Source: Mytilus trossulus
Taxonomy: Eukaryota
Assembly: GCF_036588685.1 (NCBI RefSeq)
Contig: NC_086376.1
Location: forward strand, 26,412,001-26,476,000
Length of the DNA stretch: 64,000 nucleotides
Direction: 5' to 3'
In this document: positions 1 to 64,000 of the stretch, piece after piece
How positions within the stretch are numbered: the stretch's first letter is position 1
Layout: every line of letters begins with the position of its first letter
Notes under the pieces: generated by a model
Told to the model about the DNA's origin: nothing
Database searches by the model: none
Seen by the model: only the letters and a program-made list of their open reading frames with translations
Position numbers and translations under genes: made by a program

Positions 1-607
1 ATTCGATAGGAAATTCAAAAGGACATGAAAAGTTTTAACCATTAATTTGTAATTATGACAGACTTATATTTTTGAAAAGGTTGGACGATGACTTATGATG
101 CCTATGTATATCCTCATTCTTTGGTCTTTGATGCCTATATCTCTTAATCTTTATATCGTTGAAAAGTTTGATGCTCGGTTAAAACAACTTTTGAGTTCTG
201 CTCTCTTTTTTCCGTTTCCTATTCACATTTTATTTCTTTCTAACTTTAAATTGCCCTGCATGCACCTAGTACAATCAGTCCAGACACTCACAAATTACAA
301 CTAGATTAAGTCGGTATAATGGCAATGCAGTAAACATTTAGCTTCAAAAAGTATATATTCGATGCACCATTAACATGTTTGCAACATACTTAACAATTAC
401 ACTAATATGCGTGACTAATGTGTAATCATAGAATCTGAGATTAAGCAGAGGAAAGCAACCTTGCAAGAACTTATTGATAAGAGACTTTCCGTTGTGAATT
501 TTCTTTACATATTGGAACTGTAAGATATCAGATGCGAGTAACAATAGGAAGCTTTTTAGGGAGTGGGCAGCGAACGAAATCATAATTGCACAAGTCATGT
601 CTTCTTT

Positions 608-665
608 GACTATTAATGACGTTAAAATACTAAATCCCTGTGATGTGTTTTAGTCGATTTTAGTC
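608..665 (+). promoter_or_regulatory. SECIS element (selenocysteine insertion sequence)
   Basis: Helix I GACTA/TAGTC; core ATGAC(616-620)/CGAT(655-658); 10-bp helix II GTTAAAATAC/GTGTTTTAGT; apical AAA 632-634. Confidence 0.75.
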
Positions 666-1137
666 TCTGATGCATGATTTTTTACTATTAATTGGTTTTG
701 GCTTTTAACTAGCTGTCAGTAACTGCGAGTACTCTCAAATCGTATTTTCTTGTTAATTCGACCTGTTGATACTGTTTATAATGCTTTTTTGTCATTTTTT
801 ATTTATATGGATCTTGGCTGTATACCAGCTTTGATTATTTGTAATATCTTCAATTTTTCACTTATTCTTACAACATTTGTATAAACTTCAAGATTATAAA
901 AAACCGGTTTTTTTCTAAAGTGAACATTGATTGGTTAAATATTTCTCAGTGTGTTTGAATTTGTTTGTTAGCCTTTTGGTCATGAATATTTGTCTCTAAT
1001 ATTTAAAAAACTGTGCATTTGTATTCAGATATCGCAGATCAAATTTATTCGTTCATTGTGTAATCATACGTTTTTTGATTGAGTTAAGTCTGCCAATTGA
1101 TATTTTATCGTATGTTTTTATATGTTGTGATGTTATG

Positions 1138-1239
1138 CTATTGTTTCAAAAAAAGGGAGAAGGTTTGGGCCCATTAAAACGTTTTATCCCGCTGCAAATG
1201 TTTGCACCTGTCCTAAGTCAGGAATCTGATGTACAGTAG
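1138..1239 (+). ncRNA. Twister-like motif, family A variant
   Basis: P2 GGGA/TCCC, GAAGG with loop TCCTAAGT, P3 TGCA/TGCA; cleavage-site TAA reads TTA. Confidence 0.62.
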
Positions 1240-2079
1240 TTGTCGTTTGTTTATGTAATATATACGTGTTTCTCGTTTCTCGTTTTGTTTATATAGATTA
1301 GACCGTTGGTTTTCCCGTTTGAATGGTTTTACACTAGTAATTTTGGGGCCCTTTATAGCTTGTTGTTCGGTGTGAGCCAAGGCTCCGTGTTGAAGGCCGT
1401 ACTTTAACCTATAATGGTTTAATTTTTAAATTGTTATTTGGATGGAGAGTTGTCTCATTGGCACTCACACCACATCTTCCTATATCTATCGTTATGTATG
1501 ATGTATCGCAAACATTGTTTATATTTGGTATATTTGTTGTTTTCCTTTTTTCAATTTATATTTCATTGAAATAAAATTGAACTGTTAAAACAAATTTCTT
1601 CATATTCTTATAAAATTTGTTTTTGAATATCTCTACGTTTAACGTTTCTTTGGGAAAATGTTCAATATTGAACTATATATAGGTTTTTATTTTAGTGTCT
1701 ATCAACCTTCAGTTTTATGAACTGTGTTGTCAAAAGTTTAAAATACTCTGATCGGTGATTATATAATATGAATCAAATTATTAGAACTGTTGCACTAGTA
1801 TACATTAAATAAAGTAAATATAACTATATACATATCGAGTTGAAGGACATAGTTTTTACGTGTAGGTGGTGGTTGGAAATACCAAGAAACCTATTGTATA
1901 TACTATCAAAGTAATACTGGAGGATTAAAGCACTTGTATATGCTAAATGGTAGCAAAAAGACATTAAATGCATACATAGCACTTTATTTATGAATTTAAA
2001 AATAGTGTATCTGTATAAAACACATTGACCATTTTCATAAATGTTACCAAACCGAAATCGGAGTAAGAGTTGTTACAAG

Positions 2080-2295
2080 GTTTGTTCTAATATGAGCAAC
2101 ACGACGGGTGTCACATGTGGATCAGAATCTGCTTACCCTTCGAAGCACTTGAGATCACCCAAGTTTTAATTGGGTTTATGTTGTTTCGTCCTTGATTGTG
2201 TTTTGTGTACTATTGTTTGTCTGTTTGTCTTTTGTAACCATGTCGTTGTCAGTTTGTTTTCGACTTGTTCTTCTGGTATATTTTGCCTCTCTTTC
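2080..2295 (+). repeat. 3'-end fragment of the Penelope-like family at 31.6-32.8 kb
   Basis: AGCAACACGACGGGTG...TCTGCTTACCCTTC...GAGATCACCC shared with the reverse complement of 31745-31845. Confidence 0.75.
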
Positions 2296-4540
2296 TCAAA
2301 TGTCTCTTCGTTTATGGATCATCGTTTTTATACCTATGCATAGATTACCTTTATTGAAGTTTACAATACCTTTCAGAATTTTAGGTGTTTAGTCATCCTG
2401 TCAAAGTTTTTGCAAAATACAATTAGTGTGGAAATTTCGTGAAAGCTCCTAAATACATTATCGCCCACATGTTTTTATGATATTCGATTGCCGTTTACAT
2501 GTTAACGGAGAGGGTAGTACATGTATGTATTGAATACATCGATATGGCAATAAATGAGAAGGCATCCCTTTTGGCACGTTGAATTCAAAATCCAAAAGCA
2601 TTATTTAACTACCATTTAACAGTGCAACGTAACATCTTGAAAAAACTTGAAAAATATATATACCGAATCAGAATTGATTTTATATCAACCATTTCACAGT
2701 ACTCAATATGTGCCAAATTGTTTGACAGGAGTGGTTCGATAACTCTCACGACTCTATTTTATAAGGCATACGTCAATACATGTCCAAAATTCTACTTTTT
2801 GTATTCACATCGGCAAAGTGTAAAATATTGTGTGTTGCTGAGATACTTACTATTATGAGTTTTGTAATAAGAGACTCACAACAATATCTATTCAGCTTTC
2901 TTAAAAAAAATGTGAATATTAATAATAAGCGTAGGATGATAACTTCAACTTGAGGAACAAAGAAATTAAAAAATATTATGTAACAGATATATTCAAATCC
3001 GATTTATGAGGAGACAGTCTTTTTTATTTACCTATATTTAAATTATAACATATACGTTTAGAAAAAATATTGAATCACAGCTGGTGCGTAATAGGAAGAT
3101 TGATGGTGCATTTGTAATGGAATAGTCTAATGCACACTTAATGATGGAGATGTATTATAACTTTTTGCACTGAGAAGATTGACAAGTAACAAAACTTGTA
3201 TTATGGGACCAATTAGATTCTTGACGGTCCACAAAACGTAAAGGATAGGTCCCACTCACTGTCTTACGATAGACATTAATTAATTTATAGTTGAGGACCT
3301 CTGTGTGACTGTGGGTAATACTAGTAAATGCTTTACCAAACAAACGTAAAATAGGATAAAACTAGGTGTGTCGATAGTGTATACTGCATCTCCCGTCATG
3401 CAATTTCAAATTAATCAATAGCAATAATATCAAAGGACGACAAGTGCACCAGTTTACATTATAAAATATGATTTGAATAGTTTTGATATAAATGGAGGTG
3501 GTCGGAAATCCAATGTTGTTTTTTGTTCAAAATCACATGACGTGTTTTCAGGCTTTCATAAATATTAATTATATTTTGAAATGTTCAAAGCATTATCATT
3601 AAATTTTCATTTATGTTATATACATAGTATATATACATATCTGAACTTTATTGCGCGTCTGGCGCGAATACATAATTTCAATCCTGGTATCTATGATGGC
3701 ATTTTCATTTGCATTTCTTTGTGTGAAGATGCAGTCTTTCGAACTGTCAAGTATTTTTGGCACCTCCTGTTATCCTTTTTAACAATCATTGCATATCAAT
3801 ATCAAAATTGTTTTAATATTTTAAACATCTCCTAGACCGAACACCTACATACCTTCATACTTAAATTAAGGTATAGCAAGAATAACCCCCTTCTGTCTCA
3901 ATAATTCAAGGAATATAAAAACCCAAATAATCGAACTAGATGTTTTAATTAACTGTGAATGCCCCATGAAGTCGTTCCTTTCAAATACTTTTTTTTATAC
4001 AATGTGTGTTGATTGCCACAGAATATTATTATATGAAACCTTCTCAACAGTATGTATCACCCTGAAATGCAGTTCGAACCAGTTGTCTATAGCTATATTT
4101 GAATCTGGTTGTGTTTTATATCCTTCAATACAGAAGACATATTCCTGATGTTTTAATGTATAATGAAGTGACAGAATCGAGTCTTGCAAGTTAAATTATT
4201 TGAAAAATGTTAAAGAAATAAAAGAGACATTGATAGCATGCAAAGGAAGTATTTGAAATATAAATAATTCAATAATTGCTTTACATTTCATAATGCCAAA
4301 AAATATTTGTGGTTGCTACCGCATAGTCTTTTACATTTATATTTAGGTCTAATGCTGGTAATTACTAACTTCTATATTATTTAAATATCTGTAAAAACGT
4401 GTAACAATTTGAAAACGAAACGTGCATTTACGTTAATGAGATGCAATCATTAAATTATATACTCTTTGAAATCTAATCAATTGTGATAATCTTTGATGTG
4501 TCAAGTCTATTTTAAATAATTAAAATACTTTGATCATACA

Positions 4541-4963
4541 TATAAAAAAGAAGATGTGGTATGATTGCCAATGAAACACCTATCCACAAGAGTCCAAAAT
4601 GACACAGACATTACCATCTAAAGATTATCGTACGGCCTTCACCAATGAACAAATCCCATACCGCATAGTCAGCTATAAAAAGCCCCGATATTACCATTTA
4701 AAACAATTCAAACGAGAAAACTAACGGCCTTATTTGCATTAAAAAATGAACCAAAAACAAATGTGTAACACATCAACAAACGACAACCACTGAATTATAG
4801 GCTCCTGACTTGGAACAGGCACCTACATAAATAATGTGGCGGGGTTAAACATGTAAGCGGGATCCCAACCCTCCCCCTAACCCGGTACAGTGGTATAATA
4901 GTACAACATAAGAACGAACTATAAAATCAGTTGAAAAAGGCTTAACTCATCAGATGGACAAAA
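4541..4963 (-). mobile_element. Family A repeat with twister-like motif (4787-4893)
   Basis: Absent from the paralogous site near 12040; shares terminus and internal motif with 1100-1489. Confidence 0.8.
4787..4893 (-). ncRNA. Twister-like motif, family A variant
   Basis: GGGG-GAGGG...TAACCCCGC, P3 ACAT/ATGT, CCTG-TTCCAAGT-CAGG, P5 CCACTG/CAGTGG. Confidence 0.65.
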
Positions 4964-4965
4964 TA

Positions 4966-5100
4966 ACATGTTCTTCAACTTCGTACATTATTTTACCTTT
5001 TTAACTTTTTTTCGATTTAAGCGCCCTGATGAGTTTTTTGTAGACGAAATGCGCGTTAGGCGTAAATACATAATTTAATCCTGGTATCTATGATGAGTTT
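4966..5100 (+). mobile_element. Degenerate retrozyme fragment with hammerhead remnant (5021-5063)
   Basis: CTGATGAG-TTTTTTGT-AGACGAAATGCGCGTT. Confidence 0.7.
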
Positions 5101-7229
5101 TTTTGTTTCTGTCTCATTGGTGTATACCCTACATTTTTGTATATTAATTTAGTTCTATTCTAACAAAATGCATAATATCTAATGATTTGAAAGTACTCAA
5201 TCATTATATAGTTAGTTCTTTTCATTAATACTATCAAATGGAACATGCAACTATCTAATTTTATTCTCTAAAATTTAATTATATATCCTTAAAATTAATA
5301 CATCCAAACACGCATTTCGTCTAAAATATTTGAAGAATCATTTGTGTAGCTCAAACTAAAATAATTGAAAGGTCAAAGCAATGAAAAACTATACCAGTTC
5401 ATTCGTTCGCAAACAATATTACAGGTTAGTAAAAGTAAAAGTTTGGTGGAAATGTTTTTTTTTAAACCATCTGTCGACATCCGTATGCAAACCAATCGTA
5501 TCCCTCTTCTAGCCATCGTGTGCGATTGTTAGTTCGAGGAAGTCTTATTAAACAAGAGCTCATGAATAAGAAGAGCAATAACTAGCATAATTCTTGAGTA
5601 TTACAATTCGCCATAAAGACAGTGTCTGCTCACTGAAATGTTACATATAAAGTGCTGATCTGCAGCATTTTCTATTCCATCATGAAATTGCCAGCGAGGG
5701 TTGGTTGAGAACTTAAGTCGGCTACCTCTAGCCTTTGTTGGTCTTGTATGTATTTTAAAAATTTATAAGTATTCCGTTCATATTGTATATTGCTAATCTT
5801 TTTGTCATAAAAGAAGCTTAAATTGAAATGAGTGGGAGAAAAGTTTTTTGTAATAGTAAAACAAGTCTTTTCCATCATTATCCTTTGCACCCCTGTACCA
5901 TATTGGTAATTCCTTTTAAGGAATAAAACCTTTGAAAACTTTTATATAAATCATATATAACTTACTCAAGGCTTTGTGGTATAAAGTGACACATGGCAGG
6001 AAAATTGTTTCCGATTTAGTTGTTTCTACGTTTAAAAGCACATTTATAACCTTTGCCAATAATACATGTGATGTGTGAAAAAAAAATTAGTGGCTAAAAT
6101 CCTTAATTGTTATTACAAATTAAAAAGATTTAAACTGATATTAGTTTGAGATATACATCAATGAAAAGACATTATATCGGCGATGACATTTTTTTCTAGT
6201 ACGCTGGTATATTTTTATGACTGAGGCATGCGATTTGTGCTTTATGAAAAACAAAAAACAGGTCCCGGTAAAACTTTCAAACAACAAAACGTGGGTTAAG
6301 TTATGAAGTATGATTGTTTTAATCGTTGTTCGATGACCTCTTTATCTAAAAAGTATAGAAACTATATAACTTTCATTTCAAACGACAAAATAAAATGTAG
6401 ACTATTAAAAATGAAATAAAATCATAAATAAAAAAAGCGGTCTTTTTTATAACACAATTTATGTATACTATTTTTCAATCATTCTTTATTGAATTAAAGT
6501 ACTTTTTACTCAGTTCCTGTCTCAATTTGTTTTCCTGTATTTTCTTTTCTTGGTAAATAAATAATGATTCGAAGAAATATTTTGTCTTATCCAGCTTGTC
6601 CTCCCTTTCCGAAAGACTGAATTGCCAGCCCGTCAAACTTGCCCTCCCTCTTCTTGAGCTCTCTTATAAAAAAGAAGATGTGGTATGATTGCCAATGAGA
6701 CAACTATCCACAAAAGACCAAAATGACACAAACATTAACAACTATAGGTCATGTCTGTTAGTTTTGTTTACAAGATAATGGAATTTGATGCGACTGTCAA
6801 ACAAGTGAGAGGTTAAGCTAGCTATAAAACCCGGTCTAATCCACAATTTTCTATATATTAAAGAAATGTCTATATAAAGTCTGAAATATTAGAGTTGTTA
6901 TCCATTCGTTTGATGTGTTTGAGCTTTTGATTTTCTCTTTTGAATACGGACTCTCTGTTATGAATTTTTCTCGGAGTTCAGTATTTTTGTGGTTTGATTT
7001 TTTTAACAAACCAGTTTAATACCTCTATATAATTACATTTTAAAGTATGATTCATTATTCTGATTGGCTTCACTGCAATCTCGCGTTATACCTTAATAAA
7101 CTTCATTACACAATAAAAATTTATCATTCATTATGACACGAGGTCCCACAATAAAGTGCAATTTGAATAAAAAAACCTTGATAAAAATCGTGTTTTCATG
7201 ATTCTAGCTATAAAATGTAATTATAATTA

Positions 7230-7360
7230 TTGAATGCTTCTTTTTGTAACTTCTTAGGGTGTGCACATTTTTAGAATGCAGCGCTCTTCCGCGTTTCATA
7301 CAGTATGTACTTCGGTCAACGCTTTTACACCCCAATGAAGTTACAAAAACAAGCATTCGA
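7230..7360. repeat. Imperfect palindrome (about 33-bp arms)
   Basis: GAATGCTT.TTTTTGTAACTTC...GAAGTTACAAAAA.AAGCATTC. Confidence 0.75.
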
Positions 7361-7938
7361 TTTTTAAATGTTACGGCGTTGTCCCAGGTCATTCATCATA
7401 ACAAAGTTGTTCCCCTTTACGAATGTTTACAAAATGGCGTATATTTTGTTTATTTCCAAACGTATATCAAGATTCGGTGATACTGTTGAAATATGGTTTA
7501 AACTTGCCATTATAAATTATGACCGTATGTTAAAGTCTCGGTTAATGTCTTCGTTTTGACTATCTTACTTGCATTTCTCTTTATTGGTAGATAAAAACTG
7601 AAACATCGAATAAATCACGTATCTAGACGCATTGATTACACAGAAATATCAAATAGGTTGGTGTCTTTTCTGGAGTTCAGTATCCATTTAATGCTTTAAA
7701 AAAGAGTCACTCAGCAATAAAAGTCTTGTTGTTATAACTAGATACTGATTTATTTTGTCACCGTAGTTATACTACAGCTGGGTTTTTTTTTGGTGTTTTT
7801 GTAAATAGAACATTTTACTACGAATCAATTGACACAATATGGTTTAATTTTTCCTTTATCGTTCAAATATTTTATATTTAACAGAAAAACAAACATAATT
7901 ATTTTCATAAAAAGGACTTTGATATTTTTTATAACTGT

Positions 7939-8494
7939 TAAAATTGAGAATGGAAATGGGGAATGTGTCAAAGAGACAACAACCCGACCAAAATAAAAAA
8001 CACAACAGCAGAAGGTCACCAACAGGTCTTCAATGTAGCGAGAAATTCCCGCACCCGGAGGCGTCCTTCAGCTGGCCCCTAAACAAATATATACTAGTTC
8101 AGTGATAATGAACGCCATACTAATTTCCAAATTGTACACAAGAAACTAAAATTTAAATAATACAAGACTAACAAAGGCCAGAGGCTCCTGACTTGGGACA
8201 GGCGCAAAAATGCGGCGGGGTTAAACATGTTTGTGAGATCTCAACCCTCCCCCTATACCTCTAACCAGTGTAGAAAAGTAAAAGCATAACAATACGCACA
8301 TTAAAATTCAGTTCAAGAGAAGTCCGAGTCTGAAGTCAGAAGATGTAACCAAAGAAAATAAACAAAATGACAATAATACATAAATAACAACAGACTACTA
8401 GCAGTTCACTGACATGCCAGCTCCAGACTTCAATTAAACTGACTGAAAGATTATGATTTCATCATATGAACATCAGGCACAATCCTTCCCGTTA
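7939..8494 (-). mobile_element. Family C repeat, 5'-truncated insertion with twister-like motif
   Basis: Near-identical inverted copy at 59791-60157; flanked by GTTAAA (7937-7942, 8491-8496); empty site at about 14452-14457. Confidence 0.88.
8176..8266 (-). ncRNA. Twister-like ribozyme, P5-permuted, best-preserved copy
   Basis: P5 GGTTAGAGGT/GCCTCTGGCC; P2 GGGG/CCCC; GAGGG; T^AA; GC; P3 CGCA/TGCG; P4 CCTG-TCCCAAGT-CAGG. Confidence 0.75.
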
Positions 8495-11194
8495 AATGCT
8501 TTACACCGTTAGTGAAGTTAATTTCGTAAGTATTGATATTACCCATTGATTTAAATCTTTCCAAAATCAACGTTATATGAACAATAGTTTAAAAAAAAAG
8601 AGGAATTTTGGCAAATGTTACGACTTCGCATGGTTGTAAATCCAGAAAAGCAATTTGAACCGGCATAAAATTTAGACATCTTTATTTGCATGCACTATAT
8701 AGATACTGCTGCTTAATGACTGTATGTCAACGATGGTATTGTGACGGGATAGCTTCCAACTCCTGGTCCTCATTTTAAGTTGACCGTTTATGGATTTGAG
8801 ACTTTAAGACAACATTGAGCCAATACATTTGTCGGTGATTTAAGATCAATAATTCAAATTCGTAAACATTTCTTTCTCAATTAAACAAAAGTTCCATAAG
8901 TATTAAATCCATATTCATTTTATAATTAGTATTTTGACAGCCATTTAGGCCAGGTTAACTTTACGTAATTTGTACGAGATTACCCCTAAATGTTTACCAT
9001 GAAAATTGTATCGCAGAAACATTGAAATTGTGATGTTTTAGTTTTTATAGGGAGTTCAATATTCTCCTTATGCTACAAAATATCCATTTCATTTAATCTT
9101 TGTCTATTTATCTTAATACCTGTCACTGTACGGTTGTTGTTGTTTACAATTAGAACTTTTCATTTAGATTTATTTACATGTGAAAATAGTGTTTATCTCC
9201 ATTCTAAATCTTACCCGAGATTCAGTCCGGAAGAAAAACATTATTAATTCGTCAATCATACATTAAACGGTGTTGTACTTTAACTGCTTGCAAGGATGAG
9301 TATGTTGACAACCACTGGGTCGATGCCACTGCTGGTGGAGGTTGTCTCTTATTTTATGAATGATCGTTTTTAGACCTTTATCGCAAGGCATAGAAGACCT
9401 TTATTGTATTTGGCTAAATTTTTCAGAATTTTAAATCATTCTTTTGAATTTCCACTTACAAGTGGCTACAACATACATTATCGGCCGGATATTTTTATCA
9501 TTTTAACTGGCGTTAAACAATTCAACGGTGTGGATGGAAGGCGTTGAGTGCATCTATATTGCAATAATTGAGAAGCTCTTTTAGACCCTTGTATTTGAAA
9601 ATTAAATAATATTATTAATCTGCCATATAAAATCCTTCAGATGATTACACGACATTAGTGTGTCGAAAATCAGTATATATATTCACAGTACTAGTTTACA
9701 GTCTGGAGATTGTCTTTCATAATGGTACAAGAGGTTAAAATTTCTTCAAACGAAGATGATGAAATTTAGACCATGCGTAAAATGGTTTGTTTATGTCCAA
9801 TTCATATATTTCGACCTATTTATTACATCAAAGTGACATCGCAAGAATTCTTGCTGCACTAAAACTTTGAAATTAAAGCAATTGTGTTTGAATAACTTCA
9901 TTATTTTGCATTCAGTTCGAGGGACAAATGTTGACACCTGGGGAACTTATGTTAGGCGAAATAAATATACGTGGACGTTTGTCATTTCTCCACTTTTGTG
10001 CCTTAAACATACATTTTTCCCAAAATGTGCTTTTTATCAAAAGAATTGGAAACAACACGTTATATAATTCAAGGCGTCCAACGCGATCTTCTGGATTTAC
10101 CTTTATCAATCGCTATCAAAGTCGAATATTTGAAAGTAACGAATGAATATAAAACTGAAACAGGAAATGTAATTAATGCGAAAGTATCTCCCAAAATAAT
10201 AACAAAGCGAACGCGAAAATACTGTTTATCGACAATATCAGGGTGTAATATCAAATCTTGAAAATTTTTAATTCTATGTTTACAGGTTAAGCTCGAATTG
10301 ATTTTATATCACCAACTTAACACTGTTGGGGTTTAGAAATCGTCTGTGCAAAGTTGTTTGACAGGAGTGGTTCAATTACTTTACGACTCTATTTTGTAAG
10401 GCATATGCAAATACATGTTGACAATTCTACTTTTTGTGCTCACATCAGCAAAGTGTCTGTTGAGACACTTACTACTATGAATTTTATAATAAAAGAATTT
10501 CAATGATAATAGGTTTTCTGAATATTAGTAATTAGCGTAGGATGTGAACTTTATCTTGAGAAATAAAGAAATTAAAGAATAGTTGGTACAATTGTATTCA
10601 AATCAGTACTATAATAAGAACAGGCTGTTTCTTTTACTGTAATCAGTGCTATAGTCCAATGAACATCTTAATGATGGATATATATTACAATAACTTCTTT
10701 CGTTAAGATGATTGACAAGTAATACAATTTGTGTAATTGGACCAAAAAAGATTCTTTACTAAGGTACCTACAAAAAAAAGTAATCGATAGAGTCCTCTCA
10801 TCGTCTTACAAATATATCTGTTCGCAAATTTAATGTCCTCTGTGTGACTTTTGGTGTTAATACTTTACCAGAAAAACGTCAAATAGAATAAAACTAGGTG
10901 TGTCGATAGTGTATAATGCATCTCCCGTCATGCGATTCAAAAAGCAATCACTAGCAATAATATCAAGGGACGAGAAGTGCACTGGTTTACATTATAAAAT
11001 ATAATTTGAATAGTTTTGATAATGAAGGTGGTCGGAAATCCCAGGTTTTTTTTTTAAATCACAAGACGTGTTTTCAGGCTTTCATGAATATTAATTATAT
11101 TCTGAAATTTTCAAAGCAATATCCCTAAAGTTTCATCTATATTATATTCACTTCAACTCCGTACTTGTTTGGCTTCATAAATATTTTGATATGA

Positions 11195-11238
11195 GCGTCC
11201 CTGATGAGTCTTGTGTAGACGAAACGCGCGTCTGGCGT
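11195..11238 (+). ncRNA. Type I hammerhead ribozyme in a retrozyme fragment (about 11150-11271)
   Basis: CTGATGA-GTCT..AGAC-GAAACGCGCGTC intact; closing pair of stem I mutated; fragment absent from the paralogous site near 3620. Confidence 0.85.
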
Positions 11239-13444
11239 ACTAGATTATAATCCTGGTACCTTTGATAACTAATCATTTACCTAGTATATACTATATTCAT
11301 ATCCAAACTTTATTGCGCGTTTGGCGCGAATACATAATTTCAATCCTGGTATATATGATAAGTTTAATGGCATTGCCATTTGTATTTCTTTGTGTAAAGA
11401 TGCAGTCTGTCGAACTGGCCAGTATTTTTGGCACCTCCTGTTATCCCTTTAAACAATCATTGCATATCAATCTCAAAATTGTTTTAATATTTTAAAGATC
11501 TTTTGTTTTATACAATGTGTGTTGATTGCCACAGTATATTATTATATGAAACCTCATCAACAGTATGTCCCATCCTGAAATGCAGTTCAAGTCAGTTGTC
11601 TGTAGCTTTGTTTGAATCTGGTTGTGTTTTATATCATTTAATACAGAAGACATATTTCCTGATTGTTTAAATGTATTAAAAAAGTGACAGAATCGAGTCT
11701 TGCAAGTTAAATTATTTGAAAAATGTGAAAGAAATGAAAGAGACTATGTTAGCATGCAAAAGAAGTATTTGAAATATAAATAATTCAATAATTGCTTTAC
11801 ATTTCATAATGCAAACAAATATTTGTGGTTGCTAGCGCATAATTATTAACATTTAGGTCCAATTCTTGTAATTACTAACCTCTATTTTATCTAAACTTCT
11901 ATAAACGTGTTACAATTTGAAAAAGAAACGTGCACTTACGTTAATTAAATGCAATCATTAATATCTTCTTTGAGATCTAATCAACTGTGATAATCTTTGA
12001 AGTGTCAAGACTGTTAGATAATAACAAATACTTTGATCATACATTTTGTTAAGTCGGTATCTCATAGGCGTATACCCTACATTTCTGTATATAAATTTAG
12101 ATCTGAACCTTAGGCAGAAAAACAAACATTTCAAATTTGATTGATTTTTATACTATTTCTAAAGAGAAGGTTCACATAAATTACTGCAGGGCTAAAAGTT
12201 TAGTACTGCGAACCCGCATTTCGTCTACACATATTTTAAGAATCATTTGTGACGCTCAAATTAAAACAGTTGAAGCAAAGATAAAGTATACCAGTTCATT
12301 CGTTGGCAAATTACATAACAGGTTAGTAAACATAAAAGGCTTGGTGGAATTGTTTTAAACCAACTTTCGATATCATGTGCATATGAAAACTAATTGTAAT
12401 TAGTCTTCTAGCCACTGTGTGCGTTTTTGTTTTCTTCGAGGATATCTCCAACAAGAGCTCACACAATTCTTGAACATAACGATTTAAGAAATTGAAATTT
12501 AGGGTAATTCGACCTCATTAAATTCGTATTCGTGTGAAATTCAATTAAAACCCTTAGCAGAGATGAATACCGCATCCATTGTTCGTGTCTAACTATTCAA
12601 AGGATAAGAATGTCAACATTGAAAGTGAAAAAAGGTAAACTATTTGATTGTCTGACTCGATCCACAAAAAAAATCATTCTTATACAGGTAGAAACAATAA
12701 TTTACATATATTTTTAATCTAAAATAAGAAATTAAAAAGACCAAGAAAATTCAAATGCACGAGTCCGATATCTATATTTACATTTACATCGCTTATATGA
12801 CAATCAGAGGTATTAGGAGGTCAACTAGATGGCGTTTAGACTAAATTGCACACGAAAAAAACTACATATTTTCGATCTCATGTCCGGTATATTGTTTATT
12901 TTAGATTTTTTATAATTTTAATAAATGTTTTATATTGTTATAAATCTAATATGAGAATTTTTGAGTCAAATCGGTGAACATGTATTTGACAGCTAACGCC
13001 ACTTTAAACGCCTCTGTTAAGCGCCGCTTTTGCGCTATTTTGTGTACGGAGAAACCTACTGACCTTCGATAGGAAAACTGACAATCCGAGTCAATTAAGA
13101 TTGTAGTCGAGTGCACCTGTACAAGCGGGATTCGAACTCACAACCTCAGTATTGACTGACTAGTGATTTCAGTATTAGAACTACTTACTCGACTGTCCCT
13201 TTGGTATCTTTCGTTCCTCTTCTATGATAATTGGTAATAATAGGATAATTTGCAAAATTGATACAAAAAATTAGTGCAATTTATAAAAACAAACTTATGA
13301 CTTTCATCACACCATCGTAAGACACCTCTCGTGCAGTCCTAACTGTCCGAGCAACTTTAAAAGATGTTCTCATTTATAACCATTTTGTAAAACCCACTTT
13401 GGAATAAGATATGTCGTAAGTACGGGCCGCCGAATGGGACTCTT

Positions 13445-13680
13445 GTGGTTTTGTACTCGAAATTCAATTTTGTACGGACAAAAGTGAGTTTTGTTCAATA
13501 AAAATGAGTTTAGTTTAACAAAATTTGCAGCATACTACAAATTTAGATTTTGTCATACAAAGTTATCTTACAGTGGACAATAGTTACTTTTGTCATGACA
13601 AAATTCTTTTTTGTAAAACAGACTTTACTTTTGTTAACTTATTAGAAAATTGGGCGACAAAAGTCAATTTTGTATGCAAA
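13445..13680. repeat. Array of about 20-bp mini-palindromic units TTTTGT-N3/4-ACAAAA
   Basis: e.g. TTTTGTACGGACAAAA, TTTTGTCATACAAAG, TTTTGTCATGACAAAA. Confidence 0.6.
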
Positions 13681-15544
13681 TAGGTTAGTTTGGATTCTGT
13701 GAACTAAGACATGTCTTAGAATGGTCTATCCAAAGACATGTCTTAGTTCTAAGACAGTTTTATGAAACTTGTCCCAGGTTTTGTTCAACATGTTTTATTG
13801 ATCCTTAGTAGCGTGCTTACTCAGAAGTTGTAGTAACTATTCTTAAAACACTAGTGATTCAGATTATAACACAAAGTTCATCGCTGTACCCCATATTTTT
13901 TTTTACCTTTTTATCTATAATGTCTGTTCGTTTTGTTCACACATCGTTGTCAATAAAGTGGAATTTAATCCTTCTGTCATACAACGTTATAATATTGTCT
14001 TATCTTGCCATTATGATTGATGATCTCAATGTTTTAGTCTCGGTGAATGTCTTCTTTTTGACGATCTTACCTGCATTCCCCTTTATTCGTAGATAAAAAC
14101 TGAAACATACGGCAAAACAAATCATTAATCAAGACGGCATTGATTTAAACAGAAATATCAATTAGGTCGTTGCCTTTAAGGGAGTTCAGCATTTAATACT
14201 TTTAAAAAAGAGTCATCAATTTATCTTATCTCATCAATATACATTTTTTTGTTATTACTGGATAATAATATATATGGTCAGCGTAATTATACTAAGGCTG
14301 TTTTTGTATTGTTTTGTAAATAGGACATTTGAACTCCAATCAATTGACATAGTATGTTTTTATTTTTTCTACATCGTTCAAATATTTTATATTTAACAGA
14401 GAATTAAACATATTAAGTATTTCCATAAAATTAACTTTGATATTGTATAACTGTTAAATGATTTATAACAGTGAATGAAGTTAACTTCGTAAGTATTGAT
14501 ATTACCCAATGATTTGAACCTTTCCAAAATCAACGACATAAAAATTCTTAGTTTAAACAATAATTTGTTAAAAAATGAAAATTTGACAAATGTAGGACTT
14601 CGCATAAGTTTAAAATCCAGAAAAGCACTTTGGACCGGCACCAAATTAAGATAATTTTGTCGTCTTGCACTAGACAGCTACCGCTGCTGAAGGACTGTAT
14701 GTCATCAATGGCATCATCAACTTAAAAGTCACAATCTTCCATTCAGAGTTATCGGTCCTTGGTTTCTGGTGCTTTGGTACTTACATTATCTTTAACTGTT
14801 TAACATGCTTGTCTTAATTCATCCGTTTATTACCTAAGAAAGTATTAAGAATGTACCAACTCCCTGTCCTCATTTTAAGTTTCCTTTGAATAATTTGAGC
14901 TTTAAGACAACATTGAACCAATACATTTGTCGGTGATCTAAGATCAATTAATTTAAATCCGTAAACATGTCTTTTCCAATTAAACAAAAATTCCATAAGT
15001 ATCAAATCCATATTCACTTTATGATTAATATTTTGACAGCTATTTAGGCCAGGTTAGCTTTAAGTGATTTGTACGAAATTACCCTATAAGGTTACCATGA
15101 AAATTGAATCGCAGAAACAATGAAATTGACATCTTTGTGATGTCATGGTTTTTTTTTTCGGAGTTCAATATTCTCCTTATTCTTCCAAAAATCCATTTAC
15201 ATTTAATCTTTTTAATCTTTGTCGATATATCTTAATACCTGTTACTTTCAAATTGTTGTTGTTTACAAGTTGAAACTTTTCATATAGATTTATTTACATG
15301 TGAAAATAGTGTTTATCTCGATTCTAGTTCTTAACCGAGTTTCGATCTGAAAATTACTTTCAGTTCGTCTATCATACATTATGCGGTGGTGTACTTTTAC
15401 TGCTTCATGTTGTTTCTAGATAACATCATTGATATGGCGTAAAGAAAAAAAAATGACCGACCATCATCATACTGTGTAGCTAGTTTAAAGCCATATGAAA
15501 CAAGTTGCCGGTAATTGTACTGTCCTGGGTGCACGGTTTTATAC

Positions 15545-15802
15545 TTTTTTTAGACAAAACGCGAGTCTGACGCAAATACAAAATTTCAATCCTGGTATCT
15601 ATGATGAGTATATTCACTACCTCTGGGTCGATGCCACTGCTGGTAGAGTTTTTAATCCCTCCGAGGGTATCACCAGTCTAGTAGTCAGCACTTTTGTGTT
15701 GACATGAATTATCATTAATATGGTCATAATTATAAATAAACTGTTTTTCCAAAAGTTTGAATTTTTGAAATACTTATTAAGGCTTTTCTACCTCAGGCAT
15801 AG
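15545..15802 (+). mobile_element. Degenerate retrozyme fragment
   Basis: CTGGGTCGATGCCACTGCTGG...GAGGGTATCACCAG homology; hammerhead 3' half only. Confidence 0.75.
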
Positions 15803-15807
15803 ATAAG

Positions 15808-16621
15808 AGTTTAGAAGCATATATACATCTTGCACTGGATAGATACCGCTGCTGATATATTGTATATCATCGATGGTATTGTCGGCTCAATAGTCAGGGC
15901 TTCGATACTAACATGATGTTATTTTACATATATGTACCTTTTTTAATTCTCTTAAAAAATATCATGGGGAATGTAACATTTCAACTCCTGAATTTTAAGT
16001 TGACCTTTGATGGATTAAGACTTAAGACAACATTGAACCAATACATTTGTCGGTGATCTAAGATCAAGCAATCTAAATCCGTAAACATTTATTTCTCAAT
16101 TAAACAAAAGTTCCATAAGTATTAAATCTGTATTCACTTTATGATCAATATTTTAATAGTCATTCAGGTCAAGTTAAATGAACGAAATTATCCCGGTTAC
16201 CATGACAATTGTATCGCGGGAACAATGAAATTGACAGCTTTGTAATGTCTTTGTTTTTCTTCGGAGTTCAATATTCTCCTTATGCTTAAAATTCATTCAT
16301 GTGTTCTTTGTCTATATATCCTCACCTGTCACTATAAAATTGTTGATATTTACAAGTTGAACTTTTCATTTAGATTTATTTACATGTGAAGCTAGTGTTT
16401 ATCTCGATTCTAATTCTTAACCGATTTTCGGTCTGGAGGGTAAACGCGATATAAAAAAAGTACAATGAATTCGTCTATACATTATGCAGAGAGTCCTAAT
16501 GTCTTTATTGCTGCATGTATACTACTGCAGTATAGCGTTGAGCTGGTGTAAAGAGAAAAAATGACCGACCATCAGTATATGGTGCAGCTGGTTTAAAGTC
16601 ATGTGAAACAAGTTGCTGGTA
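15808..16621 (+). repeat. Partial third copy
   Basis: Matches 14663-15513 and 8690-9260 (TTAAGACAACATTGA.CCAATACATTTGTCGGTGAT). Confidence 0.88.
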
Positions 16622-19600
16622 GCCTCCATGAACGACTTTTAGACGACATTTATTACGAACCCATAATGTATTATCGACATCAATTAAGTCATTCAGTGAT
16701 TGATGATCGAGAACTTTGGCTGTTAAAACGTTTGGGTAATGATGCCGAACTTGACTTTTTCATTCGTCGTTGTTTCTCGTTTCCTATCGCCGTATACATA
16801 ACGTTGGCAAGGTAAGGGAAGACAACATTTCAATAATAGAAAGTTGATAAACTATGCAGGGTTATGTTGAAGACTGTTTCGTCCCTTTTCTTTAAATTTT
16901 GTTTACATCGGAAGATATCAAGACCTCGTTGATATATATATTCCTTATTAACTTCACAAATAATACTCGATGGTCTAGATTCTAGGTACTGACGTTGTTT
17001 ATCATCTTTATTATGTGTTATAGTGGTCTTTTATTTGTTTGTGAATATTTTTAACATTAACTGTTGAGTCATTTTGTGTGATGTCCATGTGACGTGGCTC
17101 GGTACTTATACATCCCTTAATTGTCATAGAGTGCTATGGAACATTGTTGTGTTCCTTCTTTCGTTTTTGCTTTGTGCTTTTTTATATTCTTTTCTGTTTT
17201 TCTTTTTAACATAATCGTTTGTTTTTTATAGTGATTAAAGATTGTACCACTATTACTGACATTTTTACCAGTGATAGAAATAAGAAGATGTGGTATGAGT
17301 CCCAATGTAACACTCTCCAACTAAGTCACAAAGTGTAAAAAGTAAACCATCATAGGTGAAAGCACGGTCTTCAACACGGACCTTTGGCTCACATCGAACA
17401 CTTAGCTAAAAAGGGCCCTTAATTGACTAGTTTTAAACAATTCAAAGAAAAAAAACATCAGTCTTATCTACATGAAAAGGATATTGTGTCTGTTTTTTTC
17501 ACAGATTGTTGTCAATATCATAGAATTTAATGCCACTGTCATACATACAAGTGAGAGGTTCAACTAGCTATAAAACCAGGTTTCATCCATTTTGTACATC
17601 AGAAAATGCATGTACCGAGTCAGGAATATGACAGTTGTTATCCATACGTTTGTTGAGCTATAGATGTCTTCCATTTGATTATGTATTTTCCGTTTTGAGA
17701 TTTCCTCGGAGTTCGGTAATGTTTCTTGTTACTTTTTATAAAAACAGATCCGGTAGATAATGATTTTTTACGTATAAGCCTAATAACAACTATGTGAAAA
17801 TCGATACATCAAATATGCTATAAATAACTTATCAAGTGATAGCCCTTCCAGAAATAGCCACGAAAAAAAACCAATTCAGAAAACTATCATGCAAAACAAC
17901 AGTTCGGGAGGGGTTGTTCTATCCTAGAGCAATCAGAAAATGGGACATATTGTACAACTGTAAGGTCTCTGACTCAAGTCTGAAACTTTCAATGCTCAGT
18001 TCAGTCAGCTAATCAACTGACATCTTTTATTTGCACCTGTATATAAACTTCAACCAGTTTTTGTTCTTTTTATCAAATTTCAAAATTGTTTTCATGCACT
18101 CATTCCAAAATTGTCGTTTACCAGAAGAAGAAGAAGACTATGACTATGTTGACATGTTCATTCGTTTGCAAATTTAATGAATGAAACTTTGGAGTAAATG
18201 AAAATGTATGTACTTTAAAAGTACATGATGGCATTATTTGCTTTCATTTATTTGTAATGTACAAGTGTTTCTCACTAATTTAAATAATAGTAAACCCTTT
18301 TTATTTGATTACTGAACATGAAACTGGATTATGTTGTGTGAGTATTTACTAACGGTGGTTTCTTAAATAATTCATAGTACTTGTTAAAAGTTGTTTAAAT
18401 AATACTACTTTGAACCAAATGAATTTAATTGATACAAAAAGATATCTTACGCAAGTGTTAATCTTTAATTGAATATTTTACCCTAGGCAATTAAAATGTA
18501 AACACTCACCGGTCACCGGATCAAGTGCCATCTTTACCATATGGTATAAAGAATTAAAAAAAACATCCAATTTCACTGATTCTCCACTACGAATTGTTTA
18601 AATGTGTTTTTGATCTTGGAAAATATTTTAGTATTGAAAGTCAAAACGACCAAAGAACTGAAATCAGTGTACGTATGTAATTTTCATATTGAGATCGAAG
18701 TTAAAAAAAAATCAAATGTACTGAAATATAAAGAAATTTGATATCGTGAAAATATTTTAAAATACGGCTTACCGCATAAGGAATGTATGACTAGAGAGAT
18801 AACGGATCATATTCCATAACAGCGCCGACAACATCGCAAGTACATGCAAAGGGCGGGTGGGGGTGGGGCGGGGGCTTTTGCGGAGAGGAACGGTTAGTAA
18901 AAAAACTGACTTTGAGCTCACATTTTGTTTCAGCTCAAAACTATTGAACTTGAGGTATATTTGAGATAAGAACTTTTAAAAATGAGGATACCAAGACAGA
19001 CATGCATAAGTTATGACAAAAAGTAAGAACGAATAAAACTACAAATAATTTAAATAGTGAGAAATTTCACAAATATCAGTTTGATATAAGAGTAATCAAT
19101 TTCCCGTCAAGCAGTGTATAAAACATAGGAATACTATTTATTCAAGTTCTTCAATTCATTAGTTGTATATTTGTAACTGAGCTGTAAAAAGAGACAAACA
19201 TGACACAAGCACGTCACAGAATATTTTAACAGACGATCGTAAATTATACAAAATACTTTTTTTTTTACATTATTATGTAGCACTTATGCACTGCGCTCCC
19301 CTGAAGCACAAGACTTGTCGGCTATCTTGAAGAATTCCTGACAACCATGCATACTATTTGACAGGTTTATAGCAAGTAAATAAAATATATGATCTCACGA
19401 AGTTAAAGGGTGCCTTCGCATGGGTTGGAAAATCCACCTTAATATAAAAGACCTTTGACTTAATTCACTTTCATGTATTGATTTATGGACTTCGTGTTTC
19501 TATGTGAATTCAAAGTTAACCGATTGAAATCGGTTCGAACTTATATTAATCGTTTCGTACGACAAAAATAAAGAAACCATCATAATGTATCAGAGAGAGA

Positions 19601-19961
19601 TTTATTTGCCATATCAAAATGTATTGTATGATATTTTTTTTTGAAATCATAATTAAAAAATTCGTCCGAAGTTCACAGGAGTTCTTTGTTACAGATGTAA
19701 ACACCTAGAATTATTGTATTGTGATACTTTGTGAATTTTAATATAGAAAGGCATTCAAAGCAAATCAACCAAATTGCTAACATGCGGAATAGAAAATAAT
19801 TATAGATGTCAAAAATGAAATAGTTTGAATACACATAAATTGATGTTTTAATAAACGAAACATATCTTTCTGTTATCAACAGGATAACTGCATACTTTCT
19901 GTAGATCGAAATGTGATTTACGCATAATACATAAATATGCTCTTCTCGTTGACTATCTATT

Positions 19962-20075
19962 TAAGGAATGACTGTAATATTTTTCTGTCTAAGAAGAAAT
20001 AACATAAAAAATGTGGTGCACACTGAATAACGCGTTATTTCGAATAGAGAGAAAAAATATTACAGTCTTTTCTTA
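19962..20075. repeat. Imperfect palindrome (about 30-bp arms)
   Basis: GACTGTAATATTTTTCT...AGAAAAAATATTACAGTC. Confidence 0.75.
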
Positions 20076-20887
20076 TAATTTAATTCTAAATTCCATTTTT
20101 AACCGTAGAAAACCACGAAAAAACGTTGATGACGCCACGGTCACATGACTAAATTATGTCTATGGGCTGATAACAAAATAACGTCAGTTAATCAGAAGAT
20201 GTGTTACATTCAAAATTAAATTATTAGTTCATGTTATTAACAAAAAATCCTTCTATTATTTATGATATTTAAAAATATTTAAGACTGCATGTTATTTTCT
20301 ACATGCTTCAGGTTATTTTTGTCCTTGAATTGCTGTACGCCACTTCTTATTTAATAATTCCTTGGAAGGTTTGATCACACGCTCTGGCATGACCCGAAGA
20401 ACAAATTGTATCCAAAATTTTAAGTTATGCAAGTTTCAAGCGACAGCTATTTTGTGTCCATGGTCTACGGTTTGTATCTCTTGTCGCATATATATATTAA
20501 TATGAAGTTTTATACGACACGTAACGAGAAATTTTATTCGGGGTATGTTAGTTTGAAACCTTGACCTGCTGGTGGTATTTTTGTAACCTATTTAATGTGT
20601 TCGAGGAATCATATATACCACACCTTATCTATATAGCGATTATACGCGATACTACGCCATGGCGTTGTCAGTTTATTTTTGATTTATGAGTTTAAGTGTC
20701 CCTTTTGTATCATTCGCCCCTCTTTTAAACCGTTTTTAAAACTTTTGCTTTCGACTCACTGCAATTCATTAAGTATTTTTATGTTTATTTTACTTTCTTC
20801 GTTCTTTTTGTTTGACAAAGATATATAGTTTTCTCTGATGTACAATAGTAGTTCATGTTTATAGTTATCATGTACTTTAATGCAGAA

Positions 20888-21036
20888 GTAAACAGAATAG
20901 TATATTTCCTAGTAACCTATAATAACACTACATCAAGTTAATATTCTCCAAACAAAGGGAGCTAACCTATTTCCTGGCAACCTGTATAGTTATAAACCCT
21001 TTGACACCATTGATCTGCACTAGTCATATTGTTTAC
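20888..21036 (+). promoter_or_regulatory. Candidate promoter with two RFX X-box-like and two forkhead motifs
   Basis: ATTTCCTAGTAAC 20904-20916, ATTTCCTGGCAAC 20969-20981, GTAAACA 20888-20894, TGTTTAC 21030-21036; possible donor CTG|GTATGT at 21097. Confidence 0.4.
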
Positions 21037-22694
21037 GTTGTGAAACTGGACAAATAAAAGTCACATTTTATGTGACTGTACTTATTGCACTGTCTGGTAT
21101 GTTTGCAGTCGGTAAACTTTGACCATTCCTTACAAAGTGGACTTGGTTTTCTGTTAAATTATTGTATTGTTATACTTTTGAAATGTGTCTGCAGAAAATC
21201 AGACTAATTGTTATGCGAATAATTATTGATTAAAAAATTGACATGCGTTGTCTACATCAAAAAGTAATAAGACATATATAATTAAGACGCAAACTATTTT
21301 CTTGCAACATCCGAAGATTGAGCCACCATTTCGATAGGAAAGAAAATGTTGCTTCCAAACTGAATGCGTTATCTTCATATACAGATCTTCCAGTTTAATT
21401 CAAGCTTTTTTTTCTTTTTTTTTTTAACCAAATGATGTTTGTGTCTTGATACGAGAATTGCGAAGCGACAGAACAGGGTGATATAGGCGAAGGGAAATAC
21501 GATAATGTCTCCTCTCGCATTGTAACGTCGCTAATTACTTAAAATTCTCCTCTCACATTGTGACGTCGCTGATAATGCCTTGTCTCGTTTTGAAGCCTTG
21601 ATACGAGAATTACGGAACAACAGAGCAGGGTGATATAGGCGTAGGAAAGGACGATAACTTCTAATTTCTGTGTCATTTGGCCTCTTGTTCAGAGTTTTCT
21701 TGTTGGCCTTCATACAACATCTTCTTATATATGTATATATATGCATAAAAACAACATTGTACAAATATTTATGAACATTAAAATGCACTGAGGTATTTCA
21801 TATCTTTTTAATTAAAAAAAATATCCGTTTATAAGTATGTTAAGACATTCAGTCTTTGTCATTACAAACAAACATTACTACTAGTAGTTATATATATATA
21901 GATTTCGTAATGCATTAAAAGTCAATATGACGTAATGTGGTAAATGAAGGATAATGTACCCGTTTGTTATTAATTCCGGTACATTAAAAGACCATTCCAT
22001 TTTTTGACCCGATTAATAATTATGAAATCAACAAATGAAAACATGTTGATACTATAAATTAACTCTAATACACTCATTGCATAGGATTCCTTATAGAGAT
22101 TAAATATCCCTTCTATTGTATTAGCGGAGATTAGAAGAGACATATAATCGACTGTTTTTATAAACTATTTATCTGTTTTATATCTGATTTGGTTGACAAT
22201 GACATAAATTAAAGATTTTAAAAAAAATATTCATTCATCGAGATGTCTTGTTCTTATATTGTAAAAACATACTGTTTGATTTTCTGAATTTCATACTATA
22301 CCCGGTATAAGACGATTAAATGGGTGGTGAGGAATAAGCAATCTATATTAAAACATAATAATACTGTACCAGTCGTAATGTCGAATGTCGTTATATTTGA
22401 TTGAATTTGGATTATTCTTTAAAAAAAAGTGTTATTATAATGTTTTGTTGGTACACATTATCTGAAATAATAGTGGAAAATGTGTAAAATTTCTGCTGCA
22501 TCGTATAAATAAGAACACTGTGTGAAAGAAGATGTGGTATGATTTCCAATGAGACAGTTTTCCATTAGAGACCAAATAATACAGAAATTAACAACTATAT
22601 AGATGTAAGAAGATGTGGTATGAGTGCTAATGAGACAACCCTCCATCCAAGTCACAATTTGTAAAAGTAAACATACATATATACATGATGTATA

Positions 22695-23160
22695 TTATCT
22701 GCAGTAACAGTACAAGTTTTATGTTGTTCATCTTTGGGTTATGACCATCATACCTGTCTGCCCATATATATACATGAATAATATCAGCAGTATCAGTTTT
22801 CTGTTGTTAACTTTGGATCATAACTATCATACCCTTTCTGTCCATATACATATATGATATCTGCAGGATCAGTTTTCTGATGTTCATCTTTGAGTTATAA
22901 CTATCATACCCTTGCTGCCCATATACATGAGTAATATCTGCAGTATCAGATTTCTGATATTCATCTTTGGGTCATGATTATATTGGTCAGTCAGTTTTTG
23001 CCCATATACATGAATACTATCTGCAGTTTAAGTTTTCTGATGTTCATCTTTGGGTTATAACTATCATACCCTTTCCATCCATATACATGTATGATATCTG
23101 CAGTATCAGTTTTCTGTTGTTCATATTTGGGTCATGATTATATTGGTCAGTCAGTTTTGC
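22695..23160 (+). repeat. Minisatellite, six units of about 77 bp
   Basis: TATC(T/A)GCAG anchors at about 22696, 22782, 22858, 22935, 23018, 23095. Confidence 0.88.
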
Positions 23161-24051
23161 AGCGCATGATTCCCATTGTCTTCAACACTAAACTGATAAC
23201 TGAGTTAATATGTTTACTACACGAAGTGATTACTTTCTCTCTCTACATAAATATTTACAACTTAACATGATCTTTAAAGTCTTTAATGAACAAATAAAGG
23301 TTTAATATATTTAATAACGACATCAAAACAATTCAATATTGGTAGATAAGGAGAATATTGACCGCTGACAGGGTGTCCTTTCTTTCTATATATTTTAAGG
23401 TAAGGATGGTCTTTAAATAGACATGAGATAGGCAGAAAGCCATCTTTATATTAAATTAGGGGTTTATCTCTATAAAATGAACGTAGGTGTAAAGCTATAT
23501 AAGGATTCCTTGATAAACATTTAAACCTATCATTCTCGATAATCTATATTTGAGGTAAGATGTTTCATCACAATATCATGTATGCTATTCACTTGACTTA
23601 AATATTAGGTAAGGCACTTTTCAAGTTTGTAAACAAACGGAGGCGTTTAACAGACGGCTTCTTTTTAAACGTAACTTTTCTTTCTGTCAGACAAAAAATA
23701 AAAATATTAGCATCAAGATTTGTATTATCATGATGTTTTCAATGTTACATATAGACCTTGTCATAAAACCGCTGATGGTGGACTATATAGTATAAGGGCA
23801 TTATTCTATTGAATTTTTATCAGAGGATTTTATATCTTAAAAGTCCGTGCTTCGGTAGCATATGATCTATAACATGCATTTTAATCGAAGATAGTTTTAT
23901 TTTGGCCTAAACGTTACGTTGAAATGTTCCATTAAATTTTGAAGAAACAAATGACTTGCTGCATATATAAATAAGAAATAAGCAAACTAGATATTTAAAA
24001 AAGTGCTCATATTAGTAAATAGTTATCAAAGGTACCAAGCCAGGATTAAGT

Positions 24052-24095
24052 ACGCCAGACGCGCGTTTCGTCTACATAAGACTCATCAGTGACGC
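24052..24095 (-). ncRNA. Type I hammerhead ribozyme, intact, in a retrozyme fragment (about 24018-24147)
   Basis: Reverse complement is identical to the 35490-35533 motif. Confidence 0.9.
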
Positions 24096-25317
24096 TCATA
24101 TCAAAATAGTTATAAAGCCAAACAAATACAAAGTTAAAGAGCATTGTGTAAAATTGTCTATGATGTTGCTAAATTGGTCCAGCAATTTCAAAGTGATTTA
24201 TGGATTTTTTCTCTCTCCGGAAAAAAACCTTATCTATCGCATCACCATATATTTCATTATTTTTCAGAGGTATAATTTAATTGATAAACTACTTCTTGTA
24301 ACTTCTCTCTTTTTTTCCCCACCCACTAATTCATGGCTCTAAAGAGGTTGTAAAAATTCTATAAACCTGTATGATTTGGTCCTTAAATATATATCTTGTA
24401 ATCATGAATACACAAAGTATAGTTACTAATGTCATAGATAGGTATAAGAGAAGATGTGGTATGAGTGCCAATGAGGCAACTCTCCATCCAAGTTAAAATT
24501 CGTAAAAGTAAACCATTATAGTTGAAAGTATGGTCTTCATAGCCGTTTACCCATACCGTTTATTCGTCTCACCAGTCACTAGTCTCAGACATATAAATTA
24601 TATATAACAATAGATGATTGATCTTATATGGATTGGTCAATCTTAAAATCAAACTAAGAGATTTTTTAATTCGTTGTCCATTACAAATCTTTTAAAATGG
24701 GCATTACTTAATGCCATATCTCTATTTTCAATTAATTTATCTATATCTAAGTTTGACAGGCCATTAATGAATCTCTGAAGTGTTTGTTTGAGGTCTCAGT
24801 GATCCAAGGCCTTCATATATGATTCAACTTAAGAAAAATCTTAAAGCATGCCGACATACAAAAGGACTTTTGTTATTTTTACTAATGATCTTTTGACGTC
24901 ATTAAAGTCATTTGAAAATTTAAATTCCTTCGATTGAAGGTGGGATTTAAAAGTTGCGTGTTGGACACCTATTCAGTTTCCGCGTTACTTAAATAAACAT
25001 ATAAACATCCGATTCCAATTGGTATACCGCTTCCGATCATATGTATATATAAATATACACGCAGCAATTTTGTCATGATCAGTTTTAATTTATTCAATAG
25101 TAGAGGAATAATAATTTCAAATATTTAAGAAACTTAAAGTAAGTAAGAGTATATAAAAAGGTGCCTTTTCTTTCGGACAGTGAACTAATTATAGGGTAAT
25201 AATTTCTCTTGCGATTTCTTCTCTATTTTCAATGTACAAAGATTTGCTGTTATCACAGCATCATTTTGAACAAGTAATTTTTTTTATTATTAAACTGTTG
25301 ATTTTATTTCATTGCAG

Positions 25318-25370
25318 ATTGCATTTCTACATAGAGTTACCAACTTTGCTGTTTAAAAATTATTTCAGAG
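25318..25370 (+). other. Probable 53-nt 5'-UTR exon of the host gene
   Basis: TTTTATTTCATTGCAG acceptor and GAG|GTAAGT donor; contains no ATG. Confidence 0.5.
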
Positions 25371-26015
25371 GTAAGTTTGAAAGATTTATGTTATTTTGAA
25401 ATAGAAGTAATGAAAAAAAATCGGAATTTTTGATCTTTTATATACTAGTAGAATGTTTTGTCAAGACGCTAATATAAAACATGTACAATTAAATCAAAAG
25501 ATTTATCCATTTGCTTTACGTTTTGCAGATCATGCAAAAATTACATGTATCGATGTTACGGTGGAAATTTTATTTAATTAAGAGTATATGATAATCCTGA
25601 AGATTTGGAAACCTTAAATTAGTACAAAACTCTGTGTGCGGTATTTAACTTTCAGATAGGATAAAAATTGTTACGATGACAGGAATATTTTTCAATATAG
25701 GACACAGCTGGAAAGAGAACGAACACGTCTTAGGAGTAAAATACTGATAATGTAAATACAACCCTTATGGTCATAGAATTTTATTTGATGACAAACTGAT
25801 TATGTCGGTATAAAGGGATCAAATTTTCCAATAACGTCTTAAAGTTATCTTTAGTGAGTTAAAGAGAAAGGGATATATCATATAGGTAAATTTCATTATG
25901 ATAGAAATACAAAGCAGATGAGTACATACAATTTATTTCACATTTTCATAGTAAAATAAATTAATCTATTAATATGATATACTTTCAGTTAACGTCATTA
26001 CCTCCAAGTGGAAAC

Positions 26016-27302
26016 ATGCAACCAAAGATTCCACTTATTCTGTCGAGGCCACACGTGTGGTCTCATAATACAAATTATGTCGGTGCAGTTGGCCTACACA
26101 GTGAAAATAGTTCAGCTGCACGTGCTCGAACACTTAGTATAGATAAACGTTTGAATAAAGTCATATCTGTGCTAAAAGACATGGAAAGGAAGGATATACG
26201 AAAGATTGAAAAATCTAAACGTGATATAGAAAATTCCATGTTAGCATATAATGAAAAAATGAAACAAATAAATGCTTCTAAGCGACAAATTGCTAAATCC
26301 CCCGAACAATCAGATTCCAACAGTAATCATTCGACTTCGACTCTTGCTTCACCTGGCAGTTCTTCCGGAAGTGATAAATATTCACCTAGAACACGGAATG
26401 TGTCACCGGTTAAGAGTCGTAGAGTGTCTCTTCCAAAAATTGGACTTGGTACACCTAGAAACATCAATAAAAGAAGACTGTCTAGCGTTTCCGACAGCGA
26501 AGCATTGCCTAATTCGTTAAGTCAAAACAGATCACGATTATTGCAAGAAACCTCGTCACGATCGTTAACTTTTAGTGAAAATAAAAAATCTGATAAACAG
26601 ATGAACAAAACAGAAGATTGTGAAGACAACCATATTGAAATAAGCCCGTTTCCGTTTGAATCTTTTGATTACGGTAACTTGAAATATGGTACTGATGAAA
26701 AACCTACTATTTCGCAAAGGGATCGGCTTCACAGAAAAAGAATTAACTACAAGCAATTTCAAGATGAAAAAGAACTTGAACGTCAACGTATACTTATGAA
26801 GAAAAAACAATTACCCGAAAGTGATCCTTTTGACCATAGAAAAGAAATTTTACGTCAGCAGGCGGAAAATAAACGCGCTGCACTGCTTTTGGAGAAAGCG
26901 CGACAAGAGGCAGTGAAAAATAAGAAAGATGTATGTAATTCTTTCTGTTATTCTTTTGCAATGGAAGAACTCATGAAAAAGTCTGATCCATTGGCATACA
27001 TTGCTTCAGAAAAAGACTTCATATCTAAAGTTGAAGTTGACAAAAATGGTACAATTAAACAAACACTTGGTCCTGCTGTGTTGACAATCATTGGTGTTGA
27101 TGAATTAAAAAATTATCAGGGAATGAGAATAAAATGGTCTGCAAAATACCGATCACATAATACAGAAGAAAATGAACAGTCTGGAGATAGTTTTCTTCCA
27201 CCAATAACAGTTGGAGGACAAAAATATAATTTTTCACGAGAGACCACTCGGGAGCATGAAAATCTCCATATTCATAGACTAGATTCTCAGTCAACCATAT
27301 CA
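26016..27302 (+). CDS. Main coding exon of an uncharacterised basic, Ser/Arg-rich, partly coiled-coil protein
   Basis: 1.3-kb open frame in AT-rich DNA; acceptor ACTTTCAG ends 25988; first ATG in context AACATG at 26016; phase-0 donor TCA|GTAAGT at 27303; no transposon motifs. Confidence 0.8.
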
Positions 27303-27964
27303 GTAAGTTAAATGGTTTGATGGTGTTTTATCTGTAATGTAAATTGTTGGTTGGTTTCTAAATGTAGTGAGGTTAGATACCTGCAAAACAGTAATGTATG
27401 CTCTAAACTACACAAAACAGTAATGCATGCTCTAAACTTACATTGACATGTAATCTATATCTCCTTTTATTCAAGATAATGGCATATCGAGAGATGGTTT
27501 GGTTACAAAAAGTTATCGATTCAAAAAAGCTTTACTTGCCATTATATACTTTAAAAATTTTGGAATACATGAAACTTAAAATATTGGGTCGTTTCACACT
27601 TAGAGCAATTCACACACATGGACACTGTTTATCATGCATCTAACCTCAATGATATATTTGGTGCAGTTTGTAGTTTTGAAGAATTCAGGGATATACTAAT
27701 ATTGAAACTTATTGTTGGTGCTGGTTAAGATAGTATTGCTTGAATTGTTATATTTCTGCAATTTAACTTTACAAAATACCTAAAAACCAATTATACTTGT
27801 GTTTGTATACGCGTTACATTTGATAGTTTATATTTTAACAAAAATTAAGAAACAAAAATATTTCATTTCATGTTATTCGAAATTTATATAAAGGAAAATT
27901 TATACTGGTATTATTAACGTTACGGGTCCTTGTTTTTTTTTCACAAAAGTTTGGTTTTAAGGGT

Positions 27965-29210
27965 CTGATATTTCAATCTTTTAGTTCTTTTCGAAAAAGA
28001 ACACGAAAGATTTTAATTGAGCCATCAGAAAATTTAAACGGAGATTACAGCACATATAACTTTAAGAATCTTTTCTACTTTTTTGGTTTCGATTCGAATG
28101 AAAAGATTTTGAAGCAAAGATGTCAATACATGTAATTATTTTTTTTATTATTCTGAATTGTATCTCGTTTTGTTATTCATTTCATTTTTTCGATTGAAAT
28201 GAGTGAAATTGTATGATTACATAAGATTTAAATCGCCCAATTATAGTTACTGCCTTGTAGATTTCGTTGACAATGATTGGTATTTATATTTTGTCTTTTT
28301 GTTGTATTTCACTACAAGGTGGTTAATATAAATATGATTGCAGCCTGTTCTTTAAGACAGAAAGAAGTATGCATATGCGAGCAATAATTTACCTAAAGTA
28401 AAGTGTAATATTCATATGTTTTTTAGTTGTCGGACATTTCAATGTTTAAGTTCAGAACACTATGAAACAAACTTCAGGTTGATTATAGCACACAATATCT
28501 TTTCACTTTTTGGTTTCGATTCGAATGAAAAGATATCATATGCAAACTGTCAATAACGGTAATCATACTTTTATTACGATTTGTATTTCATTTTGTTATT
28601 CATTTCGTTTTTTTCGATTGAAATGAGTAGAATTTTGTGATTGTAAAAGAATGAAATTATACAATTTTAGTTTTTGCCTTGTTAATTTCGTTGACAGAGA
28701 TAGGTATTTATATATTTGGTCTTTTTGTTATATTTCACGACAAGGTGTTTGTTTATTAGAAATAGTGTTGTAGTCTATTTCACAGAAATATTGATTTAAC
28801 TAGCTATTTTGAAATTGCATGTATCCTTCATATGTTTATCTTCACAACGATGTCGTTTTCATTTGTCTCGTATTTTAATCTTTTAGTTCATTTCGAAAAA
28901 GAACATGGAAGATTTCAATTTGACTATCCGAAATTTTTTACACAATGTCTTTTCTTCCTTTTTTGGTTTCGATTTGAAAGAAAAGATAAATTCATTTTTT
29001 ATGGATAGATGTGAATCAATTAAAGCGATTACTTAAACAATAATAATATTGCCTTTCTATTTATTTCAGTTTCGTTGCTTGTGATTTTGGATGAAATTTG
29101 AAATATTGTTTTGATAAAATAAGAATTAATTCGTCAAGCACTGGTAAATGCCTTATACATATTGTTTTGAGAAGATGTGAATTTATTTCCATATATTTGA
29201 TCACAAGGCG
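27965..29210 (+). repeat. Diverged tandem triplication (430-450 bp units), probably intronic
   Basis: TTTTGGTTTCGATT(C/T)GAA.GAAAAGAT at about 28082, 28508, 28961. Confidence 0.8.
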
Positions 29211-29651
29211 TAATTGATATAATATAAGTGGCTTTTTTTCTTTGATAAAATGCTAGATTTGATTTAACCAAGGTCATTTTCAATTATATATACCCCATTT
29301 ATATGAATGTGTTTTATGTTTTACTTCACAACGTAAATTACTTGAGATGCTATCAGTTACTTTGATATGGTGTGTAAATAGAATTAAGGAAATTGAAATT
29401 AATTTAAAATAACATTTTACTTTAATGGTATAAAACAAGAAATTCATTTAAATTGACACCATTAAACTTTTTAAACCGTTCCCTATTTAATTTTATTACT
29501 GTATCACCCTTAACCAATCTATATTTAACTTAATTTTGCAAATACATATGATAGTATGCTTTGTATAAAACTGACTTTTTAAACGAATTGTATTTAAAAT
29601 CAATTATTTACATTAAAAACTTATCCTCAATTCACTAACATTTAATTTCAG

Positions 29652-29708
29652 AAAAAGAAACAAAATAGGCGGCGAAAACTCAAGGCTACTATGTCTTCCA
29701 AAGGATAG
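29652..29708 (+). CDS. Probable terminal coding exon (KKKQNRRRKLKATMSSKG*)
   Basis: Branch point CACTAAC then TTTAATTTCAG acceptor (AG 29650-29651); in frame with the phase-0 donor at 27303; AATAAA at 29752-29757. Confidence 0.65.
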   Translation, partial: KKKQNRRRKLKATMSSKG

Positions 29709-31375
29709 TTTTACTGTGATATATGCTTATGTATTGAATCTCATGATTGTCAATAAATATTAAAAAGTATACAATATCATATTTGCTTCTTTCTTTTGTC
29801 GTAACAATATTGAGAGAACAAAAAATGTTGCACATGATGCACCATTACTTTCAGTTATTCTCCATGCCCCCTTCTCCTGGTCTTATTTCATTCGAATTTC
29901 TCCGCGTGCTTCTTTGAACGGATGTCTCTTGGTCTAACTTCATTCCTACTTTTGTTTAAATCACTTCATTCAGCCTTATTGATTGCTTACAGAAACACTC
30001 ATGTCTGTTTGTTCTAAGAAATATATACCTGCTCCACACCTGGCGACTAAAAATGTTCTCTCCGATCGACTTTCTTATTGTTTTAGTTTTTAGCATGCTT
30101 AAACATGAAGCCTTTATATTTAGTTCATATATTGCATATCTTGTCTTATGTCTTTATATCTGATACCAAAAGACAAATTGTATCTTTATGGAAGCAGCAA
30201 TATGAATTTATTTTGCAGTGTGCAATTAACTTTTGATGTTTTGCAAGTACCTTTATCCCATTGTATGCCTACAAGGAGACACAAGATACCAATGGCAGTC
30301 AGGATTCTACTTCGTAAAAACTATCTCCCCATTACGCTAGTTAATTTTCACAATCGTAGAAATGGAAGCCATTGTAGGGATGAATCGCTGCCAATTTTGC
30401 TTTTGAAAACCAACTTTATCCGCATAGCACCTTTACGATCATCAGATGTCAGGTGTATATGAAAAAACAAATATATCTACTAGCTAATGAGCATCAGTTA
30501 ATGATCTTGTCTTCGTTGATTCAACTAAAACTATTGTGTAATCGGTGAAATTTTTGAAAATTCCTAAACATTTAAAAAAATTCTAATTAAATATTTCGTG
30601 GAAGGGCAGATTAGATTTTTTAGTGGTTGAAGACTATAAACATTAGTTATCACACACAATTTTTTATTTCGAAGATATGCATTTTCATCACCCAACTTGA
30701 AAGACTGTCGTCAAGTATTTTTAGTAAAAAAAATAGCTATTTGAACATACCTACTCTGTTTTTATGATTCATTAGATAGGTGTTTCACTTGACCCATATA
30801 TTTCATCTTTTAGTACTGTGATTTTTTATGTTATAAAGTTAACCTGTAGCTTTGATATATAAAAATGATAGAATCTGAAGCGAGATGATGCATCAAATAT
30901 TTTTGCTTTGTACAATTTCAAGACAAATATTCAACTCAAACACGCCCTAATATAAAAAGGTGCACTCGATTTTCTCTTTTTGATACAACTGTTAGCCATT
31001 TTTTAGATTTTTTTCTTGAGTCACAAAATGGACGGGCAGACACGAAAATTACTGAACTAATAGATTGATAGGTTCTCTGTCCGTTTTAGTTTCTTCCAAA
31101 AAATCGGAGGTTATGCATTTTCTACATTCAACTTGATATATACCCATGTCGTCGACTTGATATCTAATTGTTCTGCTTAACTATGTGTTAGATAAATTGA
31201 AACCTTATGCAAATGATGTTTTTAAAATAGAACACTTCGTAGTTAAAGGAAATTGCCATATTTGTTTGTTTCTATCAACTTTTAAATGTTTTGTTACTAC
31301 AGTAAACATAACAGTAAGCATTCATCGCATTCTCTAACAAAGAGCTTCGATTCTTTTGTTCTAGGTTTCCGCCTT

Positions 31376-31600
31376 TATGGGATATTCAAACTCATGTGTC
31401 TTAAAAAAAAATTAACAATGCCCAAGTAAAAAAACCCACGTAGAAACGACAAATAACAGTACACAAACACAACATTGAAAACAAAGCCTGAGGAACACGA
31501 ACTGCACCAAAAACCAGGGTTGATCTCATGTGTTTCGGAAGGGTATGTAGATTCTGCTTCATATGTTTTGCACTCGCTGTGCTGCTCATATAAGAACGAA
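31376..31600 (-). repeat. Diverged tandem copy of the same element's 3' end
   Basis: Similar to 31627-31845; further copies at about 2080-2295 (+) and 33030-33160 (-). Confidence 0.65.
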
Positions 31601-31626
31601 CCAGATAATAAGTATAAAAGAGTGAC

Positions 31627-32826
31627 AAAAGATACCATAGGGAGAGCCAAACTCATAGATAGAAAATAAACTGACAACGCCATGGCTAAAAATAAAAAGA
31701 CAAACAGACAAATAATAGTACAGAAGACATAACATAGAAAACAAGAGACTAAGCATCATGAACCCCACCAAAAACTTTGGGTGATATCAGGTGCTCCCGA
31801 AGAGTAAGAAGATCCTGTTCCACATGTGGCACCCGTCGTGTTGCTTATGTTATTACAAATCCGGTAAAAAGTCTTATTCGGAAACATAAAGAACATATCC
31901 GATATCATCTGCGAAACGGTTATTTTATAACGGTTAACCAACTCGTGATGGAGTCCGTAAAATTTACGAGGGGATGATTTCAACTTTACCCTTTGGAACT
32001 CTTTGTTTAATAAATTTCTTGTGAGAAGCAATCCTCTATCAAGGAATCATGATAGGAAATACAAGCCTGGGAATATCGTATCAATTGGGAGGTATATACT
32101 CCGTATGAAGGTGCTGCTGGAATGTTGTTACATAGAAATTTGGAAGCTGAAATCATCTCTTTTGTCGTAAAATTTTGTTTTCAACCAACCTTCATTGTCA
32201 ATTTCAAAATATGTGCCAGACTTAGCTGATCTGTAGTATCCTTTATCTCCAGTTCGATGGGATAGATTCGTTCAACATAGTCACCAAATTTTGTATGGTT
32301 TAGTGAGAGAACATCATCTATATAGCGGAACGTAAAGTTAAGCATACTGCTTACTTCTTATCTTTCTTCCTATGAAGTTCCTGTATGAATTCAGCCTCAT
32401 AATAATAAATAAACAAGTCTGCAAGAAGAGGGGCACAATTGGTTTCCATTGGAAATCCGACAGTCTATTGAAAAAACACATGCTTCAAACGTAACAAATA
32501 TGTTGTCAATCAAAAGAAATCAAGCATTTTGATAATGTCAGTTTCAGAGAATTTTTTGTTTGAATCAGAGTGATTCTTTACAAAGTAAAATTTATCCCTT
32601 CCCAAATCAAGATATTTGTATCTACGTTCACCATTCTTTTTAAGGTAACAAAGTAACACACAACTCTTCCAATTTGTCTTTTAGTTTGCAATGGGTAATA
32701 CTTGTGTAAATTGTAGAAAAGTCAAATGTTTTAATACTATTGCAATATGGGAGAGTCTTAGATTGTATGTACTCTAAAAGATCTTTGGAGTTTTTGAGTA
32801 TCCACATCTCGTACACGCCACCTATG
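31627..32826 (-). mobile_element. 5'-truncated, decayed Penelope-like (Naiad-type) retroelement: RT plus 3' UTR
   Basis: Frameshifted RT with MWILKNSKDLL, KTFDFSTIYT, GFPMETNCAPLLADLF, FRYIDDVLSLN, YPIELEIKDTT, PSYGVYTSQLIRY; no GIY-YIG domain after the RT. Confidence 0.85.
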
Positions 32827-33249
32827 GAAAAGGCTCATCAAGTTTAAAAAAAGGCCAAATAAAGTACGAAGTTTAAACGCATTGATAATATTGAAATGAG
32901 ACACTTTATTAAATTATAGAATGATAATAATCGCAGATACTAGAAGTGGATCAGGAAATCCCGGGTTCATGATTTCAACCGGGGGTATATGTTGCTCACA
33001 AAAGAGACAGTATCCAAAGGATGCATTCAATCCAATACGTCGAAGAAGACTGACAATGACGTGGCAAAAAAACCCAACATAACAGAAAACTCAACACGAG
33101 GTAAAATGAGCTGTAGCCAAAACTGGGGGTGATTTCAGGTGCTCCGGCAGCATAAGCAGATCATTAGCCACTAATAACTTCCGTTAAATTTTATTTTACA
33201 GTTTAGTAGTTAGTGGGCTATTTTATAGAAAAAGACAACAGTAGTATAT

Positions 33250-33875
33250 ACATAAACTCACCATCAATACCAGGACTAAATTTTGTATATCGCCAGACGC
33301 GCGTTTCGTCTACAAAACAAACTCATCACTGACGCTCGAATCCAAAAAAGTTCAACAGGCCAAATAAAGTACAAAGTTGAAGAGCATTAAGGATCAAAAT
33401 TTCTAAAAGTTTTGCAAATACAACTAAGGTAATCAATGCCTGAGGTAGAAAAGCTTAGTATTTCGAAAATTCTAAATTTTGTAAACAGTTGATTTATAAA
33501 TATAACCATATCAATGATAATTCATGTCAGCACAAAAGTGCTGCCTACTTGGCTGGTAAAACTATCGAGGAAATTAATCTCCACCAGCAGTGACAACTAC
33601 CCAGTGATAGTAAATATACTCACCATAGATACCAGGACTAAATTTTGTATTTACGCCGGACGTGTGTTTTGTCTACAAAAGATTCATCAGTGACGCTCGA
33701 ATTCAAAAAAGTTAAAAGGCCAAATAAAGAACCAAGTTGAATAGCATTGAGGATCAAAATTTCGAAAAGTTTTGCTAAATACAGCTAACATAATCTATGC
33801 CTGAGGATAGAAAAGCCTTAGTATTTCAAAAATTCACACAATTTGTTAACAGTTAATAAATACAACCATATTATT
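33250..33875 (-). mobile_element. Retrozyme dimer, second subfamily (about 362-bp period), hammerhead cores mutated
   Basis: Homologous to the 35.2-35.9 kb unit; remnants at about 33290-33335 (CTGATGA to GTGATGA) and 33653-33696 (GAAA to AAAA). Confidence 0.85.
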
Positions 33876-35489
33876 GGTACTACCGCTGTTAAAAAAAGTC
33901 ATAAGTCGATTGAAAGAAAATAAATCCGGATTACAAACTAAAATCGAAGGAAACGCATCAACTATAAGAGGAAAACAACGGAGCAAAAGAAGCACTGAAC
34001 TGCAACAAAAACAAACGCCAACATATATAGAAACGGACTACTTGATTAAAAATGGTTGGTTGAACCTGGGTTTATTGCTAGCCATCTTCTATCTTTTTTT
34101 TTGTGTTCATTGTGTTCTCCGGCTTTGATTGACTTTTAGTTTTTAGTTATGTTATTTATATCCTCTCTCTTTTTATAAAAGATTGAAAAGCATCATTCTT
34201 TAAATATTGTTTTAAGTGTTTCACTTTTATACATTCCACCGCCTTTTATTTGATCAAATTTCAATCATGCACCGTCACTGTTGCAATTGTAAACGTAGAA
34301 AAAATAATTTCAAGTTTTCAACTTTGACCAGACCACGATGAACACATACTATACGAGTTGTAACGGCTACTGACAATTTGTATTAACTTCTAAACTTAGC
34401 TATTTAGATCATAGAATAAAAGCAAATATGTACTAGTAGAACCCATTGTACAAAATAAAATAAAATAATATTACTAATTTTGCTAGAAATAATTGCCAAT
34501 GTGTTAAAACATACTGTTGGTGCGAACGTGACAAAATAATCGCAATTCTAAACTATCCACAGAAATGATATGCTGCTCCTAGTCATTATACGTATCAATA
34601 TTTTCATATATTATTCGTCTGTATTAAGTTGTCAGAGTGTGGTTGTTAAATATTGTATAAGTCATAGAATATCTATATAGGGATCACCAAAATGAAGCAA
34701 ATTAAGAGAAATTAAAGTTAATTTTAATGATTAACAAATGAAATTACATAGAAAGTTGACACTATCGATATGACCATCTTTGACCTCGCTTAAGATACCA
34801 ACAGGTTCAATGGTAATTCTACACACTACTTTAACTTCTTAACCATATCTTGTTAAGGATTTTTATTTCACTAAAGCAACAAATGAATTACTCTCTAAAT
34901 GTAAGAAAAAAATATCATCGATATCTACCCATATCATCAATTACATACACAGGTACGTATCAATTAGTTAAGAATCCTGACGTTTACACTTAGAGCGTAC
35001 ATAGCACTTTTGTGAGGCAATAACTGTGATGAACTTATAGAATTCTTGAGTTAATTAACAACATTATCTGTAAATGTATCCATTAATGTCTAAAACTGTT
35101 AATACGTAAGCTTATGGGGAAAAACTAAAGTATGTGACTGCATGCAAAGATCAAGCTAAAACTAACTAAAGTGGGCATTTTTATAAATGTCCTGTTTACA
35201 AAACATTGAATTTCACCACTGGGTCGATGCCACTGCTGATGGACGTTTCGTCCCCGAGGGTATTACCAGCCCAGTAGTCAACATTTCGGTGTTGACATGA
35301 ATATCAATGATGTGGTCATTTTTATAAATTTCCTGTTTACAAAACATTAAATTTTACGAAAAACTAAGGTTTTTTTTTTATACCAGGCATAGATTACCTT
35401 AGCCGTATTTGGCACAACTTTTTGGAATTTTGGATCATCAATGCTCTTCATCTTTGTACTTGTTTGGCTTTATAAATATTTTGATATAA

Positions 35490-35533
35490 GCGTCACTGAT
35501 GAGTCTTATGTAGACGAAACGCGCGTCTGGCGT
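35490..35533 (+). ncRNA. Type I hammerhead ribozyme, intact
   Basis: Stem I GCGTCA/TGGCGT, CTGATGA, stem II GTCT-TATGT-AGAC, GAAA, minimal stem III AC-GCGC-GT, GUC cleavage triplet. Confidence 0.93.
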
Positions 35534-35844
35534 ACTTAATTATAATCCTGGTACCTGTGATAACTATTTACACCACTGGGTCGATGCCACTGCTGGTGGA
35601 CGTTTCGTCCCCGAGGGTATCACCAGCCCAGGAGTCAACATTTCGGTGTTGACATGAATATCAATAATGTGGTCATTTTTATAAATTTCCTGTTTACAAA
35701 ACATTGAATTTTACGAAAAACTAAGGATTTTCTTATACCAGTTATAGATTACCTAAGTCGTATTTGGCACAACTTTTTGGAATTTTTGATCCTCAATGCT
35801 CTTCATCTTTGTACTTGTTTGGCTTTATAAATATTTTGATATGA

Positions 35845-35888
35845 GCGTCACTGATGAGTATTATGTAGACGAAACGCGCGTCTGGCGT
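35845..35888 (+). ncRNA. Type I hammerhead ribozyme, one stem II mismatch
   Basis: Core intact; stem II reads GTAT/AGAC. Confidence 0.88.
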
Positions 35889-38761
35889 ACTAAATTATAG
35901 TCCTGGTACCTTTGATAACTAATATGGGTAAGTACATATGTTACACGGGAAAGCAATAGAAATCCACAAGAACGGACATTCAATTATACATTTTGCAACC
36001 AATTCTGTTCTTTGGCAGTTCAGAAGTTTAAATTCGTAATGCATTTGTAAATGCTTTATAAGATGAAGTGTATTATAATTAGATAGAGTAGATTTGTAAA
36101 ATCACAACGAGTTTTCAAAATACAAAATTAAAGTGTCGTCGTTTGAAAGATAAATTCCAATAAGATATTCTCCTGAATTGTATTTCTCATCAGAAGTACA
36201 TGGGAACTAGTAATCTTATAATTTAAAAATAAATAAAAATTAAGATAAAACACAAATCTTCAACCCATGTTACAGGCTTAAATTAACCAACTCAGTTTCT
36301 ATATTAGGAAACAAATCAGGAGTCCAAGCTTATCAGATCTAAATATACCATAGAACCATGGAAACACAACAAATATAGCTGAGAGAATATACAAAAACCA
36401 AAGAAAGATCAGATAATGTTGTTCTTCGAATTAAAATAAATCCCTCTAAATTAGTTAACATTGATCCATTGATAAAACGAATCCTTAAAATGACTGTCTC
36501 ATTCCAATAAAGATTATGGATATTTTGGAGTTAGATATTTCATAACGCTTCATTTAATTTTAAATCTATACTATGTCCATAGACAAGGATAAAATTAAAT
36601 AACCTTCACAAAAAGGCGTAGCCGTCCCTATTTTAACATATCCATTCATAAATATTTATTCATCAATATCAATATTGTATGAAAGTTTCAAATGATTGGA
36701 ATTTGGTGTTTTGTTCATTGCTCAAATAATTTTTCTGTTTCCCTTTTACGCTTCCGTATGTTACATGGTCATGAGACGAGACAATTATTAAAAGCTATTT
36801 TTTAATGAATTTTTGACCTTTAATCGATGTTAAAACCCTTTTGGTTTAAACATCCAAAATATCATACATGACGTTTTCCCTGATTTCACGATTAGAGTTT
36901 TGAGTCAAAGACTGTAGATTAATATTTATCATGTTTGTAATTCAAACAGTTAAAAAAATGTCTCCCTTTATTTAAAAAAAATCTAAAAATCATCGATTGA
37001 AAAACAGTTAAATTTAAAATATTGTTAGCCTTGACGTTTTTAACAGACACATTTCATAATAGAATAAAAACAGATTATAGTCTTCAATGTTTACTTTATG
37101 TAATTAAAACCATTTGAGACATGTAGCCTAATAAGGTTATTTCAAAGTTAGTAATCAGTATAAGTCAAATAATTACAAGGATGACATTTTTTTTTATTGT
37201 GTTTCATATCCCACTTTTTTTAATTCAAAAAGAAAGTACCAGATATGGATAGGAGCTTTGATTAATGAGAACAATAGTATGATTGGTATATCCATTAAAA
37301 TTATAATGCTATCATAATTCATGTTACCCGCACATCATACAGAATTGTCGAGTATAATGTCATTGCGACATCATACATTTGCAATGTTATGAATACTGTA
37401 TCCCAAACAACCTTTTCAGAAACAGTAGTTTGTCTGTTCATCCTTTTTTTTTCTTGCAATTTTATCAGATCTCCTCATATGCATGATTGTTTATTTGATT
37501 TAATTGATTGATAATCAATGATTAATCGATCTAAAATCAATAGGGTTCGAAAAACCAGATAGTTCGACTTGGCTTCTAACCTGACATGTCAATAAATTGT
37601 GACAAATCATGCTTTCAATTTAAACTGTGAACTACGAATATGCTATACTGTTTTCTTGAGCCTGTCAGTCCAAAGTCGGTTACATTCTTGTTTACTTTGC
37701 CTTGTAAACATATTTTCATATGGAAACCTTGAAACTGTTTGAAATACTTTGGGTTAAAATAATTGTAAATATAGGTTAAAGTTTACCGATGTTTAAATAT
37801 GTTACAAAATGTAAACTATGTAATTTGTATTAATCAACAGTCAGTATAATAGAAGATATGATAAATGGTTGCAAACAGAACTCAGAGAAAAGGAACGACA
37901 CATGAATCGAAAAATGTATTGTGAAAACCTTGAATGGTAACCACAGTCTTCTCAACGCCTATTTTCTTGTCAGATTTACATAAGCATAATAAACTGCTTA
38001 AAGGGAACCGTATCTGCGAAAAATAACCCGAAATTGTGACCTTAAATAAAGGCAACTGTAGTATACCGCTGTTCAAAAGTCATTTCAGGAAGATAATATG
38101 AGTCTTGATCAAGTTTATTTTCCTACTTGAAGCAAGCTTTTTAAATTACAACTTTATTTTGCACATTTTTATAAATATATTGATATGTTGCTTCTTTTTG
38201 AGGATTTTTTTTTTAAATCATCGACAAAAAGAAATGAAAATCCGAAAAAGTAGAAGCCAATTAAACAATTTACTACACTTAAAAGAACCAACAGGAAATG
38301 AGTCAGCAAGACAGATAACTGAAAAACAAACATTGATCAAAAAGGAAACCTACAAAAAACTAGGATTTTACCTATAAGTATCAAATGAAGCTGGAAATAA
38401 CACCAATTGTTTTTCTCATGTCTAGATTGGTCAATGAAATATATGCGGTGGTACGTTACTCAATAGAAGATTGGTCAGTATATCATTCCTGACCCATCCA
38501 CGATAACGAGTTCATCAACCAATAGATGTAGGAAGATGTGGTGTGAGTGCCAATGAGACAACTCTCCATCCAAATAACAATTTTAAAAGTAAACCATTAT
38601 AGGTTAAAGTACGGCCTTAGTTTGTATATACATTAATCTACCCTCTTGTTTACTAGTAATCGAACATATCTGTTTAAAATAACTTTGTTCTGTAAAAGAA
38701 TAGAGAAGACCGTTACATAATGATCCAACAAATACATTGAATAAAAAATCAATATGATATA

Positions 38762-38976
38762 CCGTATAGCGGGTTATTTTCGCGGGGTGTAAATTTTCGC
38801 TTATTTTCGCGGATATAACAAAACCGCCAAAATAAATTCCGCCAATTTAAAAGGGTACATGCAAAGTTAATGATAAAAGATTTGAATCCGCCAAAATAAT
38901 AACCGCTAAAATATTTCGTATACCTTATTCAATGAAAATCGAAATTTTACCCCAGCGAAAATAACCCGCTATACGG
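38762..38976. mobile_element. MITE, Tc1/mariner-type (215 bp)
   Basis: 22-bp perfect TIR CCGTATAGCGGGTTATTTTCGC, extending imperfectly to about 38 bp; TA on both flanks. Confidence 0.88.
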
Positions 38977-39349
38977 TACAACAAAGGATACTACAGCAAT
39001 GCAACATGATTCACTTTAAAGCAAACTATGAGTAAAGTTGATGATGAGGAAGGAAAATTAGTGCTTGTTCAATAAGTGGAACCAAGCGTGTTGTCAAAGA
39101 CAAGTTACAATCTAGTAGTAATACATTGTATTTGATGGTATTATCTATTATCGGACCACAGATGAATTATCACGTTGTGATTGGTTAAACGCCGTCACGT
39201 GGTGACCCCCTATGAGACCGTATGGGGTTAGTAAGTTTCATATGGGGTTCATGACGCGTTTACGGCGACGTCATCTATTAATTTTGTTGTGTTTCATTGT
39301 TTATTTTTCAACAAAACGCCGCAGAAAAAGTCCAGCGTCCGATAAATTC

Positions 39350-39490
39350 GTTATATGGTTAACTACTGACCCCCTACGGATTCATAGAGGGTGAATAAAA
39401 TCCATAGGGGACTCGGCCTCCGACCTCACCCTCTATGGATTTTACTAACCCTCTATGGATCCGTACGGGGTCAGTAGCGAACCATATAAC
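39350..39490. repeat. Long imperfect palindrome (about 60-bp arms) within a probable non-autonomous element
   Basis: GTTATATGGTT..CTACTGACCCC.TACGGAT.CATAGAGGGT..TAAAATCCATAG and its reverse complement. Confidence 0.85.
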
Positions 39491-39859
39491 TTAGAGAGGT
39501 AGAAGTGGACAATCATAAATATTTAGCTTCGATAATTCAAACATAAACGTGGTCATTTACGAAACATATTTTCAACAATGATAAACAATCATTATGGAGT
39601 CCATACCAGAAATATACCAAATATATGACTTTAACTTGATTATGAAGAATCCAATTCCAAAAGCTTCCTGTAATCAAAACCCACTAGTATGACAAACATG
39701 AGAGAAAAAACGAGACCAGTAACGTGATATTGTCTATTTGCTGATGGGCTGTTGTTACAAATAAATTAATATGATAAGTCCACTCCTGACCCACACTGTC
39801 AGCGTATAGATGTAGAAACACATGTGGGCACGGGAAAATTCCGTTTCCATTTAGATCAG

Positions 39860-41115
39860 TTCGTTTCTGTGTGTGTTACATTTTAATGTTGTGTCGTCAT
39901 TCTCTTATATTTACTGCGTTTACCTCGGTTTTAATTTGTGACCAGGATTTGTTTTTTTTCTATCGATTTAAGAGTTTTGAACATCGGTATACTACTGTTG
40001 CCTTTATTTATCAGCAGATTAAGCAGCTAGGTTCTTACTTAAAGATAGATTATAAAACAAAATCTGACATAAATATCCAATTTTATATTGAAACAGATTT
40101 AAGCTTCACTTAATGGGTCGAACGTATGTTTTTCGAAACTTGACACCAAACATTAAAATGAGCGTGTAGATGGAAAAACAACGCCATGCCAATTAAGGAC
40201 AAATGATCACAAATTCCTTTGTGACGAACTTAACACTGACTAGCTAAATAGAGGCAACAGTAGTGTACCGCTTTTCGAAATTCAGAAATCGATATTGAGA
40301 AAAAAATCATCCTGGTTTCAAACTAAAACTGAGTGAAACACAACAAAAATAAGAGGAGAACAACGACACAACAGAAACACAACACTAAAATGCAACACAC
40401 ACAGACAAAAATTCTATAATAATATACCAATGACAATTTTCCTGACTTGGTACAGGAGATTCTAAGAATGGTGGATTGAACCTGGTTTTGCAGCTAGCCA
40501 AACCTCTCACTTATATGGCAATATTAAATATAACACTAAAATGACACCATTACATGACAAGAATACAGTTCAAATTAATTCAAGAAAATTTAGGGCAGGA
40601 AATTAGTCAAAGAAACAATACAATATAGTACATTTCGACAACGAAACAACAGAAACACTGAAGTGAACAAAAACAAAAAACAATGCAACACAAACAGAAA
40701 CAAACTATTCGACAACAATTGTAATTGTTCTTACTTGGTACAGGACATGCTTTTAGAAGAAAGAAAAAATGGTTGATTGAAACTGTTATTGTGGCTAGCC
40801 CAACCTCCCGATTTATATCCATTTTATTTGAAAAGTAATTTTTTGTAAATTTGTCTTGGCATCAGAATCCGGGAACATGTTTGAGACAGAATTGCATTTT
40901 AGAAACAATACTCAAATGATGACGTTCCATATACATTAAACAAAATGGAACAGGTAAATAAAGACAACTGAAGTATACCGCTGCTAAAAAATCATAAATC
41001 GATTGAGAGAAACAAATCCGGCTTACAAACTAAAACAGCGAGAAGCACATCAACTATAAGAGGAAAATAACGAAATAACAGAACACAGAAGTGCAACAAA
41101 AGAAACAAACAGCTA
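39860..41115. repeat. Cluster of family E repeat fragments in both orientations
   Basis: Terminus AAAGGCAACAGTAGTATACCG and variants at about 39985-40008, 40250 and 40960; also near 33875, 38048 and 60720-61062. Confidence 0.7.
40430..40521 (-). ncRNA. Twister-like motif, family E variant
   Basis: GAGGT with loop TACCAAGT; CAA-TCC-AC; CCTG/CAGG. Confidence 0.55.
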
Positions 41116-41263
41116 ACACATGTATTTGCAGGGGAATTTTTATACACAGTATTTCGTTCGTATGGACAAGATTTCTTATCTTATAATAAAACAAATGATT
41201 AAAGTAAAAAATACATGCCTAACTTATGAATAATTTAGATTTAAACTTGCTTGAGCGTGTTCA

Positions 41264-42803
41264 TGTAAAAGGTGATTTCTGGACAGTCAAATAATAACAA
41301 GTCCAATTCATCTTAGTCTAGGGTTCTTTATTCAACAATGATGTAATCATATAATTATTACAAACCCTACAAAATATAACAAGATACATATTAAACACAT
41401 TAATCTAAAACTACTATATTATACTGTGTTACAGTTATTATACCATTACTGCAGATCAACATAAAATCAGAACATTGAATGTTTATAGTTCTTATACAAT
41501 ATCAATACACAAGGTGACATGACATGCCTGATGATAATTAACACTTGCAAATATTCACTCATCGTTCATATACAATCATCAGCTTTGACAATTAAACATA
41601 CTACTATAATGTCAAGATCATATAACACTATTTCAATTAACTAAATAGATATATGTAAATCCATATTCTACAAATAACCATAGCATATATATCAACGGTA
41701 GATAACTCTATATTATATCAAATGTTCTTCACTGTCTTACATGAACACTATATATTATGCTATTTCAAGTATACATAAACTCACCAGTCTGTGGAACTGA
41801 GTTTAATAACTAACATCGACAGTCTACACAATATTAACAGTAACGATCTTCATACTTCTACAGTAATGGTAACAGAGGTTCACATCAAATATGGTTCTGT
41901 AAACAATGTATGACAATAATAAGTAATCTGACTTTAATATCTTAAAGGCATTATACAATTCATAATAAATTATACTAATCTTTATCTTTCATCTCGAATT
42001 CACAATTATAAATATAAGTAATCTTATTTCAATACTAAAAACATTAAGTACAAGTACAATTGTACTGTTAATTACATCACATTGGATATACCAATGTCAT
42101 TTCATGACTACATGACAAAAGGTCAAGGTCATTCATAAAAATAGATTAAATCTCTCTTTCTAACATTTATACTAAAATCTCTCAAATAAATCAGATTCAA
42201 ACAACACTCAAAGCACACTCTTTCATAGGGCTGGGAAGCTTACCAAAATGAATGTAATAAACATTCATTTTAAAGTTATGGATCCAGTTCATCCAAGACA
42301 CCTCAAAGAGTACAAAATGTAACTTACCATATAAAGTCATGATGTCCTGTTCCAGAATGAATTCCTTCACTATACTAATCCATAGATCTTATGGAACTAC
42401 TAATCAAACACAATATAGTCTATGAGCACAAAGTGCATCAAAACATACGAATATATCAGGATCACAACAAAGACATCAATCCTCCATTACTGTTTTCAAA
42501 ACTACCACCAAAACTGGGGGCAAGGCTTAATAAACCAATCAGAATACAAGAAAACCTATACACTCTAGTGAACAGTGAGTACTGATAGTAAAATCAATAA
42601 TAGGTAAATGCTACAAGGTAAACAGTTATATTAAATGGATCAATGAATAATCAATAGGCAATCAATAGGCAATCAATAGAATAAAGGTAAACTAAGTAAA
42701 CTACTCTGCAAATGAAAGAATATAATAAATGGTGTCTCAGAATAACCTATTAAACATATAAAATATATAAATGATTAATATGATAAAAATCCACTCTACC
42801 ACA
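41264..42803 (-). repeat. 3' LTR (1540 bp)
   Basis: Preceded on the minus strand by the polypurine tract; minus-strand AATAAA at 41327-41332; AATCAATAG(GC) x3 repeat near 42648-42680. Confidence 0.97.
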
Positions 42804-42817
42804 TCCTCCCCTCTGTT
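42804..42817 (-). other. Polypurine tract
   Basis: Minus strand AACAGAGGGGAGGA directly abutting the 3' LTR. Confidence 0.9.
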
Positions 42818-42889
42818 GGAGAATGTCTTCCATGACATCACAAATATCTCTCCTCCTCCTGAGAAAAAATATGACGTCCTCGTAATCAA

Positions 42890-45800
42890 TCACTTCTCAG
42901 TCGCAATCTTCAAAAGGCCTGCTAGAATCTGGTCCTCCATGCCTTTGAATGTACCGCTAGAAGCAATATCCTTCAGATAATCTGCTCTACTCTTCCAGTC
43001 AGGTTGTGGCTGACTCTTCTTGGATACTACAAAATCCTTATACTTCGTGGTAGCTGTCAATGTTCTGGCACGTACAGATCTTCTCGGTTGAACTTCTATC
43101 CATGGTGCTTCAATGTCCGGTTGAGGGACATTATCTACTGTTTCATCAACAGTCCTGTCTTGCCCAGGTTCCTCTGTATCATCAAATAATGTAGCGTCAG
43201 CTACTTGTTGATCGGTCTCTGACACTTCATCAAGCTCAAGTACTGGATCAACTGTATCATTCTTTTCAGATGGAAGGTCGTCACCCTCAATTCCAGTATC
43301 TTGCTGTTCAGCAACGTGTTCCTGATCGTCATCATCCTCGTCCTGAACGGTATCATCATCATCCTGAGTTTCTAACTCATCAAAAGTACTATGTGGAGCA
43401 CTTAAGTCTTCAACGTCAGGTTCTGTAACCACATAAACCAAATAATCGTCATCACTTTCTTCATCAGAACTTGTCAGAGTGCTATCATGAAGACTTGGCG
43501 TTGGTTGTGGATCTGTTTCTCTATTCTTCCTGGGTCTTAATCGTGGTGCAGGAGTAGGTCTAGGCTTCTCCTTTTCTTCATCTTCATCGATGGAAACTGA
43601 ACCAATAGGTAACAGTAGGTTCCTATGTAAGGTTCTCTTTCTTCCATGTCCGCTTTCCTTCCTAACTGTAAAGACTGGGATAGTGGAGTTAGGTTGATCT
43701 AATATGACGTAGCTGTCATTCTCCCATTTATCAGATAGCTTGTGCTTTCCATCGAAACTCAGAATCTTTACGAGTACTCGGTCGCCTGGAAGTAATATGG
43801 CTCCACGCACTTTGTTGTCATAATGTTTCTTCTGACGTCCTTGAGCTATCTTTGCTGAATTCGTAGCTAACTCATACGATTTCTTCAGTCTTTCTTTTAA
43901 ATTCTCAACATACTTCGTATTTGTCTTCTGTTCTTTCGTTGTTTCTATTCCTAGTGCAAGATCTATAGGCAGGCGTGGTTCTCTGCCAAACATCAGAGCA
44001 AATGGTGAAAATCCTGTCGTTTCCTGTTTTGTGCTGTTATATGCGTGAACAATTGGACCTAGGTATGATTTCCAATCTGCTTTCTGATGATTCTGTAATG
44101 TGCCAAGCATACTCAATAAAGTGCGATTGAAACGTTCGCATTGGCCATTACCCATGGGATGGTATGGTGTTGTTCTTGACTTCTTGACACCAGTTATACT
44201 GCAAAGTTCTTTCATCAAACGACTTTCAAAGTTTCCTCCTTGGTCCGAATGTATGCGTTCTGGAAGACCATAGTGTACCACGTAGTTATTAAAGAACGCT
44301 TCTGCTGTTGTTCTTGCACTCATGTTCCTAGTTGGTATCGCCTGTGCGTATCTTGTAAAATGGTCGGTTATTACTAAGATGTGCTGAAAACCACCTTTCG
44401 AAAGTTCTAGTGTAAGGAAATCCATACAAACAATTTCCATTGGTTGTATTGTTCGGATGTTCGTCAATGGAGCTCTTTGGTTGGGTAGCTGTTTTCTTTT
44501 TAAACATCTTGGGCATTTCTGTATCCACTCTTCAATATCCTTCGTCATTCCATGCCAATAAAATCTGTCCTTCACTAAAGATGTTGTCCTATCACGACCT
44601 TGATGACCCATGTCGTTGTGAAGAGAACGTAGAATTGATGTTATCTGTGAAGTTGGTAAGACAAGCTGATCTTTTGTGTCTCCATTAACAGTTGTTCTAC
44701 GATAAAGGATTCCATTCTGTATAACCAGTTTGTCAAAGTTGGCGAAGAGCTGGTTATGTGCAGGTGAAGACGGTATATCTTCCTTTCGTGGTTTCTGTCT
44801 ATGCGATAGATAATCTATCCAAGTTCTTATCACTGGATCACGTAGTTGCTCTTCTCTGATGTCGATCTTTGTGGTTGATGCTGTATCCACTTTACTAGCA
44901 AGATCCTTTGTAGTTACTGCAAGACATTCTACATATGGTTGTTGTTGTATCGAACTACAAATAGCTTTCACACTCTCTGTTGAGATGTTTGTTGGATCTT
45001 TAATACTTTCTTTTCCATGTATATCCGGTGTGCAATCTTGTTGACTGATAATCGCTGGCAATCTAGATAATCCATCAGCGTCGGCGTTGTTACGGCCTGG
45101 TCTGTATATGATGTTAAAATCAAAGGCAGCTAAAGCAGCAATCCATCTGTGACCTGTCACATCAAGCTTCGCAGACGTCAATACATACGTTAATGGATTA
45201 TTATCTGTGTAGACGGTAAACTTGTTTCCCTGCAGATAATCTCCAAACTTCTCTGTTACTGCCCACTTTAGTGCTTGGAATTCCTGTTTATGGACTGGGT
45301 AATTCCGTTCTGTCTTTGAGAGACCTCGGCTGGCATAGGCTATAACTCTCTTGTGTTCTCCCTGTTGCTGGTATAAAACGGCTCCAAGTCCTGTCTGACA
45401 TGCATCGGTGTGCACTTCGAAAGGCTTCTTGTAGTCAGGAAAACCAAGAATCGGCGGTGATGACAAGTGCGACTTCAATGTCTCAAAAGCTTCATTCTGT
45501 TCTTTGTTCCAGTGCCAAGATGTTGGTTCTATTGGTTTCTTCTTTCCTCTTGTTTTCTTTTTACATGTCGTTGGCATCAAATCTGTTAAGGGTCGTGCAA
45601 TCTTTGAAAAATCCCTGATAAATTTCCTGTAATAGCCAACAAATCCCAGGAACTGGCGTACTTCTTCTGGGGTCTTTGGTCTTGGCCAGGTGGCTACTTT
45701 TTCCACTTTCTCAGGATCTGGCTCTACACCATCAGCAGAAACAATGTGTCCGATGTACTTAACTCTTCTCTGTAAGAATGAACATTTCTTTGGTGATAAC

Positions 45801-48367
45801 TTAAGTCCTACATCACGGAGTCTCTGGATAATTCTCTCTAGGCGTACAAGGTGTTCATCTATGGACTTCGAGAAGATAATAAGATCGTCTAGGTAGATGT
45901 AACATATACGTGTGTGTAAATCACCTAAGCATTCCTCCATGAGTCTTTGGTACGTAGCTGGTGCGTTGGAGAGTCCAAATGGAAGTCTGTTGAACTCGAA
46001 AAATCCTAACGGTCCAACGGTGAAGGCGGTGCGTTGTTTATGTTCCTCCTCAATCTCCACTTGATGGTACCCGCTCTTCATATCTAGCACTGTAAAATAT
46101 GTGTTGCCTCCTAAGGAATCCAGAATCTCTTCAATGCGTGGAAGCGCATATGAATCTTTAATGGTCTTTAGGTTAAGCTGACGGTAGTCTACACACATTC
46201 TAAGCTTTCCGTCCTTCTTACGTACTAATACTACATTCGATGACCAGGGTGAATGGGATCTTCTTATCACTCCTGCTGATAACAGTTGTTGCAAATGGTT
46301 ACGGACCTCTTCTAGCATAGATGGTGGTATTCGTCTGTGACGCTGCTTGAAGGGAACATTGTCTATCAAATCGATACGGTGACGTACTGCTGAAGTGTGT
46401 CCAATATCATCGTCTCCTTTTGAAAATATATCTTGGTATCTGTGTATGAGCTCTTTTCCTCTTTCATAGTCATCATCAGTTAGATCATCCATCGGTAATT
46501 TAATGTCCTTCATGATATCTTTAAATTCTTTTTCCTCCGGTGTAACAATATCTTCAATGTCAACTGGTTGAATTTCGCAAATGAGAGCTCGTGGTTGTAG
46601 TGTAACGGTTCTTGTTGTGACGTTTGGTATGTGTATTGGTATACTTCCTCGTTGTTGACAATCGTAAGTTATTACTGTTGGCATGATATCTAAATCTTCT
46701 GGTAAAGCTGAATTAATAGTTGGTTGTAGTATAGCACACATTTGTTGTTGTTGAAGCTGTTTGTCCAAATATCCATTGATTACAACTTGAGAGTTAGCTG
46801 GTATTGTAATCGCGTGTGTTTCGGCGGATTTCACAACTGCTAATCGGTTATGACATCTTTCCAATTCCTTGTTTCTAAGATTCATGCATCGGAATGCCAA
46901 ATACCATGGAGTGTGTAGATTAGCTTCTTGTAAATACCTTGGTCCAGTGTTCTGTTCTACTTCCTGCATTACAACTGACATGATGTTTGTTCCTATCAAT
47001 AATGGTACGGTTATGTTGTATTCGCTGTCCGGTATTACTAGAAATATGCCTGGATATGATGATCTTGTAGAAGATATTCCATGTAGTTGAAGGTCTGCTT
47101 CGATGTAACCAAGATAAGGCATTGATAGTCCGTCTGCACATTCTATCTTCAATATACGGGTAAGTGATTCAATCGGTGTAGATCTCATGTGTCTGTTGTA
47201 AAATGACTCGCTGATCGTTGAAACCGATGATCCTGTATCCAGCAATGCTTTTGTATCTATTCCATTTATGCTGATGGAAACTTCATTTGCCGGTCCGCAT
47301 AATCTATCTTCTTTGTTGTTTGTAGTTGGTGCTGATTGATAATCATTCGTAACTAGTTGATAATTCATGGCTCGATCAAATTTCCTAGAGTTATCCAGTC
47401 TTACTTTACATCCTATGGCAATATGGCCAAGTTGTCCACATCTCCAACATGTTTTCTGATGTTTCTCTCGTCTCTTATTCATATCCAATGGTCTATATGC
47501 TATAGTTTCATCTGGTGTTTGATGTATCATATTTGTCCTGTTAAGCTTACTGTTGTTGATCAATTGTTCTTGTCGTTTCTCTAAAAGTTCAATCTGTGAC
47601 ATCAACTGTTTAACTACAATCTCCATTTCGTTCTTATCCTTCTTCCTTGGTGCATTCACTCTCTTAGCTGGTATAGGTTTCTTTTGACTAGGTGTGTTCT
47701 CTTTGGTATATTCCTTCTGTTGATGTTCCAATTCTCGCATCGCCAATAAAAGATGGTTGAAATCCTTGATCGTATCAAACTTGTATCCTGAAATTCTCTT
47801 GAGTTCCGGTTTTAATCCTTTCCAAAACATTGATCGTAACATATCTTCTGCATCTTCCTCATAAATCTTTCCTTGACGGCGTGCTTTGTTGTAAATGTCT
47901 TCTAAGCGACATCCCCAGGTGGAAACATCTTCATCTTGTTCCTGTCTGGCTGTGTAAAACTGTGCCAATAACGCTTCCTTTGGATCTACAATTCCATAAA
48001 TACTATCCATCTTGTCGATGATGTCGTCGACAGTAGCTTTAGGGCCTAATCGCATGACTATCTTGCTAGGTTCTCCTCTAAGTGAACGTCTAATGGCCTG
48101 AGCAATTACTTCATGTGCATAGTTTTCTATGATAAGACATAACACTTGGTACCTCCATACTTCATAGGTGTTGTCTCCTTTATTGTCTCCGGAGAAGGTA
48201 GGAATCTTTGGTATATATCCAGTATATAATGATTTCTGATGTGAGAACTCCTTCATCCAATCTTTAAATGCATCTGGAGATTCTGCATTTGGCTTCATAT
48301 GCATATCCTTGAAGGCAGCAATGATGTTCCGAACTTCCTCTTCTGTTAAATCAACTGATGTATCCAT
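42890..48367 (-). CDS. Gag-Pol polyprotein: PNMA-like capsid, CCHC zinc knuckle, aspartic protease, RT, RNase H, integrase, acidic C-terminal tail
   Basis: Frame open 42890-48535; likely start MDTSVDL at 48367; motifs CWRCGQLGHIAIGC, LLDTGS, LPFGLSNAPATYQ, YLDD, TDACQTGLGAVL, HNDMGH...CPRC, MDF...SDQG...E. Confidence 0.95.
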   Translation of the reverse strand: MDTSVDLTEEEVRNIIAAFKDMHMKPNAESPDAFKDWMKEFSHQKSLYTGYIPKIPTFSGDNKGDNTYEVWRYQVLCLIIENYAHEVIAQAIRRSLRGEPSKIVMRLGPKATVDDIIDKMDSIYGIVDPKEALLAQFYTARQEQDEDVSTWGCRLEDIYNKARRQGKIYEEDAEDMLRSMFWKGLKPELKRISGYKFDTIKDFNHLLLAMRELEHQQKEYTKENTPSQKKPIPAKRVNAPRKKDKNEMEIVVKQLMSQIELLEKRQEQLINNSKLNRTNMIHQTPDETIAYRPLDMNKRREKHQKTCWRCGQLGHIAIGCKVRLDNSRKFDRAMNYQLVTNDYQSAPTTNNKEDRLCGPANEVSISINGIDTKALLDTGSSVSTISESFYNRHMRSTPIESLTRILKIECADGLSMPYLGYIEADLQLHGISSTRSSYPGIFLVIPDSEYNITVPLLIGTNIMSVVMQEVEQNTGPRYLQEANLHTPWYLAFRCMNLRNKELERCHNRLAVVKSAETHAITIPANSQVVINGYLDKQLQQQQMCAILQPTINSALPEDLDIMPTVITYDCQQRGSIPIHIPNVTTRTVTLQPRALICEIQPVDIEDIVTPEEKEFKDIMKDIKLPMDDLTDDDYERGKELIHRYQDIFSKGDDDIGHTSAVRHRIDLIDNVPFKQRHRRIPPSMLEEVRNHLQQLLSAGVIRRSHSPWSSNVVLVRKKDGKLRMCVDYRQLNLKTIKDSYALPRIEEILDSLGGNTYFTVLDMKSGYHQVEIEEEHKQRTAFTVGPLGFFEFNRLPFGLSNAPATYQRLMEECLGDLHTRICYIYLDDLIIFSKSIDEHLVRLERIIQRLRDVGLKLSPKKCSFLQRRVKYIGHIVSADGVEPDPEKVEKVATWPRPKTPEEVRQFLGFVGYYRKFIRDFSKIARPLTDLMPTTCKKKTRGKKKPIEPTSWHWNKEQNEAFETLKSHLSSPPILGFPDYKKPFEVHTDACQTGLGAVLYQQQGEHKRVIAYASRGLSKTERNYPVHKQEFQALKWAVTEKFGDYLQGNKFTVYTDNNPLTYVLTSAKLDVTGHRWIAALAAFDFNIIYRPGRNNADADGLSRLPAIISQQDCTPDIHGKESIKDPTNISTESVKAICSSIQQQPYVECLAVTTKDLASKVDTASTTKIDIREEQLRDPVIRTWIDYLSHRQKPRKEDIPSSPAHNQLFANFDKLVIQNGILYRRTTVNGDTKDQLVLPTSQITSILRSLHNDMGHQGRDRTTSLVKDRFYWHGMTKDIEEWIQKCPRCLKRKQLPNQRAPLTNIRTIQPMEIVCMDFLTLELSKGGFQHILVITDHFTRYAQAIPTRNMSARTTAEAFFNNYVVHYGLPERIHSDQGGNFESRLMKELCSITGVKKSRTTPYHPMGNGQCERFNRTLLSMLGTLQNHQKADWKSYLGPIVHAYNSTKQETTGFSPFALMFGREPRLPIDLALGIETTKEQKTNTKYVENLKERLKKSYELATNSAKIAQGRQKKHYDNKVRGAILLPGDRVLVKILSFDGKHKLSDKWENDSYVILDQPNSTIPVFTVRKESGHGRKRTLHRNLLLPIGSVSIDEDEEKEKPRPTPAPRLRPRKNRETDPQPTPSLHDSTLTSSDEESDDDYLVYVVTEPDVEDLSAPHSTFDELETQDDDDTVQDEDDDDQEHVAEQQDTGIEGDDLPSEKNDTVDPVLELDEVSETDQQVADATLFDDTEEPGQDRTVDETVDNVPQPDIEAPWIEVQPRRSVRARTLTATTKYKDFVVSKKSQPQPDWKSRADYLKDIASSGTFKGMEDQILAGLLKIATEK

Positions 48368-49885
48368 GATAATAGACAACTGATAAAAAATCAGTGCAAG
48401 AAAAAATAATCTGAAAGCAATATACTCAAAAGTCATGAGATATAATGCTAAAGTAAAATAAGAATTAGAGTGGTAAAAACAAAGATAGTAACCTGAAATA
48501 AGAATTGTCTGATTAACTATGTATGCATATACCAAATAACACTAATCTAATATTACAAAGTAATAAAACTAATAACTCACCCCTGCTTAGTAATTCATCT
48601 GTGTCTTCAATCACACATTCACTATGTTACCTGTGTGTGATCACAATACATCAATATGTGTACACCCAAAAGGTATACCTAGTACCAAGAACTAGAACTA
48701 CAAAGATGTACAACTATACAAACTCAGTCTCAAACACCAGTCACAATAACCAAACCAAATCAATAAATACCTGGTTCCTACAACTTCTAGTTGCTAAACT
48801 AAGTAATCCTGGTCTTCGTGAACTTTCGTCTATACTTACTTAATGTGGATATCTATTTCCACTATAAGCTTAAATATTTCTGACCGATGAACACTAAACG
48901 AAAGGACAACTACAACTGGGTATGGCTTACTTATTTACTAACCTGTTGTATTATGATATCTCAAATCATATAGTGCTACATGAATAATATGGCTTATTAT
49001 ACTTCTAATGTGTTCTGCTATAATGTGCCTTTTACCTGATGGTTTCCTCAAAAAGTCTTATGTAATGCTAAATGGGACTCGCTTTCGCTCACTTTTACAT
49101 ATACATATTTTATTCTTTATTACACAATTACAGAAATATCAATTTATATCTATATTGACACAATTTCAGATATAACAATATGACACAAAGTAATTACATT
49201 ATAGTTTCACCTAGTAACTAGTACAGTGTTACTTCAAATAACAATTAATAGAAATTCTAAAGAAAATATGCTCTAATTTTGAATGAAAAATGAACGGAAA
49301 AGATATTTAAAAGCCAAAATTTAAAGATAACTTTTGAATAAAAAAAAATATATTTCAAAAATATACACTAATCTGTGTCCACACTTTTGAAAAAAAATTA
49401 CACACCAATCTGTGTCCACACTTTTGAAGAAAAAAATTTTAGATTCACAAATGAAACAATCAAATGATTTTTTTTAAATATACACACAAAATTTAAAACA
49501 TGTAGTCTATATGTTCACTAAACAGTCTTTATCTGTATCTGTCAATACACACTAAAGTAGTAATTCTTTTCACAACTAATTATACAACTACTTTCCAAAT
49601 AATTTAAATACACTAAGTATTTCAAGTACACTACTATACACTGACAATAATTTACATATAAGTTTAAACAGTGTAGGTAATATATCTATTCAATGTCAAT
49701 CTAGTTTATTTATTTATTAATAATAATCACTCAGTTAGTCTTTATAATCGTATGTGATTAATACAGGTAAAATCTTTATATATTTTTCCACATATCGAAC
49801 CAATTACAAATAGTCAATATCTAGTACGGCTCATCATCTTTACAATAACTTCATCATATCTGCTGTACATGCCAGGTTCTTCGAA

Positions 49886-49898
49886 ACGTTGGGCGCCA
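49886..49898 (-). other. Primer-binding site, tRNA-Lys(CUU) type
   Basis: Minus strand reads TGGCGCCCAACGT one nucleotide after the 5' LTR, matching the first 13 nt of the tRNA-Lys1,2 PBS. Confidence 0.9.
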
Positions 49899-49899
49899 A

Positions 49900-51439
49900 T
49901 GTAAAAGGTGATTTCTGGACAGTCAAATAATAACAAGTCCAATTCATCTTAGTCTAGGGTTCTTTATTCAACAATGATGTAATCATATAATTATTACAAA
50001 CCCTACAAAATATAACAAGATACATATTAAACACATTAATCTAAAACTACTATATTATACTGTGTTACAGTTATTATACCATTACTGCAGATCAACATAA
50101 AATCAGAACATTGAATGTTTATAGTTCTTATACAATATCAATACACAAGGTGACATGACATGCCTGATGATAATTAACACTTGCAAATATTCACTCATCG
50201 TTCATATACAATCATCAGCTTTGACAATTAAACATACTACTATAATGTCAAGATCATATAACACTATTTCAATTAACTAAATAGATATATGTAAATCCAT
50301 ATTCTACAAATAACCATAGCATATATATCAACGGTAGATAACTCTATATTATATCAAATGTTCTTCACTGTCTTACATGAACACTATATATTATGCTATT
50401 TCAAGTATACATAAACTCACCAGTCTGTGGAACTGAGTTTAATAACTAACATCGACAGTCTACACAATATTAACAGTAACGATCTTCATACTTCTACAGT
50501 AATGGTAACAGAGGTTCACATCAAATATGGTTCTGTAAACAATGTATGACAATAATAAGTAATCTGACTTTAATATCTTAAAGGCATTATACAATTCATA
50601 ATAAATTATACTAATCTTTATCTTTCATCTCGAATTCACAATTATAAATATAAGTAATCTTATTTCAATACTAAAAACATTAAGTACAAGTACAATTGTA
50701 CTGTTAATTACATCACATTGGATATACCAATGTCATTTCATGACTACAAGACAAAAGGTCAAGGTCATTCATAAAAATAGATTAAATCTCTCTTTCTAAC
50801 ATTTATACTAAAATCTCTCAAATAAATCAGATTCAAACAACACTCAAAGCACACTCTTTCATAGGGCTGGGAAGCTTACCAAAATGAATGTAATAAACAT
50901 TCATTTTAAAGTTATGGATCCAGTTCATCCAAGACACCTCAAAGAGTACAAAATGTAACTTACCATATAAAGTCATGATGTCCTGTTCCAGAATGAATTC
51001 CTTCACTATACTAATCCATAGATCTTATGGAACTACTAATCAAACACAATATAGTCTATGAGCACAAAGTGCATCAAAACATACGAATATATCAGGATCA
51101 CAACAAAGACATCAATCCTCCATTACTGTTTTCAAAACTACCACCAAAACTGGGGGCAAGGCTTAATAAACCAATCAGAATACAAGAAAACCTATACACT
51201 CTAGTGAACAGTGAGTACTGATAGTAAAATCAATAATAGGTAAATGCTACAAGGTAAACAGTTATATTAAATGGATCAATGAATAATCAATAGGCAATCA
51301 ATAGGCAATCAATAGAATAAAGGTAAACTAAGTAAACTACTCTGCAAATGAAAGAATATAATAAATGGTGTCTCAGAATAACCTATTAAACATATAAAAT
51401 ATATAAATGATTAATATGATAAAAATCCACTCTACCACA
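49900..51439 (-). repeat. 5' LTR (1540 bp)
   Basis: Matches 41264-42803 at offset 8636; I saw only one mismatch (50749 A vs 42113 T); followed on the minus strand by the PBS. Confidence 0.97.
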
Positions 51440-51660
51440 TTCAGTGTCAGTTCAAAGCGAGACAATCATGACTAAAATAAGGATAAAGAATGAGCAGTGT
51501 TTTTAATGTGATATTCATACAGTATAGTAATATTATCACAATTATTAACTAATTAGTTTGTTTAGTATTCTAAAGTCTTAAATCTATTCAAATCTTAATA
51601 CTACCGCATTCACTGCAATAAATGCGCAATTGGGCAATTCAAAATGTATCTTCAGTGATT

Positions 51661-51818
51661 ATATAGACAATAAATGTTCAGTGTCTTTAAATATCAGCTG
51701 TATTTGTACGAGGCTAGAAAACAAGGATATGCGAGCTTTTAGCGAGCTACTACAACTGTTTCCAGCTGAGTACAAATACAGGTGATATTTAAAGACACTA
51801 AACAGTTATTGTCTTTAT
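51661..51818. repeat. Long imperfect palindrome (about 60-bp arms); element may extend to about 52338
   Basis: AGACAATAA..GTT.AGTGTCTTTAAATATCA.CTGTATTTGTAC and its reverse complement; TATCCTGCA (51816) / TGCAGGATA (about 52328) inverted pair. Confidence 0.8.
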
Positions 51819-53730
51819 CCTGCAATTAATTCTGTATAGTGTTTTGTGACACAAAAACTAACATATTAAGCATTTATTTTCGATTTTAAATCCCTTGAGG
51901 CCCGCGTAGTAATATCAAAATCACTCATTACGCTGAAGAAGGGTTCGTAAAAAAAGAATCTCAAATGGTCACCAATAATACATCGCTCAAGGTGAATAAT
52001 TATCTATTTTGAATTTTACAACTAATTTCAACAGTTAAAACAAATAACAAAACATTGTCAAATTTGAAACAGAAGTGTACGAGTTGTCCTACGCTTCAGA
52101 CTTGACATTCACTAAATTTGCATGCTGAAATTGACATGGTTAATTTTGTAACACAATCTGAACTGTCATCGTCATTGGAATGCAACTGGAATACTCATTC
52201 TGAGGTCACACAGGTTCAAACAATACTCAATCCGGCAGTGGGCGGAGCTTTAAAGCGATATCTGTATAGTATACAGATATAGCATAGCGATATCTTTAGG
52301 ACGTATCTGTATAGTAGGACAGCCAACTGCAGGATAAATAGGCCAAAATGTGTTAAAGTAAAAATATAATGCAAACGGTGAAGAAGACAAAAAGACCCCC
52401 CCCCAAAAAAAATCCCCCCCCCCTCAATAAAAAAAAAGAAATCAGAGCTATGAACGAGGGATACATACTCATTTATTTCAGTTTTGTTAGATCTAGTCCA
52501 AATCATGAGTCCAATCTTTATGTTCTTCAGTAATATAATAAATTTTGACATTTCTACACTTCTATTCCTAATTCTTAATTAAAAGACCAATTACATCGTC
52601 TCAGTAAACAGTGTCTTTTTTTTTTATTACATAACGGGAAAACGAAGATAAAAAAAACTTTCTTTAGGTAATGTAAAATCTAAATGTAAAAAGAATCGCA
52701 CTGAATCCAAAAACACGTCCATTAAGAAAGATAACACAAATATGCTGGATTTTTTTTAATGCCAAAGATGTTTATCCAGCCGGTATTCCAATGTATACAC
52801 ATATTGACACAGATAGACACCAGCATTTATGAAACACGCGATAGTTTCATGCGATTTCTGGAGTATTTGTTTGTTAACATGAATTGCTACGATGAATGAA
52901 AGAGAATACTGCTGCATAATTTTATTACACCAAATACCCATTATAAAACATCTGTATATTCATGTCAGAACTGTAGTAATGAGCTTTCATGCTTTTGATA
53001 CATTCGTGCGCTAACAGGACACCCAACTGTAAATGTATCGACCTGGATGAAGGGGAAGGGGGTCAGACATAGATGGCGATCGGTGATCGATTCTTTTTTT
53101 TCAAAGATCATTTCTTTTAATAATGTTATCCATTGTTATTTGGAGAATGTTCAAAACAAATATTAGATTCCACGAATGAAGTTCAAGCTGGATGCTTACT
53201 GTCTTTATCGATCGAGCATGAAGCATATACATTAAATTAAGTAATGGTTGGAAAAGATAAGTTGGCTATTACAAATACAGCTTTTCAAGGTTGTATGTGT
53301 TCGTATATACAAGAGTCAAATCTATTTTCAGTCCCAAAAGTGTGTCATTTCCTCAAATCAATGCCCTTTTCGTGGAGTTATGAAATTCATATATGTGATA
53401 TCACCTCAAGTCTCTGTCTGTTTGACCATTTAGTCATCTAAAGCCGAATTTGATTATTCGATGAAGATTGAAAAGGTATACGAAGGGTACTAAATCTCAA
53501 GAAAAATAGTGTATGAAGACTTTTTTTTGTTCTGTCATACGAATTTAAGTGCAGTGTTTTGTAGGTTTGTGTTTCACCATCATTGTTGTTTTTCCTTTAA
53601 AAGATATGTTTGTATTGTCTTTTACGTTTGTCTTTCACGTTTTGTTTTACTTCGTTTACCAAACAAAGACCTACTTATATTTTTATAATGTCTTATAGTT
53701 TTATACGCTTTGACAGAGCGACGTCTGTCT

Positions 53731-54073
53731 CACCACTGGGTCGATGTCACTGCTGGTCGACTTTTCGTCCCCGAGGGTATCACCAGCCTAGTAGTCAGCA
53801 CTGCGGTGTTGAAATGAATATCAATTATATGGTCATTTTTATAAATTTCTTGTTACAAAACTTTGAATTTTTCGAAAACCTTAGGATTTTCTTATTCCAG
53901 GAATACCTTATCAGTATTTGGCACAACTTTTTGGAATTTCGGGGTCCTCATTGCTCTTCTACTTTGTACTTGTTTGTTATTATTATTTTGATCTGAGCGT
54001 CACTGCTGAGTCTTATGTAGACGAATCGTGCATCTGCCGTATTAAATTATAATCCTAGTACCTTTGATAACTA
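53731..54073 (+). mobile_element. Retrozyme monomer with degenerate hammerhead (53997-54040)
   Basis: CACCACTGGGTCGATG...GATAACTA unit; core reads CTGCTGA...GAAT. Confidence 0.85.
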
Positions 54074-57000
54074 TCTAACCATTAACCATAATGAATAATA
54101 TAACAGCCCACCGACTCAATTGGTCAAAACATGACCAAGTAAAACAGTGGGAACTGTTGGTGAAAAGAACTTCGAATTTGAATAGAAAGAACATAGATTT
54201 GTGTTTTCTATGATGCGTATTGAAGTGTTTCGATTCTACTTATGTGAATTTACTTTTGTCTAAAGTAAATATTTTTTTGAATCAATGGTGATGAATTTCA
54301 TTATGTGAATGGCTGTTATTATTGATTGCTTATTGACAGTTTGTTTTGTCTTTGTTGTTTCTATTTGATCTTTTGCAATTCGATACTTTAGAATTTAATT
54401 TATGCATTGCGTATTTAATGCATGTTTCATTACATAGCTACATGAACTCAACTCAAGTATGTAGTCAGTATGACAGTGTATTGAATCTATCTATCTTTCA
54501 GCGGATCAAGTACTTGTATCCTTTGAAATGCATTGTACTTTCTTTGGTATTGTATTGTATTGTTTTACTAGTAACAGTTTTTTGTTGTCTGTAATGTCGA
54601 TATTATTGACAAAAACTTTTTTATTTGTCATTTGATTTTTCCGTTTGATTAGGGACTTTCCGATTTAATTTTCCTCGGAGTTCAGTATTTTTGTCATTTT
54701 ACTTTTTTCATGTTTAAAGGTTTACATAAATTTTTATTGTGCATAAAAAAATGAAAGGAAAGGTAGAACAACTAATACACCACAAACTAACCAATAAAGA
54801 GGTATCGAGTTATAAAATAGTTATCAAAGGAACCAGACCTATAATAAAAGATATGCATATGTTTCACAACCATAGACGTGTACACCTCGAGTCAAGCTAT
54901 AGTAACTCTCCACGATTCTAAACAAGACGTATGAGATATGTAACCAGAGAAAAGTAACGAAGATAAAAATAACCAAAGCGTTATGACTTAATTAACATTA
55001 AACACCTACTTGTGGTGTTCCTAACATTAGACGAGATAGGATCGAACTTGTTTTGGCGTTTATATGTACGTGTGTTTTTGTTCAAATGATAAGAGTTGCC
55101 AGTAAACTACAAAGTATTTACTCAATCTTGGAATCATGTTAAAATCAGAAATTATTTATGGTCAGTATTTTTACCTATGTTATCCTATATAAATTGCAGT
55201 TTTCTGTGTATGTATTTTTCGAAGCTTATTAACTGACAAAATGGTATCCACGATTGTTTATCAACGAAGACAACATGTTAACCCTTATATATCTTTAAAA
55301 TTGTTATATAAACACTAAGTGTACTAAGTGATAAACCAAATCTACTCATATCCCTCATGGTTATTTAATTTATTGACCAAAGCGTTTCGATAAACGTTTA
55401 AGTTATTCCGCTTTGAATAGTATATGATTTTCGATGGGATTTTCAAGTAAGGTAACGAATGTCGTTATATTTTCTCTCAATATTGCAGTGGTATACATAG
55501 TTGCTGTTCGAAAAAAGATTTCTTATAAAGATCTTTAGTTTAAGGGCTTGACAACAACACATTACTTAAGTTTACTTCATGTATCTCGTTTTGTGGATTA
55601 TTCTCCATAACGTCATCAGTTTAGGTAATACTGTTTCCAAATTTCTAAATACTAGTAGTCCATGTTGAGTGATCTCTCAAATGTCCGTCGGATACTGTAA
55701 ATATTTATTTAAAATTCAAATTATTAAGATATACAACAGTATTAACACGATCTTGCACGTCTCTTTTGGTTGTTATAATGTAAGAAGCATTTGAATGAAA
55801 AAAATGATGGAAATAAATTTCAATAAGATAGCGGCCAAAATGACACAAACAATTTTTCAACAATTTTCAGATGTCGACAAAATGTTGCTCAAGAATATTA
55901 CAGTTGTAATCCATTAGTTTAATGTGTTTGGGCTTTTAATTTTGCCATTTGATTATGGACTTTCCATTTTGAATTTTCCTCGGATTTCGGTATTTTTGTT
56001 ACTTTTCGTTTTGCTTCGGTTCTTACTTGAGTTTTCCCATATAAAAACAAACGCTTTGAAATCATAAACTTTTAAAGTGTTGTATTCGTTTTTTTACATT
56101 ACTGGATCGATACCTCTGGTAATGGAGTATCAGTCCCAGATGGTCCGTCTTTCAGTACTGGCATGATTTATAACAAACCGTTTAAAAATTGTCTATTTAT
56201 TTATTTATTTATTTATAAGTTTAAAAACCTCTAGCGATGTCGACGTTTAATGAATTAGGTTATATATTAAGGTCCTATTTTGCTTTGCTTAGCTTTTAAA
56301 TACTCGACTTTTTATTGTTGATGATCAAGGTTAATCAATAAAACACATGCAATTTATGACATGTTGATATCATTTTAATTCCAGAAATTTAGTTCATTGA
56401 ACATAATTGACAACAATATTCATGATATTTAAGGTTTATATATTACTGTATTACTCTCACGAAAGAGAATACATTTAGTTTTTATTTGATGAATACTTGA
56501 TATAAAGATAATGTTCAAACTTTGAAATGCAAAGTTATTCCTGAATGTGTGTTTAAGGCGTGCTTCATTTTTTGGTGACGTGTGTATGTATGTTGTAAGT
56601 CTTTTTTTTTCTATTGTGTATTGTTTCGTTGGAAGTCCTAGTATCTCCTTCTTTTTTGTACGCAGCTGATTAATTCGACTTCATTATAACTGAAGTGGGT
56701 AGTTGTCTCGATGGTTAACGAACAACAACTCCTTATTTTTATTTCAGAATAAAATGAAGGCGTTAAATTTGAAAGATATGATGTAATGATGACATAAGGG
56801 GTAATAATATGTTTTCAGTACCATGCACTTGTTTTTTTTTATTTAAACTTTTAATGTAAAAAGTACCAGACACGGTTAGAAACAATTTTAAGCTAATTAC
56901 TTGGTCTAAACGACAATGGGTTCCATTACAATAAAAATTTGGCAATTAAGTAATTTTCTTTATAGTAGTTTCAAATTTATCTTTTTACAATCTATCTATA

Positions 57001-57789
57001 ATAGATAGTTTGCTGTGTGAACCATATAAAGCCTTTCACCTGTTATGTGATAAGTATTGGAGTTAAAGAGACGTGATATTGATCAGAAAATGCACCGTCT
57101 TAAAAACGAAATTTTGAGATAGGAACATAGCCAAAATATATATTATTGATGTGATGATTTGATATGTTGATCCTTATTTTGTTTGTACAGTATTTTTTCA
57201 ATGATTCACGTAATTCCCCTATGACAGCATGGTTTAAAGGTCCACTTTTTCTTTAAATTATACCACGGTTATATATTGACACTGACTTTATCATATTGTT
57301 CAAAATCGAAAAAGAGTATGACATTGACAATAAGGTCAACGAAGAATTCATAGTCACAACTATTATATACTAGTATGTGAAAATCAAGTCAAGTATGCGA
57401 AAAATATGTTTGCCCGATTTTAAATATGCTTTTTTTCTTTTCTGTAAAATGTTAATCGTATTAAAAAATCAAACAAAAGTATACTCTTGTTACAAAAGTA
57501 ATACCAAAAAGTAAAAAATTCATTAAAACAGTTTTCCTTAAATGAATCAATGACACATTTTAAAACTTTATTTTGATAGATGATGGTTTTGATTTGGAGA
57601 ATATATATTTTTTTTTAATTTTCAAATATAAAAATGTTATAATTGTTACAACCTTATACCCAAAACACATGTAGACGGCATCACATGCAAAAATCAAGAG
57701 AATTTTGAAAAGACCTTTCTGAGGAAATAAATACACGGAAAATGGTACTACCTTGTCAAAATATTTGTGAATGACTAAGGAGCTGAAAT

Positions 57790-58105
57790 AATTTAGTGAG
57801 AGAACACCATCTATATAGCGGAAAGTGAGGTTAAAGGGTATTGATAACTTCTTTTCTTTCTTCCTTGGAAGTTCCTGTATGAAGTCAGCCTCATAAAAAT
57901 ATAGTAACAACTGAAGTCGGCAAGAAGAGGGGTACAATTGGTTCCCATGGGAATGCCGATAGTTCGTTGAATAACATGTCCTCCAAACATTATAAATATG
58001 TTTTCAATCAAGAAGTCAAGCATCTTCATAATCTTGATAATGTCTGTTTAAGAGAATTTTATGTTTGAATCAGAGTGATTTTTTACAAAGGGAGATTTAT
58101 CCCTC
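57790..58105 (-). pseudogene. Penelope-like RT fragment
   Basis: KMLDFLIENIFIMFGG...GIPMGTNCTPLLAD, frameshift, then YEADFIQEL...FRYIDGVLSLN. Confidence 0.85.
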
Positions 58106-59790
58106 AAGAAGACAATAATCTTTGGAATATTTTAGTATCAATGTCTGATTCACGGAACCTCTATTTTCTCAGCCACGTTATAAGTATATTTAAAAATCAC
58201 TTCCATTAACCCAAATAACAAATTTCCATATATAGTCATGATAGTCCGATGATATAATGAGCAGATTAAATCCTCACCTTTTTGATGCAACTGAGTTCTC
58301 CACATGTATTGGAGTGGTTTGTGATACTCAATCTTTAGTTTTCTATCATAAGTTTAGTGAAAAGTATGTATCTTCCATTTAATCCTCTGTTTATAGATTT
58401 AACAATACTCTTGATTTCTATTAGAATCTACTTTTGACTTCCACCATTTTTTGTAATGTCTTACACTTTTATTTAAAACTTATTCAATTTCACTGCTGTG
58501 GGGATAATAAAATAAAATTTCTTGTCATGTTTTAAAATTTAATGCAAAATGGCATCGATTGAGCTGCTTTTTTGTATGTGTATATTTTAGTTTTGATAAG
58601 ATTCATCTGTTTAATCTTTTGTCCACTTTCGCATTATACTATCAATTTCCTTATTTGATTCTTCATTTAACCTAGTCAATATGTATAATATTCTTTTTGG
58701 GTGAAATATATTGTTAGATATATATAAGCCAACAGGCCCATAAAAAAAATATCTTATTATATACCAACCATTAAGTCATAAGTCAAAATATAATGATGTA
58801 CGGGAATGTCCTTAAGTCAACTCACTGAAAAGTGTCTGTTTAGTAAAATAATTATACAAGGTTGAAGAGGTGCATTCACAACAAAAATATAAAGGAGTCA
58901 TATAGCTTTAGATGAAAATACAAATCTTGTCCCTGCCTTTACCATATGTCAAGGGATTAACTTCTGTATATGGTATATGATGTCACATTGATATATGTAT
59001 ATATCACTTATAAATTTTATCTACAAGCATGCAAACAAATATTATAGGTTTAAGACCAAGGGACACACGGATCAATTCATATCCAGCAATATGTAAACTC
59101 TCCTTTTAGAAAAAAAGACCACTATTATGAGCAGACTAGAAAAATCTCGAGAATCGTTCAGCTGTTTAAAAGAAAATAAGCAATGAACGCCTGCAGATCC
59201 TTTGATATATTATCTTTTGCATATAAAAGAAGTATTGTCCCATAAAGATACGTATCATATTCTTCTTTTTACAACTAGTAACTTCTGATTGGGTAGTATA
59301 AATACCCGTTTGAAAGTAACTTATTGATTGTTTATGTAAAAAAAAACACTGGACTATCATAATTCAAGCAAGAAAAATGACTTCTTGAATATTGCAACGA
59401 AGCCCTTTTTCTTTTTTAGGGTGGGGGGGGGGGGGGAGGGGTAGCGATATGTAGTAAAATTAAACCTTTGTCCTCCAGAATTATACCTCTAAATTATTCA
59501 AAGATTACAATGCAGAAAAACTGTAAGTTATCATGCATCATAAACATTTATATCCATCAGGATATTCATATGAATTTATCGATATGAATTAATACCAAAA
59601 ATAACCTTACAACAGTACTGTACTTGATTCGGATAAGTTTCCAATAATAAAGATTCCGTATATATAGTTTTCAAATTTATAATATCGTATCTTAAGCCTC
59701 ATTCCAAAATGGCCCAAAGCAATGTGTTGGAAGCAACATGTATTTGTTTGCTGATAGCATGTTTTGACATTTTTCTAGGATACTATACAC

Positions 59791-60157
59791 ATTTTAATGT
59801 GCGTATTGTTATGCTTTTACTTTTCTACATTGGTTACAGGTATAGGGGGAGGGTTGAGATCTCACAAACATGTTTAACCCCGCCGCATTTTTGCGCCTGT
59901 CCCAAGTCAGGAGCCTCTGGCCTTTGTTAGTCTTGTATTATTTAAATTTTATTTTCTTGTGTACAATTTGGAAATTAGTATGGCGTTCATTATCACTGAA
60001 CTAGTATATATTTGTTTAGGGGCCAGCTGAAGGACGCCTCCGGGTGCGGGAATTTCTCGCTACACTGAAGACCTGTTGGTGACCTTCTGCTATTGTTTTT
60101 TTATTTGGTCGGGTTGCTGTCTCTTTGACACATTCCCCATTTCCATTCTCAATTTTA
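59791..60157 (+). mobile_element. Family C repeat with twister-like motif
   Basis: Reverse complement of 7939-8307 at high identity. Confidence 0.88.
59832..59922 (+). ncRNA. Twister-like ribozyme, P5-permuted
   Basis: Same as 8176-8266 with one P5 mismatch; predicted cut 59875/59876. Confidence 0.73.
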
Positions 60158-62599
60158 CAATATAAAAAGAATGTCACATGCGATTTAGATACTGTTAAAA
60201 ATAATGATAAAAATTAAGACTGGATTTTTTGGTGAAGATAATGTAATAAGAATTGATCTTATAATTATGATGATAATGTAGAACTGCATAATAAATACTA
60301 ACCTACAAGTGTCCAAGAGAAACGCGGCGAAAAGAACGTCTGGTGCTTTCTAAATTCTCAACGATTTATTTTACGAAATTACCAGACATGAAAGATATAT
60401 GAAACCGCTGCTATTTAAAACCCAGCTCCAACAACGATTTAGGAGAAATACCGACATATGCAGATAATACTATTGATTACACAACTACTAACACAACTCT
60501 ATTTTAATATTCTTGAAATTGTAATAAAACACATCTAAAAACATAATCACCAACCTAATCTCGAATTATATCCAAATTTTTGTGGACTGTCCTAAATTAT
60601 TTTAGAAATTTGTTGTTATTCTGTGGTTATCATGTCGAAATGTACAATTATATTATCTTTTTTTTTTTTTTTTTTTTTATCTATTTCTATCGCCTCAGTG
60701 TTCTTGCATTTATTTGTACTGTATTGCTGTCGACCATGTAATGTTGTCATTTTGGTGTTATATTTAACATTGTCATACATGTAAAGCACGAGGTTTTGCT
60801 AGCCACAAAACCAGTTTGAACCCACCAATCTTTTTAAAATATCCTATACAAGTCCAGAATATGACAGTTGTTATCAAATAGTTCGTTTCTATGTATGTTG
60901 CATTGTCGTTTGGTTTTTGTTGCAATTCAGTGTTTCTACTGTTTCGTTGTTTTCCTCTTATAGTTAATGTGTTTACCTTAGTTTAGTTTGTAACCCGGAT
61001 TTGTTTTCGCCTAATCGATTCATGACTACTAAATATCGGTATACTACTGTTACCTTTATTTATATCTGGCAACTAAAGGGATTGTGGTTGATTTTCATAT
61101 GATGAAGACATCTTCTTTAGAAAATTCATATGATGAAGACATCATCTTTAGAAAAGCTTTGTTCTAATTGAGTCCTTGAGCTGGTATGACAGTAACTGCT
61201 AGAGTAGTCCTTTGTTAATTGATGTTCATTATTGTCTTTTTTTTTTATTTGTTCTGTAACCTGATTTAACATCGGAGTCGGACTTTCCAAACTGGGTTTA
61301 AATGGGAGTTTTGCTTGGTTTTTTTTATTCCACATTTGATTTTAGGGGGAAGTTTGAAACTTTCCGTGTTTAACCTTGCAGCATTGTTGTACCATTTCTA
61401 AGTCAGAAACCCATAATCTTTGTTAGTTTGGTGATTGTGTGTATGTGTTTTTTTTTAAATTTTATTTGTTTGTTTCGGAGTTTTGTATGGTATCCTAAAC
61501 AAAATTCAAATCGAAATTGTCAATGTCTGCAATAATAAAAAATAATGGGGAAAATATTACTCTGAGTATATCTAGCAAATGTAGTTAAACTTATGAATTA
61601 AGTGAAACTAGTTATAAAGTAAGTTAAGTAATGGTCTATTTTTGTTATAATGTTTTTGCAATTTAAAAAAATACAGTTTGGGTTATATATATTTTACTTC
61701 TATTGCATTATTAAATTTCTACAGTCACCTTGTCTGAACAGAATAATAAATTAATATACAAATTGGTGACCACTTTGGGCTCATCAAAATCTAGTTAAGC
61801 ACTAACGGAAGTTTTTTGTCATGACGTTTTCAATTGTTTTGTTTGTGTTTCTACTGAATAGAATACATACTACAAATTATTCCTTTTTACTAAGACCCAT
61901 CTGAGATATTTTTAAATTCCTCAGTCACAAAATATGTACATTGTTTTATTGTGCAACTGTTTCAAAAAGCTAGACAAGGTCTTATTAAACAATTATTATC
62001 TGAAATTTGATACAGTCTTCATGAGTGTTAAGTTTAACAAATGACTCTGTGAGCACGTATTTGTAATTTGATACCTCTTTCGTTTATAAGTAAGCATTTT
62101 CTAAATGACATGCATGTATTGTTGAATTTCTACATAAGTGGGAATAAATACAAATTAAAGTAGCATCAATAGTCTACAAAAAGCTTTGGAAACTTGCAAT
62201 TAGAGGCATAAGTACTTTTTCTAAATGCAAATCGCATAAGTTTCTTAGGGGGTACAAATTATTGTAAAAAAAAAGCAAACTATGGGAATCAGAAAAACAC
62301 TAAAAATATAGATACCGGGTAGTAAGTCAACACGCTATTACCAGTTATCTCAATGGATGCTGAATCAAAAACACAACAGAGTGTGTTGTTTTTTTTATAC
62401 TAAATTAAGCTCAGTGATGATTTTTCATGAAAAACAGAAGAAAAAAAACCAATACAAACAAGTGAACAAAAACCATTGACATCTTGAGGTTTACTATGGC
62501 CTTCAACAATTAATACAAATTTCGATACAATATGTCAATTCTATAAATCAAGAGTATATCCATTCCTCCTTAACATATCCTGTAAGTACATTTGCTTAG

Positions 62600-62808
62600 A
62601 CGACTGTCATACAGTGAGAGGTTTAGCGCTATAAAACCAGATTCAATCCACCATTTTCTACATTTAAAAATGCCTGTACAAGTCAGGAATATGACAGTTG
62701 TTGTCCATTCGTTTAATGTGTTTTTTTCTTTTGATTTTGCCATTCAATTAGGGACTTTCCATTTTGAATTTTCATCGGAGTTATGTATTTTTTTTTTTTT
62801 TACTTTTT
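62600..62808 (+). mobile_element. Family D repeat with twister-like motif (62603-62698)
   Basis: P5 ACTGTCATA/TATGACAGT, GAGGT, P3 CATTTT/AAAATG, CCTG/CAGG; other copies near 6750-7005, 13895-13985, 17485-17737, 54625-54708, 55885-56005. Confidence 0.7.
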
Positions 62809-64000
62809 AGAACAGATTTTTATATGATATACAAGCTGACAATAATAGTTGTTTGAATATATTAAAAGATATTATAACCTCTCAAATAGACATGTTTTCT
62901 CTTCCATGTACCTTTATAATTAGTTTGATATTGGTGATAATTCTACTTCACGAATGGTAAAGTAAATGTTGGTTTTCTCTCGTACTAGTGTAGAACATTT
63001 TTTTATGATTCTCATTTATATGTGTATGAAAGGATACCTGCGATATATATCAATATGATTGAAACTAAACAGCACGCACTACTATTGAAACACATAAAGT
63101 TCTCAACAAAATACAAGTCTATAAACCAATTGCCAAACTATAAACCTTCATGTCTTGACCAGTTGTGAACAAATTAAAAAACAAGCAGAGATGTGTCATT
63201 AACACAAACATCTTTATAGCGACATTGTTTTTTTTTTATATATTTTAACAACTTTGTTAGGTATTCTACATAATGTGCAAATGAATTGGAACTTCATATC
63301 TTTCTTTAATTTTTCATACTTACATAGTGGTACAATTATCTTACATGTCTATTTACAGATGTCTCTATGTTTCTATTACTCGTTTTCATTTGATGTCATT
63401 TAATTTTATTGAAAGTTGAGATTGACACATTTTTTTTACAAAAATGTCTGAAAGTATTTTTTAGAAGTGAACAAACGATATTTTGTGACAATCTATTTAA
63501 TAATAATTCAATTTGAATATTCAAACAGGTACACCTTTAGGAGTGAGGTTTCATATCAACAGGGTTTTGACCTTACTTCCAGTAACTGGACGTTTTTTTG
63601 TGCCTTCATTACGGTATAATTTATTGACTCTTTTTAGTTAAATTTTCCGCGTTTATCTGGTCCTTATATTATTTTCTGTTTCATCTTAAACATATTGTTG
63701 CCATACTTTACATAGCATACGATTGATGCTCATTGTTGAAGACCATGTGGCTGTCTGTAATTTTTTGCATCCTTGTCCTGTGTTTTATGTTTAGAAGTTT
63801 TCTCCTTGGAAATTATGCCACTTCTTCCTGTTATCATACTGAATCTATTGACTGTATTCTGATTTACGTGAATCACGGATATGGAAATGGGCAATTAATT
63901 GTTCGTGGTTTCACTAATGCGACATGGTTGTTAAATTCTTACTATGCTAAATATTCACCACGTAACTGCTACAAATTGTGATTGGATTTTTATATCAATA

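Follow-up and report, generated by a model that had tools for sequence, protein, structure and literature searches.

The SECIS hairpin and the repeat that carries it

The window analyzed here is a stretch of 64,000 nucleotides of the Mytilus trossulus genome (contig NC_086376.1, positions 26,412,001 to 26,476,000). Near its left end, on the plus strand, lies a SECIS hairpin at 608–665, to which the Rfam SECIS_1 model aligns over model positions 1–64, covering exactly these bases with 28.4 bits and an E value of 0.003 in a search of 961 bases. The curated gathering score of SECIS_1 is 35 bits; that the hairpin stays below it is a matter of the score threshold and not a structural failure, and no SECIS_1 score found in the window or in its relatives reaches this cut-off. 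The relatives score 27–33 bits (family B, described below, 32.8; locus L180, 33), and six of 16 loci scanned together matched. When the entire 64-kb window was scanned with Rfam, the SECIS at 608–665 did not reach an E value of 5.

Each part that a preliminary description of this DNA had ascribed to the hairpin is present where it was placed: helix I (608–612/661–665); AUGAC (616–620), the 5′ side of a non-Watson-Crick quartet, whose UGA is invariant in 19 of 19 aligned relatives; its quartet partner CGAU (655–658); helix II (621–630/645–654), in which 10 of 10 pairs form, three of them G-U; and an apical AAA (632–634), for which alignment A3 has one invariant A followed by an A that is at least 90% conserved. 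The apex also contains a weak 3-bp mini-helix (634–636/642–644). The features that define a SECIS, namely an RUGAN/NGAN quartet, a helix II of approximately 9–12 bp, and an unpaired apical AA 11–12 nt above the quartet, are thus found together; a position in the 3′ UTR of an open reading frame (ORF) with an in-frame UGA aligned to Cys is found for intact copies of the element and not for the copy in the window, which lacks an ORF. The region folds better than its shuffles (z = −3.07 for 608–665 and −5.02 for 590–690, with 0 of 200 shuffles equally good in either case). ViennaRNA is unable to model a non-Watson-Crick quartet, and the minimum-energy fold of 608–665 pairs UGAC with 653–656 rather than leaving the quartet, so a competing register exists.

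A custom SECIS descriptor matched the window three times on the plus strand and 0 times on the minus strand, and shuffles matched about once per strand; because one chance match is expected per 64-kb strand, the descriptor by itself is weak, and the case rests on context. That context begins with copy number. The exact 58-mer of 608–665 occurs 436 times in the 1.3-Gb genome (246 + 190) and its reversed control not once, so the hairpin does lie within a repeat with copies genome-wide, as had been proposed, and its core is conserved across them. We take the observation of a SECIS at 608–665 as confirmed; recoding itself is a prediction from the sequence.

The repeat is a 5′-truncated copy, at 585–1489 on the plus strand, of a young Naiad-type Penelope-like element (PLE) that we call Sec-Naiad family A. 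It contains the 3′ UTR and pLTR only, is 98.8% identical to an intact copy in L062, has a fixed 3′ end at 1489 and shows no visible TSD; the preliminary description was right that no Sec ORF accompanies it. At 17 of 19 other loci the sequence aligns to the window copy as a single block, from 581–585 to 1488–1499, with interruptions at the remaining two, and the 5′ ends vary. No contig among the public-contig matches listed joins both flanks across the insertion. The left flank (504–585) has a second copy 2.1 kb upstream (L024 6391–6472) that is 91% identical, which is a local duplication and not a TSD. Many public DNA contigs start at window positions 1288 and 1423 (L024 9289 and 9424), marking either a truncation hot spot or a junction with related families. 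Several 5′ truncation points fall in or right beside a SECIS (585, 8494 and 61078 in the window, the upstream pLTR of L062, and L135), and reverse transcriptase (RT) may stall there.

Other Naiad remnants are present in the window. Family B, which is 62% identical to family A and has four TGA codons and a Cys at CxC, is represented by a 3′ end at 7939–8494 on the minus strand (98.4% identical to L104) that starts inside the SECIS, keeps its 3′ arm at 8463–8494, and has an intact twister-like motif. A second family B 3′ end, at 59791–60157 on the plus strand (96% identical to L104), is truncated below the SECIS and also has the twister-like motif, and an older B-like 3′ end lies at 61078–61427 on the plus strand (70% identical to L104 over 61125–61427), with a SECIS 3′-arm remnant at 61078–61100. 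The minus-strand end and the older end had been assigned to a "family C" and suspected of retaining a SECIS 3′ arm only, which proves correct for both, the former being family B. Members of Cys-only families occur as well: a copy of an Mgal-like Cys-Naiad pLTR, with the twister-like motif, lies at approximately 40245–40594 on the minus strand, and the 3′ end of an L111-type Cys-only family, with neither SECIS nor twister-like motif, at approximately 2058–2261 on the plus strand. Within the L111-type 3′ UTR, some 70 nt of GC-rich sequence are conserved and may represent another structured RNA. At the beginning of their leaders, immediately beyond the fixed end (L062 1579–1640, L104 440–500), families A and B have a conserved motif in common; the same motif is visible by eye at the start of Naiad_Scon and is a candidate RT-initiation element.

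The parent element and its five UGA codons

Longer family A copies, approximately 99% identical to one another, lead into an ORF. Five intact 1001-aa ORFs were found (21 copies in 20 genomic stretches), each with no TAA or TAG and exactly five TGA codons. The complete unit of approximately 4.45 kb consists of a 422-nt leader, the ORF, the SECIS, the twister-like motif, and the fixed end, and many copies carry an upstream partial tandem (pLTR). In intact copies the SECIS begins 136 nt after the TAA, the predicted twister-like cut lies 712 nt after the stop, and the fixed 3′ end follows 305 nt further on, 1017 nt after the stop. The layout ORF-SECIS-ribozyme-terminus that had been deduced from the truncated copy is therefore the order found in intact ones, with the ribozyme predicted only, and the distance of about 470 nt given from the SECIS to the twister-like motif agrees with a motif that begins at 1137. 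The unit slightly exceeds the published range of Naiad bodies (3.4–4.4 kb), and its 5′ truncation and partial tandems fit a Naiad PLE.

The encoded protein (P0001) bears the marks of a Naiad: a CX4CxxC finger, GIY-YIG with CCHH, a KR-rich block at 207–230, CxC, DKA, and an RT. Neither a Pfam scan of P0001 nor a PDB sequence search with the family profile gave a match; a homolog that does carry PF01541 (P0007) is 35% identical to it over 929 columns, and an AlphaFold model (pLDDT 84.6) suggests telomerase RT as the nearest fold. The in-frame TGA codons are 52 (second Cys of the CX4CxxC finger), 83 (the Cys before GIY-YIG), 94 (first Cys of CCHH), 381 (first Cys of CxC, as U381-x-C383), and 519 (eight residues after DKA, which is 509–511). 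The preliminary description had recommended looking in full-length elements for in-frame TGA aligned to Cys, and all five stand at conserved-Cys columns: among 62 homologs Cys is found in 50 of 50, 48 of 52, 53 of 54, 61 of 62, and 58 of 61 rows that have a residue there, and some of the rows without Cys have Trp, where TGA was probably translated under a different code. The parent ORFs conserve these codons, TGA being retained at the five sites in 18/19, 20/20, 20/20, 23/23, and 24/24 genome copies. The same ORF, 100% identical and with all five TGA codons, occurs on an independent metagenome contig (L147), and public contigs from two organisms span the five codons unchanged; the TGA codons are therefore no assembly error. 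All 150 genome matches listed for the endonuclease part hold two to four TGA codons and belong to family A, to an older group (76–80%), or to the large family B. The host genome has two tRNA-Sec genes with anticodon TCA. We suspect that these Sec would serve as substitute metal ligands, and copies that are approximately 99% identical with TGA in place suggest that family A was active recently.

The association of SECIS and UGA extends well beyond this family. Metagenome loci with DNA numbered 80, the best 80 of 179, and the tree was built from 81 of 85 rows, leaving out L194, L197, L211, and L225, which are too short and all TGA-bearing. Every TGA-bearing row of the tree falls in one clade (FastTree support 0.962), and a protein tree gives a matching clade (support 0.983) with an all-Cys sister. 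The clade comprises 42 rows, or 32 lineages at 90% identity, 28 of them with TGA in the sequenced part. Across the 85 loci TGA occurs 10, 18, 20, 20, and 39 times at the five sites and at most twice at any other position. The same five sites recur in lineages down to 40% identity, with single sites alternating between TGA and TGY from lineage to lineage.

In an unfitted alignment of the SECIS of 19 relatives the UGA, the apical A, and the GA are kept while the sequence of helix II changes completely, with both-side changes in all 10 columns (59, vs 20 in shuffles) and pairing down to 42–53% in slid controls; since 17 of the 19 were picked by a descriptor that demands pairing, the pairing and covariation figures are inflated and the percentage paired is circular. 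Of 33 clade metagenome loci with at least 130 nt downstream, 31 have a SECIS behind the ORF according to a custom covariance model built from this alignment; 16 of the 33 are training rows and 17 were held out, 9 of the latter being near copies of training sequences. Matches were obtained in 15 of the 17 held-out loci and in six of the eight independent ones, four of these at E values of 0.004–0.05. The model found no SECIS in the independent clade loci L154 and L170 or in L211, a TGA-bearing fragment outside the tree. On the sense strand it found none in 37 Cys-only metagenome loci (22 of them with at least 300 nt downstream) and none in six Cys-only loci of the genome; in this genome, a SECIS is missing from two Cys-only Naiad families. 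A descriptor match in the Cys-only locus L215 (+397) was not recovered by the model and is taken as chance.

Sec-Naiads as such are already known: Craig et al. (2021; PMC8557442) described four families, from two clams and two spiders, with three or four UGA codons and a type I SECIS 1–21 nt after the stop. Like their clam Sec-Naiads, family A has an N-terminal GIY-YIG, CxC, DKA, a C-terminal RT, and a SECIS in the 3′ UTR, and UGA is shared at the Cys before GIY-YIG, at the first Cys of CCHH, and at DKA+8. By eye, the N-termini of the clam Sec-Naiads are far closer to family A than are those of the mussel Naiads of the same paper, and the clam elements would presumably have their place within the clade. 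Family A differs in its mussel host and in having five UGA codons, not three or four; one additional codon takes the place of the second Cys in the first finger and another that of the first Cys in CxC, the latter a site that the published account does not list. Its SECIS starts 136 nt beyond the stop codon, and most relatives have an apical mini-helix, whereas the published four lie at 1–21 nt and are called type I. The spider elements Naiad_Sdum and Naiad_Smim share with family A a multi-Sec ORF and a 3′ SECIS, and in Naiad_Sdum a Sec likewise replaces the second Cys of its CX2-5CxxC finger; unlike family A, both have a reduced IFD and (TA)n targeting (PMC8557442 supplement), and an independent origin has been proposed for them (PMC8557442). 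Two published Mytilus Naiads, neither of which is family A, are not marked as selenoproteins in that account. The L117 family of the present genome nearly matches the N-terminus of one of them, Naiad_Mgal; as far as L117 shows, the Naiad_Mgal/Naiad_Mcor type shares the host genus of family A, and it differs in being all-Cys, without a SECIS, and in a separate clade. New findings here are the five Sec, one of them in the CxC motif, the extent of the clade, and a twister-like motif that has covarying helices and pseudoknots and palindromes for P1. Our literature search, chiefly of openly accessible papers judged mostly by title, found none on mussel Sec-Naiads or on twisters in Naiads.

A twister-like motif in the 3′ UTR

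The twister-like motif, a P5-type permutation at 1137–1240 on the plus strand, is predicted from pair counts on 11 sequences and from descriptor matches. It comprises P5 (1137–1143/1234–1240), P2 (1155–1158/1187–1190), P3 (1193–1196/1203–1206), P4 (1207–1210/1219–1222), and the pseudoknots T1 (1161–1163/1212–1214) and T2 (1191–1192/1217–1218), and the predicted cut would fall between 1184 and 1185. Its order is the P2/G-A-N-N-N strand, U-A-A, P2, the T2 dinucleotide, P3, and then P4 with its loop. With twister (RF03160, RF02684) it shares the U-A-A site, P2, P3, P4, the loop U-C-C-Y-A-A-G-Y, the G-A-N-N-N strand, both pseudoknots, and the P5-type order; unlike twister it has no canonical P1 and is missed by the Rfam P5 model. 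The cleavage-site flanks oppose U-U to U-U, and two palindromes (1166–1173 and 1178–1183), candidate dimer contacts, occupy the expected place of P1, for which reason we file the motif as twister-like and not as a member of twister.

Over the 11 sequences 95.5% of cells are paired, with both-side changes in P2, P3, P4, T1, and T2 (31, vs 9 in shuffles, among rows that are related and one of which is misaligned in P4). The U-A cleavage site and the G-A strand are kept in 45 of 46 family A copies and also in relatives; the window copy has T at 1185, an A-to-T change at the conserved cleavage-site adenine that is private to it among 46 family A copies, and with that adenine lost its motif is likely dead. 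The fold of the window region is no better than that of shuffles (z = −0.76; intact copy, −1.75). Both palindromes vary in sequence yet stay self-complementary; for the first, self-complementarity is 100% in every one of the 11 rows, the changes being compensatory. For 11 of 12 distinct linkers, several of which are single-copy variants of one family, the homodimer is better than at least 98% of shuffles. As palindromes with paired centers cannot be hairpins, we infer pairing between two RNAs, and the replacement of P1 by palindromes suggests a dimer, in analogy to PLE hammerheads. The minimal type I hammerheads of PLEs and retrozymes cleave as dimers (PMC7229834, PMC6765202) and are, like the Naiad motif, small motifs in a tandem pLTR, although they belong to a different ribozyme class. 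The T-variants of Schistosoma Perere-3 (Liu et al. 2021, PMC8501958) have in common with the Naiad motif an association with retroelements, and are found at the 5′ end of an RTE element, whereas the Naiad motif is in the 3′ UTR/pLTR of a PLE. Craig et al. report no canonical hammerhead in Naiads, and their main text never uses the word "twister" (PMC8557442); a twister survey covers, in its accessible text, P1-type only and mentions bivalves once (PMC11662667). No dimeric twister was found in the literature, chiefly the openly accessible part of it.

Rfam scans of 560–1520 gave neither a twister nor a hammerhead match, and no hammerhead was found in the family B UTR. The twister-P1 model weakly matches the relatives L175 and L180 (23–24 bits vs a gathering score of 67), and Twister-P5, run over the genome, did not find the Naiad motif; its three weak matches are other, ordinary-looking twister remnants. 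Loci L229–L231, elsewhere in the genome, are ordinary P1-type remnants unrelated to the Naiad motif. By eye, the motif can be seen in the published consensuses of Naiad_Mgal, Bpla, Mphi, and Scon, the name Mgal being inferred from record order, and the pLTR of the Mgal-type Naiad holds the same motif as family A. A strict descriptor found none in six Sec-clade loci with more than 1 kb downstream (L158, L159, L161, L173, L178, and L198). We therefore reject the idea that the motif is specific to Sec families, given its presence in the Cys-only Mgal-like family and its apparent lack in those six loci. Nor is it supported that the predicted cut defines the 5′ ends of copies, which do not pile up at the site in families A and B: 12 of the 16 family A rows that carry a pLTR upstream cross it and four start below, none within 30 nt, and of 16 family B rows 11 cross it, one starts at −2, and four start below. 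In PAc, unprocessed RNA is the main template (PMC11167929), which fits copies whose 5′ ends cross the site and is no test of cleavage.

Interpretation and rival readings

We consider it very probable that a recently active Naiad family uses the hairpin as its SECIS and that intact copies read their five UGA codons as Sec, making a 1001-aa endonuclease/RT; the view taken in the preliminary description, that this is the 3′ UTR of a selenoprotein-encoding retroelement, is thus supported. A tandem copy would be transcribed through the leader, ORF, SECIS, and twister-like motif, and the SECIS would recruit the host Sec machinery so that the five UGA codons are read as Sec. Against this reading, decoding five UGA codons from one SECIS would be inefficient. 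Since the last UGA (codon 519) precedes the whole RT core, no RT would be made without recoding, and transposition would consequently follow selenium supply. Like the hammerheads of other PLEs, the predicted twister-like motif would probably act in processing tandem transcripts, and a cut at its site would keep the SECIS attached to the piece that has the ORF. Reverse transcription would likely start at a fixed internal point, as it does in Poseidon_Ac (PMC11167929), giving the fixed end at 1489 together with random 5′ truncation. The window copy would then be a passive product: RT would likely have halted at 585, which is 23 nt beyond the SECIS, so that the hairpin stands without an ORF.

Could the UGA codons be read by leaky insertion of Cys or Trp, or serve mainly as a translation brake, with the hairpin an inherited SECIS-like kink-turn that binds another protein? 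The free toggling between TGA and TGY among lineages, which implies that Sec is not required at any one site, the Rfam scores below the cut-off, and the single TGA retained by L168 would all sit well with such a reading. It is nonetheless improbable, because TGA is confined to conserved-Cys columns and because the quartet, the length of the helix, and the apical A's persist despite turnover of the stem sequence, with no SECIS in the Cys-only families. Still less likely is a chance look-alike in AT-rich repeat DNA combined with nonsense TGA codons of a dead lineage; the roughly one descriptor match per 64-kb strand in shuffles and the miss in the whole-window Rfam scan favor this, and we give it almost no credence, since copies approximately 99% identical imply recent activity with TGA in place, the five TGA sites are shared in lineages down to 40% identity, and the SECIS tracks the clade. 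The TGA positions that lineages have in common, along with covariation in their SECIS, already refute the look-alike reading.

A different question is the donation of SECIS elements to host transcripts, suggested in the preliminary description and already raised for truncated copies by Craig et al. (2021; PMC8557442), which stays speculative. The window copy itself might have been recruited to supply the SECIS for the mRNA of a host selenoprotein: it retains an intact SECIS just 23 nt in from its 5′ junction, and loss of the cleavage-site A would spare a read-through host transcript. Against this, the 8.5 kb examined upstream contain no convincing sense-strand coding exon and thus no host exon beside the copy, the nearest host-like ORF (25965–27308) is 24 kb downstream, and the copy, one of 436, shares 98.8% identity with intact copies. 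We regard co-option here as very unlikely.

Returning to a SECIS that serves the element itself, we can also consider a wider proposal, which we find possible and somewhat doubtful as a whole: that Sec-Naiads form one old, widespread clade of approximately 30 lineages, toggling between Sec and Cys at five metal-ligand sites, gated by selenium, and spreading SECIS elements by the hundreds through a genome, and that Naiads carry a circularly permuted twister with two palindromes in place of P1, one that cleaves as a dimer and would be a new architecture. A young, intact, high-copy family with five Sec, set in a clade of approximately 30 lineages, would provide a natural series for studying the reason that a transposon bears the cost of Sec, and the switching between Sec and Cys lets one ask whether selenium supply limits transposition. 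The 436 exact SECIS copies in one genome make host SECIS gain testable on an annotated assembly, and a further consequence is that UGA-bearing ORFs of this kind are being annotated as pseudogenes. Should the twister-like motif cleave, it would close the gap that Craig et al. pointed out when they saw no hammerhead among Naiads; should it depend on a partner, it would be a dimeric twister.

The remainder of the window holds other features. The ORF at 25965–27308, on the plus strand, is a Ser-rich open frame of 448 codons with no Pfam match, probably a large host exon. A young LTR retroelement at 41263–51440 has two 1542-bp LTRs that are 99.9% identical and, on the minus strand at 42893–48541, an uninterrupted frame of 1883 codons with protease, RT, RNase H, and integrase domains. 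Type I hammerhead matches lie at 11195–11238, 24052–24095 (minus), 35490–35533, and 35845–35888, within repeats of approximately 355 bp that resemble published Mytilus retrozymes.

Follow-up and report, generated by a model that had tools for sequence, protein, structure and literature searches.

In many invertebrates no other Penelope-like element is as abundant as the Naiads, and the twister ribozymes, whose biological role is poorly understood, use the adenine beside the scissile bond as a general acid and place a catalytic-position G in the GA that precedes the T1 strand. Minimal type-I hammerheads are known from the terminal repeats of Penelope-like elements (PMC4209133; also Lunse et al. 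2016, as cited in PMC6765202), in which a palindromic helix III is thought to make them act as dimers (PMC4209133, PMC6765202). Twister variants, the T-variants, occur at the 5' end of the Perere-3/RTE non-LTR retrotransposons of Schistosoma mansoni (PMC8501958; PMC7761336); in twister, C, G or A is permitted ahead of the cut, and cleavage is inefficient when P1, a dispensable but helpful helix, is missing (PMC8501958). Naiads have been reported to have no canonical hammerheads, on the strength of a ribozyme search with hammerhead descriptors only in a paper whose text does not contain the word 'twister', and this apparent lack served as an argument for regarding the ribozyme as dispensable or as no more than a parasite of these elements (PMC8557442). 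Our literature search found no paper describing the module presented below.

Examination of a 64,000-nucleotide stretch of Mytilus trossulus DNA (the window) reveals a module of 90-100 bases that probably represents a circularly permuted (type-P5-like) twister ribozyme fold, borne on the sense strand in the 3'UTR of Naiad-type elements. The initial annotation had listed 11 copies of a twister-like fold here; all 11 are real, with coordinates and strands right to within a few bases (Table 1). When every window position was scored with R2, a covariance model built from metagenome sequences, none of them from the window, and run with filters off, the 11 copies at E<=1 were exactly those listed earlier and none extra. 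Several had been called decayed, and the four lowest R2 scorers are indeed the decayed ones. About 40,000 repeats in the Mytilus trossulus genome carry the module, 11 of them within the window; genome-wide, 39,965 matches to a 17-nt P4 hairpin pattern were counted, versus 0 for its reversed control.

Table 1. Module copies, associated features and predicted parts of the intact family A copy. Positions are those of the window unless a contig is named.
Feature	Positions	Strand	Scores and remarks
Family A module	8176-8266	-	R2 89.3 bits, R1 124 bits; intact
Family A module	59832-59922	+	R2 84.9 bits
Family C module	1138-1239	+	R2 61.1 bits at 1142-1233
Family A2 module	4787-4893	-	R2 60.5 bits at 4796-4889
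Family B module	62603-62698	+	R2 49.3 bits
Family E module (B type)	40430-40521	-	R2 37.5 bits at 40429-40522
Family B module, partly decayed	17535-17635	+	R2 31.2 bits
Family E module, decayed	40717-40824	-	R2 19.9 bits, E 0.004
Family B module, decayed	6793-6895	+	R2 19.4 bits, E 0.006
Family D module (A-like), decayed	61338-61418	+	R2 14.8 bits at 61332-61442, R1 18.2 bits
Family E module, decayed	60769-60868	+	R2 12.0 bits, E 0.58 at 60773-60898
SECIS-like element, family C 3'UTR	608-665	+	Rfam SECIS_1 28.4 bits, E 0.0035; below the gathering score of 35
SECIS-like element, family A	L017:8283-8347		32.8 bits
5'-truncated tail (555 bp) holding the 8176-8266 copy	7938-8492	-	99.6% identical to the full-length unit in L017
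Truncated tail (373 bp) holding the 59832-59922 copy	59791-60161	+	
8176-8266 copy, P5	8266-8258 with 8184-8176	-	
8176-8266 copy, P2'	8253-8250	-	
8176-8266 copy, GA	8249-8248	-	
8176-8266 copy, T1	8247-8245	-	
8176-8266 copy, palindrome 1	8243-8234	-	UGAGAUCUCA
8176-8266 copy, palindrome 2	8232-8223	-	AAACAUGUUU
8176-8266 copy, predicted scissile bond	between 8223 and 8222	-	
8176-8266 copy, P2	8220-8217	-	
8176-8266 copy, T2	8216-8215	-	
8176-8266 copy, P3	8214-8203	-	
8176-8266 copy, P4	8202-8187	-	loop UCCCAAGU

By their sequence, the parents of these repeats are Naiad-type Penelope-like retroelements. As predicted earlier, an ORF is linked to the module and its domains stand in the Naiad order, namely an N-terminal GIY-YIG, a CxC linker and a C-terminal RT, and the parent is not a DNA transposon. 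The module lies 160-850 nt downstream of this ORF, in the 3'UTR, 115-250 nt from the 3' end of the element. Family A corresponds to the tail of a tandem unit of 4.0 kb. The ORF of this unit has the GIY-YIG, CxC and RT motifs in order along with three in-frame TGA codons, and it is followed by a SECIS-like element 52 nt past the stop and the module 313 nt past it. The layout of family C is alike, with a SECIS-like element about 470 nt upstream of the module at 1138-1239. Pfam recovered neither a GIY-YIG nor an RVT match in the pieces of the family A ORF, because these end at the TGA codons and the RT is divergent. The intact relative L127 has an ORF of 1017 aa with the module 161 nt past its stop; here Pfam places GIY-YIG at residues 137-228 with 25.9 bits, above its cut-off of 22.6, and RVT_1 at residues 737-868 with 19.7 bits, which is under the cut-off for that family. 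The CxC and DKG-type motifs read TSCNCSNS and PADKAANN in the family A translation and LTCDCSHS and PADKASNN in that of L127, and wherever a contig extends far enough, an EN piece precedes the RT, as it also does in the family A translation. The family A RT is present in at least 97 genomic copies, about 99% identical, and a protein search of the genome returned copies of this family only, at the same identity. These elements share with the Naiads of PMC8557442, including the selenoprotein-encoding clam Naiads, the GIY-YIG, CxC and RT order, tandem units of about 4 kb, a very high copy number in a bivalve, and TGA codons in frame at cysteine positions, together with a SECIS-like element shortly past the stop. 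However, the published Naiads were said to have no ribozyme, whereas the elements described here carry the twister-like module.

The module is also found in other hosts, since three of the metagenome contigs bearing it have no match in the mussel genome. A set of 80 metagenome contigs was chosen by RT similarity alone, blind to the motif, and searched with a model built from mussel family A only. This detected the module in 32 of the 80, all 32 on the RT strand and 31 downstream of the RT (the exception, L124, is upstream). Of the 27 loci that extend at least 650 nt downstream, 17 gave a match, as did nearly all loci with an RT identity of at least 51%; R2 adds three more, and the RT identity of module-bearing contigs reaches down to about 42%. 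No module was detected in about 10 Naiad-like contigs whose RT identity is at most 46% and whose downstream sequence is long enough to hold one.

The order of parts from 5' to 3' is a P5 strand, the P2' strand, GA, the T1 strand, palindrome 1 and palindrome 2, followed by the predicted N^AA cut site, P2, the T2 dinucleotide, the P3 and P4 hairpins and the second P5 strand. The 8-nt loop of P4 pairs with both T1 and T2: T1 is the purine-rich strand after GA and pairs with loop positions 2-4, and T2 comprises the two bases after P2 and pairs with the last two bases of the loop. The likeness to twister that had been noted in the window is borne out by a feature-by-feature match against the Rfam consensus (clan CL00120: twister-P1 RF03160, twister-P5 RF02684). 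Features in common are: 1) an NAA loop, a 4-bp P2 and a two-base T2; 2) an optional P3 hairpin and a P4 hairpin with the loop U-C-C-C-A-A-G-C/U; 3) GA and then a GGG-type T1 strand after P2'; 4) two covarying pseudoknots; 5) closure through P5, as in the type-P5 permutation. The twister-P1 consensus has the same signatures (UAA / GC / UCCCAAGC / GAGGG). Unlike twister, the module is devoid of P1 in cis and has two self-complementary segments of 8-10 nt instead, its last loop base is mostly U or G, where twister has C, and T2 is changed to match, it is often mismatched at one P2 position, and it scores under the Rfam thresholds. The Rfam twister models gave no match in the window at gathering score or E<=10, nor in the region 59700-62800; RF03160 reached 20-24 bits against a gathering score of 67.2 and, because of the permutation, aligned with the 3' half of the module only. 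RF02684 returned nothing above the cut-off in the whole genome, and its two best genome matches proved to be a different, P1-type twister-like motif.

Conservation was counted over 29 distinct cores. GA precedes T1 in all 29, and NAA, with N being U or C, stands at the predicted cut site 5' of P2 in 28; the sole exception is the family C copy of the window, which has UUA. The P4 loop fits U-N-C-Y-A-A-G-N in 26 of the 29, a fit that is not independent because the same template served as the parser's filter; its positions 5-7 are AAG in those 26/29 cores and CAG or ACG in the rest, and most mussel copies have AAGU instead of AAGC.

The copies in the window illustrate how far the sequence varies within this framework. 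The family A copy at 59832-59922 has a single P5 mismatch (G to C at module position 6), and the family A2 copy at 4787-4893 has palindrome 1 GGGAUCCC, P4 loop UUCCAAGU, a longer P3 and the outer P5 CCACUG/CAGUGG. Family C (1138-1239) has P2 GGGA/UCCC, T1 AGG/CCU and the palindromes UGGGCCCA and AAAACGUUUU; further genome copies are 95-100% identical to it over 390 nt. The family B copy at 62603-62698, which was aligned with 20 genomic relatives, has T1 GGU/ACC, T2 AC/GU, palindrome 1 UAGCGCUA, P5 ACUGUCAUA/UAUGACAGU and a P4 loop one base short; that at 17535-17635 has P4 CAUG/CAGG with the loop UACCGAGU; and the family E copy at 40430-40521 has palindrome 1 GCUAGC and the loop UACCAAGU. The 5' ends of family B copies are scattered, and we ruled out that this family is a short element starting at the module, given that its copies reach 50-150 nt further upstream.

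Every pairing listed in the initial annotation is present: T1 as GGG/CCC, AGG/CCU and GGU/ACC, P2 as GGGG/CCCC and GGGA/UCCC, T2 as GC or AC with GU, the P3 variants and both palindromes. For P2 this holds in the listed forms but not in the B/E type, in which the helix is only 3 nt and poorly paired; a normal P2 was sought there and rejected, as no register exceeds about two pairs. Across the alignment, which is biased in that the model fitted it to the structure, 93.7% of cells are paired versus 65.3% in shuffles (0 of 500 reached the observed value), and 21 of 24 pairs changed on both sides. P2, P3, P4, P5 and both pseudoknots covary. The first P2 pair is G-C in 13 cores, U-A in 8, A-U in 5, C-G in 1 and U-G in 1 (97% paired versus 43% shuffled), and the third is mismatched in 14/29. 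T1.a is G-C in 26 and A-U in 3 and T1.b is G-C in 29, while T1.c takes the states G-C, U-A, A-U, U-G and G-U, with U-U in 9/29 cores, all of one clade; T1.b and T1.c were counted from a separate parse because the model alignment gaps inconsistently there. The first T2 pair is C-G in 29/29, and the second is A-U in 10, C-G in 10, G-U in 6 and G-C in 1 with 2 mismatches (93% paired versus 50% shuffled). Minimum free energy folding of single copies gave weak z-scores (-0.5 to -2.2) and missed the pseudoknots.

The families had been described as otherwise dissimilar, but they prove to be homologous across the module, with 60-64% mean column identity, and they also have a UUGUUGUC stretch in common just 3' of it. 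This homology, together with the lack of independent information in near-identical copies within a family and the sub-threshold Rfam scores, is what would be expected if the resemblance to twister were mere chance within one conserved retroelement tail and the covariation a product of shared descent. We regard this as very improbable. Compensatory changes recur independently on the RT tree, where the pair state changed 7 times at P2.1, 3 times at P4.3 and twice at T1.a, with all tips paired in P4.3 and T1.a and all but one in P2.1. Sliding the partner strands, a control that preserves the relatedness among the sequences, left 33-42% of cells paired compared with 93.7% in the true register, and at least ten separate twister signatures coincide, correctly ordered when the permutation is taken into account. 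Covariation thus persists both in the slide control and on the RT tree.

The perfect palindromes read identically on both DNA strands and are centred on 4-base palindromes, among them GATC, GGCC, GCGC and CTAG, so that stems and palindromes might be viewed as DNA-level features, for instance protein-binding palindromes, cruciforms or cDNA signals, instead of RNA structure. That explanation is just as improbable, for G-U cells number 41 and A-C cells 10, and the pairing therefore works specifically on the sense strand, at the RNA level, which upholds the earlier proposal of an RNA structure under selection. Further, what is kept in the palindromes is self-complementarity and not sequence, and this speaks against recognition by a sequence-specific protein; the pseudoknot pairs covary, and every match is on the RT coding strand.

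In place of a P1 helix flanking the cut site within one molecule, which is absent, the two palindromes stand between T1 and the cut site. Palindrome 1 is perfectly Watson-Crick self-complementary over at least 8 nt in 28/29 cores versus 4.6% of shuffles, in about 18 different sequences, and palindrome 2 has at least 8 paired bases in 26/29 and ends at the cut site or one base before it. P1 in the form of two small hairpins was considered and ruled out: a hairpin loop would free the central four bases of palindrome 1, and the central bases are always self-complementary too. Some palindromes have a one-base centre. The palindrome segment alone folds only weakly, at -2.5 to -6.5 kcal/mol, and does not give stable hairpins, whereas a homodimer gains 10-17 kcal/mol. 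Given that P1 is replaced by two perfect palindromes, we propose that two copies, either separate transcripts or units of the same tandem transcript, would form an active homodimer, with the helix beside each cut site arising from the pairing of one palindrome 2 with the other. The RNA would cut itself between N and AA, and cutting could process tandem or read-through transcripts to unit-length RNA, the role proposed for the dimeric hammerheads of other Penelope-like elements.

The same palindromes, strictly kept and favourable to RNA-RNA pairing, are compatible with a less likely but appreciable alternative, namely that the fold is real and selected but serves as a structural or dimerisation signal and not as a catalyst, its cleavage being weak or lost and its likeness to twister inherited or convergent. 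The fold might be what the Naiad RT/EN recognises when it carries out target-primed reverse transcription, or it might hold two RNAs together like a retroviral dimer linkage site, with template switching giving rise to the tandem copies that typify Penelope-like elements. The fixed 3'UTR position in every lineage, the 4.0-kb tandems of full units and the weak P2 of the B/E type agree with such a signal, as does the fact that 0 of 10 5'-truncated family A tails begin at the predicted cut, their 5' ends being scattered. The family C copy also has T at 1185, and hence UUA, where the related L072 and L073 have UAA, with the A adjoining the scissile bond; since this young subfamily has U for that adenine, spread may not need an intact cut site. 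A mere signal, however, leaves unexplained why the NAA, GA and loop AAG of the twister active site are kept down to about 42% RT identity and why both pseudoknots covary, and the Penelope hammerheads also cut poorly in vitro yet stay conserved (PMC4209133). We accordingly continue to favour a permuted twister.

This candidate ribozyme resembles the Penelope hammerheads in its host superfamily, in the tandem arrangement of the hosts, in a cut-site helix reduced to a palindrome such that two copies would have to pair, and in extreme sequence variability with covariation. It differs from them in ribozyme class and fold and in its placement in the 3'UTR instead of the terminal repeats; no hammerhead core (CUGANGA ... 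GAAA with three helices) was detected at any module, and none of the four near-threshold Hammerhead_1 matches in the window (11195, 24052, 35490 and 35845) overlaps one. With the T-variants it shares a twister-derived motif within a retrotransposon, a relaxed or missing P1 and, counted as a further likeness, the tolerance of C, G or A before the cut. In contrast, the T-variants are type-P1 and lie at the 5' end of the element, where they release the 5' terminus and make translation possible, while the module is permuted, contains two palindromes and lies in the 3'UTR of a GIY-YIG Penelope-like element.

Together these observations raise the possibility, which we advance tentatively and at rather less than even confidence, that Naiads exchanged rather than lost the Penelope ribozyme, for a P1-less type-P5 twister active only on a palindrome-paired dimer. 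It would be the first natural dimerisation-gated twister, and a dimer-dependent self-cleaving RNA would be a general requirement of Penelope-like retrotransposition, supplied by two unrelated ribozyme folds. The module is short and its predicted cut site exact, which makes it testable, and the dimer idea could be probed with palindrome mutants. If true, two ribozyme classes would have converged on one job, tens of thousands of eukaryotic examples would be added to twister, a twister permutation would be placed in the 3'UTR, and a natural design with P1 supplied in trans would come to light. A conserved twister fold in Naiads, at a comparable place in the element, would reverse the argument for a dispensable or parasitic ribozyme drawn from these elements (PMC8557442).

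The module, a permuted twister-like RNA fold of 90-100 bases, had been claimed in the initial annotation to occur in 11 copies, several of them decayed, within the AT-rich, repeat-laden window of this 1.3 Gb genome. These stretches are mutually alignable, with a mean column identity of 60-64%. A covariance model with a nested structure trained on two family A copies only (R1), when run on the window with filters off, detected 8 of them at E<1. A second model (R2), rebuilt from metagenome hits and using none of the window sequences, recovered with filters off precisely the claimed 11 at E<=1 and no extra; 4 of the 11 are decayed, as had been indicated. The best copy is dissected in the table. 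The genome contains 39,965 instances of the 17-nt P4 hairpin pattern and 0 of its reversed control. At one locus on C1 this hairpin is present in five exact copies at 39-nt spacing, preceded by a sixth at a distance of 76 nt, and is a part of the module amplified into a short tandem array.

Elements of the best module copy (read by eye, 5' to 3'), pair states across 29 distinct cores, and locations of other features (window coordinates unless a locus is named)
Feature	Location	Strand	Sequence or pair counts	Remark
P5 5' strand	8176-8266	-	GGUUAGAGG	
P5-P2' junction	8176-8266	-	UAUA	
P2'	8176-8266	-	GGGG	
P2'-T1 junction	8176-8266	-	GA	
T1	8176-8266	-	GGG	then spacer U
Palindrome 1	8176-8266	-	UGAGAUCUCA	then spacer C
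Palindrome 2	8176-8266	-	AAACAUGUUU	
3' of predicted cut	8176-8266	-	AA	
P2	8176-8266	-	CCCC	then T2
T2	8176-8266	-	GC	
P3 hairpin	8176-8266	-	CGCA-UUUU-UGCG	
P4 hairpin	8176-8266	-	CCUG-UCCCAAGU-CAGG	
P4-P5 junction	8176-8266	-	AG	
P5 3' strand	8176-8266	-	CCUCUGGCC	
P2 first pair			G-C 13, U-A 8, A-U 5, C-G 1, U-G 1	paired 97% vs 43% shuffled
T1 first pair			G-C 26, A-U 3	paired 100% vs 91% shuffled
T1 third pair			G-C 11, U-A 5, A-U 1, U-G 2, G-U 1, U-U 9 (one clade)	paired 69% vs 46% shuffled
T2 second pair			A-U 10, C-G 10, G-U 6, G-C 1, 2 mismatches	paired 93% vs 50% shuffled
P4 hairpin array	G000:C1:1156743-1156915	-		
SECIS-like element	608-665	+		
SECIS-like element	L017:8283-8347			
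SECIS-like element	L121:2106-2170			
SECIS-like element	L071:1913-1977			
Penelope-like RT remnant	32046-32834	-		25-59% identity to Naiad-related proteins (both remnants); no adjoining module
Penelope-like RT remnant	57761-58038	-		as preceding
1881-aa ORF	42890-48535	-		
Flanking repeats of 1881-aa ORF	41263-41512 / 49899-50148			
445-aa ORF	25974-27311	+		zero Pfam matches
Type-I hammerhead match	24052-24095	-		33 bits
Type-I hammerhead match	35490-35533	+		33 bits
Type-I hammerhead match	35845-35888	+		28.4 bits
Type-I hammerhead match	11195-11238	+		27.1 bits
Non-permuted twister-like motif	G000:C2:74857349-74857426 (L002:1501-1578)	+		
Non-permuted twister-like motif	G000:C9:64010332-64010376 (L001)	-		

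The Rfam consensus of the type-P1 twister is ordered as P1, UAA, a 4-bp P2, GC, P3 and P4, the loop of the last being (G)UCCCAAGC(C), followed by UAAA, P2', GAGGG and P1'. In three modules the corresponding model matches the 3' half with 20-24 bits; the score falls far short of the model's threshold (67.2) since permutation has displaced the 5' half of the module. Among 29 distinct cores parsed for signatures and pair counts, GA precedes T1 in all 29, NAA is seen in 28, and the P4 loop reads U-N-C-Y-A-A-G-N in 26, a template that doubled as a parser filter. Two P4 positions covary in this parse, and the states of individual P2, T1 and T2 pairs are listed in the table. In the model alignment of 37 distinct sequences, 93.7% of the cells assigned to pairs are indeed paired, versus 65.3% after shuffling (0 of 500 shuffles as high) and 33-42% when the partners are slid by 1-3 columns; the covariation score is 0.689 versus 0.185 shuffled and at most 0.088 slid, and both sides change in 21 of 24 pairs, including all nine of P5. 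This alignment was fitted to the structure and its pairing is thus somewhat inflated, which is a minor concern given the large gap and the independent parse of the cores. On the tree of the linked RTs, the pair state changes 7 times at the first P2 pair, 3 times at P4.3, twice at T1.a and 8 times at the second T2 pair; P4.3 and T1.a are paired at all tips, the first P2 pair at all but one, and the second T2 pair is unpaired at two. The compensatory changes are therefore recurrent, rather than one inherited event, and the phylogenetic refutation test set in the initial annotation is answered in outline by this tree count. Furthermore, G-U cells outnumber A-C cells by 41 to 10; hence the pairing operates on the sense RNA strand only, and a DNA-level or antisense reading of the fold is ruled out.

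To link the module to its carriers, metagenome contigs were searched with an alignment of RT pieces only, a selection blind to the RNA motif, which yielded 80 loci with RT identity of 38%-98%. R1, despite being derived from family A only, matches 32 of these, in 32 of 32 cases on the RT strand: 31 matches are downstream of the RT and one is upstream (contig L124), where the tail of a tandem unit ahead of it would lie. Of the 27 loci with 650 nt or more downstream, 17 have a match, as do nearly all loci that combine an RT identity of at least 51% with enough sequence; R2 contributes three more. An EN (GIY-YIG endonuclease) piece lies upstream of the RT in all contigs long enough to reveal the order. 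About 10 contigs with RT identity of at most 46% and adequate downstream sequence give no module match, the module being either missing from them or too diverged. Three module-bearing contigs (L084, L103 and L135) have zero matches in the mussel genome, in which window-derived queries give thousands of candidates; the module is therefore present in the elements of other organisms too. Together these observations show that the module is a conserved, covarying sense-strand RNA fold of twister architecture, situated in the 3'UTR of Naiad-type elements, a clade of Penelope-like retroelements.

The window itself contains no Naiad ORF, only truncated tails. It also has two small remnants of RT, and an intact LTR element that is unrelated. 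The latter includes an intact 1881-aa gag-protease-RT-RNaseH-integrase ORF (Pfam RVT_1, RT_RNaseH, rve and PNMA), has flanking repeats showing 100% identity over 250 bp or more, and resembles a very young LTR retrotransposon of the Ty3/gypsy type. Using the family A tail as a genome query retrieved >1,100 candidates, many 99-100% identical and some 4,015-4,020 bp apart. The tandem family A loci L016 and L017 each display a single long reading frame, with a GIY-YIG-type motif (YLLT-stop-NKPGCGIQYVGET), followed by CxC (TSCNCSNS) and PADKAANN, and lastly the RT motifs FDFSTLY, GIPMGTNCAP and FRYLDDIL. The frame is interrupted by three in-frame TGA codons, two of them at cysteine positions of relatives. 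A SECIS-like element (32.8 bits; gathering score 35) lies 52 nt 3' of the stop and the module 313 nt 3' of it, with the unit ending ~240 nt beyond the module, the layout described for the selenoprotein-encoding Naiads of clams (PMC8557442). Pfam gives no GIY-YIG or RVT match for the ORF pieces split at TGA; in an intact relative of 1017 aa (L127), GIY-YIG is found above the Pfam cut-off at residues 137-228, and RVT_1, below its own cut-off, at 737-868. With at least 97 RT copies at ~99% identity in the genome, family A is very young, and the module is identical in every copy examined. Its window copies are 5'-truncated tails of 555 bp and 373 bp, and family B copies likewise have scattered 5' ends, the expected product of 3'-primed reverse transcription. 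SECIS-like elements of 28-33 bits (gathering score 35) are seen at four sites, in each case 3' of the Naiad stop codon and 5' of the module; as these accompany an ORF with in-frame TGA codons, mussel Naiads appear to encode selenoproteins like those reported for clams.

The module departs from canonical twisters in several respects. In most lineages the final base of the P4 loop is U or G and its T2 partner has changed accordingly; contig L121 shows the canonical AAGC together with GC. P2 is weak at its third pair, which is a mismatch (A-C or U-C) in 14 of 29 cores. It is shorter by one base in the B/E type, comprising window families B and E as well as L124 and L127, for which a search found no convincing pairing register. 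Moreover, P1 in cis is absent, and the interval from T1 to the cut site is instead occupied by two self-complementary stretches. Of the 29 cores, 28 have a perfect Watson-Crick palindrome 1 of 8-10 nt, compared with 4.6% of shuffles; it comes in ~18 different sequences such as UGAGAUCUCA, GGGCGCCC, GCAGCUGC and UGGCAUGCCA. For palindrome 2, at least 8 bases are paired in 26 of the cores; its last base is the one preceding the predicted cut, or the next one upstream where a C precedes the cut, and in several lineages it has a single unpaired central base. Were the palindromes hairpins, their central 3-4 bases would vary freely, and a one-base loop is impossible. Since the centres stay self-complementary, the full self-complementarity under selection points to pairing between two copies. 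In a thermodynamic model without pseudoknots, a single copy of the palindrome segment has a folding energy of -2.5 to -6.5 kcal/mol, and pairing as a homodimer brings a gain of 10-17 kcal/mol. Family B (L056/L057 and other loci) comprises two subfamilies, one with UAGCGCUA as palindrome 1 and the other with UAGCUAGCUA; the two versions differ by 2 nt inserted exactly in the middle, and each is a perfect palindrome.

Retrotransposons of the RTE clade are already known to carry twister, with a type-P1 motif at their 5' end (PMC8501958, PMC7761336); the mussel module, in contrast, is permuted and lies in the 3'UTR of a Naiad-type element. The paper describing Naiads (PMC8557442) searched for ribozymes by hammerhead descriptors only and leaves twister unmentioned, and a full-text literature search on twister with Penelope-like, Naiad, Mytilus, mollusc or type P5 returned no account of this module. 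A different, non-permuted twister-like motif (GCCGGUCCCAAGCCCGGAUAAAGG...) at the genome loci L001 and L002 scores 24.9 bits against RF02684, and may be the variant kind reported at RTE/Perere-3 5' ends (PMC8501958). Four type-I hammerhead matches in the window, just under the Rfam gathering score of 34 and two of them 355 nt apart, look like retrozyme-type repeats distinct from the twister-like modules.

We consider it somewhat probable that the module is catalytic, with a predicted cut between N and AA, which in the family A module falls between positions 44 and 45. In a homodimer, palindrome 2 of two copies would form the helix supplied by P1 in other twisters, and palindrome 1 would provide a second intermolecular helix. 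Two precedents underlie this proposal. The hammerheads of metazoan Penelope elements, whose helix III is palindromic, are proposed to work as dimers, and their cutting in vitro is poor (PMC4209133, PMC6765202). At the 5' end of Perere-3 retrotransposons, twister variants are active with a P1 that is relaxed and with C, G or A preceding the cut (PMC8501958). The leading alternative, rather unlikely in our estimate, is that fold and dimer are kept with catalysis dropped, the module being a recognition or dimer-linkage signal that aids the RT and may favor the template switching by which tandems arise. In its favor, the truncated family A tails do not begin at the predicted cut, and the cut site of the window family C copy is altered. 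At 1185 that copy carries T in place of the adenine that adjoins the predicted scissile bond in its relatives L072 and L073, the general acid in twister (PMC8501958); the T extends palindrome 2 to 12 nt (UAAAACGUUUUA), and other genome copies of family C are 95-100% identical over 390 nt. If the module is self-cutting, as we favor, its action on tandem or read-through transcripts would release unit-length RNA of these Naiad-type elements.

Follow-up and report, generated by a model that had tools for sequence, protein, structure and literature searches.

Within the window, a 64,000-nt stretch of the Mytilus trossulus genome, two copies of a 91-nt motif lie inside a mobile repeat, one at 8176-8266 on the minus strand and one at 59832-59922 on the plus strand. 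The repeat extends over 7939-8492(-) and 59791-60157(+), and its arms at 7996-8307 and 59791-60102 are 98% complementary. Direct reading of the window confirmed the letters that a sequence-only reading had reported at both places, with all listed segments present and in the order it gave. From its 5′ end, the motif comprises a 10-nt strand, AUA, GGGG, GAGGG, U, a 10-nt perfect palindrome and C. A second perfect 10-nt palindrome, which ends in U, is followed by AA, CCCC, GC and a 4-bp hairpin; CCUG, the 8-nt loop UCCCAAGU, CAGG, A and a strand that pairs over 10 bp with the first strand complete the motif. The two copies differ by 1 base, a change of G to C at 59837 that breaks one pair of the closing helix P5. 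The 10-bp P5 closure that had been described is present in full in the minus-strand copy and has this one mismatch in the plus-strand copy. The predicted cut falls at 8223/8222(-), equivalent to 59875/59876(+). Features are listed in Table 1.

Table 1. Positions in the window of the carrier repeat, the parts of the motif and related cores (R1 and R2, covariance models described in the text).
Feature	Position	Strand	Basis
5′-truncated Naiad family-A tail carrying the motif	7939-8492	-	blastn against L031:5781-9021, 555 nt at 99.5% identity
P5, 5′ strand GGUUAGAGGU	8257-8266	-	direct reading; 10 contiguous pairs with 8176-8185
P2, 3′-side strand GGGG	8250-8253	-	pairs with 8217-8220
GAGGG, the conserved G-A place of twisters and the GGG strand of T1	8245-8249	-	T1 covaries with the P4 loop
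Palindrome 1, UGAGAUCUCA, in the position of the 3′ strand of P1	8234-8243	-	direct reading; relatives
Palindrome 2, AAACAUGUUU, in the position of the 5′ strand of P1	8223-8232	-	final U directly precedes the predicted cut
AA after the predicted scissile bond	8221-8222	-	AA in 35 of 40 rows, alignment A6
P2, 5′-side strand CCCC	8217-8220	-	direct reading; covariation
GC of loop L2, one T2 strand	8215-8216	-	pairs with GU of the P4 loop
P3 hairpin CGCA-UUUU-UGCG	8203-8214	-	direct reading; double changes
P4 CCUG/CAGG with loop UCCCAAGU	8187-8202	-	CCC to T1, GU to T2
A after P4	8186	-	direct reading; alignment of relatives
P5, 3′ strand GCCUCUGGCC	8176-8185	-	direct reading; closing helices of relatives
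Second whole motif	59832-59922	+	predicted cut 59875/59876; within the 367-nt element tail 59791-60157
Family-B core	1155-1223	+	R1, 85.5 bits; inside the 905-nt family-B tail 585-1489
Core of a third Naiad family	4803-4877	-	R1, 68.1 bits; R2, 71 bits
More distant or decayed core	62614-62688	+	R1, 22.5 bits; R2, 42.8 bits
More distant or decayed core	40440-40510	-	R1, 19.7 bits; R2, 38.1 bits

The carrier element

The family-A tail at 7939-8492 covers the 3′UTR, starting within the SECIS and running up to the element's 3′ terminus. A 151-nt query taken from the repeat found at least 40 perfectly identical copies and 499 candidates in the 1.3-Gb genome, which has 14 chromosome-size contigs and a G+C content of about 31%. 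When 30 loci were aligned on this 151-nt anchor, all shared a sharp 3′ end about 290 nt downstream of the motif, and upstream similarity ended at a different point in each copy. Graded 5′ ends combined with a sharp 3′ end are the signature of 5′-truncated retrotransposition. The carrier is a young, high-copy, 5′-truncating retroelement.

Long copies contain two open frames in one phase, joined by TGA. The full tandem unit reads as a single frame spanning about 1000 codons. Downstream of the start codon it contains four in-frame stops, all of them TGA and, in family A, all at cysteine-like positions; the stops upstream of the start codon are TAA in three of four cases. A SECIS match directly follows the stop codon (L031:8430-8494; SECIS_1, 32.8 bits, E 8e-4, with a gathering score of 35), and the motif lies in the 3′UTR about 330 nt after the stop codon and SECIS and about 290 nt before the 3′ end of the element. 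Translation of the unit yielded the blocks IIYLLT-U-N..GIQYVGET...LGLN, SCNCS, GPKY, PADKA and YLDD, that is, an N-terminal GIY-YIG-like block, CxC, GPKY, DKA and a C-terminal YLDD reverse transcriptase (RT). A Pfam search with pieces of the element protein gave zero domain matches. The RT part has 4352 homologues, and RT queries returned about 46,000-48,000 first-look candidates in the genome. Head-to-tail tandems occur with periods of 4016 and 4026 nt and one motif per unit.

These features were compared with the diagnostic features of Naiad elements, including their selenoprotein subtype, given in PMC8557442. Motif reading of the unit found the N-terminal GIY-YIG, the CxC linker, GxKF/Y, the change of DKG to DKA and the C-terminal RT. 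Equally present are a unit of 3.4-4.4 kb, 5′ truncation, partial head-to-tail tandems and a very high copy number, and, for the selenoprotein subtype, in-frame UGA at Cys positions with a SECIS after the stop codon. Judged by motif reading and RT homologues, the element is a selenoprotein-encoding Naiad Penelope-like element. The clam and spider Naiads of Craig et al. 2021 (PMC8557442) resemble it in GIY-YIG, CxC, DKA and C-terminal RT, in UGA at cysteine positions with a SECIS directly after the stop codon, and in high copy number, 5′ truncation, tandems and a unit of about 4 kb; they differ in that no ribozyme is reported for them. That paper describes Naiads as being without canonical hammerhead ribozymes, and the word twister has 0 occurrences in it. 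The earlier proposal that a mobile retroelement carries the motif thus stands, on the truncation profile, the frame, the SECIS and the protein motifs, with a Naiad Penelope-like element as the carrier.

Several further observations concern Naiads at large. Two loci hold full-unit head-to-tail tandems (L151, G000:C9:72124500-72134499; L152, G000:C3:19053500-19063499), and long satellite arrays begin directly past the 3′ end of the last tandem unit, with periods of 60 and about 70 nt at L151 and of 44 nt at L152. SECIS-like matches follow the RT stop in several Naiad families at 28-33 bits, below the gathering score of 35; one, of family B, lies at 608-665(+) in the window (28.4 bits), and others are found at L088, L090, L070 and L124. 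Selenoprotein Naiads are known from clams and spiders, and they also appear in this genome and in many marine metagenome contigs. Short repeats of the form AGAAGATGTGGTATGA... occur in the window at 4549-4613, 6673-6737, 17274-17476, 22527-22672, 24438-24539 and 38522-38618; by blastn, several of these are the last 70-200 nt of Naiad family-B-like tails, extremely 5′-truncated. Across sequencing runs X1-X20, which bear three organism labels, 69-98% of sampled words of a 501-nt stretch were present. Sharing at this level across labels indicates a young family that is nearly unchanged among related species or populations.

Conservation and covariation of the fold

Family B provided a first relative outside family A. 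Its RT is 70% identical to that of family A, and detectable 3′UTR similarity is restricted to about 43 nt that correspond to the twister core, at an equal distance from the 3′ end. Within this core, P2 is CCCC/GGGG in family A and UCCC/GGGA in family B, P3 is CGCA/UGCG and UGCA/UGCA, and the T1 pseudoknot is CCC/GGG and CCU/AGG, respectively. The family-B copy at 1155-1223 has the A after the cut site mutated to U. Proteins P0004, P0019 and P0020, used as baits for further families in the genome, returned only families A and B.

For a broader comparison, we drew on 80 Naiad RT loci from marine metagenomes, with RT identities from 99% down to 38%. A covariance model of the core, R1, was built from six sequences and holds P2, P3 and P4 only; a second model, R2, was built from 23 matches. 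In related elements, R1 scores for the module ranged from 91 down to 20 bits. Among the approximately 35 metagenomic loci with more than 50% RT identity and enough 3′ flank, about 30 gave full-length R1 matches on the RT strand and downstream of the RT. The core model found the same module in about 35 related metagenomic Naiad loci and in other families of the genome, and R1 also matched a small number of more distant loci as well as five other places in the window. R2 added further matches beyond these. Loci at 38-48% RT identity were mostly without a match to R2; the motif may be limited to a large subclade of Naiads, or its versions at these loci may be too divergent for the model to recognise. 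At one locus (L121:125-202), a twister-like core precedes the RT gene, with both on one strand (RT match 2501-3592), as expected if it is the tail of a preceding tandem copy (pseudo-LTR).

Covariation was scored in a set of 32 distinct rows, the alignment of which was fitted to P2, P3 and P4 and thereby favours those helices. Standard pairs filled 92.0% of cells, compared with 74.6% in shuffles, and double-sided changes were found at 13 of 16 pairs. The covariation score was 0.450 against 0.159 in shuffles, with 0 of 500 shuffles scoring as high, and sliding the partners by 1-3 columns as a control lowered it to 0.013-0.073. Across the relatives, double changes occur at all four pairs of P2 and at all three modelled pairs of P3; in P4 the two outer pairs covary, and 30 of 32 rows retain the inner G-C. 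T1 shows double changes at three of three pairs, for example from G-C to A-U in family B and in L101. The first pair of T2 is A-U in 9 rows, G.U in 9, C-G in 4, G-C in 1 and U.G in 1, and its second pair is C-G in 30 of 31. T1 and T2 lie outside the search model, so their covariation is not an artefact of fitting, and the register in which they covary is that of known twister structures (PMC5408937). P5, judged as contiguous pairs anchored beside the core, is represented by 24 distinct closing helices of 4-21 contiguous pairs in nearly every lineage. One clade (L082, L083, L088, L090, L092, L100 and L076) has GAGG-U with only two T1 pairs, together with a constant C.A or C.U mismatch in P2. 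Copies within a family were rejected as a source of covariation; they are 99-100% identical or decay neutrally and are uninformative.

Compensatory changes thus maintain P2, P3, P4, P5, T1 and T2 across Naiad families with RTs from about 43% to 99% identical. The proposed twister architecture in type-P5 order is borne out by covariation in all six of these elements. Covariation of P2, P4 and T1, whose absence, together with that of cleavage, would have counted against the sequence-only reading, was found in the cross-family set of 32 rows. It is well supported that the motif is a conserved, selected member of the twister fold in circular order P5.

Relation to known twisters and the palindromes at P1

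Twisters, described by Roth et al. 2014 according to the review PMC5408937, offer a detailed template for comparison. The motif has an N^A cut dinucleotide with the conserved A (U^AA), followed by the 4-bp P2 CCCC/GGGG; P4 has an inner G-C and an L4 loop of the U-CCC-AA-G-N type set out in PMC5408937. T1 joins L4 to the strand after G-A by three pairs (two only in the one clade), and T2 joins the GC of L2 to two L4 bases, GU. P1 differs: the bases after GAGGG and those before the cut show no mutual complementarity.

At gathering thresholds, Rfam gave 0 matches in the window. With permissive settings, the twister-P1 model aligned partially, over P3 and P4 with its loop only, at 13.3 bits (E 4.7; gathering 67.2), and one P4 pair in this stretch differs on both sides from the family consensus, U-A in place of G-C. 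On relatives, the Rfam twister models scored 23-24 bits, up to 24.1, against the same gathering score of 67.2. A genome scan with RF02684 gave a best score of 24.9 against a gathering score of 37.6, among 79 scored of 26,711 candidates. In the Rfam twister search that had been proposed as a check, every score was thus below gathering, and the alignment in the window was a partial one. Both on score and on P1, the motif falls outside the twister class as Rfam defines it.

The closest comparison is with type-P5 twisters (RF02684). The motif shares with them the order of parts, U^AA, the 4-bp P2, the L2 GC, an optional P3, the inner G-C of P4, the loop UCCCAAG-N, the A after P4, GAGGG, T1 (three pairs), T2 (two pairs) and an open P5. 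In canonical type-P5 twisters a P1 hairpin connects GAGGG to the cut site, whereas the Naiad motif, a putative ribozyme, lacks an intramolecular P1 hairpin and has two self-complementary segments of 8-10 nt. Degenerate or absent P1 and integration into a retrotransposon are also seen in the T-variants of Perere-3, an RTE-type element of Schistosoma mansoni (PMC8501958). Those twisters are of type P1, stand at the 5′ end of a LINE, have their P1 completed by the target site and have been shown to cut; the Naiad motif is of type P5, stands in the 3′UTR of a Penelope-like element and has palindromes, and its cleavage is predicted. PMC7761336 mentions truncated twisters in RTE elements. A literature search of partial coverage, with most subscription journals outside it, returned nothing on twisters in Penelope-like elements or Naiads, on twisters in bivalve retroelements or on a dimeric twister, in agreement with the statement in the sequence-only reading that no description of such a variant was known.

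The two strands at the places of P1 are each self-complementary and do not complement one another, so that an ordinary P1 is indeed absent, as had been claimed. The two palindromes stand at fixed places in 27 of 29 distinct linkers. Palindrome 1 occurs in 21 distinct sequences, whose centres show G-C, C-G, A-U and U-A, and palindrome 2 in about 15 distinct versions that end at N-1 or N-2. The four bases at the centre are self-complementary in every case. In one version of palindrome 2 the symmetry depends on G.U pairs, an indication of RNA and not of DNA, and the half-sites vary in sequence and in length (8 or 10 nt), a poor fit to a protein-binding site. The suggestion that the palindromes matter is upheld by palindromy that is conserved across many sequences, centres included, and we regard this pattern as evidence that both palindromes have probably been under selection for self-complementarity.

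Two ways of pairing within one molecule were rejected. An intramolecular P1 would require the strands after GAGGG and before the cut to pair with each other, and they do not; a hairpin formed by each palindrome would leave its loop bases free to vary, and the central four bases covary. Palindromy kept with many sequences, centres included, argues for pairing between two RNAs. The simplest reading is that each palindrome would form a duplex with its twin in a second copy of the motif. Co-folding predicts dimers, a result that is expected of any such hairpin-rich RNA and does not discriminate.

Cleavage, competing readings and a proposed two-copy mechanism

Three raw RNA runs from a species that carries the element gave about equal coverage of the two strands of the tail. 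Of the reads, half continue into unrelated flanks, which indicates that most of the signal comes from copies read through in other transcripts. In these three runs, no pile of read begins or ends reached one fifth of the local depth at L031:8734/8735, and depth did not drop across the predicted cut site. The lack of both signs argues against efficient cutting of isolated copies and is still compatible with cutting that depends on a second copy. Inserted genomic copies contain sequence from either side of the site, with their 3′ end about 286 nt beyond it; the RNA that was reverse-transcribed was uncut at that site. We also counted genomic copies that have a non-consensus base just before a perfect 24-mer. 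Breaks at the cut site numbered 176, compared with 53 one base upstream, 114 one base downstream and 105 about 24 nt downstream; this excess of 1.5 to 3.3x over three controls is modest, comes with large scatter between positions and was not counted as support. Of the self-cleaving ribozyme that the sequence-only reading had put forward, the fold, the carriage by a retroelement, the absence of P1 and the palindromes held up, and cleavage did not find support in the RNA reads or in the sub-threshold Rfam scores.

A separate signal appeared at L031:8882 (about position 8075 of the window, minus strand), where molecule starts numbered 80/399 and 114/539 in two of the three RNA runs, in the class with the first mate on the minus strand. 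It could be a start or processing site, or it could stem from reads of a repeat that shares the GC-rich block starting there.

The reading that we favour, and hold to be reasonably probable, is a twister fold in the Naiad 3′UTR that cleaves itself at 8223/8222 and forms P1 only between two copies. An unlikely alternative is that the motif is an active twister that cuts as a monomer, like the P1-less laboratory "mini-twisters", and that its palindromes have a different role, for example in bringing two retroelement RNAs together for packaging, template switching or the formation of tandem copies. All core nucleotides are present. P1, although phylogenetically conserved in twisters, is dispensable for catalysis, and imperfections in it do not lower activity (PMC5408937; PMC11662667); at the 5′ end of Perere-3, twister variants whose P1 is weak or missing are active (PMC8501958). 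However, a monomeric cutter should cut all sense copies, including the thousands that are read through, and the reads do not show the corresponding end pile of at least one fifth of the depth; the palindromes, moreover, sit exactly at the places of the P1 strands, 1-2 nt after GAGGG and ending at N-1.

Quite unlikely, in our judgement, is a twister-derived fold that no longer cuts and acts as a structured 3′UTR signal, for example as a handle for the RT of the element. The RNA reads without a cut signature, the inserted copies that always span the site and extend 286 nt beyond it, the clade with weakened T1 and P2, and the low Rfam scores would all agree with such a signal. Yet the nucleotides that serve catalysis in twisters, and not folding alone, are fixed across families (the A that follows the cut and the G-A that precedes the T1 strand), as are the U..A of the loop and the inner G-C of P4, and in the corresponding position canonical Penelope-like elements retain a true ribozyme (PMC8557442). 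That an ordinary repeat resembles a twister by chance is hardly credible. The single sequence, with its Rfam score of 13.3 bits and a minimum-free-energy fold that recovers P3, P4 and P5 at a z-score of only -1.9, would allow it; covariation in five helices, including two pseudoknots outside the model, and the constant position and strand relative to the RT gene in dozens of diverged elements speak against it. It is this comparison across elements, rather than the single sequence, that excludes chance.

Under the favoured reading of a self-cleaving twister with P1 between copies, the RNA would cut itself between U and A at the predicted site. P1 would not form within one motif; instead, palindrome 1 would pair with palindrome 1 and palindrome 2 with palindrome 2, the partners being two RNAs or two motifs 4016 nt apart in one tandem transcript. 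Two parallel struts of 8-10 bp, similar in length, would connect two ribozyme cores, and at both cut sites the duplex of palindrome 2 would substitute for P1. A second copy would then be needed for cutting, isolated copies read through in host transcripts would be spared, and two cuts in a head-to-tail tandem would release unit-length RNA. Self-cleavage and dimer-dependent processing of transcripts are what we infer from the fold and the palindromes. The more specific arrangement, in which Naiads carry a twister with P1 split into two self-complementary strands, so that two motifs form two parallel helices and two active sites, is a tentative proposal that we consider possible and short of probable.

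A precedent is offered by the minimal hammerheads of Penelope-like elements, which act as dimers according to work cited in PMC6765202 (Cervera and de la Pena 2014; Lunse et al. 2017). As presented there, they too are small motifs in a repeated 3′ or pseudo-LTR part, with a cut-side helix that is too short within one molecule, palindromic and suited to pairing between two copies; unlike the Naiad motif, they are hammerheads rather than twisters, and the examples cited there belong to Penelope-like clades other than Naiads.

Naiads are among the most abundant retroelements of bivalves and of many other invertebrates. Work of 2021 drew attention to them as Penelope-like elements able to thrive without the hammerhead, and the part played by this ribozyme came into doubt. 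If the favoured reading is true, a conserved twister in the corresponding position would bring back the rule by which Penelope-like elements depend on a self-cleaving RNA, two unrelated ribozyme classes would fill one niche, and the motif would be the first natural dimeric twister. Penelope-like elements with an endonuclease would then generally require a self-cleaver gated by copy number in their life cycle, and this need would have been met twice. Natural twister variants in the thousands, missed by current models, would be added. The paired palindromes would represent a simple, testable design, a ribozyme switched on by a second copy of itself, which bears on how elements spare host transcripts and on how unit-length or circular RNAs arise from tandems.

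Other features of the window include two matches to the type-I hammerhead, at 35490-35533 and 35845-35888(+), which are 355 nt apart and score 33.0 and 28.4 bits (gathering 34). They lie in a tandem repeat at 35211-35925 with a period of 355-357 nt, and the repeat looks like a small tandem hammerhead retrozyme. With this retrozyme-like hammerhead repeat, the genome appears to hold both hammerhead and twister-type mobile RNAs. Between 40001 and 52000 the GC skew is strongly negative, at -0.14 to -0.17, with a G+C content of up to 0.40 at 44-48 kb. Two 300-nt stretches in this region, at 41263-41562 and 49899-50198, are 100% identical and 8636 nt apart.
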